This document shows positions 1 to 64,000 of a stretch of 64,000 bases of DNA, piece by piece. The position numbers and the translations under genes were made by a program. Numbering within the stretch: position 1 is the first letter of the stretch; every line of letters begins with the position of its first letter. This DNA comes from Planctomycetota bacterium (lineage in GTDB: Bacteria; Planctomycetota; UBA1135; UBA2386): NCBI GenBank assembly GCA_965223545.1, contig OZ245006.1:6720001-6784000 (forward strand), given 5' to 3'. The notes beneath the pieces were generated by a model, which worked only from the letters and a program-made list of their open reading frames with translations, did no database searches and was not told where the DNA came from.

Positions 1-2286
1 CTGTCTTCGTACGGAGGCGTCTCCAACACGCAGTATGCGGCCGTCTGGGCGCAACGATCGGGCCCGAGCTTCGTCGGGTTCAGGGACCTGACGTCGACCG
101 AATACCAGCAGCTGCTCGACTTCAGCTGCGGCAACATGACGCCGGCGCTCTTGAGCGCGACCGGGTCCGCCGCGGATCCCCGGTTCTCAGGCGTGTTCGA
201 GAAGACCGGCAACCCATGCCACGCGCGCCACGGTATCGACGAGTCCGAGCTGGCCACCGAAGTCGGCGATGCCCGCAAGAAAGGACTGCGGATCGCCAGT
301 ATCGACGCGTACGGCGACGCGTCGGACACGCGCTACGTCGTCGCGTTCGAGCCCAACGCCGAGAAACTCGGTTGGGGCCATTACATCGCTTATGGCTCTT
401 CCACCCATCAGCTGTTCTTCGACACGATGGGACAGACCCTCGCCCGCCCGGTCGATATCGTGTTCAACGACGACCGCACGAGGTTCGTGGCGGTGTGGGA
501 AGATACGTCCGTCGGTCTGTCCTACTCGCACCACGACATGACGTCGGCGGAGTACCAGGACAAGTTCGACGAGTACTTGGCCAAGGGCCATTACCCGATC
601 AACGTGCGCGCTGCGGGAACTCCCGGTGTGTTCGCCGCCACCTGGGCGAAGACCGACGTGCCGGACGGGCGCAAGTTCAGCATGACCGGAGTCGACGTCC
701 CCGAGCTCGTTCTGTTCGACAGCTGGGTGCAACAGTACATGACTGACACGGCGACCCGCGCCGCGTCGCTCGCGATCGTCAAGGACGGTCGGTTGATGCT
801 GGCGCGCGGCTACACCTGGGCCGAACAGGGCTATCCGTTGGCCCAACCCGACAGCCTCTACCGGACGGCTTCGATCAGCAAGCCACTCACCAGCATTGCG
901 GTGCATCAGGAGATGGCGCTGCAGCCGAGTGCGATCGCCTACGACACGGCGATGGCCGACCTCTTCGGCAATCCGGTCTATGCCGATCCGCAGTCCAACG
1001 CGATCCAGGTGATGCACCTGCTGACGCACACCTCGGGATGGGATCGCGACGCGCAGACCGGCAGCGGGGTGGACCCGATGTTCTACGACCGGACGATCGC
1101 CAGCGCGCTGGGGATCTCGATCCCGATCTCGACCACGGCCATCCGCCGCTACATGGAGTCGCAGATGCTCGACTTCGCGCCCGGGACCGAGAGTCGATAC
1201 TCGAACTACGGCTTCAGCCTGCTCGGGCGGATCCTCGAGGTGCTGAACCCCGGCAAGACGTATGACGACATCCTGCAGGAGCGCGTGTTCGCTCCGCTCG
1301 GCATCACGCGTGCGGGGATTGGCGCCGCGCACGTGACGGCGGCTGTGCCCGGCGAAGTGCTCTACCATCCCGCCGCGCTCGGCGTTGCGCAGAGCGTCAA
1401 CGCGGCGCTCGAACCTTGGGTGCCGTCGCAGTACGGCGGGTGGAACCAGGGCAACCTCGATGCACACGGCGGTCACGTGATCACCGCGCCCGACTACGCC
1501 AAGATCCTCGCCGCGTTCGATCTCGGCGCGCAGAACCCGATCCTCGGGCCGGTGCAGACCGCCAACATGTGGACCGAGCCGGCGGCGCCGTTCATTCAGG
1601 CCGGGCCCAACATCAACAGCGCCTACCTCAAGGGGTGGGTGCGGAACTCGGTCAAGGGGCCGGGGGGGACGAACCTGGACCTGTACGAGCACGCTGGCAG
1701 CCTGCCGGGCACGCGCACCTACATCGGCCGGCGCGAGGACGGGGTTTCCTTCGTGTTCCTCACCAATGGTCACGAAGCGCTGAACGGTGCCCACGGCGAC
1801 GAGCTCAGCTCGATCGCCAACGTCATCGGCAGCTGGCCGGACCACGACCTGTTCCCCAGCGTGGGCCTGCCCGCGTTGCGCCATGTCCCCGGCAGCGTCA
1901 ACCCGTTCGGCGCATCATGCGTCGGCAGCTTCGGCACACCGGGCACGAGCTATGTCGGCACGCCCGAGGTCGGCATGGTTTTCACCCCGACGTTGATCCT
2001 GGCGAGGCCACAGTCGCCGGCGTTTCTGTTGCTGGGCCAGCGAACGCAAGTACCGCTGCCGGGCGGCATCGGCTGCTTTCGCTACACGACGGCGGGGATG
2101 ATCCTGCCGGCGACGACCTCGCCGGCCGGGACCGCGCAGATCGCGTTGCCGATGCCTGCGACGCCGGCGTTGATCGGCTACGTCTTTGCGGCGCAGTACG
2201 CGTTCCTCGACTCGTCGGCGGGATCGGCCGGGATCGTGACGACGAACGGGCTGGACATCAAGCTCGGCGGGTGGTTGGGCTTCTGA
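1..2286 (+). CDS. Secreted serine hydrolase (beta-lactamase fold) with N-terminal BTRD1/polyglycine-hydrolase-like repeats and the shared C-terminal domain; 5' partial
   Basis: Frame is open from base 1 (LSSYGGVSNTQYAAVW...). Repeats of the type YAAVW/FVAVW/FAATW and LTSTEYQ/MTSAEYQ; catalytic SISK, YSN and HAGS motifs. Confidence 0.85.
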   Translation: MSSYGGVSNTQYAAVWAQRSGPSFVGFRDLTSTEYQQLLDFSCGNMTPALLSATGSAADPRFSGVFEKTGNPCHARHGIDESELATEVGDARKKGLRIASIDAYGDASDTRYVVAFEPNAEKLGWGHYIAYGSSTHQLFFDTMGQTLARPVDIVFNDDRTRFVAVWEDTSVGLSYSHHDMTSAEYQDKFDEYLAKGHYPINVRAAGTPGVFAATWAKTDVPDGRKFSMTGVDVPELVLFDSWVQQYMTDTATRAASLAIVKDGRLMLARGYTWAEQGYPLAQPDSLYRTASISKPLTSIAVHQEMALQPSAIAYDTAMADLFGNPVYADPQSNAIQVMHLLTHTSGWDRDAQTGSGVDPMFYDRTIASALGISIPISTTAIRRYMESQMLDFAPGTESRYSNYGFSLLGRILEVLNPGKTYDDILQERVFAPLGITRAGIGAAHVTAAVPGEVLYHPAALGVAQSVNAALEPWVPSQYGGWNQGNLDAHGGHVITAPDYAKILAAFDLGAQNPILGPVQTANMWTEPAAPFIQAGPNINSAYLKGWVRNSVKGPGGTNLDLYEHAGSLPGTRTYIGRREDGVSFVFLTNGHEALNGAHGDELSSIANVIGSWPDHDLFPSVGLPALRHVPGSVNPFGASCVGSFGTPGTSYVGTPEVGMVFTPTLILARPQSPAFLLLGQRTQVPLPGGIGCFRYTTAGMILPATTSPAGTAQIALPMPATPALIGYVFAAQYAFLDSSAGSAGIVTTNGLDIKLGGWLGF

Positions 2287-2327
2287 CGCGCGGGTGGCAA
2301 AGCGAGAAAATCGAGTGCGACTCCGTA

Positions 2328-5300
2328 CTATCCGTCGAGGGTGAGGCGCAGATCGGTCAGCCGTTGGCCGCCGCGGAGTTCAACCGGGGCGAGGCTGCCG
2401 CTGGCGCCGTCGCGGAGGCCTGCGCGGCCGCGGATCGTCCAGGTGCCCGGTGGCACGCGGTCGACCGCGAAGCTGCCGTCGGCTTCGGTCTGCACGACGT
2501 AGCGGCTCTCGACCGGTTGGTCGCGGTCCTCGCCGCGGCGCGCGGTGTCGAGCGTGCCGCGGATCTCGACCCACGCGCTGGCCGCGGCGGCGCCGTCCGC
2601 GCGGTGCACCGCGCCGCTCAAGCTGCCGGTGGTGACCTCGAGCGCGACCGTTGCGGTGTCGTTGGCGGAGACCGCCACATAGTGGCCGATCAGCTGGTGG
2701 GGCCAGTTGTCGGCGAAGCTGCGCTGGTCGATCTCGAAGGCGAACAGGAAGTGGGTGCCCGCTGGCACGCCGTCGATCGAGAACTGACCGTGCTCGTCGG
2801 TGACCGCGTTCAAAGGGGCTTCCTCGCCGCGTTCGCACATCACCACCGCCTCGGCGAGCGGAGCGCCGTCCAGGTGCAGTGTGCCCCGCACGCGGCCGGT
2901 CGGTCCGGCGGTGGGCTCCGGTGGCGGCTGCAGGTGGATCTCCGCGCTCGCGGTGGTCGCGGCCCGCACCGCGACGGGGACGGCGGTCGGATCCGGCAGC
3001 CAGGCGAAGCGGCCGATGCCGTGCAGCCAGCCCGGGCTGACCGCGCCGCCGAAGGCCGACGTGGCGCGGCACTCGTAGCGGCCGGGTTGGAGGTGGGCGA
3101 ACTCGAAACGACCGTCCGCGTCCGGTGTCGCCAGCAGCGGCATGGCCGGCAGCGGGCCCATCCGCGGTGGGGTGAGCAGCACCGACCACTGCTCGTCGCG
3201 TGCCTCGGGCGGCAGCACGAGCTGGCCACGGATCGCGCCGGGGGTCGCGAACGCAATGGTCGCCGCGGCTTCGCCACGCCTGACCTCGGCGCGCGCGGTG
3301 CCGTAGGCCGGATGGCGCGCCAGAACCAGCGCGCGGTCGCCGGCCAGCGCGTCGAGCGCGATGGCGCCGTCTTCGCCGGTGGTGCCGCAGCGCAGGGGCA
3401 GGCCGCCGCGCCAGGCACCTTCTCCGCGCGGTGTGGCGTGGATCTCGGCGTCGGCGACGGGCGCGCCGGCGGCGTCGACGACGCGTACGCGCAGCGGCGC
3501 GGGTGGGACCAGTCGCAGCGGCAACCGCTGGTCTCCGTCGAGGGTGACGGCGGCCGTGGCGGGCGCGTGGCCGGTGGCGTCGACGCGCACCGTGTAGGAA
3601 CCGGCGGGCAGGTCGCGAATGGTGATCTCTCGATCGCGGCGCTCGCGGCGCCCGCGCAGGTCGAGGGGCGACACCAGCTGGTGGGTCCAGAGGTCCGGCA
3701 GACCTGGCCCCTGGCCGGGCAGCAACGTGATGTCCACGTCGGCGGGCGGTGCACCGCCGTCGGCGTTCAGCACCAGCGTCAGCCGATACTGCGCGGGCAG
3801 GGTGATCGTGTGCGCGGCGTCGACGGGTGCCGCCGGCGCCACGGTCCAGGGTTCGCCGGGGCCGCGGCGGGCGGCGACGGCCACGCGGCCGGCGGCGAGA
3901 CCGTGTGCCGCGAACTGTCCGTCGGCATTGGTCCGCACCGGCGCGGCGGCGGTGGAGAACGGAGTGAAGCCCGCCGCGGAGGCGACCACGACTTCGGCGC
4001 CTTCGACCGGTTCTCCGCCGGTGTCGCGCACGGTTCCCCCGCAGGTGTGGCCGGTTGAGAGCGTGATCGCGCCGAGGTCGTGCCGCCCGCCGGGGGATGC
4101 CTCGACCTGCGCTCGCACCAGCGGTTCGTGACCGGTCGCGTGCGCGGCGAGCACCACGCGTCCGGGCGGCACGCCCACCAGGCGAAAGCCGCCGCTGGCG
4201 TCGGTGCGCGCCCTCGGGACCGGCAGCTCAGCCAACACCGAGTGCACCCACGGGGCCAGCTCGACCACCGACACCGGCGCGCCCGGCAGCTGCAGCACCA
4301 TCGCGCTGCCGGCGGAGAAGCGGTGCAGCGGCGCCAGATCGAGCAGCGGCGGTGGCACGTCGGCGGCGATCACCACCGCGCCGGCGATCGGCGTTCCGTC
4401 GGTGTCCTGCAGGGTGCCGGTCAGCACTGCGCCGTCGCCGACCAGGACGTCGCCGACGTCGATGTGTTGGCCGGGAGTGGGGGTTTGGCGTACCCAGCGC
4501 ATCGCGGCGAGGCCGGTGCCCGCTCCCAGTCGCAGGGCGACGGTTCCGTGCGGCCGCACGCCTTCGATCGTGAACCGCCCGTCGGGAGCAGTGCGCGCTG
4601 CGCCGGCGGTCAGTCGCGGCGGGGCGGCGTTGCGCGCGCCGGCGCGCAGCAGCGCGTCTTCGGCGATGCGCAGCAGCTCGACCGCGCAGTCGGCGACCGG
4701 GCTGCCGTCGTGGTGGACGACGCGGCCGCTGTAGCTGGTGAGGGCCGGGGCCCAGCTCTCCGGGTGCCCGGTCGTGGTCGCCCCCGCGGCCGGATCGGCG
4801 ACCGGCGCGGCCGCCACCACTTGGCGGGAGTCGGCGGCCGGTGGCTTCGCCTGCTCGTCGCCGACCGCGGTGATCGGCGCACGCGCGGCGCCCTCCTCGA
4901 CCGCGGGTGTGCCCTGGGGCGTTCCGGCGCTGGGCCACGCCAGCCAGACGATCGCGGCGGCCGCCGCCGACAGCATGCACAGCATGACCTTGTTCATGAC
5001 CAAGACGTGGGTGAGGGTGGAGGAGGTGGCGAGAGAGGTGGTGGTGTGGGGTCGAACGCCGCCGGACAGCGGCAGCAGCACGGCCGACCAGGCTTGCCGG
5101 TTGCCGTGATGGCGGTCGAGACGTTGGCGCAGCAACGCGTGGGCGCGCTGCATCCGCGTGCGCACGGTGCTGGTGCCGACGCCGAGCCGGGCCGCGATCT
5201 CTTCGGTCGGCAGAGCCTCGAAGTAGCGCAGCACGACCGTTGCGCGGTACGGCTCGTCGAGCGCCAACACCGCATCCACGACCAGCCGCCGCAGCTCCTC

Positions 5301-5591
5301 GCGGGCGACGATCTCCTCGGTCGACGGCGCCAGCGGCGCGGTGGCCGTCGCGCGCTCGCGGGTCGCGCGGCGATGGTCGGCGCGGCGGTCGTTGTGGGCC
5401 AACCGGCGCACGACCGTGCCGAGCCAGGCGCGCACGCCGTCGCGCCGCGGGGGATGGGCCAGCGCGCGCACGTACGCGCTCTGCACCGCGTCCTCCGCGC
5501 GGTGCTCGTCGCCGAGCAGCCCGCGGGCGATGGCGCGCAAGAAGTCGCCGTGCGCCAGCAGGCTCTGATGAGTGGGTTCGAATGCGGTCAT
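2328..5591 (-). CDS. ECF sigma-70 factor fused to a TM helix and multiple carboxypeptidase-regulatory-like (transthyretin/Cna-B type) domains
   Basis: N-terminal sigma2 (AEDAVQ) and sigma4 (VVLRYFEALPTEEIA..STVRTRMQRA); hydrophobic segment near aa 200-220; repeated 'G.V.D..G.P..GA.V' and 'T..DG.F' units. Confidence 0.85.
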   Translation of the reverse strand: MTAFEPTHQSLLAHGDFLRAIARGLLGDEHRAEDAVQSAYVRALAHPPRRDGVRAWLGTVVRRLAHNDRRADHRRATRERATATAPLAPSTEEIVAREELRRLVVDAVLALDEPYRATVVLRYFEALPTEEIAARLGVGTSTVRTRMQRAHALLRQRLDRHHGNRQAWSAVLLPLSGGVRPHTTTSLATSSTLTHVLVMNKVMLCMLSAAAAAIVWLAWPSAGTPQGTPAVEEGAARAPITAVGDEQAKPPAADSRQVVAAAPVADPAAGATTTGHPESWAPALTSYSGRVVHHDGSPVADCAVELLRIAEDALLRAGARNAAPPRLTAGAARTAPDGRFTIEGVRPHGTVALRLGAGTGLAAMRWVRQTPTPGQHIDVGDVLVGDGAVLTGTLQDTDGTPIAGAVVIAADVPPPLLDLAPLHRFSAGSAMVLQLPGAPVSVVELAPWVHSVLAELPVPRARTDASGGFRLVGVPPGRVVLAAHATGHEPLVRAQVEASPGGRHDLGAITLSTGHTCGGTVRDTGGEPVEGAEVVVASAAGFTPFSTAAAPVRTNADGQFAAHGLAAGRVAVAARRGPGEPWTVAPAAPVDAAHTITLPAQYRLTLVLNADGGAPPADVDITLLPGQGPGLPDLWTHQLVSPLDLRGRRERRDREITIRDLPAGSYTVRVDATGHAPATAAVTLDGDQRLPLRLVPPAPLRVRVVDAAGAPVADAEIHATPRGEGAWRGGLPLRCGTTGEDGAIALDALAGDRALVLARHPAYGTARAEVRRGEAAATIAFATPGAIRGQLVLPPEARDEQWSVLLTPPRMGPLPAMPLLATPDADGRFEFAHLQPGRYECRATSAFGGAVSPGWLHGIGRFAWLPDPTAVPVAVRAATTASAEIHLQPPPEPTAGPTGRVRGTLHLDGAPLAEAVVMCERGEEAPLNAVTDEHGQFSIDGVPAGTHFLFAFEIDQRSFADNWPHQLIGHYVAVSANDTATVALEVTTGSLSGAVHRADGAAAASAWVEIRGTLDTARRGEDRDQPVESRYVVQTEADGSFAVDRVPPGTWTIRGRAGLRDGASGSLAPVELRGGQRLTDLRLTLDG

Positions 5592-5648
5592 CGCCCGGGT
5601 TCACACCGCCGCGCCGCCCAGTGTCCCACGGTTTTGGTATTTCGTCCG

Positions 5649-6749
5649 TCAGCGCGCCGCGCGGCGCACCGCCGGCCAGTCGATCTCCCAGGCCGGCCGG
5701 GTCGGCGAGGGCGTCGTCAGCGCCGCGCGCAGCGCGGCGGCCCGCTCGCCGGGGGCCGGATGCGTCGACAGCAGCGGCGGTGCGGCCCCACTCGTGGCCT
5801 CGATGGCCTCGAAGAAGGCCAGCAGGCCGCGCGGGTCGATCTCGGCGCGCCGCAGGAGCTCCAGGGCGAAGGCGTCCGCGGCGCGCTCCTGCGCGACGCT
5901 GAAGCCGAGGTTCGCCACGTGACCGGCGAACTCGACCGCGACGCCGACCAGCACGTCGGCGTTGCCCAAGAACACGCCGATGCCGGCGCCGACTCCCACG
6001 CGGTGCAGCAGCTGGCGCAACCCGTGGCGCTCGACGACGTGGCCGATCTCGTGGGCGAGCACACCGGCGACCTCGTCGGGGCCGCTGGCGGCGTGCAACA
6101 AGCCGGTGTGCACGAACACCGCGCCGCCGGGGGCGGCAAAGGCGTTGATGCTCGGCGCGCGCAGCACGTGAAAACGCAGCTCGAGCGGGGAGGGCGGCAT
6201 CGCGGCGCGCAAACGCGCGCCGATGCGCTGCACCGCGGCATCGAGCACTTCGTCGTGGACCTTCTGGGACTTGGCGAGCACCGAGCGCTCGACCTGTTCG
6301 CCCAGGGCGGCGTCGACTTCGGTGGGGATCGTGCTCACCAGCGGCGCGAGCACGGTGCCGGGAGACACCAACAGCCAGCCCAGCGCCAGCACCGGCAGCA
6401 CGAGGGCTGTGGCGAGTACCGCGAGGCCGGCGCGCCGCCGCCGTCGCCTGCTGCGCTGGCTCTGGCGCAGCGCGCGCAGCTCCCCGACGAGCGGCTGGCT
6501 GAGCTGGTCCTCGAGTTGGTCGAGGCCGTCACTGCCTTCGACGGTCAGCGCCGCCTCGCCGGTGGGCAGGGTCCAGCTCAGGTGCACCGCGGCGCCCTGC
6601 CAGCCGCCACTGCGCACCCGGAGCGCGTTCTCGGCTACCGAAACCTCGACTCCGCTTGCCGAGAACGTCCAGTACGCGGGCGGGCCGGCGTGCCGGGCGA
6701 GCACGACGCGGTGCATGCCGCCGTGCGGGTCGTGGAACAGCGCGCGCAT
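5649..6749 (-). CDS. M48 family zinc metallopeptidase, membrane anchored
   Basis: NAFAAPGG, LAHEIGH (HEXXH), ERAAD, LSTHP; TM segment precedes the catalytic domain; start taken at ATG 6749. Confidence 0.88.
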   Translation of the reverse strand: MRALFHDPHGGMHRVVLARHAGPPAYWTFSASGVEVSVAENALRVRSGGWQGAAVHLSWTLPTGEAALTVEGSDGLDQLEDQLSQPLVGELRALRQSQRSRRRRRRAGLAVLATALVLPVLALGWLLVSPGTVLAPLVSTIPTEVDAALGEQVERSVLAKSQKVHDEVLDAAVQRIGARLRAAMPPSPLELRFHVLRAPSINAFAAPGGAVFVHTGLLHAASGPDEVAGVLAHEIGHVVERHGLRQLLHRVGVGAGIGVFLGNADVLVGVAVEFAGHVANLGFSVAQERAADAFALELLRRAEIDPRGLLAFFEAIEATSGAAPPLLSTHPAPGERAAALRAALTTPSPTRPAWEIDWPAVRRAAR

Positions 6750-6787
6750 CGGTTCAGCCCCGGCCGTTGCGCCGCAGGCGGTGGGGG

Positions 6788-7576
6788 TCAGTTGTTGTCG
6801 CCATCCAGCAAGCCCCCGAGACCACCGAGGATCGAGCCCTCGCCGCGGCCGCCGCGCGCGCCGGCGAGGATGCGGCCGGCCATGCGGCTCATCGGCAGCG
6901 ACTGCAACCAGACCCGCCCCGGCCCGGTCAGCGTGGCGAAGAAGAGGCCCTCGCCGCCGAACAGCGCCGACTTGACCCCGCCGACGAACTTGATGTCGTA
7001 GTCGACCGTCGGAGTGAAGGCGACGATGCAGCCGGTGTCGACGCGCAGCCGCTCGGCAGGCGCCAGGTTGCGCTCCGCGACGGTGCCGCCCGCGTTGCAG
7101 AACGCGTAGCCGTCGCCCTCGAGCCGCTGCATGATGAACCCCTCGCCGCCGAACAGGCCGGCGCCGATTTTCTTCTGGAAGGCGATGCCGATCGAGACGC
7201 CCTTGGCGGCGCACAAGAACGAGTCCTTCTGCGCGATCAGCGTGCCGCCGACGTCGGTCAGGTGGAACGGGATGATCTTGCCCGGATAGGGGGCGGCAAA
7301 GGCGACCCGCTTCTTGCCCTGCCCCTGGTTGCTGAACACCGTCATGAACAGCGACTCGCCGGTCAGCAGCCGTTTGCCGGCGCCGACCAGCGAGCCCAAG
7401 AGACCCGAGCGCGCCTGCTGGCCGCTGCCGAAGACGGTCTCCATCTCGATCCCGTCTTCCATGAACATCATGCCGCCGGCCTCGGCCACGGCGGCTTCTT
7501 TGGGGTCGAGCTCGATCTCGACGTACTGCATGTCGTCGCCGTAGATGTCGTAGTCGACTTCGTGCATTTGGCCCAT
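6788..7576 (-). CDS. TIGR00266 / AIM24 family protein
   Basis: [47 protein letters not shown]. Confidence 0.92.
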
Positions 7577-7683
7577 GGTTTCGGACTCTACCGGCGGGGG
7601 CCCGGTCTCTTCACCGCCCCGCCCGGGTGATTTTCTCGCCTCCGCGCACGCCAAATGGCGTAAACAATCGCCTGGAACCAATC

Positions 7684-8025
7684 ATGAACAAGACTTTCAT
7701 CGCCTGTGCGCTGACGGCGCTCCTCGGCGTGGGGCTGCCGCTCGGCGGCTGCACCACCGAGGCCGCCAACAGCTCTCCAACGCCCGCCGCCGAGATGACG
7801 ACGGTGACGCTGATCCTGCCCGCAATGACTTGAGGCGGCTGCGCCCAGTCGGTGCGGTCCGCACTCGACAACATTCCGGAGATCGCCGATCTCGAGACCG
7901 ATCCGGGGCCGGAGGGTGGCCGCGCCACCCTCAAGGTCGCCAAGGGCTTCGACCTCGAAGCGTGCCTCAACGCCGCGGTCACCGCCGGCAACGAGCACAT
8001 CAAGGGCTGGTCGATCGAGACCTGA
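7684..8025 (+). CDS. Probable selenoprotein: lipoprotein with heavy-metal-associated (HMA, CopZ/MerP-like) domain, MT-U-GG-C motif
   Basis: Signal peptide with lipobox LGGC. In-frame TGA at 7831-7833 sits at the first Cys position of MTCxxC; the frame continues GGCAQSVRSALDNIPEI...GWSIET to TGA 8023-8025 (113 aa). Confidence 0.8.
7848..7869 (+). promoter_or_regulatory. Candidate bacterial SECIS element
   Basis: GTCG-GTGCG-GTC-CGCAC-T-CGAC hairpin; G-led apical loop about 24 nt after the UGA; resembles the E. coli fdhF upper stem GUUGCAGGUCUGCAC. Confidence 0.7.
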
Positions 8026-8055
8026 GCCAAGGGCTCGGCCGCGGCGCGCGCTCAC

Positions 8056-9912
8056 CTAGGAGCGCTGCCGCCGCGCCAGCTGCAGCAGGCTGGCCGGCAA
8101 CCGGTCGGCGGACGGCAGCACGCGGTAGCCGCCGCGGCCGAACAGCTGCGGCAAGTAGTCCACCGCGTTCTTCTGGATCGCGAGGGCGAAGCTGTCGATG
8201 CCGTCGCGGTGCGCCTCGCGGAGCGCTTGGCGCACGTCGGCGATGCCGTGACGCCCCTCGTAGCGGTCGTAGTCGGTGGGCTTGCCGTCGCTGACCAGGA
8301 GCAGCAGCTTGCGCCGCGCCGAGGCGCGGCGCAGCTGGGCTGTGGCGTGGCGCAGCGCCGGGCCGATCCGCGTGTAGCCGGTCGGGCGCAGGCCCAGCAG
8401 GGCGCGGCGCGCGTCCCGCCATGGGGTGTCGAAGTCCTTGACCTCGACGTAGTGACAGTCGCGGCGCGAGTTGCTGTAGAAGCCGGCGACGGCGATCGGC
8501 AGGTCGCGGTCGCCGGCGACTTCGCCCAGGATCAGCACCGCGTCCAGGGCGACGTCGAGCACGCGCCGGCCCTCGACCCACGCGTCGGTCGACAGGCTGC
8601 AGTCGACCAGCACCAGGGCGGCGACGTCGGGTGCCGGCTTGCCGCGGGCGACGTACAAGCGGTCGTCGAGCACCGCGGGATGGCCCTGCCGGGCGGCCTC
8701 CAGGGTGGCGAGCTGGTTGGTCAGGGCGTCGATGTCGATGTCCTCGCCGGCGCGTTGGCGCGGCACCGGTCGCCGCGAATCGGCCGCCGCCAGCAGCTGG
8801 TCGCGCAGCCGGCGGATCTGCGCCGCGTAGCGGTGCCGCACGGTGGCCTGGCGCTGGCGCACGGTCTCCGGGCTCGCCAGCGGATCCGGTGGATGCGCGC
8901 GCAGTGCGCACCAGCTGCGGCGATAGCGCCGCCGGGTCGCGTCCCACTCGTCGTAGTGGATCGCACCGCAGTCGGTCTGCTCCTCTAAGAGGTCCACCGG
9001 CTCGCCGGCGTTCTGCAGGTCGGCTTGGTAGATGGAACTGGTGGCCTCGGCAGTGCGCACGACGTGGCGCAGCTCGAGTTCGTCGAGGGCTTCACAGTGC
9101 TCGTCGAGCTCGTCGCTGCCGTCGGCGCGTCGCTTGCCTCCGCTGTACTCCTCGGCGGTGAACAGCTTCTCGAACACGTGCATCAGCGGGTTGTCGCCGT
9201 CCTCGGGAGTCGACACGGTGGTGGTGGTCACCGTCTCGCGCGGTTTGCCGCGGCGCTCGGTGCCGCGCGGCAGCGCGGAGCCATCGACGCTGGTGATGTC
9301 GGGCACGGCGGCGGTGGGGGCGTCCGTTGCCGCCGGCGACCAGCGGCCCCAGAGCAGGTGGTGTTGCGGTGTGCGCGGGGCGTCGCGTCGGGCGCGCGGG
9401 GGCGCGTCGTCCGGTCGCGCGTCGGGTGCGCGCAGCAGCCGATCGGCCCACCGGTCGAGGTCGCTCGCGCCCGGCGGGGGCGGTGGGATCGCCGCGGCCA
9501 ACCGCGCGCGCAAGCGGATGCTCCCCGGCCATTCGGCGTCGAGTCGTGGCAGCGTGCGCTCGACCGCGATCAGCATCGCCAACTCCGGGTCGTCGCCCGT
9601 GCGCTGGCCGTGGGCGTACACCGCCGCGCCGGCGATCGTCCGCAGTCGGTAGAGGTCGAGGTTGCGCTCGGCAGAGTCGAACAACTCGATCACCGCCGGC
9701 AAGTGCAGCGTCGCGCCGCGCAGCCCGCCGGCGCCCTCGGCGACGCGCACGTCGAGCGGCGCCCCGGCGACGAGCTGCGCCAGCAGCCGCAGTCTTTGCG
9801 TCAGCTCCTCGAGCTTCGCCGCCGCAGCTTGGTGGGCCGCCGGGGCTCCGGGGTGCAGCCAGCGGCGGACCGCGCGGTGGGCGGCGCCGAACAGTCTCTC
9901 GCCGACGCTCAC
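8056..9912 (-). CDS. norD: Nitric oxide reductase activation protein NorD (VWA domain)
   Basis: MIDAS-type DCSLST, YDEWD, YTRIGPALRH, LLVSDGKPTDYDRYEG; lies downstream of norQ. Confidence 0.92.
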   Translation of the reverse strand: MSVGERLFGAAHRAVRRWLHPGAPAAHQAAAAKLEELTQRLRLLAQLVAGAPLDVRVAEGAGGLRGATLHLPAVIELFDSAERNLDLYRLRTIAGAAVYAHGQRTGDDPELAMLIAVERTLPRLDAEWPGSIRLRARLAAAIPPPPPGASDLDRWADRLLRAPDARPDDAPPRARRDAPRTPQHHLLWGRWSPAATDAPTAAVPDITSVDGSALPRGTERRGKPRETVTTTTVSTPEDGDNPLMHVFEKLFTAEEYSGGKRRADGSDELDEHCEALDELELRHVVRTAEATSSIYQADLQNAGEPVDLLEEQTDCGAIHYDEWDATRRRYRRSWCALRAHPPDPLASPETVRQRQATVRHRYAAQIRRLRDQLLAAADSRRPVPRQRAGEDIDIDALTNQLATLEAARQGHPAVLDDRLYVARGKPAPDVAALVLVDCSLSTDAWVEGRRVLDVALDAVLILGEVAGDRDLPIAVAGFYSNSRRDCHYVEVKDFDTPWRDARRALLGLRPTGYTRIGPALRHATAQLRRASARRKLLLLVSDGKPTDYDRYEGRHGIADVRQALREAHRDGIDSFALAIQKNAVDYLPQLFGRGGYRVLPSADRLPASLLQLARRQRS

Positions 9913-9919
9913 CGCCGCC

Positions 9920-10714
9920 TCAGAAGGCCAGCGCGACCGCGTCGCGGAGCGCGTCCAAGACCTCGGCGTCGTCGGAGAGCGGATGCGCGATCGCGGCCTC
10001 GCACGCCGCCCGCGGCGCGATCCCCGCGCCGATCAGCCGGCCGGCGTGCACCAACAGCCGGGTGGACACCGTCTCCGCCAGCCCGAGCTCGGAGAGGTCG
10101 CGCACCTTGGCCGCGAACGCGACCAGCCGGCGCGCGGTCGCGGCGTCGACGCCCGATTCACGGGCGACGATCTCGGCTTCGACCGCTGCCTTGGGGTAGC
10201 CGAACTCGATGCCGACGAAGCGCTGCCGCGTCGACGGCTTCATCTCCTTGAGCGCGCTCTGGTAGCCGGGGTTGTAGGACATGACCAACAAGAAGCCCTC
10301 GGCGGCCGGCAGCGCCAGGTCGCGCCGGTCGAGGTAGAGCGTGCGCCGGTGGTCGGCGAGGGGGTGGAGTACGACGATGACGTCGTCGCGCGCCTCGGCG
10401 ACCTCGTCGAGGTAGAGGATCGCGCCGCGGCGCACCGCCCGGGTCAGCGGGCCGTCTTGCCAGACGGTCTCGCCGGCCTCGACCAGGTAGCGGCCGAGCA
10501 GGTCGACCGCCGAGGTCTCCTCGTTGCACGCGACGGTGACCAGCGGCCGCTCGAGCGCGGCCGCCATCGCCTCGACGAAGCGCGACTTGCCGCAGCCGGT
10601 CGGCCCCTTGAGCAGCACCGGCAACTTGGCGCGATGCGCGGCGCGAAACAGCGCGCACTCGTCGCCGGTGGCGCGGTAGTAGGGCGCCTCGGGCGTGCGC
10701 ACCGCGTCGTTCAC
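9920..10714 (-). CDS. norQ: NorQ/NirQ/CbbQ AAA+ ATPase
   Basis: GPTGCGKSRF, YLDEVAEAR, SYNPGYQS, MKPSTRQRF; GTG start overlaps the norB stop. Confidence 0.95.
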   Translation of the reverse strand: MNDAVRTPEAPYYRATGDECALFRAAHRAKLPVLLKGPTGCGKSRFVEAMAAALERPLVTVACNEETSAVDLLGRYLVEAGETVWQDGPLTRAVRRGAILYLDEVAEARDDVIVVLHPLADHRRTLYLDRRDLALPAAEGFLLVMSYNPGYQSALKEMKPSTRQRFVGIEFGYPKAAVEAEIVARESGVDAATARRLVAFAAKVRDLSELGLAETVSTRLLVHAGRLIGAGIAPRAACEAAIAHPLSDDAEVLDALRDAVALAF

Positions 10715-12102
10715 GCCGGGCTCCCCGGTGCCGTGACCGCAGCGGCGCCTTCTTCTTCCGCCGTCGCCGCCTCGTCCGCGACCACGGCGCCGACCGGCTT
10801 GCCGTAGCGGATGAAGGTCCACATGTAGGCGCCGATGCCGACGGTGAACAGCGCGGCCGCCAGCAGCACGCCGATGAAGTGCACCTCGAGCTCCTCCTGC
10901 ACGGTGAGGAAGTCGAGGCCGACCTTGCGCTCGAGATAGACCTGACTGACGCCGGCAACGGCAAACGCCACCGTCATCCCGAGCATGCCGACGTTGCTGA
11001 CCCAGAAGGCGAACGCCGAGGCGGGCGTGTCGTACAGCTTGCGGCCGGTGAGCTGCGGCATCGCGTAGCTGATGATGGCCAGCACCAGCATGGCGTACGC
11101 ACCCCAGAACGCCATGTGGCCGTGCATCGCGGTGACCAAGGTGCCGTGCGTGTACAGGTTGACCTGCGGCAGCGTGTGGGCGAAGCCCAAGAAGCCCGCG
11201 CCGACGAACGACATGATCGAGCAGCCCAGCGTCCACGCCAGCGCGTTGCGGTTGGGGTGGTTGCGGCCGCCGCGGCGGGTCATCGCCAGCGCGTAGATCG
11301 CCATGCCGAGGAAGGCCAGCGGTTCGAGCGCGCTGAACAGTCCGCCGATCCAGAGCCAGTAGCGCGGCGTGCCGATGTAGTAGTAGTGGTGGCCGGTGCC
11401 GAGGATGCCGGACAGGAAGGTGACGCCGACGATCACGTAGAGCCACTTCTCGATCAGCTCGCGGTCGACGCCGGTGAGCTTGATCAGCAGGTAGGCGAGG
11501 ATGCCGCCCATGATCAGCTCCCACACGCCCTCGACCCACAAGTGCACGACCCACCAGCGCCAGTACGAGTCCAGCGTCTGGTGATCGGTCGGGATCATGC
11601 CGGGCAGGTAGAGCAGCGCTGCCATCAGCAAGCCGAAGTACAGCACGCAGCTGGTGGTGGTGATGCGCCGGCCTTTGAGGATCGTGGCGCCGATGTTGAC
11701 GATGAACATCAGCACGTTGACCACCACGAGGAAGTCGAGTGGCCGCGGGATCTCCAAGAACTTGCGGCCTTCCCACCAGTGGAAGTGGAAACCGACGATG
11801 GCGACCACGCCGACGACGATCAGGCTGATCAGCTGCAGCCACGCCAGCCTGGGCCACAGAATGTCGCGCTCGACCTCGTCGGGGATGATGTAGTGCGCCG
11901 CGCCCATGAAGCCGCACAGCAGCCACACGACCAAGAGGTTGGTGTGCGTCGCGCGCGCGACGTGGAACGGGATGAAGTCGTGCAGCGGGTCGTAGCCCGC
12001 GTGCGCGAACGCCATGATGAAGCCGTAGACGATCTGCAGGCCGAACAGCAGCATGCAGGTGGCGAAGAACCAGTAGGCGATTCGTTGTGATTCGTAGCGC
12101 AT
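10711..12102 (-). CDS. norB: Cytochrome c-dependent nitric oxide reductase, large subunit
   Basis: WWVVHLWVEGVWE, GTGHHYY, HGHMAFWG, GRKFLE; 463 aa with no qNOR N-terminal domain. Confidence 0.96.
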   Translation of the reverse strand: MRYESQRIAYWFFATCMLLFGLQIVYGFIMAFAHAGYDPLHDFIPFHVARATHTNLLVVWLLCGFMGAAHYIIPDEVERDILWPRLAWLQLISLIVVGVVAIVGFHFHWWEGRKFLEIPRPLDFLVVVNVLMFIVNIGATILKGRRITTTSCVLYFGLLMAALLYLPGMIPTDHQTLDSYWRWWVVHLWVEGVWELIMGGILAYLLIKLTGVDRELIEKWLYVIVGVTFLSGILGTGHHYYYIGTPRYWLWIGGLFSALEPLAFLGMAIYALAMTRRGGRNHPNRNALAWTLGCSIMSFVGAGFLGFAHTLPQVNLYTHGTLVTAMHGHMAFWGAYAMLVLAIISYAMPQLTGRKLYDTPASAFAFWVSNVGMLGMTVAFAVAGVSQVYLERKVGLDFLTVQEELEVHFIGVLLAAALFTVGIGAYMWTFIRYGKPVGAVVADEAATAEEEGAAAVTAPGSPA

Positions 12103-12105
12103 CGC

Positions 12106-12813
12106 TCAGGCTCCCTTGAGCTGCGAGAGGAAGGCCACCAGCTCGGTGATGTCGGCTTCACTGAGCGGCAGCTTCGGCATCTTGCTGTCGGCCTTGATCG
12201 CGAGTGGGTCGCGCAGCCACTTGGTGATGAACTCGGTGGTCAGCCGGCCGCCGACGCCGTCGAGGGCCGGCCCGATGGCGCCGCCCTGCCCGTTGAGCGC
12301 GTGGCAGGCGATGCACATCTGGTTGAAGATGCGGGGACGATCGCTGGCCGCGGCAACCAGGGATTGGTCACCGGTGGCGGCGGGCACGGCGGTTTGGATC
12401 AGGTCGGGCTCGGCGGGGAAGCCGTTGAGGTCCATCTCGCCGATCCACTGCAGGAACGCGACCATGTCGTCGAGCTGGCCCTCGTCGAAGTCGTACTTCT
12501 GCATGCGCCGCCGGCCCGGGTACATCGCCTCCGGGTCGGTCAGCATGGCCCGGATGAACGCCTCGCCGCGGCGCTCGTAGACCTTGGTCAGCTCCGGCGC
12601 GTAGTACGCGCCCTCGCCGAGCAGCGTGTGGCAACCCATGCAGTTGCTGGTATCCCAGAGGTGCTTGCCGCGGACCACGGCGGGAGTCATGCGCTCTTGG
12701 TTGGTCTGCTCGGGAATCTGCGCCAGCGTGTCGACCGTCAGCAGGCCGAACGCGGCAAAGCAGACCCCGGTGCCGAGCACGAAGAACGTGCGCGCGCCCT
12801 TCTTGGATAACAC
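12106..12813 (-). CDS. norC: NorC cytochrome c subunit with an extra C-terminal heme c domain
   Basis: N-terminal TM, CMGCHTLLGEGAYYAPEL; second site CIACH..GPAL...MP. Confidence 0.9.
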   Translation of the reverse strand: MLSKKGARTFFVLGTGVCFAAFGLLTVDTLAQIPEQTNQERMTPAVVRGKHLWDTSNCMGCHTLLGEGAYYAPELTKVYERRGEAFIRAMLTDPEAMYPGRRRMQKYDFDEGQLDDMVAFLQWIGEMDLNGFPAEPDLIQTAVPAATGDQSLVAAASDRPRIFNQMCIACHALNGQGGAIGPALDGVGGRLTTEFITKWLRDPLAIKADSKMPKLPLSEADITELVAFLSQLKGA

Positions 12814-12841
12814 GAGAGGCTCCTGAGCTGAGGGTTGGAAG

Positions 12842-13444
12842 TCAGGGCGAGCGCAGGGCCGCGATCGCCTCGAGAGTGGGTTGTCGGTCCGCGTTGAGAC
12901 CCTTCTGCTGGTGGACGACGACGCCGTTGCCGTCGAGCACGGTGATGATGTTGGAGTGGGAGTAGTCGCCCTCTGGCGTGCGCTGGTAGTGCACGCCCAG
13001 CACCGCGGCGAGTTCGCGCACCGCCTCCGGGCCGCCGTGCAGCAGCGTCCAGGACGGATCGAGCTCTTGCTCCGCGGCCCAGCTGGCCAGGCGTTCGGGC
13101 GTGTCGCGGAAGTGGTCGAAGCTGACCAGCACGACGCCGACGTCCGGATAGCGCTCGCCCTTCAGGTCGGCGCTCAGGCTCTGCACGTCGGCGATCGTCC
13201 GCGGGCAGGCGAACGGGCAGTGGGTGAAGATCATGGCCAGCAGCAGCGGCCGGCCGCGCAGCTCGGCCAGCGTGCGTTCGCGGTCGTCCTGGTCGCGCCA
13301 GGTGCTGTCCAGCTGCCAAACCGAGGTCCCGGGCAGCGGTCCGGCGGTGGTGCTGGGATCGCGGTCGCTCGGCGCGCGCTCTGCGCAAGCGCAGAGTGCG
13401 AGCGCCAACGCCGCGGAGCGCAGGTACGCCCGATGCCGCGTCAT
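12842..13444 (-). CDS. SCO family copper chaperone, lipoprotein
   Basis: CPFAC (CxxxC), DTPERL, conserved His in YSHSN; lipobox LCAC. Confidence 0.9.
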   Translation of the reverse strand: MTRHRAYLRSAALALALCACAERAPSDRDPSTTAGPLPGTSVWQLDSTWRDQDDRERTLAELRGRPLLLAMIFTHCPFACPRTIADVQSLSADLKGERYPDVGVVLVSFDHFRDTPERLASWAAEQELDPSWTLLHGGPEAVRELAAVLGVHYQRTPEGDYSHSNIITVLDGNGVVVHQQKGLNADRQPTLEAIAALRSP

Positions 13445-14304
13445 GGCCGCTCGCCTCCGGCGTCACTGGCGCAGCGAAAGCCGAGACCGCCGCCGACGTA
13501 GCTCGCGCGCAGGCTGCTGCGGAACGCGAACCGCATGAACGCGGCGTAGTCGGACGGGTCGGCGGCGCCGAGTGCGCCGCTGCCGCAGAACAGGTTGCGC
13601 TCGAGGGCGGTGTCGCCGCGCGACTCGCCGGTCACCAGGGCGTTGTTGAAGTCCGACAGCCACTCCCAGATCAGTCCGTGCAGGTCGTAGACGCCGTGCA
13701 CGTTGGCGAGCGTCGACCGCACCGGCCCCGGTGCGCGGGCGGGCTTGGAGTACCACTCGAGGATGGCTGCGTTGAACTTCGGATCGGAGCGGCCATCCAC
13801 GGCATCGGCGCTGGCTGCGGCGACGGTCTCCCACTCGGCGGTGGTCGGCAGCCGGCGCCCCACCCAGTCGGCGTAGGCGCGCGCCGCGAACCACGAGACC
13901 CGCGTCACCGGGCTGTCGGGCGTCGCGGCGCCGAGGTCGAGGTCGGAGGCCCAGTGGGCGAGGTAGCCGGTGTCGGCGAACAGCGGTGGAACTCGGGAGC
14001 GCCGCCAGCGCGGTACCGCGCCGACGAACGCCAGGAACTGGGCGTTGGTGACGGCGTGCTCCTCGATGGCGAAAGCCGCTACCGCGACGGGTGGCTGCCC
14101 TTCGCCCCCGAAGAGCGGCCGGTAGCTGGCTGCGGCGATGTTGCGCAGCGCGGACGCCACCGATGCCGGATCGACTGTGACCGGCGCCGGCGCCGGCGCT
14201 GGCTCCGGCATCCTACCCGCACCGGCCGAGTGCTCGCCGCCGTCGCAGGCGAGGGCCAGCAGCGCGGCCAGGCCGACCCAGGAGTTGTCGCGGGAAGTGC
14301 ACAT
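13441..14304 (-). CDS. Formylglycine-generating-enzyme (FGE-sulfatase) family protein, NirV-like lipoprotein
   Basis: VTNAQF, PVTRVSWFAA, RLPTTAEWE, GVYDLHGLIWEW, GFRCA; follows nirK; start could be 14355. Confidence 0.87.
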   Translation of the reverse strand: MCTSRDNSWVGLAALLALACDGGEHSAGAGRMPEPAPAPAPVTVDPASVASALRNIAAASYRPLFGGEGQPPVAVAAFAIEEHAVTNAQFLAFVGAVPRWRRSRVPPLFADTGYLAHWASDLDLGAATPDSPVTRVSWFAARAYADWVGRRLPTTAEWETVAAASADAVDGRSDPKFNAAILEWYSKPARAPGPVRSTLANVHGVYDLHGLIWEWLSDFNNALVTGESRGDTALERNLFCGSGALGAADPSDYAAFMRFAFRSSLRASYVGGGLGFRCASDAGGERP

Positions 14305-14351
14305 CGTCGGCTCTCGGCCCAGCGGGAAGGGGAGTGGTTGACGGCGGCGTG

Positions 14352-15794
14352 TCACCGCACCGCGGCGACCTCTTGTGGAGTGACTTCTTCGCCCTCGTTC
14401 CCCCAGGTGTTGCGCACGTACGTCAGCACGTTCGCCACCTGCTCGTCGGTGAGGTTGACCGCCGGCATGACGCCGTTGAACTCGGTGCCGTTGACCGTGA
14501 TCTTGCCCTGCAGCCCGTGCACGATGGCGCGGATCGAGCGCTCCTTGTCGGCCATCAGGTAGTCGGACTCGGCGAGCGGCGGAAACGCGCCGGGGATGCC
14601 CTTGCCGTTGGGCTGGTGGCAGGCGGCGCAGATCTGCGCGTAGAGGCGTTCGCCAATCTCGATGCGCTCAGCCGTGTTGGCGGCAACCTGGGCCGGCGGT
14701 GCCTGGCCGGGCACCTGCTGGATCGCGCCGCCCTCGATCTGGTAGATGCGGTCGTCCTGCAGGCCGGAGTAGGTGACGGTGTCCTCCGGCCCGTCGACCT
14801 TGAGCATGCCGAGCGCGCCCTTGTTGAAGGTGCGGAAGATGGAGTGGTCGACGATGATGAAGGTGCCGGGCACCTCCACCTTGAACTCGACCATCGCCGA
14901 TCCGCCCGCCGGGACCAGAGTGGTCTGCACGTTCTCGTTGCCGACCGTGCCGCCCTCCTGATAGACGACGTCGAAGATCTCGCCGATGACGTGGAACGAC
15001 GACACCAGGTTGGGGCCGCCGTTGCCGACGAACAGGCGCACGCGTTCGCCGACGCTGGCGGTGATGGCGTTGTCGCCGGCCAGCGCGCCGACCGCGCCGT
15101 TGAACAGCACGTAGTCCGGGTTCTCCTCCAGCGCCTTCTCCATGTCGAACGGCTGTAGGCCGGCCTCGCCGTAGGCACCCTTGGTGTAGAAGTCGCCCTG
15201 CATCACGTAGTACTCGCGGTCGACCTCGGGCAGCCCCTCGAGCGGCTCGACGAGGATCAGGCCATACATGCCGTTGGCGATGTGCATGCCGACCGGCGCG
15301 GTGGCGCAGTGGTAGACGTAGAGGCCCGGGTTGAGGACGCGGAACGAGAACTGCGAGGTATGGCCCGGTGCGGTGAACGACGACGCCGCGCCGCCGCCCG
15401 GTCCGGTGACCGCGTGCAGGTCGATGTTGTGCGGCATCCGGTTGTCCGGGTGGTTGTTCAGATGGAACTCCACCAGGTCACCGACGCGCGTGCGGATGAA
15501 GCTGCCCGGCACCGTGCCGCCAAAGGTCCAGAACGTGTAGTCGACGCCGTCGGCGATCGGGGCGACGTGCTCGAGCACCTCCAAGCGCACGATGACCTTG
15601 GTGGCGTGGTCGCGCTCGATCGGCGGTGGCACGCTCGGTGGCGCAGTGAGAATCGCGGTCTCCTCGCCGACGATCGGCATCGCGGCGATGTCGACGGCTG
15701 CGGTTGCGGTGGAGCGCGTCGCGGAATCGTTGCAGGCGACGAGCAGACCCAAGCAGGTCAGGGAAGCGAGGTGCGGCGTGCGAGCGAGGCGCAT
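14352..15794 (-). CDS. nirK: Copper-containing nitrite reductase (AniA-like) with C-terminal cytochrome c, lipoprotein
   Basis: [43 protein letters not shown]-terminal CAACH; lipobox LVAC; AGGAGG RBS before ATG 15794. Confidence 0.96.
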
Positions 15795-15813
15795 GGAGGT
15801 CCTCCTGGACCCA

Positions 15814-15837
15814 TCAACGGACAAGAAAGTCGTTTGA
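15814..15837. promoter_or_regulatory. Imperfect palindrome, candidate Rrf2 operator
   Basis: TCAACGGAC-AAGAAA-GTCGTTTGA between the divergent nirK and Rrf2 genes. Confidence 0.45.
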
Positions 15838-15936
15838 GAACCCAACCTCCGGCGCGGCCGCTTCTTTCGCCGATTCGGGTTCTCTGCCCGCGGCTTGAAA
15901 GTCGCCCACCCGCGCGGTGTTCTCGCCGGCAAGACC

Positions 15937-16350
15937 GTGATTCTCTCGCACACCGCCGTGTACGCGCTGCGCGCGATGTCGGTGCTGGCCGAGGCCGAGG
16001 CCGGCGCCGTGCTGCGCGCGGAGGAGGTCGCCCAGCAGGCTGACATCCCCGCGCACTACGTCGCCAAGGTGATGCGCAAGATGGTGGTCGCCGGCCTGGT
16101 GCAGAGCCGCAAAGGACACGGTGGTGGGTTCGCGCTGGCGCGGGCGGCGGGGGGGATCAAGTTCCGCGAGATCTTGGCCGCTGTCGATGTGGTGATCGAG
16201 ACCGATCGCTGCGCGTTCAGCTATCGCCGCTGCAACCCGAAGAAGCCGTGTCCGCTGCACTCGACCTGGTCGCGGCTGCACGAGCAGCTGGCGGATTGGG
16301 CCGAGGGGTCGACGCTGGCCTCGGTGCGCGCCGGTTCCCGGCGCACCTGA
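15937..16350 (+). CDS. Rrf2 family transcriptional regulator with putative Fe-S ligands
   Basis: [22 protein letters not shown]-x6-C-x5-CPLH. Confidence 0.92.
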
Positions 16351-16378
16351 CGAGCGAGACGAGGCCCGTGCCCCGACT

Positions 16379-17539
16379 TCAGCCGCGCGGGGTCAGGTGC
16401 ACGCGTAGGACGCCGATGCCCCACATCACGCTCGCCAGCAGAAAGCAGCCGGTGGCCGTGCCCATCCACACGCGCATCCGCGGCGCGTCGAGGTCCTGTA
16501 GCGCGCGCGCTACCGTCGCGGCCACCAGCAGCGCGCCGAGCGCGCGGACGTAGACGGGTGAGGCCCGGGCGAGATCCTGGCGCCCGCCGTGCGCGCAGGT
16601 GACGTGCAGGCCGATGGCGAGCGCCATCATGCCGAAGCCGGCGATGAACACGACGTGCAGCCCGACCGTTTGCCGGGGCAGGCTTGCGGCCAGCGCGTAG
16701 CCGAGCGGAATCGCCCACGCCGACAGCCACACCAGCCAGCGGTGCGCGCCTGGCAGCGTCGGACGGCGGTGCAGATCTGCGGCGCGGAGCAGCACGGCCA
16801 GGGTGAGCGGCGCCCGCAGGCCGGCGCCGAGTCTGGGGTGGCCCAGGGCCTCGATGGCGAACGTGCTCGCCAGGGCGATGGCGGCGGCCAAGTGCAGAGC
16901 GCGCGCGCGTCTGGCGATGGGGCTCGGGCTCGCGTCGGGCGGGGACTCGCCACGCGTGATCAACCGGATCACCATGCCGCCGACACCGACGACCAGGCCG
17001 ACGAACACGCCCTGCGTCACCAGCAGCTGGCCGAGGCGGTAGGCGGTGAACGAGTCGTGTGCGCGGCCATACGCCATCATCGTTCCGGCGCCGGCGAGGC
17101 CCAGCAGAAGCGCGCACGGAATCCAGACGAAGCTCGTCGGCGGGCGGCGGCTTGCCGCTGGCGAGCGGAAGCGGCGGATGGCGAACGCCAGCAGCGCGCC
17201 GACTGCGACCATCCACCCCGCCTGTGCGCCGAGGTGCCACTCGGCGGATGCCGCCGCCGCGGAGCCGACCGCGCCGCCCGCGCCGACCAGCAGCGGCAGT
17301 GCGCCGGGCGCCGCGGTGCCGGTGCGCCGCGGGATGGCGGTGAACAGAAAGCCCAGCGCAAAGCAGGTCATGAATCCCTGGATCTGCACGGTGCTGTGCA
17401 TCAGGGGGCGCCACGGGGCCGGCGCGGACACCGCGTAGCGCAGCCACGGCAGCACGCCGGCCCAGGCCAGGGCGACCCCCAGGGGAAACAGCCAGCGGTA
17501 GGGTTCGCGCCGCCAGGGCGGCGCGTCGTCCAGAGACAT
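16379..17539 (-). CDS. nnrS: NnrS family membrane protein
   Basis: EPYRWLFPLG, GFLFTAIP, LHVVFIAGF, AHGG; multi-TM; next to the nir/nor cluster. Confidence 0.8.
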   Translation of the reverse strand: MSLDDAPPWRREPYRWLFPLGVALAWAGVLPWLRYAVSAPAPWRPLMHSTVQIQGFMTCFALGFLFTAIPRRTGTAAPGALPLLVGAGGAVGSAAAASAEWHLGAQAGWMVAVGALLAFAIRRFRSPAASRRPPTSFVWIPCALLLGLAGAGTMMAYGRAHDSFTAYRLGQLLVTQGVFVGLVVGVGGMVIRLITRGESPPDASPSPIARRARALHLAAAIALASTFAIEALGHPRLGAGLRAPLTLAVLLRAADLHRRPTLPGAHRWLVWLSAWAIPLGYALAASLPRQTVGLHVVFIAGFGMMALAIGLHVTCAHGGRQDLARASPVYVRALGALLVAATVARALQDLDAPRMRVWMGTATGCFLLASVMWGIGVLRVHLTPRG

Positions 17540-17598
17540 CTCTGCGACACTACTCGCGGGGCGGCACTCGGCCCACCGGGTTTTGGCTACGCTGGCGC

Positions 17599-19449
17599 GT
17601 GATGCGAATGCTCTGCTCGTTCTTCTGCATCGTCGCCGGCATGAGCGCGGTCGTCCGGGCGCAGTCGCCCGACGGAGGGCCGCCCGCTGCTGCCGAGCAC
17701 GTGTTCGTCTGGGTCAGCGGTCCGACCGGCACCTTTGACGCGCTGCGCGCCGCCGGCTACGACGACCACGACGCGGTGTGGCGCGTCGCCCGTGGTCAGG
17801 AGCACGCCGGCGTCATCCTGCCGAGCGCCGACCTCGCGGCGCTGCGCGCCGAGCTGCCGGTCGCCAGCCTGGTCCGCGTGGTCCGCAGCTCGAAGCCGCT
17901 GCGCGACGCGCCGCGCGTCGGCCGCGCCGGTCCCGACCCGCGCTATCGCACTCCGCAGGAGGTGTTGGCGGGGCTCAACGACTTGGCGACGACCTATCCC
18001 GGTCTGGCCGCCGTGTACGACTTGCAATCGCGCTACGGCGCGCCGCTGACGCACGAGGGCCGGCGCATCCACGTGCTGCGCATCTCGGACAACGCCGGCA
18101 TCGACGAGGACGAGCCGTCGATTCTGGTGTTCGCCAACAACCACGCGCGCGAGCTCAACACGATCGAGGCGGCGTTCTCGGTCGCCGAGCGGTTGCTGGG
18201 CGGGTACGCCACCGACCCGGTGCTGCGCCAGCTGGTCGACGACCATCAGATCTGGGTGCTGCCCAGCATGAACCCGGATGGGCTCGCCTACGTGTGGAGC
18301 ACCAACGACATGTGGCGCAAGAACCGCCGCGACAACGGCAACGGCACGTTCGGCGTCGACCTCAACCGCAACTACTGGTTCTACTGGGGACGGTGCGGGG
18401 CCAGCACCAATCCGGGCAGCGACACCTACCAGGGCCCGTCGGCCGGGTCCGAGCCCGAGTCGCAGGCGATGCGCGCGTTCACTCTGGCCGAGGGCTTCGA
18501 GCGGATGATCGACGTGCACAGCTACGGCCGTGACGTCCGCCACCCGTTCAACCCGCTGCTGATCGGTCAGGTGCCCAACGCGATCGCGCAGGCCTATTAC
18601 GGCATGCAGAGCGCGATCGCCAACGGCATGGGCTACGTCACCCGCGGCACTTGCTGCTGTGGAACGCACATGGAGTGGCACCACGCCGCGCACGGCACAC
18701 TCGGGCAGCTGATCGAGATGGGGACCGCGTTCCAGCCGCCGTTCACCCAGACGCAGTCCGAGGTGACGCGCATGTGGCCCGGGTTTCGCGAGTTCTTGAC
18801 GCGGCCAGTGCCGTTGCGTGGCCGCGTGCGCTCGGTTCGCGGTGGTGCGCCGGTGGTCGCCGACCTGGTAGTGCGCGGGCACCAGTTCCGCAATGGCCAG
18901 CGGGTGCAGTCGATCGGCCGCTTTGGCCGCTACCACCTCTGGATCACGCCGGGTAGCTACGAAGTCGAGTTCCGCGCGCCGGGCCACGACCCGCAGACGC
19001 TGGTCGTCAACCTGACCAGCGGCGGCACGGTGGAGCGCGATGTTTGGTTGGTGCCGTCGGCCCGGCCGACGACGCTGACCGCGCAGGGCGCCCCGCGCCT
19101 GGGCCAGACGGTGGCGCTCGATCTGTCGAGTCCCGACGACCCGGGTGCGCCGTACTTCTTGCCCGTGTCCGACGCGGTCGCGCCGCCGATGGCGCTCGGC
19201 TTTGGCCGCAGCTTGCCGATCGCGCGCAGCATCCTGCTGGAGATCGAGCTGGCCGCGCCGCAGGTGTTCCAAAACGTGCTCGGCGTGCTCGATGGCCAAG
19301 GGCGCGGTCAGGGGCGCCTCGCCGTGCCGGCGGATCCGGCGCTCGTCGGCCTCACGCTCCACTTCGCGGGCGTGACGTTGGACGCCTCGTACCTGAGTGG
19401 CGTGCGCGGCATCACGGCGCAGAGCGTGCCGCTGACGATCGCGCGCTGA
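17599..19449 (+). CDS. Secreted M14 zinc carboxypeptidase with regulatory-like domain and the shared C-terminal domain
   Basis: HARE, WRKNR, GVDLNRNY, SEPE, DVHSY. Confidence 0.9.
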   Translation: MMRMLCSFFCIVAGMSAVVRAQSPDGGPPAAAEHVFVWVSGPTGTFDALRAAGYDDHDAVWRVARGQEHAGVILPSADLAALRAELPVASLVRVVRSSKPLRDAPRVGRAGPDPRYRTPQEVLAGLNDLATTYPGLAAVYDLQSRYGAPLTHEGRRIHVLRISDNAGIDEDEPSILVFANNHARELNTIEAAFSVAERLLGGYATDPVLRQLVDDHQIWVLPSMNPDGLAYVWSTNDMWRKNRRDNGNGTFGVDLNRNYWFYWGRCGASTNPGSDTYQGPSAGSEPESQAMRAFTLAEGFERMIDVHSYGRDVRHPFNPLLIGQVPNAIAQAYYGMQSAIANGMGYVTRGTCCCGTHMEWHHAAHGTLGQLIEMGTAFQPPFTQTQSEVTRMWPGFREFLTRPVPLRGRVRSVRGGAPVVADLVVRGHQFRNGQRVQSIGRFGRYHLWITPGSYEVEFRAPGHDPQTLVVNLTSGGTVERDVWLVPSARPTTLTAQGAPRLGQTVALDLSSPDDPGAPYFLPVSDAVAPPMALGFGRSLPIARSILLEIELAAPQVFQNVLGVLDGQGRGQGRLAVPADPALVGLTLHFAGVTLDASYLSGVRGITAQSVPLTIAR

Positions 19450-19458
19450 GGCGCGCGC

Positions 19459-19485
19459 CGCGGACGCCGCCGCGCGGCGTCCGCG
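19459..19485. terminator. 12-bp perfect hairpin between convergent genes
   Basis: CGCGGACGCCGC-cgc-GCGGCGTCCGCG; no U-tract. Confidence 0.5.
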
Positions 19486-19495
19486 TGCTCGCTGC

Positions 19496-20401
19496 TCAGA
19501 GCAGGCGGGTGGAGGCGTACGGGACGCTCCAGTTGGCGAGCGTGGTGCTGACCGGGATGAAGGGCGGCAGCATGGCGTCGATCTTGATCAGGCCGCGCAT
19601 CGCGCCGCGGTGGAAGATCAGGTTGCCCGAGCGGCCCCACGTGGTGGTGGCGTTGATATCGGGCTGGGCGGTGGTCCAGTTGGCGTCCAGCTTCTGCTCG
19701 TTGGCGTAGAAGGAGAAGCTGAGGTTGGCATACATCAGGAGGCTGATGACGGTGGCGCTGGCGCTGCCGTTGCCGGAGACCGCGGCCTCGCCGTTGAAGC
19801 GGACCTTCGCCTTGCACGGGTCGAAGGTGCCGTCGAGGGCGGCACGGACCCGGCCGTAGGCGCGGCCGCTGAGTAGGGCGACGCCGGCGCCGACGGGGAC
19901 CGTCAGAGTGGGCGTCATGAAGCGGAGGCGGATCGTGCTGCGGCCGCTGAAGCCGGTGCTGAACGAGCTGTTCCACAGCACCGAGTTGCCGACCCGCAAG
20001 TAGACGCTGCCCGAGGAGTAGCAGGAGGTGCCCATGAGCCGGCCGAGGGTGCTCGTCTTGACGGTGCCGACGGCGGCGAGGTTCATGCGGAAGTCGCCGG
20101 CGCGGCCGGAGCTGCCGAGAAAGCGGAGGTCGGCGACGGCGCGGGTGCTGCCACTGGCGGCGAGGGTGGTCTCCCAGTAGGGCGCGGTGACGATCCAGCC
20201 CGAGCCGGAGCTGGGCACGTATCGCGTGCTCTTGCCGGCGGCGATGTAGCCGGTGCCGTAGGTGTAGACGCCGGCGTCGCTGTCGCCGAACGACTTCGAG
20301 TAGGTGCGGGTCAGGGACATGTTCTGGGCGGAGCCGGCGCTGGCCAGGGTCAGCAGGGCGGCGGCGACGGGGGCGAACAGGGCGGCGGTGGTGGTCTGCA
20401 T
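19496..20401 (-). CDS. Secreted hypothetical beta-rich protein, paralog A (301 aa)
   Basis: Signal peptide; collinear paralog at 20759-21664. Confidence 0.8.
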   Translation of the reverse strand: MQTTTAALFAPVAAALLTLASAGSAQNMSLTRTYSKSFGDSDAGVYTYGTGYIAAGKSTRYVPSSGSGWIVTAPYWETTLAASGSTRAVADLRFLGSSGRAGDFRMNLAAVGTVKTSTLGRLMGTSCYSSGSVYLRVGNSVLWNSSFSTGFSGRSTIRLRFMTPTLTVPVGAGVALLSGRAYGRVRAALDGTFDPCKAKVRFNGEAAVSGNGSASATVISLLMYANLSFSFYANEQKLDANWTTAQPDINATTTWGRSGNLIFHRGAMRGLIKIDAMLPPFIPVSTTLANWSVPYASTRLL

Positions 20402-20532
20402 CGTTCTCTTCCTGGGTTTCGAGCCGGCGTTTGGCGACGTTGCCCACCGGCACCGGACGGAACGCCGCGCCGCGCGCGATCGACCGTGGACTCCGAAAAA
20501 ACCGTCGCGGCCTCGGCTGCCCTTGGATCGCG

Positions 20533-20693
20533 ATGCTGATGACCACCGCGCTGTTGTTCGTCGTTTGCCGCCACGCGGTGGGCAGGCCGCACCGGCGGCG
20601 CGCTGCGCCGACGAACTCGAGGCCGCGGGGGTCGCCGTGATCCGCGGGGTCCGCGGTCACGGCGTGGTCGGTGTCGTCGAGAACGGCGACGGC
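20533..20693 (+). pseudogene. Degenerate 5' fragment of the M20 amidohydrolase gene
   Basis: Matches 21795-22073, with a 1-nt deletion (gtcgtttgccg vs gtcgttttgccg), an internal deletion of about 120 bp, and truncation after GVVENGDG. Confidence 0.85.
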
Positions 20694-20758
20694 TGCGCCC
20701 GATCGCGCGTTGAAAGGGGCGTCGCGTCCGCCGCTGCGTGGCGGGCGCGGACCGTCGA

Positions 20759-21664
20759 TCAGAACAGGAGGGTCCAGGCGTAGGGGAAGCTCCAGTAGGC
20801 GAGCGTCGAGCTGACCGGGATGGAGGTTGGCTGTATGGCGTAGGCGTTGATCGTGCTGCCCATGGCGCCGCGGTGGAAGATCAGGTTGCCCGCGCGGCCC
20901 CAGGTGGTGGTGGCGTTGAGACCTGGCTGGGCCGTGGTTCCGTTGGCGTCCAGCTTCTGCTCTTTGATGGAGAATGAGAACGTCACGGACACAGGCTTCA
21001 TCAAGCCGATGGCGGCCGTTGTGGCGGTGGTGTCGCCGGAGACCGCGGCCTCACCGTTCAAGCGGACCTTCGCCTTGCAGGGGTCGATGTTGACGTAGAT
21101 GGCGGCGCGGACGCGGCCGTAGGCGCGGGCGGTGAGCTGGGAGGCGGAGCCGCCGAGAGCGACCACCATCGAGCTCGTCATGATTTGCAAGCGCATCGAG
21201 CTGATGCCGCTGAACATGGTGTTGACCGAGCTGTTCCACAGCACGGAGTTGCCGACACGCAGGTAGACGACGCCCGAGGACTTGCAGGTCGTGCTCATAG
21301 TGCGGCCGAGATTGTCCTTCTTGGTGTTGGACTCGGCGGCGAGGGATATGCGGAACTCGCCGGCGCGGGCCCAGTTGCCGAGCAAGCGGATGTCGGCAAA
21401 GGCGTGGGCGTTTCCGGAGGCGGCCAGCTTGGTGTGCCAGTAGGGGGCGGTGACGATCCAGCCCGAGCCGGTGCTGGGCACGTACTGCGTGCTCTTCACA
21501 GCGGCGAAGGAGCCGCCGCCACCGCTATAGACGCCGGCGATGGTGTTACCGTACGTCTTCGAGAACGTGCGGCCCCCGGACATGGACTGTGCGTGGCCGG
21601 TGCTGGCGAGGGTCAGTAGGGCGGCGGCGACGGAGGCAAAAAGGGTGGTGGAGGTGGTTTGCAT
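20759..21664 (-). CDS. Secreted hypothetical beta-rich protein, paralog B (301 aa)
   Basis: Shares blocks with paralog A: SGWIVTAPYW, VYLRVGNSVLWNSS, DPCKAKVR, EQKLDAN, GNLIFHRGAM. Confidence 0.8.
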   Translation of the reverse strand: MQTTSTTLFASVAAALLTLASTGHAQSMSGGRTFSKTYGNTIAGVYSGGGGSFAAVKSTQYVPSTGSGWIVTAPYWHTKLAASGNAHAFADIRLLGNWARAGEFRISLAAESNTKKDNLGRTMSTTCKSSGVVYLRVGNSVLWNSSVNTMFSGISSMRLQIMTSSMVVALGGSASQLTARAYGRVRAAIYVNIDPCKAKVRLNGEAAVSGDTTATTAAIGLMKPVSVTFSFSIKEQKLDANGTTAQPGLNATTTWGRAGNLIFHRGAMGSTINAYAIQPTSIPVSSTLAYWSFPYAWTLLF

Positions 21665-21794
21665 TGTGCTCTTCCTGGGTTTGGAGCCGGCGTTTGGCGA
21701 CGTTGCCCGCTTGCACCGGACGGAACGCCGCGCCGCGCGCGATCGACCGTGGACTCCCAAGAAAACGACTCGGCCTCGGCTACCCTGGATCGCG

Positions 21795-23105
21795 ATGCTG
21801 ATGACCACCGCGCTGTTGTTCGTCGTTTTGCCGCCACAGGGCGGGCAGGCCGCGCCGGCAGCGGCCGCGCCCACCGCCGTCCAGGCCTGGGTCGACGCGG
21901 AGCTGGACGAGCTCGTTGCGCTCTACCGCCACTTCCATCGCTATCCGGAGCTGTCGTTCTTCGAGGAGCGGACGGCGGCGCGCTACGCCGACGAGCTCGA
22001 GGCCGCGGGGCTCACCGTGACCCGCGGAGTCGGCGGGCACGGCGTGGTCGGCGTCGTCGAGAACGGCGATGGCCCCACGCTGATGCTGCGCGCCGATCTC
22101 GATGGTCTGCCACTGCAGGAGCAGACCGGGCTCGACTATGCCTCGCAGGCGCGCCAAGAGCTGCCCGGCGGCGAGCAGCAGCCGGTGATGCACGCCTGCG
22201 GTCACGACCTGCACATGACCAATCTGATCGGGGCGGTGCGCTACCTGGCCGCGCACCGCGGGCAGTGGCGCGGCACGCTTCTGGTCATCGGCCAGCCGGC
22301 CGAGGAGCGCGGCAGCGGTGCGCTGTTGATGCTGCGCGCCGGTCTCTTCCGCCGCTTTCCCAAGCCCGACTTTGCGCTGGCGCTGCACGTCCACCCGATG
22401 CTGCCGGCGGGCACCGTCGGCTATCGCGCGGGCGCGGCCATGGCCAACGTCGATTCCTGCGACATCGAGCTGTTCGGCAAGGGTGGGCACGGCGCCTACC
22501 CGCACCTGACCATCGACCCGATCGCGCAGGCCGCGCAGCTGGTCGTCGCGCTGCAGACCATCGTCAGCCGCGAGGTCTCGCCGCTGGAGCCTGCGGTGGT
22601 GACGGTCGGCTCGATCCACGGGGGTGCCAAGCACAACATCATCCCCGACCGGTGTGCGCTGCAGCTGACGGTGCGCTCCTACTCCGATGAGGTGCACGCG
22701 CGCATCAAGGCCGCGATCGAGCGCAAGGCCAAGGCGATCGCCGACAGCGTCGGCGCGCCGCCGCCGGTGGTGGAGTTCTCGGAGAGCGTGCCCGCGCTGG
22801 TCAACGACGATGCCCTGACCGAGCGGGTGGCGGCGGCGTTCCGCCGCGCGCTCGGAGAGGAGGCGGTGCAACCCGCCGAGCCGGTGATGGGGGCCGAGGA
22901 CTTCGCCTACTACGGCCGCGAGGGCGTCGCCATCTGCATGTTTCGGCTGGGCACCATCTCGCCGGAGCGCATCGCCGCCGCCCGCGCCGCCCGCCAGCCG
23001 CTGCCGCCGCTGCACTCGCCGTTCTTCGCCCCCGACGCAGCGCCATCGCTGCGCGGCGGCGTGGTCGCCATGGTCGCCGGTGCGCTCGAGCTGCTGGGGC
23101 GCTGA
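21795..23105 (+). CDS. M20 family amidohydrolase
   Basis: PELSFFE, LRADLDGLP, MHACGHD, QPAEE, GGHG, AEDF, PLHS; start uncertain. Confidence 0.93.
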   Translation: MLMTTALLFVVLPPQGGQAAPAAAAPTAVQAWVDAELDELVALYRHFHRYPELSFFEERTAARYADELEAAGLTVTRGVGGHGVVGVVENGDGPTLMLRADLDGLPLQEQTGLDYASQARQELPGGEQQPVMHACGHDLHMTNLIGAVRYLAAHRGQWRGTLLVIGQPAEERGSGALLMLRAGLFRRFPKPDFALALHVHPMLPAGTVGYRAGAAMANVDSCDIELFGKGGHGAYPHLTIDPIAQAAQLVVALQTIVSREVSPLEPAVVTVGSIHGGAKHNIIPDRCALQLTVRSYSDEVHARIKAAIERKAKAIADSVGAPPPVVEFSESVPALVNDDALTERVAAAFRRALGEEAVQPAEPVMGAEDFAYYGREGVAICMFRLGTISPERIAAARAARQPLPPLHSPFFAPDAAPSLRGGVVAMVAGALELLGR

Positions 23106-23213
23106 CGGCGAAGCCGCGCCCGGCGCCACCGGCACCTCACGCCCGGCTGGCGCTGGGCTTCGCTGAGCGCGCTCCGCTCAAGCTGCGCCTGGACGCGCGC
23201 CGACGGCAGGAGC

Positions 23214-23573
23214 ATGCGGGGGCTCCGCGGTTGGTCTTGCAGCGCGATCGGGCTGCTCTGGTGCTGCGTCGGTTGTGGGTTCGATCCGAAGACGACGCTG
23301 ACCGTGCGCGCCGAGGGGCGGCTCGAGTCGGAGGCGGTGCGCGAGGCACTGGTGGACGTGCTGTCGGCAGCGGTCGCCGACGGCGGCCGGCACCGGGCGA
23401 CCTTTGCCAGCGGTGAGTTCACGGTTCTGCTGGCTCCGGTGACCGACGTCGACGCCTACACCGAGCGGCTGCAGCGGCAGCTGCAGCGGGTGAACGAGTC
23501 GCCCTTGGCGGTGCGTCTCTTGGCGACGATCGAGGCAGTCGAGGGCCGCGCGATGCGCATCCTCGTGCACTGA
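23214..23573 (+). CDS. Small hypothetical lipoprotein
   Basis: GGAG RBS, lipobox-like CVGC; fills the intergenic gap. Confidence 0.6.
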   Translation: MRGLRGWSCSAIGLLWCCVGCGFDPKTTLTVRAEGRLESEAVREALVDVLSAAVADGGRHRATFASGEFTVLLAPVTDVDAYTERLQRQLQRVNESPLAVRLLATIEAVEGRAMRILVH

Positions 23574-23612
23574 CGCCGCGTCGGCCGAGGTTGTTCTTGG
23601 CCACCGCGGCAC

Positions 23613-24770
23613 ATGCGCTCTGCTGTGTCGGTGAATCCGGCACCGCGACTCGCCGCCTTCTACGCCGCCTACTTCGGGGTGATCGGGGTGCTGATGCCGT
23701 TCTGGCCGGTGTGGCTGGCGGAGGCAGGTGCCACCGAGAGCGAGATCGGCGTGCTGGTCGCCACCGGTGCCGCCGTGCGTCTGGTCGGCAACCCGGTCAT
23801 TGGCGGCTTCGTGGATCGTCGTGGCAAGAGTCGCGGCACGTTGTTGGTCCTCGCCTGGGCCGCGATGGCGTGCTTCTCGCTGTTCGCCGGCGCCCGCGGC
23901 TTCTGGTGGCTCTTGTCGATCAGCATCGGTTTCGGGCTGGCGCACTCGCCGCTGTTGGCGCTGGTCGAGGCGCTGAGCACGCGCTGGGTGGTTGCCAGAG
24001 GTCTCGACTACGGTCGACTGCGGGTTTGGGGCTCGATCGCGTTCATCGGCGGCGCCGTCGCTGCCGGTGCTCTGCTGGAACGCGGCGGTCCGCGCGCGGT
24101 CTTGGTTTCGGCGCTGGTCTTGCTCGCGGTTCAAGCGCTCGCTACCCACGCTCTGCCCGAGCCACCGGAGCGGGGCCTGCCGCCGGCACCGCGCGCGGTC
24201 GGCGCTCTGCTCCGCCGCCCCGACATGCGGTGGTTCTTGGCGGCGACGGCGCTGGTCTGGGGCAGCCACGCGGTCTACTACGGCTTCGCCACGCGGCTCT
24301 GGCAGCGCGCGGGTTCGAGCGAAACCGTGATCGGCGCGCTCTGGGCCGAGGGAGTGGTCTGCGAGATTGCGCTGTTCGCGGTCGCGCCCCGCATCGGCCG
24401 CCGCTTCTCCGCCGTCCAGCTCATGCGGCTCGGTGCCGCGGCGGCGGCGCTGCGCTGGGGTTGTCAGGCATCGAGCGGCGCGCTGTGGGTCGCGGTTGCG
24501 ACCCAGCCCCTGCACGCTCTCTCGTTCGGCGCGCTGCACTTGGGCGCGATGCGCTACCTGGCCGCGGCGGTGGTGCCGCAGCAAGCCGCGACCGCGCAGG
24601 GGCTGTACGGGGCTTGCGGGACGGGTGCGGCGCTGGGAGTCGGTCTGGCGTTGTCCGGCGTGTTGGTCGAGGGGTGGGGGCGTGGGGCGTACTGGGTGAT
24701 GGCCGCGGCGGCCGCGGTCGCGGTGCCGCTGCTGGTGCCGTTGCGAACTCAGCGCATCAACGCCCGGTAG
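23613..24770 (+). CDS. MFS transporter (HcaT/3-phenylpropionate-like)
   Basis: PFWPVWL, DYGRLRVWGSIAF, YYGF, EIALF, QPLHALSFG, AQGLY. Confidence 0.88.
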   Translation: MRSAVSVNPAPRLAAFYAAYFGVIGVLMPFWPVWLAEAGATESEIGVLVATGAAVRLVGNPVIGGFVDRRGKSRGTLLVLAWAAMACFSLFAGARGFWWLLSISIGFGLAHSPLLALVEALSTRWVVARGLDYGRLRVWGSIAFIGGAVAAGALLERGGPRAVLVSALVLLAVQALATHALPEPPERGLPPAPRAVGALLRRPDMRWFLAATALVWGSHAVYYGFATRLWQRAGSSETVIGALWAEGVVCEIALFAVAPRIGRRFSAVQLMRLGAAAAALRWGCQASSGALWVAVATQPLHALSFGALHLGAMRYLAAAVVPQQAATAQGLYGACGTGAALGVGLALSGVLVEGWGRGAYWVMAAAAAVAVPLLVPLRTQRINAR

Positions 24771-26266
24771 ACGAGCGCCGAGATCTCGCGCACCGGTGCC
24801 CCCAGCGTGTTGCACATCACCGCGACCACGACTTCGTTGCCCGGGTCGAGCAGGAGATCGGTCGCGGTCTTGTTCTGCGAGCCGCTGTGGGCGGGCAGCA
24901 GCCGGCCGTCGAGGCGGCGCAGCGAGAAGCCCAAGCCGTAGCGCGTGGCGTTGCCGTCCGCGGTTTGCTGCGCCTCGAACATCGCTTCGCGCGTGGGCCG
25001 CGGCAGCAGCCGGCCGTTGAGCATGCCGATGCCGAAGCCGAGCAGGTCAGCGGTGCTGGAGATCCAGCCGCCGCCGGGCAGCTTCCACGCGACCGACTCG
25101 GTCGGCGAGCGGATGACACGGCCGTCCGGCGTGCGGTGGTAGCCGGCGGCGCGCCCTTCGATGGCGATCCACTCGTAGTCCGGCTGGAGCGTGTCGAGCT
25201 GCAGCGGTGCGGCGATGCCCTTCTGCACCAGCTCGACGTAGTCCTTGCCCGCGGCGCGCTCGAGCACTGCACCGAGCAAGGCGTAGCCGTGCGTGCTGTA
25301 GTGGTAGCGCTGGCCCGGCGGGGCGACCAAGGGCGTGGCGCGGAACACGTCGAGCGCGAGGATGCGGTCGGCGAACGGGTGCGGCCCGTCGTAGGAGCGC
25401 GGTGTCGCCCGGGCGCCGCGGTAGTGGGTGATGCCAGCGGTGTGGGCCAGCAGCTGGCGCGCGGTGATCGGCGCGCCGGGATCGTCGAACTCCGGCACCA
25501 GCGGTCGCACGTCGGCGTCGAGGTCGATCTTGCCGCGGTCCCGCAGCTGCATCGCGGCGACCGCGGTCAGCGGCTTGGAGATCGACGCCCAACGGTAGAG
25601 GGTGTCCTCGCCGGCCGGGCGGCGGGCGGCGAAGTCGGCGAAGCCGTAGCTGCGGACGTCGAACGGCCGATTGCCCCGCGCCGCGGCGATCGTCAGGCCG
25701 ACGGCGCGCTTCTTCTGCATCCACGCCGTGATGTCGCGGTCCAGGGCGGCACCGGCGGCCTCGTCGAAGCCGCGGCGCGCGACGGTGATTGGCCGCGCCA
25801 CCGTGTCGTCGAACTCTTCCACGCGCCGCACGGCGTCGTCCGGGATTCCGTCCGCCGCCCGCGCCAAGCGCACCGTCCAGCGCTGGCCGGGGGTCCGAGA
25901 CTCCACCTCGAGGCCCCCTTCCCCGTCGGCCCAAGCGTCGGCGTGCGCGGTGCGCGGAAACAGCTCGAGCCGCAGCTGCAGACCCGGCGGGTCGGCGCGC
26001 AGGGCGCCATCCCCGGGAGCCTCGCCCTCCGCGGTGCGCAGCGTGCAGAGCACGCGCGCGGCATCGTCGGGGTCGGGGGCGACGAACAGGGTGCACGGCA
26101 CCGTGCCGTGGTGGGGGTGGGGCGCGTCGCCGGTGAAGGTGCCGAGCAGGGTCGCGGGGATCTCGGTCGGGACGGAGCCGGATTGCGCGGGTGCCGCCAC
26201 CGCGAGCACCGCGGTGACCGCGGTGATCCAGCCGAGGCGGCGGTGCGCTGCGGGAGCCTGGGTCAT
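24749..26266 (-). CDS. Secreted serine hydrolase (AmpC/beta-lactamase family)
   Basis: WASISK, LLAHTAG, YHYSTHGY, HSGSQ; 3' end overlaps the MFS gene by 22 nt. Confidence 0.88.
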   Translation of the reverse strand: MTQAPAAHRRLGWITAVTAVLAVAAPAQSGSVPTEIPATLLGTFTGDAPHPHHGTVPCTLFVAPDPDDAARVLCTLRTAEGEAPGDGALRADPPGLQLRLELFPRTAHADAWADGEGGLEVESRTPGQRWTVRLARAADGIPDDAVRRVEEFDDTVARPITVARRGFDEAAGAALDRDITAWMQKKRAVGLTIAAARGNRPFDVRSYGFADFAARRPAGEDTLYRWASISKPLTAVAAMQLRDRGKIDLDADVRPLVPEFDDPGAPITARQLLAHTAGITHYRGARATPRSYDGPHPFADRILALDVFRATPLVAPPGQRYHYSTHGYALLGAVLERAAGKDYVELVQKGIAAPLQLDTLQPDYEWIAIEGRAAGYHRTPDGRVIRSPTESVAWKLPGGGWISSTADLLGFGIGMLNGRLLPRPTREAMFEAQQTADGNATRYGLGFSLRRLDGRLLPAHSGSQNKTATDLLLDPGNEVVVAVMCNTLGAPVREISALVYRALMR

Positions 26267-26416
26267 GACGCCAATCGTCGTTGGCACCGCGCGGGCGCGC
26301 CAGCGGGTGCAGGCGCGGAATCGACGGCATCGCGCCAGGCCAGCCCCGGGGGCGGGTCGTTCTCCCTGGCGCTGGCGCCGGCGTGCGCTACACCTATGCG
26401 TTTCGCCGCCACCGCC

Positions 26417-27748
26417 ATGTATCGCGTCGTCATCGTCGGCCGCCCCAACGTCGGCAAGTCGAGCCTGCTCAATCGAGTGGCGGGCCGGCGCGTCGCGATC
26501 GTCGAGCCGACCGCCGGCGTGACCCGCGACCGCGTCGGCGCGACCGTCGAGTGGCGCGACCGGCGGTTCGAGCTGATCGACACCGGTGGGCTCGGGCTGG
26601 TCGACGAGGCGCTGCTCAAGGAGCACGTCGAAGAGCAGATCGACTTCGCACTCGGCGGCGGCGATCTGATCTTGTTCGTCGTTGACGGTAAGGACGGCTT
26701 GGTGCCGGGCGACCAGCTCGTCGCGCAGCGGCTGCGCCGGCTCGGCAAGCCGGTGCTGCTGGTTGCCAACAAGATCGAGTCCCACTGGGAGGAGCTCGGC
26801 GTACACGATTGGCAGCGCGTCGGCTTCGGCGAGCCGTTGCCAGTGAGCGCGGTCGAGGGCTTCGGCATCAGCGATCTGCTGGACGCGGTCCTCGAAGCCC
26901 TGCCCGAGCCCGCCGCCGACGAGCAGCCGTCGGCCGACGCCCCGCTCAAGTTCGCCATCGTCGGCAAGCGCAACTCCGGCAAGTCGACGCTGGTCAACCT
27001 GCTGGTCGGAGAGGAGCGCGTCATCGTCTCCGACGTGCCCGGCACGACGCGCGACGCGGTCGACGTCGAGTTCGAGCACCGCGGCCGGCCGATGGTGGCG
27101 ATCGACACAGCCGGCGTGCGCAAGAAGCGCAGCCTGCAGGATGCGATCGAGCTGTTCAGCTACACCCGGGCAACGGAGAGCATCCGCCGCTCGGATGTCG
27201 TCGTGCTGCTCTTCGACATTGGCGCCGAGATCAGCCAAGTCGACAAGAAGGTCGCCGCCTACTGCGCCGAGCACAAGAAGCCGGTCTTGATCGCCGGCAA
27301 CAAGCTCGACCTCGCCGACGAGCTCGTGTTGGAGCAGTGGGACGCCTACATCAAGCAGCAGCTGTCGGGGCTGGCCTTCGCGCCGGTGGTGTTCCTGTCC
27401 GCGCTGTCCGGCGAGAACGTCGACGCCGCGGTCGAGCTGTTGTTCGAGCTGCGCGAGCAGGCCTCGGTGCGCATCCCGACGGCCCGGCTCAACGAGGTGC
27501 TGCAGAGCGCGCGGCAGAAGCTGACACCGCGCGGGCCCGGCAAGATTCCCAAGCTGTTCTACGGCACGCAGACCGGCATCATGCCCGTGACCTTGTTGGT
27601 CTTCGTCAACGACCCCAAGCTGTTCCGCGGCCAGTACTCCCGCTATCTGGAGAACCGCTTGCGCACGGAGTTCGGCTGCGAGGAGGTGCCGTTGAAGTTG
27701 GTGTTCAAGAAGCGCGCCAAGGTCGAGCTGCCGCCGGCGACGCGATGA
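26417..27748 (+). CDS. der: Ribosome biogenesis GTPase Der (EngA)
   Basis: Two G domains (GRPNVGKS, GVTRD, DTGG, NKIE; GKRNSGKS, GTTRD, DTAG, NKLD) plus a KH-like C-terminus. Confidence 0.97.
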   Translation: MYRVVIVGRPNVGKSSLLNRVAGRRVAIVEPTAGVTRDRVGATVEWRDRRFELIDTGGLGLVDEALLKEHVEEQIDFALGGGDLILFVVDGKDGLVPGDQLVAQRLRRLGKPVLLVANKIESHWEELGVHDWQRVGFGEPLPVSAVEGFGISDLLDAVLEALPEPAADEQPSADAPLKFAIVGKRNSGKSTLVNLLVGEERVIVSDVPGTTRDAVDVEFEHRGRPMVAIDTAGVRKKRSLQDAIELFSYTRATESIRRSDVVVLLFDIGAEISQVDKKVAAYCAEHKKPVLIAGNKLDLADELVLEQWDAYIKQQLSGLAFAPVVFLSALSGENVDAAVELLFELREQASVRIPTARLNEVLQSARQKLTPRGPGKIPKLFYGTQTGIMPVTLLVFVNDPKLFRGQYSRYLENRLRTEFGCEEVPLKLVFKKRAKVELPPATR

Positions 27749-28539
27749 CGGCGCCCGATGCCGTCGCGTCCGGGACTCGCGCCCGCGTGTTCGTGTGTAT
27801 GCCGGCCTACCGTGCCGCGCGTACGTTGGAAGCGACGATCCGGGAGCTGCCCGCCGGCAGCTACGACGAGATCGTGCTCGGCGACGACGCCAGCGACGAC
27901 GGCACTGCCGAGCTCGCAGAAGCGCTCGGCCTGACGGTGGTGCGCAGCCCGCACAACCGCGGCTACGGCGGCAATCAGAAGCAGATCTACCAGGCGGCGC
28001 TGGACCGCGGTGCGGACATCATCGTGATGCTGCATCCCGACGGGCAGTACGACGGCTCGCTGGTGCCGGCGTTCGTCGAGTTCGTCGCCCGCGGCGTGGC
28101 CGACGTCATGTTGGGCAACCGCGTGCGCACGCGCCGCGAGTGCCTGCGCGACGGCATGCCGCTGTGGAAGTACCTCGCCAACCGCTGCCTGACGATTTTC
28201 GAGAACGTCGCCCTGGGGCAGAACCTCGGCGAGTTCCACTCCGGCTTCCGGGTCTACCGGCGGGCCGTACTCGAGGCGATCCCCTTCCACGACAACAGCG
28301 AGGACTTCGTCTTCGACTCGGAGCTGCTCGCGCAGGCGGTCCATTTGGGGTTTCGGGTGGCCGACGCGCCGATGCCGGTGCGCTATTTTCCCGAGGCCTC
28401 GAGCATCAGCTTCCGCCGCAGCCTCCGCTACGGGCTCACGACGGTGTGGGTGGTCGCCAAATTCTTGGCGCAGCGCCTGGGGCTGCGCCAGGCGATGTTC
28501 CGCCGGCGGGTGGCCGATCCGGCGGCTGGGGTCCGGTAG
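27745..28539 (+). CDS. Glycosyltransferase family 2 (polyprenol-phosphate glycosyltransferase-like)
   Basis: MPAY, DDASDD, NRGYGGNQK, HPDGQY, EFHSGFRVY; ATGA overlap with der. Confidence 0.92.
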   Translation: MTAPDAVASGTRARVFVCMPAYRAARTLEATIRELPAGSYDEIVLGDDASDDGTAELAEALGLTVVRSPHNRGYGGNQKQIYQAALDRGADIIVMLHPDGQYDGSLVPAFVEFVARGVADVMLGNRVRTRRECLRDGMPLWKYLANRCLTIFENVALGQNLGEFHSGFRVYRRAVLEAIPFHDNSEDFVFDSELLAQAVHLGFRVADAPMPVRYFPEASSISFRRSLRYGLTTVWVVAKFLAQRLGLRQAMFRRRVADPAAGVR

Positions 28540-28788
28540 GGCTCCGGGTCGGCCCAGGACGGGATTCTCCGCAGTTGCTTGACAGGCACCGGGCGCGGCC
28601 GACGATGCTCTGCAACCAGCGCGGGGGATCCCGGTGACCGGAGAGTGACTCCGGCAGCTGTGGCGAAGCAGCGGCCGCCGCGCTGGAACGAATCTGACCC
28701 GAAACCTGGACTGCGCCTCGCACACGGCGGCCTCGCCCTCGACGAGGGCGCGTCGTTTGCCCGCAGCCGTGCTTCGCCGGCAACTGCC

Positions 28789-29091
28789 ATGAAGAACCGA
28801 CTCTACGTAGGCAACTTGGCCTACCACACGACCGAGGACGCGCTGACCCAAGCCTTCGCCGCCGATGGGCGGCAGGTGAGCAGCGTGCAGATCATGATCG
28901 ACCGCGACAGCGGCCGATCCCGCGGCTTCGCTTTCGTCGAGATGGCGAACGACGCCGACGCCCAGTCCGCCATCGACGCGCTCGATGGCGCCGAACTCGA
29001 TGGACGCAACCTGCGCGTCAACGAAGCCCAGGAGCGCCGGCCCCGCGGTGGCGGTGGCGGTGGGCGCCGCGATCGCCACGACAGCTGGTAG
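28789..29091 (+). CDS. RRM (RNP-1) RNA-binding protein with Gly-rich tail
   Basis: LYVGNL (RNP2), RGFAFVEM (RNP1), GRNLRVNEA. Confidence 0.96.
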   Translation: MKNRLYVGNLAYHTTEDALTQAFAADGRQVSSVQIMIDRDSGRSRGFAFVEMANDADAQSAIDALDGAELDGRNLRVNEAQERRPRGGGGGGRRDRHDSW

Positions 29092-29106
29092 CGCAGCCCT
29101 TGCCCG

Positions 29107-29132
29107 GCGCCGCGCCCCACTAGGCGCGGCGC
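29107..29132. terminator. 10-bp hairpin after the RRM gene and downstream of the transposase
   Basis: GCGCCGCGCC-ccacta-GGCGCGGCGC. Confidence 0.45.
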
Positions 29133-29208
29133 AGTGCCGCCGCTAGTCCTCGAGCAAGTGCGTCTCGACGACGAGCGACGAGTCAGGCTGCGGCCCCGTC
29201 TCCGCTGC

Positions 29209-29907
29209 TCACGCGGGCCGCTCGCGGAAGTCCAACCGCCCCCGCGACCGCCGCCACCCGCCCCTCAGCAGCCAAGTCCGCGCCCGCACCGTCGGCCGGA
29301 CCACCGGCTCCGACAGCTCCACCACCTCGCGCCACCCGTCGAACCAAGGCGCCGAAGAGTAGACGTCGATCGGCTGCCGCGGCCGTTGCCGGTGGTGCCA
29401 AGCATTCTGCAGCACGTACACCAACGCCCGCCGCACCTCCGTCGGCGAGCGCAGCACGCGCTCGTGAAACCGCTCGGCAAACACCCGCCCCGAGCGTCCC
29501 CACAGCTTGTTCAACCCCCGCGCCATCCGCACCAACAGGCCGGTCATCCCCCGCGTCAACGCCTCCCGATCCTTTGCCTCGACCAAGAGGTGCAAGTGAT
29601 CGCGCTGCACCGAGAACTCCACCAACCGAAACCCGAACCGCCCACACCCAGCCCGGATCCGCTCCACCAGCATCCAATACGTCCGCGCATTGCGTAAGCC
29701 CGGCAACCCCCTGCACAGCCGCACCGTCAAGTGCAGCGGATACCGCGCCACCAGCGTCCCCCGCGCCAAGTGCGGCACCGTCTCATCACTCACCTTGGGC
29801 CGCCCAGCGCCCTCCCGAGCCCCACCCCACTGCCGAAATGGCAGCTCGCCCTGGGCAACCACACGCCGCCGTGCCCCGCGCCGCGTTCGAACGGTCTCGT
29901 TCGTCAT
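29209..29907 (-). mobile_element. Y1 HUH transposase, REP-associated tyrosine transposase (RAYT)-like
   Basis: PLHLTVR, DHLHLLVE (HUH), ERFH, catalytic Tyr in ALVYVLQN, YSSA; marked strand skew and an AT-rich upstream region. Confidence 0.8.
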
Positions 29908-30148
29908 TTGAATTAGCGACCTTATAGAAATGGGAGCAATCATGCAAGATCCGGACAAGAAATCTGCGCAGGAGCAGCCGGCGACTCGCACGCGACACCC
30001 TCTGCTCCCACGACGCTGAGGCGAGTGCGTGCCACCTCGCCACGAAACGCGCGCTCTTGATTCCGCGACCTTCAGGCGCGCGGGGGGCCGGGCTCGCGGA
30101 GAGTCAAGCGGGAGCTCTCGCGGTGCGGCAGGTCACCGGCGTTGGCAG

Positions 30149-31318
30149 CTATGCACGGCGGAGGGCCTCGGTCGGCGTCATCCGCGCCGCGCGCCATGCG
30201 GGGATGGCGCCACCGATCAGACCGAGGAGAACAGCGAACGCCACTGCGCCGCCGAGGACGACGGCGTTGATGCGCACCGAGAACGCGATCTCGGAAAAGG
30301 TCGCCATGTTGATGGTGCCGGTCTCGATGCCGTTGAGCGGCAGCACCAGCAGGCAGCCCAGCAAGCCGCCGAGCAGGCCGAGCAGGGCCGCCTCGAACAA
30401 GAACGAGACGAACAATGCCCACGGCCGAAAGCCGAGGGAGAGCAGGATGCCGATCTCGCGGCCGCGCGCCGCGATCGCCGCCAGCATCGAGTTGGTGCCG
30501 GTGAAGATCGCCGCCAGCCCCATGATGATGCCGAGCAAGACACCGACACTGATGAAGGTCGCCGACAGCGCGCCGGTCTGACTGCTCAGATACTCGGGCT
30601 CGCCGATCGCCTTGACGAAGATGCGCGGCTCGGCCTCCAGCCGTGCCGACAGCGCGGCGACATCGGTGCCGGGTTGTAGACGGGCGAACACCCGGCTGTA
30701 GACCGGGCGCTGCAGTGCCTCGAGCAGACGGTCGGCATCGCCCCAGATCTCCGAGTCGTGTTGGCCGGTCGCCGAGAACACGCCGACGACGCGGAACGGC
30801 GTCGTGTTGACCACCAGCACGTCGTCGATGTTGCAATCGCGGATGCGGCCGCGCAGCGCGCGGCCGACGATCAGCTCGTCGGCGCCGGGCTGTGGCGCAG
30901 TGCCCTCGACGATCGCGAAGCGTTCGCCGTGCACCGCGTAGCTGCGTGGCTGCACGCCGCGGAAGCCGACGTTGACCTCGCCGCCGTCGAGCTTGGCTCT
31001 GCGGATCGCCAGAAACACCTCGGCCGAGGCCAGCGGCTGGCCGTCATCGCCGGTCGCGATCTCGGGCGTGCTCTTGATCAGCGCATCGACGCGGTCGCGC
31101 GTGATCCCGCTCTCGCCCTCGGAAGTGGCGCCCGGGCGCAAGAAGATGGCGACGTCGGCGTCACCGCGCTCGACGAACATCCGGGCAAAGCCCTGCTGCA
31201 GGGCCAGCATGCCGGCGAGCACGGCGACGGTCGCCGCGATCGACAGCACGGTCAGCAGCGTCGCGCTGCTGCGGGCAAACAGGCTGCGGAGGTTGTAGGA
31301 GAAGGGGACGAGTCGCAT
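30149..31318 (-). CDS. ABC transporter permease (FtsX/MacB family)
   Basis: YNLRSL, REIGILLSLGF, FEAALLG, PAWRAAR...ALR. Confidence 0.92.
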   Translation of the reverse strand: MRLVPFSYNLRSLFARSSATLLTVLSIAATVAVLAGMLALQQGFARMFVERGDADVAIFLRPGATSEGESGITRDRVDALIKSTPEIATGDDGQPLASAEVFLAIRRAKLDGGEVNVGFRGVQPRSYAVHGERFAIVEGTAPQPGADELIVGRALRGRIRDCNIDDVLVVNTTPFRVVGVFSATGQHDSEIWGDADRLLEALQRPVYSRVFARLQPGTDVAALSARLEAEPRIFVKAIGEPEYLSSQTGALSATFISVGVLLGIIMGLAAIFTGTNSMLAAIAARGREIGILLSLGFRPWALFVSFLFEAALLGLLGGLLGCLLVLPLNGIETGTINMATFSEIAFSVRINAVVLGGAVAFAVLLGLIGGAIPAWRAARMTPTEALRRA

Positions 31319-31457
31319 GGCTCGACCGCGGTGGGGCGCGCGCACTCGGATCGGTGTGCGCGTGGAGGTTAGAAGGTCGGATCTTGGGAGGAAAGGTCTT
31401 GTATCGCCGCTCGGTCGCGGTCGGCCGCGCCGTGCTGGGCAGCGAACGCGGGCCACA

Positions 31458-31510
31458 CCCCTTGACAGTCTAGGGGAGAGGCGTCATGCTTCCTCTAGAC
31501 CATCTAGGGG
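31458..31510 (+). promoter_or_regulatory. padR promoter with two palindromic operators
   Basis: CCCCTTGACAGTCTAGGGG (31458-31476, contains TTGACA) and CCTCTAGACCATCTAGGGG (31492-31510); CATGCT lies 17 nt after TTGACA. Confidence 0.72.
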
Positions 31511-31514
31511 ACTC

Positions 31515-31859
31515 ATGCCCAAGACCAAGAACGACCTGCTGCCCGGTACGCTCGATCTGCTCGTCCTCAAGACTCTCTCGGCCGGCGACGAGCACGGCTA
31601 CGGGATCGCGCGCAAGATCCTGACCACGTCGCGCGAGGTCTTGGGAGTCGAAGAGGGTTCGCTTTACCCCGCCCTGCACCGGATGGAGCGCAAGGGGTGG
31701 ATCCGCGCCGAATGGGGACTGTCGGAGTCCAACCGGCGCGCGAAGTTCTACGCGCTGACGCGGGCGGGCCGCAAACGCTTGCAGCTCGAGACGGAGAATT
31801 GGAAGACCTTCTCGCGGGCGGTGACGCGCGTCCTCGACGCGCGGACCGCGAGGGCGTGA
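31515..31859 (+). CDS. PadR family transcriptional regulator (Acidobacterial type)
   Basis: GTLDLLVLKTL, HGYGI, EEGSLYPALHR, SNRRAKFY. Confidence 0.95.
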   Translation: MPKTKNDLLPGTLDLLVLKTLSAGDEHGYGIARKILTTSREVLGVEEGSLYPALHRMERKGWIRAEWGLSESNRRAKFYALTRAGRKRLQLETENWKTFSRAVTRVLDARTARA

Positions 31860-31860
31860 C

Positions 31861-33384
31861 ATGGGCCTGGGCCGCCTCGCAGCCGTGGTGCTTCCCTGGA
31901 GGCACTGGAAGAGCGCGGAGCAGCTGCGCGAGGAGATCGACGCCGAAGTCCGGTTCCACCTCGAGGAGCTCGAAAGGACCCTGCGGTCGGAAGGACTGCC
32001 GCGGGACCGCGCCTGGGCCGAGGCCGAGGCGCGGTTCGGCGACGTGCAGCGCCTCAAGCTCGACTGCTTCGCGATTCAGATGGGTGAGCGCATCATGCTG
32101 CAGAGGATCCAGTGGGGCATCATTGCCGTTCTCGCCGTGGCGTTGGTCGTGATGATGTTCGTCTACGCGAACACCGTCGGGGCGCAGCGCGCCATGCTGG
32201 ACACGCTGCGCGCGGAGGCGGCCGCCAACATGGAGCGTGCGCAGCGCGAGGCGGCGCTCGCGCTCGAGTACCGTGCCGACGTCGAGGAGCTCGAGAGGCT
32301 TTCGGGCGTGCTGCAGGCCCCGGCGCGCGAGCAGGTGCCGTCGACGCCCGAGTCGGTGACGGCGCACTGGCGCGCGCGCTTCTTGGAGAGGCCGGACGAC
32401 GCCCGCCACGGGCTCGCCGTCGCGCGCGCCCTGCTGGAGCAGCTGGATCCGGCCGAGGCGGTCCGCGTCTTGGGAGAGATCTGGTCCGATCTCTCGGACG
32501 GTCACAAATCGCGGGTGCTCGAGGCCGTCGCCGGCGCGCCCGGACACCCCGGGGTGCTGACGGTGATGCACTGGGGAGCGACGGACGGCGCGCTCGGCGT
32601 GCAGAACGAGGCCTTCTCGCATCTCGCCAGCTACGCGTTCCAGAGCTTCTCCGACGACTACGACGCCTATCTCGCTTGGCATGCGCGCTGGGGCGACCGG
32701 CCGCCCGGCGAGGTCCTGGAGGCCAACGCCCGCGAGTTCGTCGCCCGTCTGCACGGCCGGTCACCCGCAGAGCTCGCCGATGTCCTGCGCGACTTCAACC
32801 GCCTCGACCTGCGCGTTGGCATCGGGCTGGGGATCGACGTTGCCGCAGTGCTCCGCGAGGCGGGAGTGCTGCGGGTCGTCGAGAGCTGGTTGACGTCGGA
32901 GGATCGAGATACGTTGCGTCGCGCGTTCCGCTGGGCGGCGTCCCTCGAGCCCGGCGAGGCCTGGATGCGCCAGCACATGCTGCCGCTGGTGACGGCGTCA
33001 CAGACCGGCGTCGACGCACGCGCTGCCGCGGCGATGCGGGCGCTGGGGAGCCCCGACAACGCGTGGGCGGTTCCGGCGATCGTCGACTACCTGGGCCGCG
33101 TGGTTCCGCTGACGAAGGACGATACGCCGCACGATGGTGTCTGGAGCGGAGCGAGTGCGTTGGCGGGGATCGGCGATCCGTCGGTCATTCCCGTTTTGAT
33201 CGGTCATATCGTGGCGAACCCCTGCTACGACACTGTCTACGGCATCGGCTACTTCGGCCTCGGCAAGCTGACCGGCGTTTCCTGGGATGAGTCGCACGAC
33301 GCGGAGTGGTGGGTCGAGTGGTGGGACAAGAACTTGCAGCGTTTTCCGCCGCACGTGCAAGCGATCCCCATTCCCGGCCGATGA
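31861..33384 (+). CDS. Membrane-anchored protein with permease-prefix-like N-terminus and helical (HEAT-like) C-terminal region
   Basis: EIDAEVRFHLE...EGL...A..RFGD, one TM, coiled coil, ALGSP/ALAGIGDP repeats. Confidence 0.75.
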   Translation: MGLGRLAAVVLPWRHWKSAEQLREEIDAEVRFHLEELERTLRSEGLPRDRAWAEAEARFGDVQRLKLDCFAIQMGERIMLQRIQWGIIAVLAVALVVMMFVYANTVGAQRAMLDTLRAEAAANMERAQREAALALEYRADVEELERLSGVLQAPAREQVPSTPESVTAHWRARFLERPDDARHGLAVARALLEQLDPAEAVRVLGEIWSDLSDGHKSRVLEAVAGAPGHPGVLTVMHWGATDGALGVQNEAFSHLASYAFQSFSDDYDAYLAWHARWGDRPPGEVLEANAREFVARLHGRSPAELADVLRDFNRLDLRVGIGLGIDVAAVLREAGVLRVVESWLTSEDRDTLRRAFRWAASLEPGEAWMRQHMLPLVTASQTGVDARAAAAMRALGSPDNAWAVPAIVDYLGRVVPLTKDDTPHDGVWSGASALAGIGDPSVIPVLIGHIVANPCYDTVYGIGYFGLGKLTGVSWDESHDAEWWVEWWDKNLQRFPPHVQAIPIPGR

Positions 33385-33423
33385 TCGGTCGCCAAGAACG
33401 GCGAACCAGCGATCCCGACTGGC

Positions 33424-34596
33424 TCAAACCGCCGCGCGCAGCGCACCGACCGGCGTCAGCCGGCGGTGGGCCCAGCCCGGCACGGCGCCGGCGATCAGGC
33501 CCAACCCCAGCGCGATGCCGATGCCCAGCAGTGCGGTGTCGGGGGTGAGCTCGTAGCCGGGGATGCCGAAGGGGGTCAACGCGCGCGCGATGCTGGCCTG
33601 CAGGCCGTAGCCGACGGCCACGGCGGCGGCGCCGGCGAGGCCGCACAGCAACACCGACTCGAAGACCATCATCGCGAACACGCTGCCGTCGCCGAAGCCG
33701 AGCGCCTTGAGGACGCCGACGTCGCGCACGCGTTCGCGGCCGGCCATCAGCATGGTGTTGAGCACGGCGAAGAAGATCGCGAACAGCACCGCGCCGCCGA
33801 TCATGCGCAGCAGGGCGGGCACGTTGCCGAGCATGCTGAGGAACTGGCGTTGGAACTCGCCCTCGGTGGTGGTCTGCACCCGCTGGGGCCCGTTGGCGAA
33901 CAGCGCGTCGATGTCGGCCATCACCTGCGTGGGGCTGCCGTCGGGCGTGAGCTTGACCAGGTAGACGCCGACGCCATCGGGGCCGCGCGCCGCGCCGGAC
34001 TCGAGCGACTCGCGCAGGTAGTCGTAGTGGAAGAACATCGTGCGCTGGTCGAAGCTCGCCTGCTGCGTCGACTCGTAGATCGCCTCGACGACGAAGTCCC
34101 ACGCGCTGCCGTCGGCGTTGACGAAGATCGTGCCCTGCAGCGGGATCCTGCCGCCGACCTCGAAGCCGTACTCGGTGGCGAGATCGGCGCCGATGAGACA
34201 GCCGATGCGATTGCGGGCGAAGGCCTCGTAGCTGCCGTCCACGATGCGCATCTCGGGGTAGCTCTTCTGCAGCGTGTCGGTGTCGCAGCCGAACTGCGCG
34301 AAGTAGCCGGTCTCGTCGCGGTACTGGCCGCCGAACCACTGCCAGCGGCAGAGCCAATCGACGCCGTCGACGCGCTCGATCTTGGCTCCGTAGTTCAGCG
34401 GAAGATCCACGTACAAGCTGACGGCCGACTGCACCCACAGCCGTGTGTTCGACGCCTTGTCCACCGAGGTGGTGAGCGAGCGTGTCGTCGCCGTCAGCAT
34501 GCACAGCAAGAACACCGCCAGGAACACCGAGCCGAAGGTGAGCAGTGAGCGCAGGGGGTGCGCCCGGATGTTGCGCAGCACGAGCCGCAGCGGCAC
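33424..34596 (-). CDS. ABC transporter permease (FtsX/MacB family)
   Basis: [32 protein letters not shown]. Confidence 0.92.
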
Positions 34597-34597
34597 C

Positions 34598-35320
34598 TCA
34601 GCCCTCCTCCGCGCCCGCCGCCGCGACCGCGCGCGCCGTGGCCTCGATCGAGCCCAGCTTGCCCTTGTCGAGGCGCGCCACCTTGTCGGCGAACTCCGCG
34701 GCTTGCGGATCGTGCGTGACCATGAGGATGGTCTTGCCGAGCTCGGTGTTGAGCCGTTGCAGCAGCACGAGCACCTGGTCGGCAGACTCGCGGTCCAGAT
34801 CGCCGGTAGGCTCGTCGGCGAGCAGCAGGACCGGATCGGTGACGATGGCGCGGGCGATGGCGACGCGCTGCTCCTGCCCGCCGGACAGCTCCTTGGGCCG
34901 GTGCTTCATGCGGTCGCGCAGACCGACCAGGTCGAGCGCCAGCTCGGCGCGCTCGCGGCGCTCGCGGCGCGGAACCGGGGTCAGCATCAGCGCCAGCTCG
35001 AGGTTCTCGATCGCCGACAGCACCGGGATCAGATTGAACCCTTGAAACACGAAGCCGACGGTCTCGGCGCGCCACGCGGCGAGGCTCCTGTTGTCGAGCT
35101 CGGCGATGTCCTCGCCGTCGACCCACAGCTCGCCGGAATCGGGCCGGTCGAGACCGCCCAGCTGGTTGAGCAGAGTGGTCTTGCCGGAGCCCGAAGGCCC
35201 CATCAGCGCGTAGAACGCGCCGCGGGGCACCTGGAAGTCGAGCTCGTCCAAGACGCGCAGCGTCTGGCCGCCGCGCTCGTACCAGCGGCTGACGCCGCGC
35301 ACGTCGATCAGGGCACTCAC
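34598..35320 (-). CDS. ABC transporter ATP-binding protein (LolD/MacB-like)
   Basis: [28 protein letters not shown]. Confidence 0.96.
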
Positions 35321-36762
35321 GATCCCCCCGCGATGCGCACGCGGTCGCCCGGTTGCAGGTCGAGCGGTGGCTCGATCACGACGCGCTGGCCGGGGCGGAG
35401 ACCGTCGCGGATCGCCACCTGGTTGCCGCGCCGGCTGCCGAGGCGGACCGCCGCGAACGCCACCACGTCGCGCTCGAGGGTGAACACGCCGTCGGTGCCG
35501 TCGACCTGAACCACCGCGGATTGGGGCACGAGGATGGCGGGGCCGCCGGCCGCCGGCTCCCGCGCGCCGCTCGCCTCGGCAACACCCGCCTCCTCATCGG
35601 CCGGTGTGCTCGAGAACACGACCCGCACACCCATCTCCGGTCGCAGCCGGTCGTCCTTGTCGAGCAGCGCGATGCGGACTTCGATGGTCGCCTTCTGTCG
35701 GTTGGCGGTCGGCCAGATCCGGTCGACCCGACCGCGGTACGGCGTGTCGGGGTAGGCGTCGAGATAGATCGTCGCCTCGCCGCCGACGGCGACGCCGGCG
35801 ACGCTGGTCTCGGGTACCTCGGCCTGCGCTTCGAGCGAGTCGAGGTCGACCATCGTGCACACCGAGCCGCGTGCGTTGGAGCCGCCCTGCGAGTTGGGCG
35901 AGACGACCTCGCCGACTTCGGCGTCCTTCAGCACGACGATGCCGTCGAACGGGGCGCGCACCTCGGTCTTGTCGAGTGTTGCCTGGGCCAGGTCGCGCGC
36001 CGCGCGGCGCTCGTCGACCACGGCCTCGGCGCTGCGCTGGCGCGCCTGCGCGGTCGCGATGCGCGCCGCCGCCAGGCCGACCTGCGCGTCGGCGGCGGCG
36101 CGGCGGGCGCGGGCGGCACTGAGGCGGGCGGTGTCGCGGTCGAGCGCGGCCTTGGCGCTGTCCAGCGCGCGCTGCTCGCCGACGCCGCTCTCCCGCAGCG
36201 TCGCCGCCCGCCGGTGCTCGATCTCGGCGAGCGCCGCCGCGGCTTCGGCCTCGGCCACGGCCTGCTCCGCGGCCTCGGCGCTGCGCTCCTCTTGGCGGTG
36301 GTCGGCCTCTGCCTGCGCGACCTCCGCGGCCGCCCGTTCCACTTCGACCGCGGCAGTGCCGAGCTCGGCTTCGGCGCGGCGCAGCGAGGCGGCGTACTCG
36401 GCCGCGTACAGGCGGGCGACGACGTCGCCGCGGCGCACCACCGACCCCTCGGTGACGTTGAGCTCGACGATGCGCCCGGGCGTGTCGGCGGACAACGCCG
36501 CGCGGCGCGCGGCGACGATGTGGCCGTTGGCCGCCGTGCCGCGCGCGGCGGCCGCGGCGGCGGGGTGGCTCTCGGTCACCTGCAGCACCTGCACCTCGGG
36601 CAGTCGCACGCGGTCGAGCCAGCGGTTGAGGGGACCCCAGAACAGCGCCACCGCGCCGCCGGCGACCAGCAGCCCGACGCCGCGGCCGAACCACGGGCTG
36701 CGCGCGGCGCTGGTCCGGCGACGGCCAGCGCCGCGCTCGATCTTCAGGCCGGAGACGTCCAC
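35317..36762 (-). CDS. Efflux periplasmic adaptor (membrane fusion protein)
   Basis: TM, lipoyl half-motifs (GRIVELNVTEG; VRAPFDG), long Ala-rich hairpin, LRPEM; GTG start inferred. Confidence 0.9.
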   Translation of the reverse strand: MDVSGLKIERGAGRRRTSAARSPWFGRGVGLLVAGGAVALFWGPLNRWLDRVRLPEVQVLQVTESHPAAAAAARGTAANGHIVAARRAALSADTPGRIVELNVTEGSVVRRGDVVARLYAAEYAASLRRAEAELGTAAVEVERAAAEVAQAEADHRQEERSAEAAEQAVAEAEAAAALAEIEHRRAATLRESGVGEQRALDSAKAALDRDTARLSAARARRAAADAQVGLAAARIATAQARQRSAEAVVDERRAARDLAQATLDKTEVRAPFDGIVVLKDAEVGEVVSPNSQGGSNARGSVCTMVDLDSLEAQAEVPETSVAGVAVGGEATIYLDAYPDTPYRGRVDRIWPTANRQKATIEVRIALLDKDDRLRPEMGVRVVFSSTPADEEAGVAEASGAREPAAGGPAILVPQSAVVQVDGTDGVFTLERDVVAFAAVRLGSRRGNQVAIRDGLRPGQRVVIEPPLDLQPGDRVRIAGGS

Positions 36763-36868
36763 GGCCGGGCAAGCTACCACATCGGGCCGCCAACGCGATG
36801 CCGCGAAGGCAAGGCGTTCGATCCGTGGACTGGGGCGGTGGCCGGCGGTCCGGTATGGTGCCGGCCCG

Positions 36869-39800
36869 ATGACGGACGTGCGGTGTCGCCCGGCGGTCGG
36901 CGTGCAGGACGCGGTGCGCGTCGCGCAAGAGCACTTCGGCCTGCAGGTTGCCGCGGCGCGCGAGCTGCCGAGCGAGCGCGACCGCAACTTCGAGCTGCGC
37001 GGCGATCGCGGCACGGTCGTCTGCAAGTTCGCCAACCCGGCCGAGCCGGATGCGCGCCTCGAGCTGCAAAACCGAATGCTGCGCCAGCTCGAGGCCGAGG
37101 GGCTGCCGCCGGACAGCGTGCCGCGGCTGGTGCCGACGACCGGCGGTGCGGTGATGCCGGCGGTCGACTGCGGCGGCGCGCGGCTGCGCGTGCGCTGCCT
37201 GACGCACTTGCCGGGCGTGCCGCTGGCCCGCTATCGGCCGCACGATGTGGAGTTGCTCGGGGCGATCGGGGCTCTGCTGGCGCGGATCGATTCGGCGCTG
37301 TCCAAGCTCGGCGACCCCGGCGCGTCGCCGGACGAGTTCTGCTGGGACCTGCTCGGTGCGGATGCGGTGATCGCGCGCGGTGCGCCGCGCATCGCGGATC
37401 GAGCGACGCGGGCGCGCGTCGACGCGATCGGCGAGGTGTTGGCGCGCGAAGTGCTGCCCGCCGCCGCCGCACTGCCGCGGAGCCTGATCCACAACGACGC
37501 CAACGACTACAACGTGCTGGTCGCGGCGCGCGGGCCGGCGCAGGCGCCGCGCGTCGGGTTGATCGACTTCGGCGACGCGGTGGTGTCGGTTTCGATCGCC
37601 GAGCTGGCCGTCGGCATCGCCTACGCCGTGCTGGGCAAACGCGCGCCCCTGGCGGTGGCGTGCGCGATGACCGCCGGCTACCACGGCGAACGGCAGCTGG
37701 CGGAAGACGAGCTGCGGGTCTTGTGGCCGCTAGCGAGGGCGCGGCTCGCGCTGAGCGCGGCCAACGCGGCCGTGCAGTGCGAGGCAGCACCCGACAACGA
37801 CTACCTCGCGGTGTCGCAGGCAGCGGTCGCCGAGGCGCTGGCGAGTACCGAGGCGGTGCACCCGCGCTTGGCGGAGGCCGCGCTGCGCGATGCGTGTGGG
37901 TTGCCGGCGTCTCCCCATGGCGCCCGCGTCGGCGCTTGGCTGGCCGGCCAAGCCAGCGCGCTGTCCACCGTGCTCGGCGAGCCGTGGGGCGTCGCCGACG
38001 CGACTCTGTTGGACGCCAGCGTCGGCGGCGGGGACGGCGAGGCTCTGTCCGCCGCTGCCCCGGAGGCCGGGCTGGCGCTCGGCCGCTACGACGAGGCGCG
38101 CGCAGTGTACACCGCCGCCGGGTTCGCAGTGGCCAGCGACGACGGAGAGCAGCGGCGGACGGTGCACCTCGGCGTCGACCTGTGCGCGCCGGCGGGCACC
38201 GCAGTGCGGGCGCCGCTCGACGGCGAGGTCGTCGTCGTCGCCGACCGCGACGCGGAGCTCGACTACGGTCCACTGGTCGTGCTCTGGCACCGGCCCGCGG
38301 GCGGCCCCGAGTTCGCGACGCTGTACGGGCATCTCGATCCCGCAGTGCTCGACGGGTTGGAGGTCGGCCAGCGCGTCGCGGCGGGCCGGGCGTTCGCGGC
38401 GATCGGCGCGCCGCCGCGCAACGGCGGCTGGCGCCCGCACCTGCACCTACAAGTGCTGGCAGACTTGCTCGACGTGCGCACCGCGCGCGACTTTCCCGGC
38501 GTCTGCGACCCGGCGCAGCGCGCGGTGTGGACCGCCTTGTGTCCCGATCCAAGTCCGCTGGTCGGTGTCGACGTGCGTGCCCCGCAGCGTTCGAGCGCAG
38601 CCCTGCGCGCCCAGCGCGACGCGCGCCTGGGGCCGTCGTTGAGCTTGGCCTACGACCGGCCGCTGCAAATCGTGCGCGGCCGCGGTGCGCACCTGTTCGA
38701 CGCCGATGGCCGGGCCTATCTCGACTGCGTCAACAACGTTTGCCATGTCGGCCACGCCCACCCGCGGGTGGTGGCAGCACTGGCGGCGCAAGCGGCGCTG
38801 CTCAACACCAATACGCGCTATCTGCACGAGAATCTGTCAGCCTACGCCGAGCGCCTGACCGCGCGCTTGCCGGCGCCGTTGACGCACTGCTTCTTCGTCT
38901 GCTCGGGCAGCGAGGCCAACGAGCTGGCGCTGCGCATGGCGCGCGCCGCCACCGGCCGCCACGGCGTGGTGATGTTGGAGGGGGCGTACCACGGCAACAC
39001 CCAGGCGCTGGTCGACATCAGTCCGTACAAGCACGACGGGCCCGGCGGTGGCGGTGCGCCGCCTTGGGCGCGCGCGGCCGCGCTGCCCCACGGCTACCGC
39101 GGTTGCGTGCGCGGGCCGCGCGACACCGTGGGAGAGGCCTATGCAGCGCGCGTGCGCGACGCCCTGGCGGCTCTGGTCGACAGCGGCTGGCCGCCGGCGG
39201 CGTTCATCGCCGAGTCCATCGGTGGCGTCGCCGGTCAAATCGTCTGGCCCGACGGCTACCTGGCGGCGGCCTACCGTCACGCGCGCGCCGCGGGGGCGTT
39301 GTGCATTGCCGACGAGGTGCAGGTCGGCTTCGGCCGCGTGGGCTCCCACTTCTGGGCGTTCGAGAGCCAAGGCGTGGTGCCGGACATCGTCACCCTGGGC
39401 AAGCCGATCGGCAACGGTCACCCGCTGGCGGCGGTGGTCACCACCGAGGCGATCGCGCGCGCGTTCGCCAACGGGATGGAGTACTTCAATACCTTCGGTG
39501 GCAACCCGGTTTCGTGCGCGGTCGGCATGGCGGTGCTCGACGTCATCGACAGCGAGCAGCTGATGGCGCGGGCGGACCGGGTCGGTGCGCAGCTGATCTC
39601 GGGGTTGCGCGAGGTACAGCAGCGCCGCGCGCTGATCGGCGAAGTGCGCGGACTCGGGCTGTTCGTCGGCGTGGAGCTGGTCACCGATCGCACCGAGCGC
39701 ACCCCGGCGGCGGCGCACGCCAGCCGCGTCTGCGAGCGGCTGCGCGCGCGCGGCATTCTGCTCAGCACCGATGGACCGGACCACAACGTGCTCAAGATCA

Positions 39801-39898
39801 AGCCGCCGATGGTGTTCTCGGCGGCCGATGCCGAGCGGCTGGTGGCCGAGCTCGACGCGGTGTTGGGCGAAGACGCGCTGCAGGTCGGTAGCGCATGA
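36869..39898 (+). CDS. Three-domain fusion: APH/hydroxylysine-kinase-like phosphotransferase + M23 peptidase-like domain + class III PLP enzyme
   Basis: SERDRNF, IHNDANDYN, IDFGD; HLGVD, LYGHL, PHLH; SGSEAN, ADEVQVGFGR, TLGKPIGNG, NTFGGNP. Confidence 0.9.
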   Translation: MTDVRCRPAVGVQDAVRVAQEHFGLQVAAARELPSERDRNFELRGDRGTVVCKFANPAEPDARLELQNRMLRQLEAEGLPPDSVPRLVPTTGGAVMPAVDCGGARLRVRCLTHLPGVPLARYRPHDVELLGAIGALLARIDSALSKLGDPGASPDEFCWDLLGADAVIARGAPRIADRATRARVDAIGEVLAREVLPAAAALPRSLIHNDANDYNVLVAARGPAQAPRVGLIDFGDAVVSVSIAELAVGIAYAVLGKRAPLAVACAMTAGYHGERQLAEDELRVLWPLARARLALSAANAAVQCEAAPDNDYLAVSQAAVAEALASTEAVHPRLAEAALRDACGLPASPHGARVGAWLAGQASALSTVLGEPWGVADATLLDASVGGGDGEALSAAAPEAGLALGRYDEARAVYTAAGFAVASDDGEQRRTVHLGVDLCAPAGTAVRAPLDGEVVVVADRDAELDYGPLVVLWHRPAGGPEFATLYGHLDPAVLDGLEVGQRVAAGRAFAAIGAPPRNGGWRPHLHLQVLADLLDVRTARDFPGVCDPAQRAVWTALCPDPSPLVGVDVRAPQRSSAALRAQRDARLGPSLSLAYDRPLQIVRGRGAHLFDADGRAYLDCVNNVCHVGHAHPRVVAALAAQAALLNTNTRYLHENLSAYAERLTARLPAPLTHCFFVCSGSEANELALRMARAATGRHGVVMLEGAYHGNTQALVDISPYKHDGPGGGGAPPWARAAALPHGYRGCVRGPRDTVGEAYAARVRDALAALVDSGWPPAAFIAESIGGVAGQIVWPDGYLAAAYRHARAAGALCIADEVQVGFGRVGSHFWAFESQGVVPDIVTLGKPIGNGHPLAAVVTTEAIARAFANGMEYFNTFGGNPVSCAVGMAVLDVIDSEQLMARADRVGAQLISGLREVQQRRALIGEVRGLGLFVGVELVTDRTERTPAAAHASRVCERLRARGILLSTDGPDHNVLKIKPPMVFSAADAERLVAELDAVLGEDALQVGSA

Positions 39899-41502
39899 CC
39901 CGGATCACGGAGGCTCCCGCGGCGTCGCCGGTGGCGCGGTGGGCGGCGGTCGCGTTGCTGGTCTGCGTCGGCGCGGCGCTGCACCTGCCGTTTCTGGCGC
40001 GCCCTTTCGGCCCGATGGAGGTCAACGCCGGCAACTACTTCGGCGTGTTCGCGGTCAACTGGGAACGCCACGGTCTGCTGGCCACGCGCGGGGCGCCGCT
40101 GGCGCCGCGCCCCGTCGACAACTTGGCGACGGCGGTGCCCTACCTCAATCACCCGCCGGGCTTCGCCTGGCTGAGTGCCGCCTTCGGCAGTGACGAGTGG
40201 CAGATTCGCGCGCCGACCGCGATCGGCGGGGTGCTCGCCAGCGTGCTGCTGCTGCACGTCCTGTGGCCACTGCTGGGTGGTGCCTCGGCGCTGCTGGCGG
40301 CGCTGCTGCTGTTGGCCGCGCCGATGCACGTGTTCTTTTCGGTCGGCAGCTACGAGAACGCGGTCTTGCCGCTCGGCCTGTTGGCCTTGCTGGCGTTCGA
40401 TCGCGCTGCGCGTGCGCAGGGGGCGTCCCGGCGCCGGTGGCGGTGGGTGCTGGCGTCGGCGTCCGTCGTCGGGCCGTGGATGGACTGGCCGTACGGGTTC
40501 ATGTGTCTGGCGATGGTGCCGCTCGCGCTGACCAGTGGACTGCGCGCGGGCGTGCGGCGGCTGGTGCTGCCGTGGGTGCTGTCGGCAGTGTCGATCGGCG
40601 GCTACGTACTTTGGACGGTTTGGGTCGTGCGCGCCCCCGGGATGCCGCCGGCGGCGAGCCTTTTGGTCTCGGTCAGCAGCGTGCTCTCGGCACCGGACGC
40701 GGGCGGCGCGGCCACACCGGTGCTGGCCGCGCTCGCCGACGGGCTGCGGCAGCTGGCGTTGGGCTACGGCGTGGTCGGCGACCCGCGCGACGCCTGGCCC
40801 GCGCTGCGCGCGCCGGTGTTGTGCCTCGCGTTCGCCGGCACTCTGGTGTTGCTGCGCCGGGCGCCGGCGTGGTGGGTGGCGATGGCGATCGCCGGTGTGC
40901 TCAACCTGTGCGTGATGACCGAGCACACGCGCACGCACGTGTTCTTCTGGGCCTACCTGGGGCCGTGGGTGGCGGCGTCGGGCGCCGCGCTGCCGCTGGC
41001 GTTTTCCGCCGGGATCTGGCGGCGGGTCAGCGTCGCCGGGGTCGGCGTGATCGTGGCCTGGTGCGGCGTCCAAGGCGTCGCGCATCTGCGCCAATCGTCG
41101 ACGCCCCTCTTTGCCGAAGTCGGTGCCGCGCTGACGCGGGCCACGCAGCCGGCGGATGCCGGTGGCCGCCCCGCGGCGGTGTTGCTGATCCCGCCGCTGA
41201 CCTACGGCTACTACTTGCGCAGTGATCTCTGCACGCGGCAGCCGCTGGTCGATCCGCGCCAGCTCGAGGCGCTGCGCACCGGCGCCGACCGCGGCGTCGG
41301 CCTGCGCTACCTGGTGCTCGAGCTCGAGGGCTCGGCGGTGGCCGCGCTGCCCGGCTTCGCGCAGCCGCCGGCGCTGGCCGAATACCTCGACGCGTTCGCG
41401 CGGACGCCGGTTCCGGAGCTGATCGGCCTGGCGGCCGAGGTGCCCGGCTACGGTTTGTCGGCTCGAGTGCGGGCGGCGTATCTGGTGACGCTGCGGGAGT
41501 GA
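39895..41502 (+). CDS. Multi-TM membrane protein, GT-C (ArnT/PMT-like) fold possible
   Basis: YLNHPPG after the first TM, many TMs; ATGA overlap with the upstream gene. Confidence 0.6.
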   Translation: MTRITEAPAASPVARWAAVALLVCVGAALHLPFLARPFGPMEVNAGNYFGVFAVNWERHGLLATRGAPLAPRPVDNLATAVPYLNHPPGFAWLSAAFGSDEWQIRAPTAIGGVLASVLLLHVLWPLLGGASALLAALLLLAAPMHVFFSVGSYENAVLPLGLLALLAFDRAARAQGASRRRWRWVLASASVVGPWMDWPYGFMCLAMVPLALTSGLRAGVRRLVLPWVLSAVSIGGYVLWTVWVVRAPGMPPAASLLVSVSSVLSAPDAGGAATPVLAALADGLRQLALGYGVVGDPRDAWPALRAPVLCLAFAGTLVLLRRAPAWWVAMAIAGVLNLCVMTEHTRTHVFFWAYLGPWVAASGAALPLAFSAGIWRRVSVAGVGVIVAWCGVQGVAHLRQSSTPLFAEVGAALTRATQPADAGGRPAAVLLIPPLTYGYYLRSDLCTRQPLVDPRQLEALRTGADRGVGLRYLVLELEGSAVAALPGFAQPPALAEYLDAFARTPVPELIGLAAEVPGYGLSARVRAAYLVTLRE

Positions 41503-41552
41503 GCTCGAGGGCGGCGCATCATAGGCAGGTATCGCCAAGCAGGGGGTTGCCG

Positions 41553-42701
41553 TCAGGGCGCGAGAGTGCGCATCGCCGGCAGCGTGAGCGTGGCGCTGCC
41601 GGTGGGCAGCAGCACCGCGGCCTGCAGGGCCAGCGGGGTCAGCGGCGCGTTCACCGGAATCGGAAACGCGCCCGTGAGGCTACCGCCGCCGCCGATGGTC
41701 CCGGCCTGCAGCACGGCCCACGGGGTGCCGACGAACCACGTGCCCAACGGCCCGGCCGCGATCGGTGCCGCGGGCAGCCCGGCGACCAAGACGCTGGCCG
41801 ACCCAGCGGGCGCGTGTACGGCCGTCGCCAGCTGACCCGCGACGACGCTGGCGTCGGTCCACGGCACCGTGGTCGCGATCCAGGTGACCGGTCCCTCGAC
41901 CAGACCGGCGCCGTTCACCGGCACCAGCGACAGGCCGAAGTCGGTGCGCACGGTGGTGAGCGAAGCGCTCGTGCTGGCCTGGCCGTCGACCGCCGGCGCG
42001 GGCAGCGGGCCGCCGGTGCCGGCGGCGATCGAGGCGCCGGGGCCTCCGGAGGCGGCGAGGGTGGCGTCGCGGATGGCGACGCCCGGCCCGGGGCCGACGG
42101 TCGCGTTCCCCGGGCCGCCGACCAGGACCGTCTCGGCGGCGGCGACGCGTCCTCGGAGCACGGTCATCGCCGGCGCGCCGACGGCGGTGGCGCGCAGGTC
42201 GCAGCGGTGCAGCACGACACCACTGCTCGCCGTGTGCAGGGCCTCGCCCGCGGTCGCGGTCGCCGTCACCGCCTGCAGCGACACGCGCCCACTCTGCACC
42301 AGTCGAATGCCACCGCCGAGGCGCAAGCTCTCGAGGTGGACCTGGCCGGTGCTGCCGCTGACCGATACCTGGGCCGGCGAGGTGAAGCCGCGCACCAGGG
42401 TCGGCCCGTCGACCAGATCGATGCGGATCACGTCGCCGGCACTGCCCACCGTCACGCCGGGAAAGGCCTCCACCGTCAGGTGCGTCAGCGCGATCGAGAA
42501 CGACGAGTAGGCGCCCGGCAGCACGGTGATCCGGTCGCCCGGCGCAGCGGCGGCGATCGCCGCGGGAATGTCGGTGAAGTTTCCGCCGCCGCCGGCGGCG
42601 ACGACCCAAGTCGTCTGTGCCGGGGCGCTGCTGACGGTCACGGCGGCGATGACGAGGCCGGCGGCAGCGGCCGGCGGGGCGAGGAGCGAAAGGGTCGGCA
42701 C
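41553..42701 (-). CDS. Secreted protein, probable beta-helix, with the shared C-terminal domain
   Basis: Signal peptide, FTDIPAAIAAAAPGDRITVLPGAY (pectin-lyase-like cap); start uncertain. Confidence 0.7.
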   Translation of the reverse strand: MPTLSLLAPPAAAAGLVIAAVTVSSAPAQTTWVVAAGGGGNFTDIPAAIAAAAPGDRITVLPGAYSSFSIALTHLTVEAFPGVTVGSAGDVIRIDLVDGPTLVRGFTSPAQVSVSGSTGQVHLESLRLGGGIRLVQSGRVSLQAVTATATAGEALHTASSGVVLHRCDLRATAVGAPAMTVLRGRVAAAETVLVGGPGNATVGPGPGVAIRDATLAASGGPGASIAAGTGGPLPAPAVDGQASTSASLTTVRTDFGLSLVPVNGAGLVEGPVTWIATTVPWTDASVVAGQLATAVHAPAGSASVLVAGLPAAPIAAGPLGTWFVGTPWAVLQAGTIGGGGSLTGAFPIPVNAPLTPLALQAAVLLPTGSATLTLPAMRTLAP

Positions 42702-42814
42702 CCATCCAAGATACGCTCGCGGTGCTGGAGTGGCTGGTTCCACGGTGTTGCCCTTTTCCCTGGCCCCTCTGGACGCGAGCCAACGTCCTGGCGGCGTGCG
42801 CTCCGATTCCAACC

Positions 42815-43348
42815 ATGTCCACGACGACCGGTGAGCTGCGAGCGGGCGGGCGGGCAGAGACCCGCGCCGGTTCCGCCGCCGGCCGCGATGCCTGGATCGC
42901 GCGCCAGAGCGACCTGCTGTGGCGCTACCTGCGGTATCTCGGTGCCAGCCGCGAGCTCGCCGAGGACGTGATGCAGGAAGTGCTGATCCGCGCGCTCGCG
43001 CATCACGGCACCGCGCGGCCGGGGTGGCTGCGTACCACCGCGCGCAACCTGCTGGTCGACCATTGGCGGCGCGAGGGCCGGGCACCGCTTTCGGTCGACG
43101 CCGCCGCGCTCGAGCGGGTTTGGTGTGCGCAGGACACCGACGCGCGCCGGGGCGCGCTGCGCGCCTGTCTCGATGGGCTGCCGGCGCGTTCGCGTCAGGT
43201 GCTCGAGCTGCGCTACGGCGATGGCCTTGGTTGGTCGGAGATCGGCGCGCGCATCGGTCTGCGCGCGCAGGGGGTCAAGAGCTTGTTGCAGCGGCTGCGC
43301 GTCGCTGTGCGCGGTTGCGTCGAACGGAGGTTGCGCGATGAAGAATGA
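42815..43348 (+). CDS. ECF sigma factor
   Basis: AEDVMQE, WLRTTARN, VLELRYGDGL..EI, GVKSLLQR. Confidence 0.9.
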   Translation: MSTTTGELRAGGRAETRAGSAAGRDAWIARQSDLLWRYLRYLGASRELAEDVMQEVLIRALAHHGTARPGWLRTTARNLLVDHWRREGRAPLSVDAAALERVWCAQDTDARRGALRACLDGLPARSRQVLELRYGDGLGWSEIGARIGLRAQGVKSLLQRLRVAVRGCVERRLRDEE

Positions 43349-45008
43349 CGAGCAGCGGTTGAGCGCGGCTTGGCTGACGGCGGCGTTGGAGGCGGAGCTG
43401 GGCGCGGTACCCGACGTGCGCGCGGCGGTGTTGGCGGCGGCTCCAAGCGTGCCGCCGCGCGCGGGCCTTCGGCGGCGCGGATGGCGAGTCGCGACCGCGG
43501 CGCTGGCGGCGGCGACGACGGTGGCGATCTTGCTATGGCCTCCGGCCGGCGTGTCGACCACGCCCGCGGATCGCGAGGCCCAGGACCCGGCGCCGGTCGA
43601 GCGCGCGGTGACCGCGACCTCGGTCGACGCTCTGCGTGCCCTGCTGGCCGACCTGCGCGCCGTGCGGCTCGGCTACGAGCACGCCTACACGCGCCACGCT
43701 TCCCCGGCGGGCGTGGCGATGGAGATCAACGGCTGGATCGAGGTCCCCGGCGTGGTGGTCGAGGCACCGCTCCGCGCCCTCGAGCTGCTGGATCGGCCGC
43801 CGCGGCCGGGGCGTCACGGCGCCGTCAACTTCCGCCTCGCGCGGTGCGAGCTCTTGTTGTCCGGCGAACGCGTGCTGCGCGGTGGGTTCTGGTTTGGCGA
43901 GGGCGGCGGCGTGTTCGTGCCCGAGCTGGGCATGTGCGCGGTGAGCGAGGCATCGCAGCAGCGCGTCGCGGCATTGCTGCCGGACCTCGACGCGCTGGCC
44001 GCGGAGCGCTTTGCGTTGGTCGCGACTGTCGAGCAGCTGCGCGCAGTGCCGCGGTCGGTCGAGCACGTCGTCGCCTGCGGCCTCGGCGACGCCGACCTCG
44101 CCGGGTTCGCCGCGCTGCCGGGGCTGCGCCGGGTCGCGCTCGACGCCGACGGGCTCGGGCGCGCCGGCGTGCCGTTCGTGCGCGCCGCGCTCGGCGACGG
44201 CGCGGTGCGGGCGCTCGCCGGCTGGGGCGGGCTCGAGGCGGTCGAACTCGCCGGCGCACGGGTGTCGGCGGCGGCGCTGCGCGAGCTGTCGGCGCTGCCG
44301 CGCTTGACCTCGGTGATGCTGCGCGACTGCGCGCTCACCCTGCACGAGGCGCCGCCCGCGAAGGCGGAGGTCGTTTTGCGCGCCGAGCGGGTCGAGCTGC
44401 GCGGCGGCTCGGCCACCGGCCTCGAGACCGACGGGCTGGCGCGGATCGCCGCGCGACATCTCTCGATCACGGGTGGGGGTGGGGGAGGTGTGCTGGCGTT
44501 GCCGGAGGACGGCGAGCTGCCGGCTGGGCTCGAGCAGCTGGAGCTCGCCTTCGTCACGCTCGATCTGTCGGCGCTGCCGTCGTACGCCCAGCTGCGCCGC
44601 CTCGCGCTGCGCGGCTGCGGGCTGTCGTCGGAGACGCTGGTGGCGATTGCCGCGACCCGGCTCGAGCGGCTCGAGCTGTCGGGCTGCCGCGGTGTCGACG
44701 GCGCGGCGTTGCGGACGGCGCTGGCGCTGCCGTCGCTGCGCGCGGTCGCCTTGCGCGAGCAGAACGCAGGGCGCGGCACGGATGTCGACCTGGCCGTCGT
44801 GCTCGTCGAAGCCGCCGCCGGGATCGAGGAGCTCGATCTGACCGGCTCGACCTGTGATCGAGCAGTGCTCGACGTGTTGCGGCAGCGCACGGGGCTCAGG
44901 GTGCTGCGCTTGGGTGGCACCGGCTTGTCGGACCTGGATCTCGACCGGCTGCGGCGGCGGCTGCCGAGCACGCTCGTGCTGCCCGAACCGGCGTCGGGCG
45001 GGCGGTAG
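43338..45008 (+). CDS. Single-TM leucine-rich-repeat protein, putative anti-sigma factor
   Basis: GGAGG RBS, overlaps the sigma stop; LxxLxLxGC repeats. Confidence 0.75.
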   Translation: MKNDEQRLSAAWLTAALEAELGAVPDVRAAVLAAAPSVPPRAGLRRRGWRVATAALAAATTVAILLWPPAGVSTTPADREAQDPAPVERAVTATSVDALRALLADLRAVRLGYEHAYTRHASPAGVAMEINGWIEVPGVVVEAPLRALELLDRPPRPGRHGAVNFRLARCELLLSGERVLRGGFWFGEGGGVFVPELGMCAVSEASQQRVAALLPDLDALAAERFALVATVEQLRAVPRSVEHVVACGLGDADLAGFAALPGLRRVALDADGLGRAGVPFVRAALGDGAVRALAGWGGLEAVELAGARVSAAALRELSALPRLTSVMLRDCALTLHEAPPAKAEVVLRAERVELRGGSATGLETDGLARIAARHLSITGGGGGGVLALPEDGELPAGLEQLELAFVTLDLSALPSYAQLRRLALRGCGLSSETLVAIAATRLERLELSGCRGVDGAALRTALALPSLRAVALREQNAGRGTDVDLAVVLVEAAAGIEELDLTGSTCDRAVLDVLRQRTGLRVLRLGGTGLSDLDLDRLRRRLPSTLVLPEPASGGR

Positions 45009-45119
45009 AGACTTGCGGCGGACCGCGACGGCGGGCGGGCGGTCTGCCCCTGCCCGTTACCGCAGCGGTTTTCTCGAATACCCGGGTGCCGTCCCCGCGA
45101 GCTTGTTTGGCAGCAGACA

Positions 45120-45647
45120 GTGCAGTTTGTCCGCGACGCGTCCACGTCCAGTTTGGACTCCTTTGTTCGCCGCCACATGCCCGACGTTTGGCACTACCTC
45201 CGCCTCTGCGGCTGCGATGCCGAGACCGCCGACGACCTGACGCAGGAGGCGTTCTTGGTGGCGCTGCGCAAGGGCGTCACGCCGGAGCCCGAGCGCGGCG
45301 CACGGCGCTACCTGCGGCGGACGGCGCGCTTCGTGCTGCTGCAGCACCGCCGGCGGGTGGCGCGGGAGCGCTGGGAGCGCGGCTCCGAGGCGTGGCTGGA
45401 TGTGGTCGACGAGGTTTGGGAGGAACGGCAGGCGGCCGATCACCTCGACGGCTGGCTGGCGGCGCTGCGGCGCTGCCGCGCCAAGCTCACCGGCCGCCGC
45501 TCGCGCGCGGTGGCGCTGTTCTACGGTGAGCGGCGTTCGCGCGCCGAGGTCGCGGAGGCCCTTTCGATGACCGAGAACGGCGTCAAGACGCTGCTGCAGC
45601 GGGTGCGCGCCGATCTCCGCGCGTGTGTCGAGAGGATCCTGCGGTGA
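45120..45647 (+). CDS. ECF sigma factor
   Basis: ADDLTQEAF, YLRRTAR, LFYGE...EVAEAL, GVKTLLQR. Confidence 0.9.
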   Translation: MQFVRDASTSSLDSFVRRHMPDVWHYLRLCGCDAETADDLTQEAFLVALRKGVTPEPERGARRYLRRTARFVLLQHRRRVARERWERGSEAWLDVVDEVWEERQAADHLDGWLAALRRCRAKLTGRRSRAVALFYGERRSRAEVAEALSMTENGVKTLLQRVRADLRACVERILR

Positions 45648-47212
45648 CCGGGGGGCGGGAGACCGAACGGCAGCGGGTCGACGACCGTTGGCTCGACGTG
45701 GCCCTCGAGATGGTCGAAGGCCGTGGGCCGCGGCCGGGCCTCGCCGAAGACGTCGCGCGGCAGCTTCGCGCCGCGCCGGCGCTGCCCCGCCGCACGCGGC
45801 GTCGCTGGCCCTCGATCGCACTGGCTGCCGCCGCGGTGGTCGCGGTCGCCGGCCTGGGCTGGCTGGCGTCGGCGGGCGGATCGCCAGAGGTCGAGGTCGC
45901 ACGCGAGGTCGAGGTGGCGGTGGTGCGCTCGGCGGTCGAGGTCGCGGTGCTGCCCGAGACCACGCGCGCGGTGCGCGGTCTGGGGCTCGATGCGGCCGCC
46001 CTCGCGAGCCTGCGACGCCTGCGCTCGTTGGCTCGGCTCGAGCTGCTGCCGGCGGACGCGGATGAGGGCTACGGAGGCGAAGATCATGGAGCGGTGCCCG
46101 CACTTTCGGACCGGGGTTTCGCGACGGTCGCGACCCTTCGCGGGCTCCGCTCCGTTTCCATCGAACGGCTGCAGCTGTCACCGGCGGCGCTCGCCCGGCT
46201 GAGCGAGCTGCCGCGGTTGGACGCGTTGGCGCTCAAGGGTGTTCCGCTGAGCGACGGCCATTTCGACGCGGTCGCGCGGCTGGCGGGGCTGCGCACCTTG
46301 GTCCTCGAGGGCCCGGTCGAGGCCGGCGCCGCTGCGCACCGGCGGCTGGCGGCTCTGCCGCAGCTCGAAGACCTCGATCTGTCGGTGTCGTGGCATCGGC
46401 GCAACCCGCCGTCGGACGATCCCGCCGCGCGCGCCGCGTTCGCCCGGCAGCTGGCGGTCGTCGACGACGCTTTGCTCGAGGTGTTGGCCGGGATGCCGAG
46501 CCTGCGCCGGCTGGTGCTCCGCGGCCGGCCGGCGGTCACCGATCGCGGCCTCGCGCTGCTCGCCGCGCTGCCGCTCGAGGCGCTGGACCTGTCGGGCTGC
46601 AACGGCATCACCGACGCCGGCTTGGCGCAGCTGCCCAGCAGCCTGCGCAGCCTGTCGCTGGCGTCCTGCGCCGAGGTCGGCCGCTCGTTTCCCGAGCACT
46701 TGACCGGCTTGCGCTCGCTGGTCCTGTCGATCAATCCCAACCTCGATGACGCCCAGCTGGCGCGGATCACCGCGCTCCCCGAGCTGCGCGCGCTCGACCT
46801 GCGGGTGTGCAGCAACCTCACCGCCGAGGGCGCGCGCGCTCTGGCGGGGGCCGCCGAGCTCGAAGAGCTCTTCCTGTGCGGCTCGCCTTGGCTCGACGAC
46901 ACCGTGATGACCGCCCTGGCCCAGCTGCCGCGCCTGCGCGAGCTGGGCATGGCGGGTTTCGGCCAGAGCCAGCTGACCGGAGCCGGCGTCGCCGAGCTGG
47001 CGCGGCTGCCGCAGCTCGAAGTGCTGCACGTCTCCGGCATCCAGCCGCTGGCCGCGGCGGACGTGCGCGCCCTGGCCGGGCTGCCGTTGCGCTACCTCGA
47101 CGTCTCCGACAACCGCATCGCGTTCGACCGTGAGTCGCCGGACGTGGAGGCGCTGCGGGGGCTGTGGTCGGGGATCGAGCTGCGTGCCGATCGGGTTGCT
47201 GGCGGGCGCTGA
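45644..47212 (+). CDS. Single-TM leucine-rich-repeat protein, putative anti-sigma factor
   Basis: GTGA overlap; TM followed by many LRRs (LEALDLSGCNGITDAGLAQL). Confidence 0.8.
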   Translation: MTGGRETERQRVDDRWLDVALEMVEGRGPRPGLAEDVARQLRAAPALPRRTRRRWPSIALAAAAVVAVAGLGWLASAGGSPEVEVAREVEVAVVRSAVEVAVLPETTRAVRGLGLDAAALASLRRLRSLARLELLPADADEGYGGEDHGAVPALSDRGFATVATLRGLRSVSIERLQLSPAALARLSELPRLDALALKGVPLSDGHFDAVARLAGLRTLVLEGPVEAGAAAHRRLAALPQLEDLDLSVSWHRRNPPSDDPAARAAFARQLAVVDDALLEVLAGMPSLRRLVLRGRPAVTDRGLALLAALPLEALDLSGCNGITDAGLAQLPSSLRSLSLASCAEVGRSFPEHLTGLRSLVLSINPNLDDAQLARITALPELRALDLRVCSNLTAEGARALAGAAELEELFLCGSPWLDDTVMTALAQLPRLRELGMAGFGQSQLTGAGVAELARLPQLEVLHVSGIQPLAAADVRALAGLPLRYLDVSDNRIAFDRESPDVEALRGLWSGIELRADRVAGGR

Positions 47213-47290
47213 CAGCGCCTCCCGGTGATTCGGCGCCCCGGTTCTCACGGCGGTGGCTTCGAGGCTCCCGCGCCCGCATCATCGCGGCCG

Positions 47291-48358
47291 ATGAACGAAC
47301 CTCGCGCTCTTGTTCGATCGCTGGCCGGCTGTGGCGCCCTCGCTTGGCTGACGGCTTGCGCGACTCCCCTCGAGCTCGAGCCGCAGCCATCGGGCACCGA
47401 CCAAAGCCTGCGCGGCGTCTGCGCGGTCAACGCCGACGTGGTCTGGGCGAGCGGCGCGACCGGCACCGTGTTGCGCACCACCGACGGTGGTGCGACCTGG
47501 CAGCACCGCGCCATCCCCGGGGCTGAGCAGCTCGACTTTCGCGATGTGCACGCCCTCGACGCGCAGCGCGCGTGGGTGATGGTGGCGGGTGCGCCCGCGC
47601 GCATCTACGCAACCGCGGACGGCGGCGCGACGTGGCAGGTCCAGGCCGAGCATCCGAGCCCGAGCGCGTTCTACGACAGCATCGCCTTCTGGGAGCCGCA
47701 GAACGGCCTGCTGTTCGGCGATCCGGTGGAAGGCGCACTGACGGTGTGGACCACGACCGACGGCGGCGCCAGCTGGCAGCCCGCGCGCGCTCCGGAGCTG
47801 CCGGCGCCGCTGGCGGGTGAGGCCGGCTTCGCGGCCAGCGGAACCTGCGCGTGCGTGTGGGGCGACACACACGCTTGGATCGGCACCGGCGGGGGTGCGC
47901 GCGCTCGGGTGTTGCGCAGCGAAGACCGCGGCCGCAGCTGGCAGGCGGCCGACACGCCGCTGGCCGCCGGCACATCGTCGGCGGGGATCTTCTCGCTCGC
48001 GTTTCGCGATGCGCAGCACGGAGTCGCGGTCGGTGGCGACTACCAACAGCCCGCGCGGGCGACCGGCAACGCCGCGGTCAGCGCCGACGGTGGCGTCACC
48101 TGGAACGCCGCCCAGGTGTCGCCGCGCGGCTATCGCTCGGCGGTCGCCTTCGTGCCGGGCAGCGCGCGGCCGCTCTGCGTCGCGGTCGGTCCGACCGGCG
48201 TCGACTTCTCGGTCGACGGTGGGGCGCAGTGGTTGCCGTTCAGCGACGCCGGCTACCACGCGGTAGCGGTCGCGCCGGACGGCGCCGCGCTGTGGTGCGT
48301 CGGCGCCGGCGGGCGCATCGCCCGGCTGGCGGAGCCGGCGCGGCTGGGCGCGCCGTAG
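47291..48358 (+). CDS. YCF48/BNR (Asp-box) repeat beta-propeller lipoprotein
   Basis: Lipobox LTAC; repeated T.DGG.TW; GFAASG; AVGGDY. Confidence 0.87.
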   Translation: MNEPRALVRSLAGCGALAWLTACATPLELEPQPSGTDQSLRGVCAVNADVVWASGATGTVLRTTDGGATWQHRAIPGAEQLDFRDVHALDAQRAWVMVAGAPARIYATADGGATWQVQAEHPSPSAFYDSIAFWEPQNGLLFGDPVEGALTVWTTTDGGASWQPARAPELPAPLAGEAGFAASGTCACVWGDTHAWIGTGGGARARVLRSEDRGRSWQAADTPLAAGTSSAGIFSLAFRDAQHGVAVGGDYQQPARATGNAAVSADGGVTWNAAQVSPRGYRSAVAFVPGSARPLCVAVGPTGVDFSVDGGAQWLPFSDAGYHAVAVAPDGAALWCVGAGGRIARLAEPARLGAP

Positions 48359-48391
48359 GGTTCCGCCGGCTCGGGCGCGGCGGCTTCTCGA

Positions 48392-49696
48392 TCAGAAGCC
48401 GATGGTCCAGTCGAGGCCGTCGCTGAACACCAGGCCCGACGCCGTCATCGGGTTGACCACATCGACGACGACCGCCTGCAGGAACAGCTGGGCGCCGACC
48501 AAGTTGGTGTTGTTCGGAATCGGGAACGAGAAGCTGGTCGTCGGCGGGCTGGTGACGAAGTTGACGTCCAGCAGCGGCGGGCTCACCAGCGCGGTGGCGC
48601 CGAGGAACGGCAACGCGAGCGGCGTGGTGCCGATCACCAGCAGGCCTGGCTCGGCGCCCGACGCGGCGTAGCTGAGGTCGAAGGCGCCGACGTCGCCGAT
48701 CGAGGGATCGGTGACCGGCACCAGGTTGGCGGTGCCGAACGCGGGGTGCGGCGGGTTGGTGCCGTAGATCGACGAAGCGCCCGCCGTGCCGATGCGCAGG
48801 TTGTCGATCAGGCCGAAGCTGAGGGCCGCGTTGTCGGAGATCGACGAGAAGATGTCCATGTAGCCGACGGTCACTGAACCGTCGCTGGCAAACGGTGCGC
48901 CGATGCCGGCGTCGAGCGCGGCGATCGCCAGTCCGTCGACGGACCAGGTCACCAGCGGTGCTCCGCCGGTGCCGCCGTCCACGTCGATCACGATCTCGAC
49001 CTCGTGCCATTCGAAGCCGAACGAGCCGGGCTGGCTGATGCCGGTCTGCTGCGGGAACCCGCCGGCCGCGGCGGCACCCTGCACCGGCAGCGCGCCGACG
49101 TCGATGCTGCCGAATTGCGCGTAGTACGGGTCGCTGGCGTTGTGCGCGCCACCACCGGCACTGGAGCTGCCGGCGAAGAACTGGCCGCTCTCGGCGAACT
49201 GCTCGCTGCCGTCCTTGTAGCCGCGGTAGTCGCGCGACGAGCCGCCCTCACCGGTCGCGGCAAACCAGGCGCCGGTGCCGGAGCCGCCGATGTTGGGGGT
49301 GCTGCCGTCACCGCCCGCGCCGCAGGTGATGAACTCGGTCGAGCCGGTGCCCCCGCCCGGGAACGGGCCGTTGGCGTTGACCCAAGCGTCGAAGCGGATG
49401 ACGCGGTCGCCCGTGTAGGTCTGCACCGTGTGCAGCGTCACCGCGTTGGCCGCGCCCGCGGTGATGTTGGCCTCGAACTTGACACCCAGCGTCGTGCCGC
49501 CCGTGGTGTTCGGCGCGGGTGGAATGCCCATCGAGCTGTAGTCGAACAGGAACGTCGCGAACGCGTCACCGGTCGAGGCGACGATGTAGCTCGCCGAGGT
49601 GTCGGTGTCGAAGTCGTCCGACACGATCTGGGCGTTGGCGACGGAGGCGCACGCGGCGGTGAGCGCGGCGGCGTGGAGCAGGCGGTTGTGATCCAT
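48392..49696 (-). CDS. Secreted hypothetical protein (beta-sandwich/lectin-like) with the shared C-terminal domain
   Basis: Signal peptide ANA-Q; DDFD...FDYS..GIPPAPN; IDNLRI; good codon bias. Confidence 0.8.
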   Translation of the reverse strand: MDHNRLLHAAALTAACASVANAQIVSDDFDTDTSASYIVASTGDAFATFLFDYSSMGIPPAPNTTGGTTLGVKFEANITAGAANAVTLHTVQTYTGDRVIRFDAWVNANGPFPGGGTGSTEFITCGAGGDGSTPNIGGSGTGAWFAATGEGGSSRDYRGYKDGSEQFAESGQFFAGSSSAGGGAHNASDPYYAQFGSIDVGALPVQGAAAAGGFPQQTGISQPGSFGFEWHEVEIVIDVDGGTGGAPLVTWSVDGLAIAALDAGIGAPFASDGSVTVGYMDIFSSISDNAALSFGLIDNLRIGTAGASSIYGTNPPHPAFGTANLVPVTDPSIGDVGAFDLSYAASGAEPGLLVIGTTPLALPFLGATALVSPPLLDVNFVTSPPTTSFSFPIPNNTNLVGAQLFLQAVVVDVVNPMTASGLVFSDGLDWTIGF

Positions 49697-49975
49697 GGTC
49701 TGTGATGCGGGGGAGACTCGGTTGCGGAGATGATGGGCGCACTCGGACTTCGGCCTGGTCCTCGGCCGAGAGCGCGACCGCGAGGCTACGATAGAGCGGT
49801 GCGGCGCGCTTGGGTATGGGGGGTGCGGGCGCGCCGCGCGACCTCGAGCCCGATCGCGGCGCACGCTCCAACCCTCCTTGCGACCGATGGTTGAGAACGT
49901 CCCGCCGATGTGTCGGTGGGCGGCGCACGCCCGTTGTCCGCCACCTCTTCACCGCGCGGTATGGTCGGCGCCAGC

Positions 49976-52330
49976 ATGCTCTGCTCCCTTCCGCTCTCAT
50001 CACTCGCGATCCGCCCGGTGGCCGCGATCGCTGCACTCACCGCGGCCGCCACGACATCGCCGCCGGCCGCCGCCCAGGATCCGGCCACCGCCACCGATCC
50101 CGAGGTCCGGCTGCAGCGCTACGCCCGCCACCTGGAGAAAGTCGAGAACTCGCCGCACGGCGCGCTGCGCTGGCAGTTCCTCGGGCCGACCAACATCAGC
50201 GGCCGGGTGACCGACGTCGCGGTGCCGGCGCCGCGTGGCGAGAGCTACGCGATGTATGTCGCCGGTGCCTCCGGCGGAGTGTGGAAGACCGACAACGAGG
50301 GCACGACCTGGACGCCGGTGTTCGAGCACGCGCCGTCGACGTCGATCGGCGACGTCACGGTGGCGCCGTCCGATCACGACGTGGTCTGGATCGGCACCGG
50401 CGAAGCCAACATCTTCCGCAGCTCGATGGCCGGTTGTGGCGTCTACAAGTCCATCGATGCCGGGGCGTCGTGGCAGCACATGGGACTCGCGGCGACCCAC
50501 ACCGTGGCGCGCATCGTGGTCCACCCGGCCGATCCCGACGTCGTCTACGTCGCCGCTTCCGGCCACGAATGGACCGACAACCGCGAGCGCGGCGTGTTCA
50601 AGAGCACCGACGGCGGCCAGACCTGGGAGCACTCGCTCTACATCGACGACCGCACCGGGGCCATCGATCTGGTGCTCGATCCGTCGGACCCCGAGACCCT
50701 CTACGCCGCCACCTGGGAGCGCGTGCGCAAGCGCTGGAACGACCCGCGCAACGAGGATGGCTACGACGGCAGCGGCATCTACAAGAGCACCGACGGCGGC
50801 TTGGTGTGGACGCCGTGCAACACCGGGTTGCCCGGTGCGCGGTGGCGCGGCCGGATCGGCATCGACCTGTGCGCCGCGCAGCCGCGCACTCTGTACGCGT
50901 TCGTCGACAGCTACGAGCTGGTTGACGAGGAGCCGGAGGGCACCGATTCGTACGGGAGGCCGATGCGGCGGCGCATCGAGGGGGCGCAGATCTACCGCAG
51001 CGACGACGGCGCGGAGTCCTGGCAGCGGGTGAGCCCGGCCGACGAGGCGATGCGCCGCCACTCGGGCACGTATGGTTGGGTGTTCGGTCAGATCCGCGTC
51101 GATCCCACCGACCCCGATGTGGTCTACACGATGGGGCTCGGGCTGCACGTGTCGCGCGATGGCGGCCGGACCTACCGGCGGTTGCGCGGCATGCACGGCG
51201 ACCACCATGCGCTGTGGATCGATCCCCGCAACCCCCGCTACCTGGTCAATGGCAACGACGGCGGGGCGGTGGTGTCCTACGACGGCGGCGAGACCTGGAA
51301 GTCGTTCACCGAGGGGCTGCCGATGGTGCAGTTCTTCAACGTCGGCGTCGACATGGCGGAGCCGTTCCGCGTCTACGGCTCGATCCAGGACCACGGCAGC
51401 TTCCGCGCGCCGGTCGAGCTGTCGAAGGGGCGCGACGCCATCCCCGCGCAGCGCTTCGAGCGCGCGCCGGGCGGCGAGGGCTCGAGCCACGCGATCGACC
51501 CCACGGACCCGGACACCGTCTACGCGGCCGGCTTCTACGGCCGGATCCACCGCACCGACATGCGCAGCGGCGACCGGCGCAACCTGGTGCCGCGGGCCGC
51601 GGAGGGCGAGGCCCCGCTGCGCGGTCAGTGGGTGGCGCCGTTCGTCCTGTCGCCGCACAACCCGCGGATCCTCTACCACGGGATGAACGCGCTGTTCCGC
51701 TCCTGGGATCGCGGCGAGGTGTGGGAGCAGATCAGCGGTGATCTCAGCTACGGAGACGCGGAGACCCGCGGCGACATCCCGTACCACACGATCTCGACCA
51801 TCGCCGAGTCGCCGTTCGCGTTTGGCCGGCTGTACGTCGGCACCGACGACGGCCGTGCGTGGACCACGCCGGACGGTGGTGGCGAATGGCAGGAGATCAC
51901 CGCCGGGCTGGCCTCCGATCGGTGGATCTCGCGGGTCGAGGCCTCGCGCCACGCCGAGGGCCGCTTGTTCCTGGCGCAGAACGGCAAGCGGCACGACGAC
52001 TTCCTCCCGTATCTGTGGGTGTCCGAGGACCACGGCGCGCACTGGCGCAGCCTGGCCGACGACATCCCGCTCGGGCCGATCAACGTGGTGCGCGAGGATC
52101 CGGTGCGCGCCGACGTGCTCTACGTCGGCACCGACCTGGGCGTCTACTCGAGCTGCGATCGCGGCCTCACTTGGCAGGCGTTGGCTGCTGGAATGCCGTC
52201 GACGTTCGTGCACGATTTGGTCGTGCACGAACGAGACCACCTGTTGGTCGCGGCCACGCACGGCCGCGGCATGTTCGTTCTGGATGTGCGTCCGCTGCAC
52301 GAAGGCGGCGAAGACGAGGCGCCCAAGTGA
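49976..52330 (+). CDS. Sortilin/VPS10-like BNR-repeat protein (glycosyl-hydrolase-like)
   Basis: GPTNISGRVTD, GGVWKT, many S.DGG.TW Asp-boxes, HGDHHALW, THGRG; start uncertain. Confidence 0.88.
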   Translation: MLCSLPLSSLAIRPVAAIAALTAAATTSPPAAAQDPATATDPEVRLQRYARHLEKVENSPHGALRWQFLGPTNISGRVTDVAVPAPRGESYAMYVAGASGGVWKTDNEGTTWTPVFEHAPSTSIGDVTVAPSDHDVVWIGTGEANIFRSSMAGCGVYKSIDAGASWQHMGLAATHTVARIVVHPADPDVVYVAASGHEWTDNRERGVFKSTDGGQTWEHSLYIDDRTGAIDLVLDPSDPETLYAATWERVRKRWNDPRNEDGYDGSGIYKSTDGGLVWTPCNTGLPGARWRGRIGIDLCAAQPRTLYAFVDSYELVDEEPEGTDSYGRPMRRRIEGAQIYRSDDGAESWQRVSPADEAMRRHSGTYGWVFGQIRVDPTDPDVVYTMGLGLHVSRDGGRTYRRLRGMHGDHHALWIDPRNPRYLVNGNDGGAVVSYDGGETWKSFTEGLPMVQFFNVGVDMAEPFRVYGSIQDHGSFRAPVELSKGRDAIPAQRFERAPGGEGSSHAIDPTDPDTVYAAGFYGRIHRTDMRSGDRRNLVPRAAEGEAPLRGQWVAPFVLSPHNPRILYHGMNALFRSWDRGEVWEQISGDLSYGDAETRGDIPYHTISTIAESPFAFGRLYVGTDDGRAWTTPDGGGEWQEITAGLASDRWISRVEASRHAEGRLFLAQNGKRHDDFLPYLWVSEDHGAHWRSLADDIPLGPINVVREDPVRADVLYVGTDLGVYSSCDRGLTWQALAAGMPSTFVHDLVVHERDHLLVAATHGRGMFVLDVRPLHEGGEDEAPK

Positions 52331-55300
52331 GGCGGCCCGGCGGCCGACTCGGCGTGCGTCGGCTCGTCCGCGTCGCCGGGCTCGCGTTGCTCGCGCTTGG
52401 CGCGCCTGTCCGCGCGCAGGAAAGCACGCCGGTCGACTTCGACCGCGACATCCGCCCACTGCTGTCGGCCAAGTGCTTTCGCTGCCACGGCCCCGACGGC
52501 GAGCACCGCAAGGCAGGGCTGCGGCTGGACACCTGGGCCGGCGTCACCGCCGTCGGCAAGCGCGGCGCGGCGGTGGTCCCCGGAGAGCCGGAGCGCAGCC
52601 TGTTGGTGCAGCGCATCGCGCACGCCGATCCGCGCGAGCGCATGCCGCCGCCGCGCGCCGGCGAGCCGTTGGATGCCGCCGAGCGCGAGCGGCTGATCCG
52701 CTGGATCGAGCAGGGAGCACCTTGGGCGCAGCACTGGGCGTTCGTGCCGCCAGCGGCCACGACTCCGCCGGGAGGTGCGCCTCCGGGGAGCGAGATCGAC
52801 GCGTTCGTGCGCGCGCGCCTCGCCGAGCGCGGCATGCAGCCGGCGCCCGCCGCCGACCGCGCCCGGTTGCTGCGCCGCGTCACCCTGGACCTCACCGGCT
52901 TGCCGCCGGCGCCACACGAGCTCGACGCGTTCTTGGCTGATACCGGCGCCACCGCCTACGAGCGCGTCGTCGATCGCCTGCTGGCCTCACCGCGCTACGG
53001 CGAGCACATGGCGCGCTTCTGGCTCGACGCCGCGCGCTACGGCGACACCCACGGCCTGCACCTCGACAACTACCGGGAGATGTGGCCCTACCGGGATTGG
53101 GTGATCGACGCCTTCAACCGCAACCTGCCGTACGACGCGTTCGTCACCGAGCAGCTGGCGGGCGACCTGCTGCCGGACGCGACGCTGGAGCAGCAGATCG
53201 CATCGGGCTTCAACCGCTGCCACGTGACCACCAACGAGGGCGGCTCGATCGTCGAAGAGGTCTACGTGCGCAACGTCGTCGACCGGGTGAGCACGGTGGG
53301 CACGGCGATGATGGGGCTGACGGTCGGCTGTGCCGTGTGCCACGACCACAAGTTCGATCCGATCACCCAGCGCGACTTCTACGCGATGTTCGCGTTCTTC
53401 AACAATCTCGACGGCAAGGCGATGGACGACAACGCGGCGCAGCACCATCCGGTGGTGCGGGTGCCGTCGGCCGAGCAGGCGGCGGCGCTGGCTGCCCTCG
53501 AGGCGGAGCGCACGGCCGCGGAGACCGCGGTGGTCGCGCTGGTCGATGCCCATGAGTACTCCGAACCGGTGGCGGCCGCGCCGGCAGCGCCCCGGCGCGA
53601 GGTCGTCTGGATCGACGATGCGCTGCCGCCGGGTGCCGAGGCCGAGGGCGATGGCTTGGAATGGGTCGAGGCACCCCGCGCCCTGGTGCACAGTGGACGG
53701 CTGGCGATGCAACGCCGCAGTCGCGGGCTGCAGCAGCACTCGTTCCGCCGCGCCGACGTCAAGCTCAGAGTCGGCAGCGGCGACGTGCTGTTCGCCTGGG
53801 TGCGGGTCGACCCGCGCGATCCGCCGCGCGCGATCATGCTGCAGTGGAACGGCGATGGGCAGGACGACTGGGACCACCGCGCGTTCTGGGGCGAGGATGT
53901 GATCGATTACGGCGAGTCCGGGACCGCGGCGCGCTTCCCGGCGGGACCGTTGCCGCGGCCCGGCGTGTGGACGCGGCTCGAGGTACCCGCCGCGGCGGTA
54001 GGCTTCGCGCCGGGCGCCGCGGTGCACGGCCTGGCGATCACCCAGTTCGACGGCACCAGCCAATGGGACGCGATCGGCGCCGAGACCAGCGCGCCGCAAG
54101 ACGCCGAGGATCACGTTTGGATCGACGACGCGCTGCCGCGTGGCGCGGTGCCCGGCGGCGATGGACAGACCTGGAGCTTCGGTGCTGCCGGAGCGCAGCC
54201 GGTGCTGCGCGGCGGGCTGAGCCTGCGCCGCAGCGGTGGCGACGGGCTCAACCAGGACTACTTCACCGGGGCGCGGCCGTTGCGGATCCAGCACGGCGAC
54301 CGCCTGTTCGCGCACGTCTGGTTGGATGCCGAAGACCCGCCGCGGGGGGTGCAGTTGCAATTCCACAGCGGCGGGTGGGGTCATCGCGCCCGCTGGGGAG
54401 TCGAGGCGCACGGCGCCGGTGCGGAGGGCGGCGCCGACTTCGTCGCCGGACCGCTGCCGCCGCGCGGTCGCTGGGTGCGGCTCGAGGTCGGTGTCGAGGA
54501 CGTCGGTCTGCGGCCGGGTGCGCGCGTCGACGGCTGGGCGTTCACGCAGGTCGGCGGCACCGTCTATTGGGATGCGGCGGGAGTGCGCACGTTCGGTCCC
54601 CCAGACGCGCGGGCCCGAACTTCGCTGCGGGCGTGGACCGAGGTGGCGGCCGCCGACGCCTCCCTTCCGCAGCCCTTGCGCGAAGCGGCCGCTGCGGCGG
54701 CGCCCAGCGTCGATCAGCGGCAGTTGCTGCGCCGCCACTATCTGCGCCACGAGTACGTCCCGCTGCGGGCGGAGGTCGAGCCGCTGCAGCGCGCCGTGGA
54801 CGCGGTCCTAAAGCAGCTGGATGCCCTGGAGGCCGAGGTGCCGACCACGCTGGTGATGGCCGAGCGCGACGAGCCGCGGCCGGCCTACGTGCTGGTCCGG
54901 GGAGAGTACGACGCGCGCGGCGAGCAGGTCGAACCCGCCATTCCGGCAGCGCTGCCGCCGATGGGGTCGGATCTGCCGCGCGACCGGCTCGGCTTCGCCC
55001 GCTGGCTCACCGATGGCCGCCATCCGCTGACGGCGCGGGTGTTCGTCAATCGCCTGTGGCAGCAGCTGTTCGGCACCGGCTTGGTGGAGACCGCCGAAGA
55101 CTTCGGCAATCAGGGCGCGCGGCCGACGCACCCGAGGCTGCTGGACTGGCTGGCGTGCCGTTTCGTCGCCGACGGCTGGGACGTCAAGCGGATGCTGCGC
55201 CGCATGGTGCTGAGCGAGACCTACGCGCAGACCTCGTCGGCCGCGCCCGAGGTCCTGGCGCGCGATCCGAACAACCGCTGGTTGGCCCGCGGGCCGCGGC

Positions 55301-55953
55301 ATCGGCTCGATGCCGAGGTGTTGCGAGATGCGGCGCTGGCCTACGCCGATCTCTTGGTCGAGCGCATCGGTGGACCCGGAGTCAAGCCGCCGCAGCCGGC
55401 CGGACTGTGGAAGGCGGTGGGTTACGTGGGCTCCAACACCGCCGAGTTCACCGCCGACCAGGGCGCGGACAAGGTGCACCGGCGCAGCATCTACACGTTC
55501 TTCAAGCGCACCGCGCCGCCGCCGCAGCTCAGCACCTTCGACGCGCCGAGCCGCGAGGTGTGCGTGGTGCGGCGCGAACGCACCAATACGCCGCTGCAGG
55601 CGCTGCTGCTGATGAACGATCCGCAGTTCGTGGAGGCGTCGCGCGGCGTCGCCCGGCGCGTGCTGTCGGCGCACGGCGCAGCGGGCGACGAGGCGGTGGC
55701 CGAGGCGTTGCTGCGGCTCGTGCTGTGCCGGCCGGTGGACCCCGCCGACTGCGACGACGTGCTGGCGCTGTTGCGCTCCGAACGCGCCGCGTTCGCCGCC
55801 GCTCCCGATCGCGCCGCGGCCCTGCTCTCGATCGGCGCGGTCTCGATCGGCGAGGAACCGCCCGAGCTCGCGTTCGACGCGATCGAGCTCGCCGCCTGGA
55901 CCCTCGTTGCCAGCACCGTGCTCAACACCCACGAGGCCGTCACCAAGAGCTGA
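52327..55953 (+). CDS. Planctomycete cytochrome C + DUF1549 + DUF1553 (PSD1) protein
   Basis: [54 protein letters not shown]. Confidence 0.92.
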
Positions 55954-55964
55954 AGGACATCGAC

Positions 55965-57425
55965 GTGCACCCGTTGACCGAACACTGTCTGCAGCACACG
56001 CGGCGCGCGTTTCTCGGGCGTTCCGCGCTCGGCCTCGGCGGAGTGGCGGTTGGCGCCCTCGCCGCCGAGGGCAGCGCCGCGCGCGGGGCGCCGGGGGGAG
56101 TCGCCCCCGGGCCCGACTTCGCGCCGCGGGCCAAGCGTGCGATTTGGCTGTTCATGGCCGGAGCGCCGCCACAGATGGATCTGCTCGACTACAAGCCGGG
56201 CTTGGCCGAGCGCTTCGATCAGGATCTGCCCCCGTCGGTGCGTGCGGGTCAGCGGCTGACGACGATGACGTCGGGGCAATCGCGCTTTCCGATCGCGCCG
56301 TCGATCTACCGCTTCGACCGATACGACAACGGCGGCGACGGGGCGTGGGTGAGTGAGCTCTTGCCGCACACCGGCGCGATCAGCGATCGGTTGGCCATCG
56401 TGCGCTCACTGCACACCGAGGCGATCAACCACGATCCCGCGATCACCTACATCTGTACCGGCAGACAGCTGCCGGGCTGGCCCAGTTTCGGTTCCTGGCT
56501 GAGCTATGGGCTCGGCGCGATGAACCGCGACCTGCCCGCGTTCGTCGTGCTGACGCCGACGTGGACCGGGCGCAAGGATGCGCAGGCGCTGTACAACCGA
56601 CTGTGGGGTGCGGGCATGCTGCCCAGCCGCCACCAGGGCGTGGCGCTGCGCGCCCAGGGAGACCCGGTGTTGTTCTTGGCCGATCCGCCGGGTGTCGACG
56701 CGGCCATGCGCCGCCGCATGCTCGACGCGCTGCAGCGACTCAACGAGCGACACCGCGTGGCGAGTGGCGATCCCGAGGCAGCGACGCGGATGGCGCAGTA
56801 CGAGATGGCGTTCCGCATGCAGAGTTCGGTCCCCGAGCTGACCGATCTCAGCGGCGAGAGCGCGTCGACGCTGGCGATGTACGGCCCCGATGTCGAGCGC
56901 CCGGGGACCTTCGCGGCCAGCTGTCTCTTGGCGCGTCGCATGGTCGAGCGCGGGGTGCGGTTCGTGCAGGTCTTCCACCGCGGCTGGGATCAGCACTTCG
57001 CCTTGCCGAGGGATCTCCCGCGTCAGTGCCGGGATGTCGATCAGCCCGCCGCTGCCCTGGTGCGCGATCTCGAACAGCGCGGCCTGCTCGACGACACTCT
57101 GGTGGTGTGGGGCGGGGAGTTCGGCCGCACCGTCTACTGCCAGGGCAAGCTGACCCGTAGCGACTACGGCCGCGACCACCATCCGCGCTGCTTCTCGATG
57201 TGGTTGGCCGGCGGCGGCGTGCGCGGCGGGGTCGTGCACGGTGAGACCGACGACTTCAGCTACAACGTGGTCCGCGACCCGGTCCACATCCGCGACCTCA
57301 ACGCCACCCTCCTGCACTGCCTCGGATTGGACTCGCAGCGACTGTCGGTCCCACACCAAGGGTTGGACGTGCGCCTGACCGGCGTCGAGGAAGAGGCACG
57401 GGTGGTGCGCGCCTGGCTGACGTAA
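55965..57425 (+). CDS. DUF1501 domain protein (Tat signal)
   Basis: [36 protein letters not shown]. Confidence 0.93.
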
Positions 57426-57440
57426 CGGCGGCGGGCCACC

Positions 57441-60020
57441 GTGTCGGCCCGGTCGCCAGCGGCTATTCTTGGAGTGGTCCCACACGCCAACGAGAGCACC
57501 GCAACCTTGCTTGACCCAACCCCGCGCCGGCGTCCGGCGCTGCCCCTTTGGGCGTTCTCGGCCGTCTTCGCGATCGCCGCTCCAGCAACCGGCCAGACCC
57601 CCAACCCGCCGCTGGTCCCGTTCACCAGCGTGAACTTCCCCAACGGCTTGGAGTTCGGCTGGTCGCTCGGGATCTCCTGCGGCGACTATGACGCCGACGG
57701 CTTCCCTGACCTCTACAACCACCTGACCGGCGAGTTGTGGCGCAATCTGGGTGGCCAGGACTGGGAAATCGCCAGCAACCTGTTGTCCGGGCCAGTGGCC
57801 TTTCGCTACGGCTCGTCGTTCGGGGACTACGACCGCGACGGCCTGCCCGACATCGCCACCGAGCCGCGCAAGGGCTACTGCTTCCAGCTGTTCCACAACG
57901 ACGGCGGCGGCCAGTTCACCGACATCGCCGAGGGGACGGCGTCGTTCGCGGTCACGCCGTGCGACGAGTTCGCCGAGACCGCGGCGTGGGGCGACGTCGA
58001 CTTCGACAACGACCTCGATCTGTTCCTGCCGACTTATCCCGCCTTCGTCGGCGGCACGCAGCCCAACTACTTTTGGCGCAACAACGGTCCGGTCGGCGTC
58101 GGCGGCGCCTACGTGTTCGAGGAGATGGCGGCGGCGGTCGGGCTACTCGTGCCGGTCGGCAACAACCGGCCCGAGGGCGCGCAGCTGTGCGACTACGACT
58201 TCGACGGCGACCTGGACCTCTACAGCAACGGCAGCCTGTACCAAAACCAGTCGACCCTGGGGCAGCCGGCCTTCGCCGCGATGGCGGAGGCGGCGTCGGG
58301 CATCGGCCTCAGCTCGGTGCTCGACGAGGGAGCGCTGTTCTTCGACCACGACCTCGACGGTGACTTCGACATCCTGGCGGCCTACGTGGGGGTCGGCGTG
58401 GTGATCTGGGAGAACCGCGGCGATGGCACGTTCTTCCAGCTCGATCCGTCGGCGATCGCCAGTCCGACGGCCGGCGTCGACTTCGGCGTCTCCGCCGAAG
58501 ACTGGGACAACGACGGCGACCTCGACTTCAACTCGCAGTTCGCCTTCCGCCGCAACATGCTGGTCGAGACCGGGCAGCGCCAGTACGTCGTCAGTCTGGG
58601 GCAGCTGGACCCCGCGCACTTGATCCGGCCGACGGTGGCGTGGGCGGACTTCGATCTGGACGGTGATCTCGACGCGGCGATCGGCAACTTCTGGCCGGAG
58701 AACGACGGCACCGGCGCGCTGTACGACAACGCCCTCTACGACGCCAGCACGCCGGCGGCGCAGCGCCGGCATCTGCGCGTGCGGCTGATGCGCGACGAGA
58801 GCTTTGCGCGCGGCAGTGAGACCGAGTTCGGTGCCCGCGCCGAAGTGCGCGTCGCCGGGGAGCAGGGCGTGCGACGCACCAAGTTCGTCGCCAGTGGCCA
58901 CGGCTACCTCAACCAGAACGAGTACACCCTGCACTTCGGCATCCCGTCGGCGGGTGGCGCGACCGTGCTCGACGTGGTCGCCGAGTTTCCAAACGACCCG
59001 GCGGTGGGTGGGTGGCGGGTCGACCGGCACGTCAATCCGCTGCTCGGCGGGCTCGTGTTGGAGGCGCTGGGCGACCGCGAGGTCGTCGTCTTCCGCAGTG
59101 GTCGGGCGGTCGTCGACGGCTGTGACGTCACCCCGAACCCGGTGGAGTCGCCGCTGACCGCGAGCACGCCGGCGCTGGTGCTGCCGAGCGCGACGGCCGG
59201 CCTGGTTCCGCCGGTGACCGCGGCGCGGGACACGTTCGTCGGCATCGACATCACGACCGGCGCGCAGGCGCTCCGCGTGACCGAGCTCGTCGTCGACGGC
59301 GTGGTGACCCAGGGCGGCGTCGCCAACGTGCTCTGGTGGGACACGACCAACGCGAGCACGCCGGTCTTCGTCGACGCGCGCGTCGAGGTCACCGAGCCGC
59401 GCAACGACCGCAGCTACTTGGTCGAGGACCGGATCCTGGCGCCGCAGCGGAGCTATCGAGTTGTCGTCGCCGTCGACTCGACGCGGGCGACGCCGATCGC
59501 GGCGCCGGTCACGACGGGCGGGCTGACGACCAACGGTGGCTTGTTGTTTCGCGACCGCGAGCCGCTGAGCGGCGCGCGCGTGCGCAACGCGCGGACGGAT
59601 CCTGGCGCGGCCTATGTCTCCGTGCGCTTCCGGCCGGCGCTCTTGGGCGTGCCCATCGACCTCGGCAACGCGGTGCCGAGCGCGGCGGGCGGCAGCGCGG
59701 TCCTGCAGATGACGGGTACCATCGCCGGCGGGCAAACGGTGACCCTCGCAGCCTCCGGTCTGCCGGCGAATGGCCAGGCGTTCCTGGCGATCGGCCAGGG
59801 CGTCGAGTGTCTGCCCATCGGCACCGGCACGGTGCTGGTGCCAGCGGCAGCGGCGGTGGCCATGGTGCCGGTCTCGGCCAGCGGCACCGTCTCGCTTTCC
59901 GCGACGTGGCCCGCGGGGTTGCCCACCGGCGTCGAGCTGGCGTCGCAGATCTGGTACGACGACAGCGCGGCTGGCGGCACTCTGGCGACGAGCAACGTCG
60001 TGCTGGTGCGCAGCCCCTGA
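57441..60020 (+). CDS. FG-GAP/VCBS repeat (CRTAC1/ASPIC-like) secreted protein with the shared C-terminal domain
   Basis: Repeated D(Y/F)DxDGDxD; G.GYL.Q....LHFG; true start may be slightly downstream. Confidence 0.85.
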   Translation: MSARSPAAILGVVPHANESTATLLDPTPRRRPALPLWAFSAVFAIAAPATGQTPNPPLVPFTSVNFPNGLEFGWSLGISCGDYDADGFPDLYNHLTGELWRNLGGQDWEIASNLLSGPVAFRYGSSFGDYDRDGLPDIATEPRKGYCFQLFHNDGGGQFTDIAEGTASFAVTPCDEFAETAAWGDVDFDNDLDLFLPTYPAFVGGTQPNYFWRNNGPVGVGGAYVFEEMAAAVGLLVPVGNNRPEGAQLCDYDFDGDLDLYSNGSLYQNQSTLGQPAFAAMAEAASGIGLSSVLDEGALFFDHDLDGDFDILAAYVGVGVVIWENRGDGTFFQLDPSAIASPTAGVDFGVSAEDWDNDGDLDFNSQFAFRRNMLVETGQRQYVVSLGQLDPAHLIRPTVAWADFDLDGDLDAAIGNFWPENDGTGALYDNALYDASTPAAQRRHLRVRLMRDESFARGSETEFGARAEVRVAGEQGVRRTKFVASGHGYLNQNEYTLHFGIPSAGGATVLDVVAEFPNDPAVGGWRVDRHVNPLLGGLVLEALGDREVVVFRSGRAVVDGCDVTPNPVESPLTASTPALVLPSATAGLVPPVTAARDTFVGIDITTGAQALRVTELVVDGVVTQGGVANVLWWDTTNASTPVFVDARVEVTEPRNDRSYLVEDRILAPQRSYRVVVAVDSTRATPIAAPVTTGGLTTNGGLLFRDREPLSGARVRNARTDPGAAYVSVRFRPALLGVPIDLGNAVPSAAGGSAVLQMTGTIAGGQTVTLAASGLPANGQAFLAIGQGVECLPIGTGTVLVPAAAAVAMVPVSASGTVSLSATWPAGLPTGVELASQIWYDDSAAGGTLATSNVVLVRSP

Positions 60021-60030
60021 GCCCGGACGC

Positions 60031-61074
60031 TCAGCGCCGCCGGCGGGGAGCCGTGGCGGCGTCTTCGGTCGGTGGTTGGGGCAGCTCGAGCTGCCAGTGC
60101 ACGACCAGCTTCGGCCGGCGCGCGCGCAGCGCGCGGATGCCGTCCTCCGTCACCGCGGTCCGCCACAGCCAGACTTCGCGCAGTGCGGGGAGCGCGGCCA
60201 GGGTGTCGAGGACGCCGTCGTCGACCTGGGTGCCCCAGAGGTTGAGTCGCCGCAAGTGCGCGGCGTCGCGCAGTCGCGCCACGCCCGCCGCCGTCACCGC
60301 GGTGCGGTGCAGGTCGAGACGCCACAAGTGCGGCATTCGCGCCAGCGAGCGGAGGGCCTCGTCGGTGATCGCGGTGCGGCCGAGGTCGAGGTGGCTGATG
60401 TGCGCGCGCAACGGCTGCAGAGCGTGGATGGCGTCGTCGTTGGTGTCGTCCTCGGCACCGCGGAAGGCGATCCTCAACAGCGCGGACCCGGGTTGCGCCG
60501 GGCTGATCTGAGCTCGTTGGCCCGCGGCGTCCAGCTGACTCGGGGTGGCGGGAACGAGCTCTTCGCCCAGCGCCAGCAGCGCCACCAGTGCCGCTGGTGG
60601 CACGTCGTCGGCCCTTTCTGGGCCGGCGGCGCCGCGCCAGTCGCCGAACGGTGCACCGCTCTCGATCCAAGATCGCAGAACAGTCCGGTCCACTTCATCG
60701 AGGGGGTTGCTGCTGCGCGGCATGCGTCGATCGTCGTCCGGCGGCAGGCCAGTGCGCGTGTAGAGGGGGCTCTGCTCGGGGGCGCCGGGAGTCAGCACGC
60801 TGCCCTCGGCGCCGCCACGGCGAATCCACCCGACGCCGTCGAGGCGCAGGCCACCCTTCGGTCGGCGCGCGCGGCCGCGCGCGTCGACGCCGCGGTGGCA
60901 GCGCAGGCAGGCGCGCTGCAGGATCGGCAGTACGTCGCGCTCGAAGTCCGGTGCCGCGGTCGCCGCCGCCGGTGTCGATTTGATCTGACCAACGGCGTCG
61001 CCCGCCGACCAGGCCAGTCCGCCGAGGGCCAGCGCGGCGATCGCGCGAGTGCGGTGGCGGGAATCGCGGTTCAC
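60031..61074 (-). CDS. Planctomycete cytochrome C domain + LRR protein
   Basis: FERDVLPIL..CLRCH, GGLRLD, MP, WI..GA; C-terminal LxxLxLxxTxVT repeats. Confidence 0.87.
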   Translation of the reverse strand: MNRDSRHRTRAIAALALGGLAWSAGDAVGQIKSTPAAATAAPDFERDVLPILQRACLRCHRGVDARGRARRPKGGLRLDGVGWIRRGGAEGSVLTPGAPEQSPLYTRTGLPPDDDRRMPRSSNPLDEVDRTVLRSWIESGAPFGDWRGAAGPERADDVPPAALVALLALGEELVPATPSQLDAAGQRAQISPAQPGSALLRIAFRGAEDDTNDDAIHALQPLRAHISHLDLGRTAITDEALRSLARMPHLWRLDLHRTAVTAAGVARLRDAAHLRRLNLWGTQVDDGVLDTLAALPALREVWLWRTAVTEDGIRALRARRPKLVVHWQLELPQPPTEDAATAPRRRR

Positions 61075-62411
61075 GCCAACAACCCCGGCACCGGAATGCC
61101 CTTGTGCGCGACCTGGAACGGTCGGCCGTCGCCCGACAGCAGCACCCAGTCGGTGCGCAGGCCGAGCGCGTGCGCGATGGTGGCGTTGAAGTCGGGCACG
61201 CTGACGCGGCCGTCGATCACCGCGCTGCCGGTCGCGTCGGTCTCGCCGTAGCGCTGTCCACCGCGCACGCCGCCACCGGCCAACAGGCAGCTGTAGGCCT
61301 GCGGGTGGTGGTCGCGCCCGTCGCGCCCGGCGGCGATCTTTGGCGTGCGGCCGAACTCGGTGGCGAGCACCACCAGGGTCTCGTCGAGGAGCCCGCGCGC
61401 CTCGAGGTCGAGCAACAGCGAGGCCAGCGCGCGGTCCAGCGCCGGCGCCTTTTCCTCCAGCGTCTCGAAGTTGTCGTTGTGCGTGTCCCAGCCGTCGTCG
61501 ACCACCTCGACGAAGCGGACGCCGTGCTCGACCAGGCGCCGCGCCAAGAGGCAGCCCTGGCCAAAGCGATCGCGGCCGTAGGCGTCGCGCGTGCGCTCGT
61601 CCTCTTCTGCCAGCTCGAACGCGCGCAGGTCGCGCGATTGCATCAGCCGGACGGCCTGGTCGTAGACCTCGGCGTAGCTGCGCACCGCCTTGCTGCGGTA
61701 CTGCGCGGCAAACCGGTCGTTCATCTGCTGCAGCCGGGCCAGCCGCCGGTGGAAGGTCTCGTCACTGACGTCACGCGGCGGCCGGCTGTGCTGCAGGCCC
61801 GCCTCCGGATCGCCGATCGGCAGCGGGTGGTGGGCGGTTTCGAGAAAGCCCCCGGAAGCACTGAAGATGTCGCCGCCGATGGTGACGTGGGGAGGCAGGC
61901 TCGGGTGGATCGCGCCGGCCATGCGCGAGGCCCACGCGCCCATGCTCGGGTGGCGCACGGTGCCGCGCATCTCGTAGCTGGTGTGCAAGTAGTAGCGGCC
62001 CTGCGCGTGCGCGCCCTGCGTCGTGTTCATGCCGCTGACCACGCAGACGCGGTCCATCAGCCGCGCCAGGTTGGTGAAGTGGCTGGCGATCCGGACTCCG
62101 GCGACGTTGGTGTCGATGGTCTCGGTCGGTCCCTGCCCCGCGCTGCCGGGTTTGGGATCGAACGTGTCGAGATGCGACATGCCGCCGCTCATGTAGAGGT
62201 AGATCACGCTGCGCGCCGTCGCCGGCCGCAACGCGGGTGCTGTCGCGTCCTGCGGTCGCGGTCGGCGGGCGGGATCCTGCGCCGCGAGCGCAACCAGCCA
62301 GGGCATACCCCCGACGCCGAGTGCGCGGTGCGCCACCGACGACAAGAACGCTCGCCGGTCGGCGAGGTCGGTCGAGCGCGGCAAGAACGCGCGGCGGGCA
62401 GAGTGCGTCAT
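61071..62411 (-). CDS. DUF1501 domain protein
   Basis: DRRAFL, GGMSHLDTFDPK, LARRLVEHGVRFV, WDTH, EFGRTP, GRDHH. Confidence 0.93.
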   Translation of the reverse strand: MTHSARRAFLPRSTDLADRRAFLSSVAHRALGVGGMPWLVALAAQDPARRPRPQDATAPALRPATARSVIYLYMSGGMSHLDTFDPKPGSAGQGPTETIDTNVAGVRIASHFTNLARLMDRVCVVSGMNTTQGAHAQGRYYLHTSYEMRGTVRHPSMGAWASRMAGAIHPSLPPHVTIGGDIFSASGGFLETAHHPLPIGDPEAGLQHSRPPRDVSDETFHRRLARLQQMNDRFAAQYRSKAVRSYAEVYDQAVRLMQSRDLRAFELAEEDERTRDAYGRDRFGQGCLLARRLVEHGVRFVEVVDDGWDTHNDNFETLEEKAPALDRALASLLLDLEARGLLDETLVVLATEFGRTPKIAAGRDGRDHHPQAYSCLLAGGGVRGGQRYGETDATGSAVIDGRVSVPDFNATIAHALGLRTDWVLLSGDGRPFQVAHKGIPVPGLLA

Positions 62412-64000
62412 CGCCAGAACCTGAACTCGTGGCTGTTGGTGACCGTCCAGACCAGGTCGCGCATCGCCGCCGCCGGGTCGCGGTCGAAATCGTCCCGCCA
62501 CCACGCGCGCTCTTCGTCGACCGGCGGCCGCGCCAGCGCAGCGCGGTAGACGGTGGTGAGGATGGTGTCGCGGTCTTCGGGGTTCGGCCGCCGGGGCAGC
62601 GCGCGCAGCAGCGCGCTGCCCGAGCGCAGCAGATAGCGCTCGACGATGCCGTTGAGCAGGGTGAGCACCTGGGGCACGTTGCCCTCTCGTATCGCCGCGT
62701 CGATGGTCTCGCGATCCGACTGGCCCAGCTGCGCCAGGAAGTGCGCCGGCGGCGCGGGGGACGGCAGGTCCGAAGCGCGGCGCAGCTCGCGGGGTGGTGG
62801 CAGCGCGGCGGTCCGCGCGGCGATCTCTTCGCGCACCGCCGCGACGCGCGACCGGTCGCGTGTACGGCGGGCCTCGGCCAGGTCGCTGCGCAGTGCGCGC
62901 AGCCCGCGGAGCGCGGCGGTGCGCTCCTCGTTCTGGGTCGCCGCGCGGGCCCGGCGCGCAGCGGTGCGTTCGCGGCGGTAGCGCGCGGGGTCCGTGTAGC
63001 GCACGGCTTCCTCGGCGGCCAGCGCGCGCAGGCCCGCGACGTCGAGACCGGCGAGCTCCTCGAAGCGATCGTAGATCTCGCCGGCGCCCTCGTCCGGTGC
63101 GGCGAGGTGCCGGTCGGGTTCCCCGACCGCCAGGGTGACGATGGAATCCCACAGCTGCTCGGCCGTCAGCCGGCGCTGCACAGGTCCTTGGAAGCGATAG
63201 GGGTGCGCGCCCTCGCCCGGGTAGGCACTGCGCTGGTAGGCCTCGGTGTAGAACAAGACTCGCTGCAGCTGTGACAGATCGTAGCCCAGCTCGAACGTGG
63301 TCTGCTCGAGGACGGTCAGCAGCGCGGGGTGGGTGATCTCGGTCGCCGCGGTGATGTCGTCGACCGGCTCGAACAAGCCGCGGCCGAACACCCGCCGCCA
63401 GATGCGGTTGGCGATCACGCGGGTGAAGCGCGGATTGTCGGGCGAGGTCAGCCAGTCGGCGAGCGCGGCGCGGGTGTCGGCCTCGGCGAAGCCGGCCGGT
63501 CGGTTGGCGCGTCGTCCGCGCCGCCGGGCCGGCGCGCGGTTGCCCGCCGGCGGCAGTGCCAGCGGCACCGCGTCGCCGAACGGAGTTGCCGCTGCCAGCA
63601 GGGTGCCACCGTCCTCGCCGTCCGCGTCGGTCGCCGGCAGCCGGAGGCGCCCACTGCCGCTGCCATCGATGCCGCTGGTCAGTCCGCGCAGCGCGCGGCG
63701 CAGGCCGCGGGCGTGCTCTGGCTGATCGCGCCGCAGCTCGCGGTCGAGGATGCGCAGCCCTGGGCGGGGCACTCCGAGTCCGCCGTTGTGCTGGTAGCGC
63801 AGATCGCCGGTGAACGCCGCCAGCTGGTAGAAGTCGCGCTGCGTCCACGGCTCGAACGGGTGGTCGTGGCACTGCGCGCACTCGAGCCGCGTGCCGAGGA
63901 ACGCGCGCGCCGTGTTGGCCATGTTGTCGAGCGGCATGCCGCGGTCGCGCAGGTAGTAGCCGGTGGCGCCGTTGTCCCGCGCATGCGCGGGCCCGTTGGC
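62408..64000 (-). CDS. DUF1549/DUF1553 domain protein, 5' partial
   Basis: CAQCHDHPF, NPRFTRVIANRIW, GLFEPVDD, HPALL, EQLWDS, EF at the C-terminus. Confidence 0.9.
   Translation of the reverse strand, partial: ANGPAHARDNGATGYYLRDRGMPLDNMANTARAFLGTRLECAQCHDHPFEPWTQRDFYQLAAFTGDLRYQHNGGLGVPRPGLRILDRELRRDQPEHARGLRRALRGLTSGIDGSGSGRLRLPATDADGEDGGTLLAAATPFGDAVPLALPPAGNRAPARRRGRRANRPAGFAEADTRAALADWLTSPDNPRFTRVIANRIWRRVFGRGLFEPVDDITAATEITHPALLTVLEQTTFELGYDLSQLQRVLFYTEAYQRSAYPGEGAHPYRFQGPVQRRLTAEQLWDSIVTLAVGEPDRHLAAPDEGAGEIYDRFEELAGLDVAGLRALAAEEAVRYTDPARYRRERTAARRARAATQNEERTAALRGLRALRSDLAEARRTRDRSRVAAVREEIAARTAALPPPRELRRASDLPSPAPPAHFLAQLGQSDRETIDAAIREGNVPQVLTLLNGIVERYLLRSGSALLRALPRRPNPEDRDTILTTVYRAALARPPVDEERAWWRDDFDRDPAAAMRDLVWTVTNSHEFRFWR

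Follow-up and report, generated by a model that had tools for sequence, protein, structure and literature searches.

A large, uncatalogued domain family on putatively exported proteins of a Planctomycetota group

Five unrelated proteins encoded in one stretch of a planctomycete genome end in copies of the same domain of about 125 residues, and this domain is a real, very large, uncatalogued family. We propose that the domain is not cleaved off and that it serves as a non-covalent anchor or docking module on the envelope for mature exported proteins, a reading to which we give about an even chance. The window that we analysed is a stretch of 64,000 nucleotides (C1:6720001-6784000) from the genome under study, G000, which is 8.1 Mb with 70% G+C and is 91% complete; named homologues and ESM Atlas clusters indicate Planctomycetota as its phylum. 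Positions below are those of the window unless a contig is named.

An initial annotation of the window had noticed a common tail on five secreted proteins with unrelated cargo. All five open reading frames, and the motifs quoted from them, are present where it placed them (41553 and 48392 are stop-codon ends, as both genes are on the minus strand), and the cargo parts are indeed unrelated. The serine hydrolase gene (1..2286, plus strand; BTRD1 repeats and Beta-lactamase) has its start some 160 bases before the window's first position. Its protein has a signal-like peptide ending in AQ, and its domain copy (1891..2271, plus strand) is of a two-cysteine type. The second gene (17608..19449, plus strand) encodes an M14 carboxypeptidase with a CarboxypepD_reg domain and also has a signal-like peptide ending in AQ; its domain copy (19048..19446, plus strand) is cysteine-less, with a longer insert. 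The next two genes encode exported proteins without a Pfam family, and we use “beta-helix” and “lectin-like” for them only as the labels of the initial annotation. The beta-helix protein (41553..42701, minus strand) has a signal-like peptide followed by AQ and carries a short, divergent type of the domain (41556..41894, minus strand). The lectin-like protein (48392..49696, minus strand; domain at 48395..48781, minus strand) has homologues elsewhere with PEP-CTERM or other tails. The fifth gene (57441..60020, plus strand; FG-GAP_3 and ASPIC/UnbV) encodes a signal-like peptide followed by GQ, and its true start is probably slightly downstream of 57441; its domain copy spans 59646..60014 (plus strand).

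We also noticed several other features of the window. The genes between the serine hydrolase and M14 genes (8056-17539) appear to form a cluster for a nitric-oxide reductase and a copper nitrite reductase, together with genes for an Rrf2 regulator and an NnrS-like protein. Two tandem pairs of genes (42815-47212, plus strand), flanked by the carrier genes for the beta-helix and lectin-like proteins, presumably encode ECF-sigma-like and anti-sigma-like proteins. Two adjacent paralogous exported proteins of 301 residues (19496-20401 and 20759-21664, minus strand) have similar C-termini and do not contain the domain. No Rfam matches were found in the window.

The pairwise likeness of the five tails is weak (phmmer E from 1e-5 to 0.26 in the five-sequence set), so the significance of the family comes from the genome-wide search. 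A profile seeded with the serine-hydrolase tail alone and iterated on six-frame open reading frames picked up the lectin-like (E = 8.9e-11) and M14 (E = 4.7e-6) tails in round 2 and the FG-GAP tail (E = 1.2e-4) in round 3, and no reversed decoy scored below 1e-4. A trimmed profile of 127 columns then matched 338 open reading frames in G000 at E < 1e-3 and none of the reversed ones. Its E values for the serine-hydrolase, lectin-like, FG-GAP and M14 tails were 4.5e-21, 6.5e-15, 1.6e-6 and 9.3e-5. The beta-helix tail was missed by this profile and was recovered (E = 2.2e-13) by a second profile, built from divergent weak members, which also matched the M14 tail at 3.9e-17. HHalign aligned the second profile to the first with a probability of 98.3%. 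Genome-wide profiles and this link between them show that the five tails are one family. The shared motif that was first described is not invariant, however: the M14 tail lacks the conserved glutamine and the beta-helix tail lacks the N-terminal cysteine segment. We ruled out a low-complexity artefact, as the trimmed profile had no reversed decoys and the second profile matched none of 2,869 mid-protein segments at E < 1e-3.

Together, the two profiles identify about 409 carrier genes among the 5,858 that our simple in-house gene finder called in G000, or around 7% of genes. Since some of the 409 are fragments, we state the count as about 400. Many matches had been expected, and this is many. 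Paralogous copies of the domain are only about 27% identical, and the main-profile carriers have cargo parts from 123 families, of which 87 have a single member. Carriers adjoin another carrier more often than expected (147 versus 55). Outside this genome, the domain profile matched 34,003 representatives of clusters at 50% identity. (A word-index search with the domain alignment returned just 2 proteins, which reflects the limits of that method, given the 34,003 profile matches.) The idea that the tail is specific to a lineage also fits: in a survey of 151 genomes of the phylum Planctomycetota, the profile found the domain in 29, of which 28 had from 9 to at least 29 matches and one had a single match. 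The alignment behind this survey, the count of 34,003, the catalogue searches and the fold model has 66 rows (65 in frame; the FG-GAP tail row is out of frame).

Conserved columns of the domain include G-x-x-C early in the sequence, P-x-x-G, a hydrophobic strand with a final G, a hairpin with P-L-x-L...G-C-x-L, then L-P-I-P-x-x-P-x-L-x-G, and S/T-N-G/A. A glutamine is conserved in 94% of rows. Among 260 rows, 155 have both cysteines, 70 have neither and 35 have one (odds ratio 36); the two cysteines covary as a disulfide would. The domain is hydrophobic, with a median GRAVY of +0.52 across 263 domains as compared to -0.07 for 886 cargo segments. Similarly, only 7.9% of its residues are charged, versus 17.6% in the cargo, and its median net charge is 0. 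Neither a conserved last residue nor a transmembrane tail was seen in the domain copies.

An AlphaFold2 model of the serine hydrolase's copy, with a pLDDT of 96, is all-beta with one short helix turn. As had been anticipated, it is a confidently predicted Ig-like beta-sandwich, without a close solved relative. Foldseek gave no matches below E = 1e-3, and the neighbours from VIA-align are generic Ig-like folds, the best with Z = 7.9 and none at 8 or above. (The absence of a match in these lists does not show that the fold is new.) These neighbours, such as the macroglobulin domains of TEP1r (2pn5) and C5 MG4 (6rpt), CHIR-AB1 (2vsd), neocarzinostatin and the ML-domain, share the core of the sandwich over about 90 aligned residues, at 4–15% identity and an rmsd of 2.7–3.3 for the best rows. 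We read this resemblance of a predicted model as a common beta arrangement and do not take it to indicate kinship or function. The same goes for weak, generic Ig-like neighbours with lipid or ligand pockets (NPC2, GM2-activator, MD-1 and neocarzinostatin; E above 7e-3 and TM 0.3–0.4).

The domain had been described as matching no known module, and we found no significant match for it in Pfam, NCBIfam or PDB sequences. Its neighbours in the ESM Atlas are unnamed Planctomycetota clusters (0.97), and in literature that was mainly open-access, supplements aside, we found no paper that describes it in its title or at the start of its abstract. We considered whether the domain might bind substrates, as a CBM-like or lipid-binding module, and direct enzymes to polymers or particles outside the cell and not to the cell itself. 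Many of the cargoes are hydrolases, and the Ig-like fold gives generic matches of the CBM56 type (Z = 6.8), without a Pfam or PDB sequence match. However, column statistics show no conserved row of surface aromatics, one module is attached to 123 cargo families that include non-enzymes, and on homologous cargo the domain is swapped for cell-anchoring tails, not for CBMs (see below). We consider such a module very unlikely.

The carriers had been expected to have signal peptides. A hydrophobic stretch followed by A/G/S-Q is found near the N-terminus of 263 of 336 carriers, as compared to 895 of 4,688 other genes. A signal-peptide score was passed by 280 of the 336 carriers and by 2,295 of the 4,688 others; this scorer is crude and separates the sets poorly, so the case for export rests mainly on the AQ, GQ or SQ motif and on the N-termini as read. 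We found no Tat motif among the carriers, and their lipobox-like matches resembled ordinary signal peptides. A glutamine directly after the predicted signal peptide is frequent in proteins with and without the domain, both in G011, a second carrier genome, and in the window (for instance at 19496-21664, minus strand; 24749-26266, minus strand; and 50018-55953, plus strand). We rejected it as a domain-specific signal because many window proteins without the domain share it. This pattern is similar to the Bacteroidetes Q-rule. PMC5837995, the paper on that rule, makes no mention of the word Planctomycetes. A search of G000 for a type I glutaminyl cyclase (PF05096) had no match.

Is the domain a C-terminal signal? 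Of the 338 copies in G000, 301 (89%) lie within 10 residues of the C-terminus, 2 lie at 11–20 residues, and 22 have an extension of 21–50 residues. This bias is stronger than a freely placed binding module would need, which counts against our proposal of an anchor. But, contrary to what the initial annotation had predicted, the tail is not always C-terminal. Thirteen copies are over 100 residues from the protein end: 7 are N-terminal, directly after the signal peptide, and 6 are internal. Furthermore, 9 of 13 short carriers consist of only a signal peptide and the domain. In the 2.26 Mb of G011 that we examined, 8 of 26 copies are N-terminal, with 195–642 residues behind them, and the domain is N-terminal in 5 of the best 150 of the 34,003 database matches. 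Matches independent of position had been named as grounds for refuting a sorting signal, and the N-terminal, internal and stand-alone copies partly supply those grounds, even though most copies are still C-terminal. Because of these copies, the domain fits a binding module better than a C-terminal signal that is cut.

About 22 carriers have an extra tail of 30–43 residues after the domain that ends in G-x-V...P-V-hydrophobic, such as G000 C1 6823047-6824144 (minus strand) and 2283497-2285948 (plus strand). Judging from its sequence, this tail is possibly a second signal or an added hairpin.

Copies that stand alone might instead be filler subunits, if the domain self-associates into a putative surface coat or scaffold that displays the cargo. 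The exported stand-alone copies, the very hydrophobic composition and the very high number of paralogues are what such a coat would lead us to expect. But a regular lattice would be hard to build from paralogues with so little identity, and we think that a coat is quite unlikely.

We compared the domain to three kinds of sorting or docking tails. The type A C-terminal domain (CTD) of the type IX secretion system (T9SS) of Bacteroidota (TIGR04183, Por_Secre_tail) is similar in many ways: many unrelated proteins exported by Sec end in it, it folds as an Ig-like beta-sandwich, a glutamine after the signal peptide is common, and it is restricted to a lineage. T9SS CTDs are cleaved after export and replaced by A-LPS. 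Our predicted model has the Ig-like fold of a T9SS CTD, with no specific match to a solved one. In contrast to these CTDs, the domain has about 125 residues instead of 72 model positions, it has a hydrophobic hairpin and a cysteine pair, and it also occurs N-terminally, internally and alone. Neither the five full proteins nor the 66-row alignment matched TIGR04183 or the Pfam model of the T9SS tail. The T9SS tail model was not found in G000, and SprA (PF14349) had no match there, in searches that had no positive-control match. PorV (PF19572) was not found in G000 or in the 28 other carrier genomes (86–97% complete), and the control matched in Bacteroides.

These results bear on whether the domain is a cleaved C-terminal signal, like the T9SS CTD, for an undescribed outer-membrane translocon. 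The preponderance of C-terminal copies, the Ig-like fold, the presence of many copies in a genome or none, and the glutamine after the signal peptide as in Bacteroidetes would all suit a cleaved signal. However, such processing could not take place in the N-terminal, internal and stand-alone copies, no conserved cleavage motif is seen ahead of the domain, PorV was not found in the 29 carriers, and a partial screen of shared exported proteins (described below) brought out no unnamed large barrel. We also screened the G000 proteome with a barrel heuristic; its output was noisy, and no unnamed translocon emerged convincingly. We judge a cleaved signal to be unlikely. Of the initial suggestion of a secretion or surface-attachment system, it is the attachment half that fits better; a processed C-terminal secretion signal is unsupported, given the positions of the copies, the negative search for a T9SS shuttle, and the results for exosortase below.

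PEP-CTERM proteins and exosortase (PF07589 and TIGR02595; PF09721) resemble the domain in that they occupy the same slot on the same cargo, with signal peptides and with many copies in a genome or none (PMC1569441). In contrast to the short motif, transmembrane helix and basic tail of PEP-CTERM, the domain is folded and globular. We did not find the PEP motif, transmembrane helix and basic tail in the domain, and TIGR02595 was not found in G000 in a search that had no positive-control match. Exosortase was not found in G000 and is present in 11 of the 28 other carriers and in 14 of 49 non-carriers, so it is neither required nor excluded, and we reject mutual exclusion between the domain and exosortase.

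Dockerins dock non-covalently and are flexible in position. Like the domain, the GC-type dockerin (NF041540) and the type I dockerin are terminal modules on exported enzymes of other Planctomycetota, and a dockerin can replace the domain on M14 proteins. But no dockerin profile matched the domain, which has few acidic residues, and its all-beta model has no paired calcium-binding loop-helix repeats. As the initial annotation stated, then, the domain matches none of these recognised tails. From these comparisons, it appears to work like PEP-CTERM, dockerin or T9SS tails and is a member of none of them.

Homologues of the cargo show which tails take the domain's place. We compared the tails of 120 listed homologues of the lectin-like protein: 22 (including the protein itself) end in the domain, 80 end in PEP-CTERM (by Pfam or by motif), 18 have other tails, and none have both. 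By eye, 8 of the 18 other tails are dockerin-like; 4 that we scanned had no NCBIfam dockerin match. Among homologues of the M14 protein, P0131, P0137, P0164 and P0238 have the domain (by eye), while P0247 matches the GC-type dockerin NF041540 above the cut-off and P0167 matches it below. Because PEP-CTERM or a GC-type dockerin replaces the domain on the same cargo, we propose that it fills the slot of envelope-anchoring tails. We also noticed that five of the lectin-like homologues (P0024, P0043, P0051, P0052 and P0062) share an unnamed tail of about 55 residues with the pattern W...Y...W...F-F/Y-R; two of these that were scanned matched choice-of-anchor D below the cut-off.

If the domain is an anchor, then Sec would export the cargo, whose N-termini are signal-like with A|Q, and signal peptidase I would presumably cut it. 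The domain would fold outside the cytoplasm, where, given the covariation and the predicted fold, a disulfide would link the N-terminal loop to the protruding hydrophobic hairpin in most copies. Its presumed hydrophobic surface may then bind a common target in the envelope, either a membrane lipid or a shared protein partner. The cargo would stay in the periplasm or cross the outer membrane, perhaps via the type II secretion system encoded in the genome.

The initial annotation had suggested profiling for a cognate translocon or peptidase; this gave no PorV and no requirement for exosortase, but it did give a candidate partner, the P0127 family. Of 1,918 genes called in G011, 1,239 had a match in G000, and we scanned 66 hand-picked shared exported proteins against Pfam. 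Sixteen of the 66 had no Pfam family, and we profiled five of these across the 29 carriers and 31 non-carriers; this set was drawn from 82% of one genome and leaves out the other 11 and all polytopic membrane proteins. P0127 was the tightest of the five, matching all 29 carriers but just 5 of the 31 non-carriers. (As a single query it matched 26 of the 29 and 5 of the 31; a six-row alignment matched each of the 23 carriers that remained, and no non-carriers beyond these 5.) We rejected the other four as specific partners because they are too widespread (28/29 carriers versus 14/31 non-carriers, 29/29 versus 28/31, 28/29 versus 10/31, and 28/29 versus 26/31).

Members of the P0127 family have about 700 residues, a signal-like peptide with AQ, and no Pfam family (G000 C1:699861-701957). 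The predicted structure (pLDDT 74) has a TPR-like N-terminal half followed by beta domains, with an FnIII-like domain at the C-terminus, and had no Foldseek match below 1e-3. In G000 and G011, the gene is at the end of the gsp cluster for type II secretion, behind serS in G000 (the secretin is assigned by a match and the other gsp labels by reading), and in G033 it faces an N-methyl pilin-type gene. In three of the five matching non-carriers, and also in the weak carrier G116, the P0127-like matches are in frames of about 270–500 residues; in the non-carriers G024 and G027, they are in frames of 664 and 755 residues. A divergent domain profile still found no domain in the five non-carriers and gave two weak matches in G116. 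In G099, there is a P0127-like match with one in-frame TGA (C13:52749-53549, minus strand).

P0127 raises another possibility: the domain might be a folded export tag that is read in the periplasm by an adaptor, such as P0127, which hands the cargo to type II secretion. The distribution of P0127, its signal-like peptide with AQ, and its location by gsp or pilin genes would all fit an adaptor, and a folded tag could act at either terminus. However, the carriers score as kin of the query genome, so a fast-evolving marker of the clade would have the same profile; only 5 of the 16 family-less candidates were profiled; and G024 and G027 have P0127-like matches without being carriers. Also, serS is next downstream of the P0127 gene or close to it in G000, G096, G099 and G122, so its linkage to gsp may be inherited gene order. 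We regard an adaptor-read tag as rather unlikely. On these sequence comparisons, P0127 is a candidate partner, and a lead only, as the kinship of the carriers may explain its distribution.

While looking for machinery, we noticed other exported proteins in G000. A protein of 1,738 residues with a pseudopilin-like N-terminus and no Pfam family (L058:641-5854, plus strand; G000 C1:1839657-1844912, minus strand) is found in 42 of 60 Planctomycetota genomes, and a conserved family-less protein of 481 residues adjoins it. A type IV pilus cluster (G000 C1:365837-409505; labels by reading) includes four large exported proteins (643–1,290 amino acids) with related C-termini. And a pair of short secretins (G000 C1:1170056-1175088) has as neighbours a GspK-like gene and the gene of a small, conserved, exported protein (the labels other than secretin are by reading).

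At its most speculative, the evidence might be combined into one system. A group of Planctomycetota would have an undescribed form of surface display, with a position-independent tag on up to 7% of the proteome, P0127 as the adaptor, transfer across the outer membrane, and anchoring by the hairpin: a cleavage-free counterpart of T9SS and PEP-CTERM. We consider this full picture improbable.

With an unnamed module on about 7% of the genes of one genome and in 34,003 clusters, the family is among the larger unannotated domain families. The domain labels the exported proteins of a group of Planctomycetota that is mostly uncultured, so annotators could recognise those proteins by its profile alone. 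If the domain is an anchor that is not cleaved, as we propose, and can act from either end of a protein, then it would be a novel mode of attachment for proteins on a diderm envelope, and it might serve as a display tag. With the domain and one candidate partner in hand, the placement of hydrolases in these bacteria can now be put to the test.
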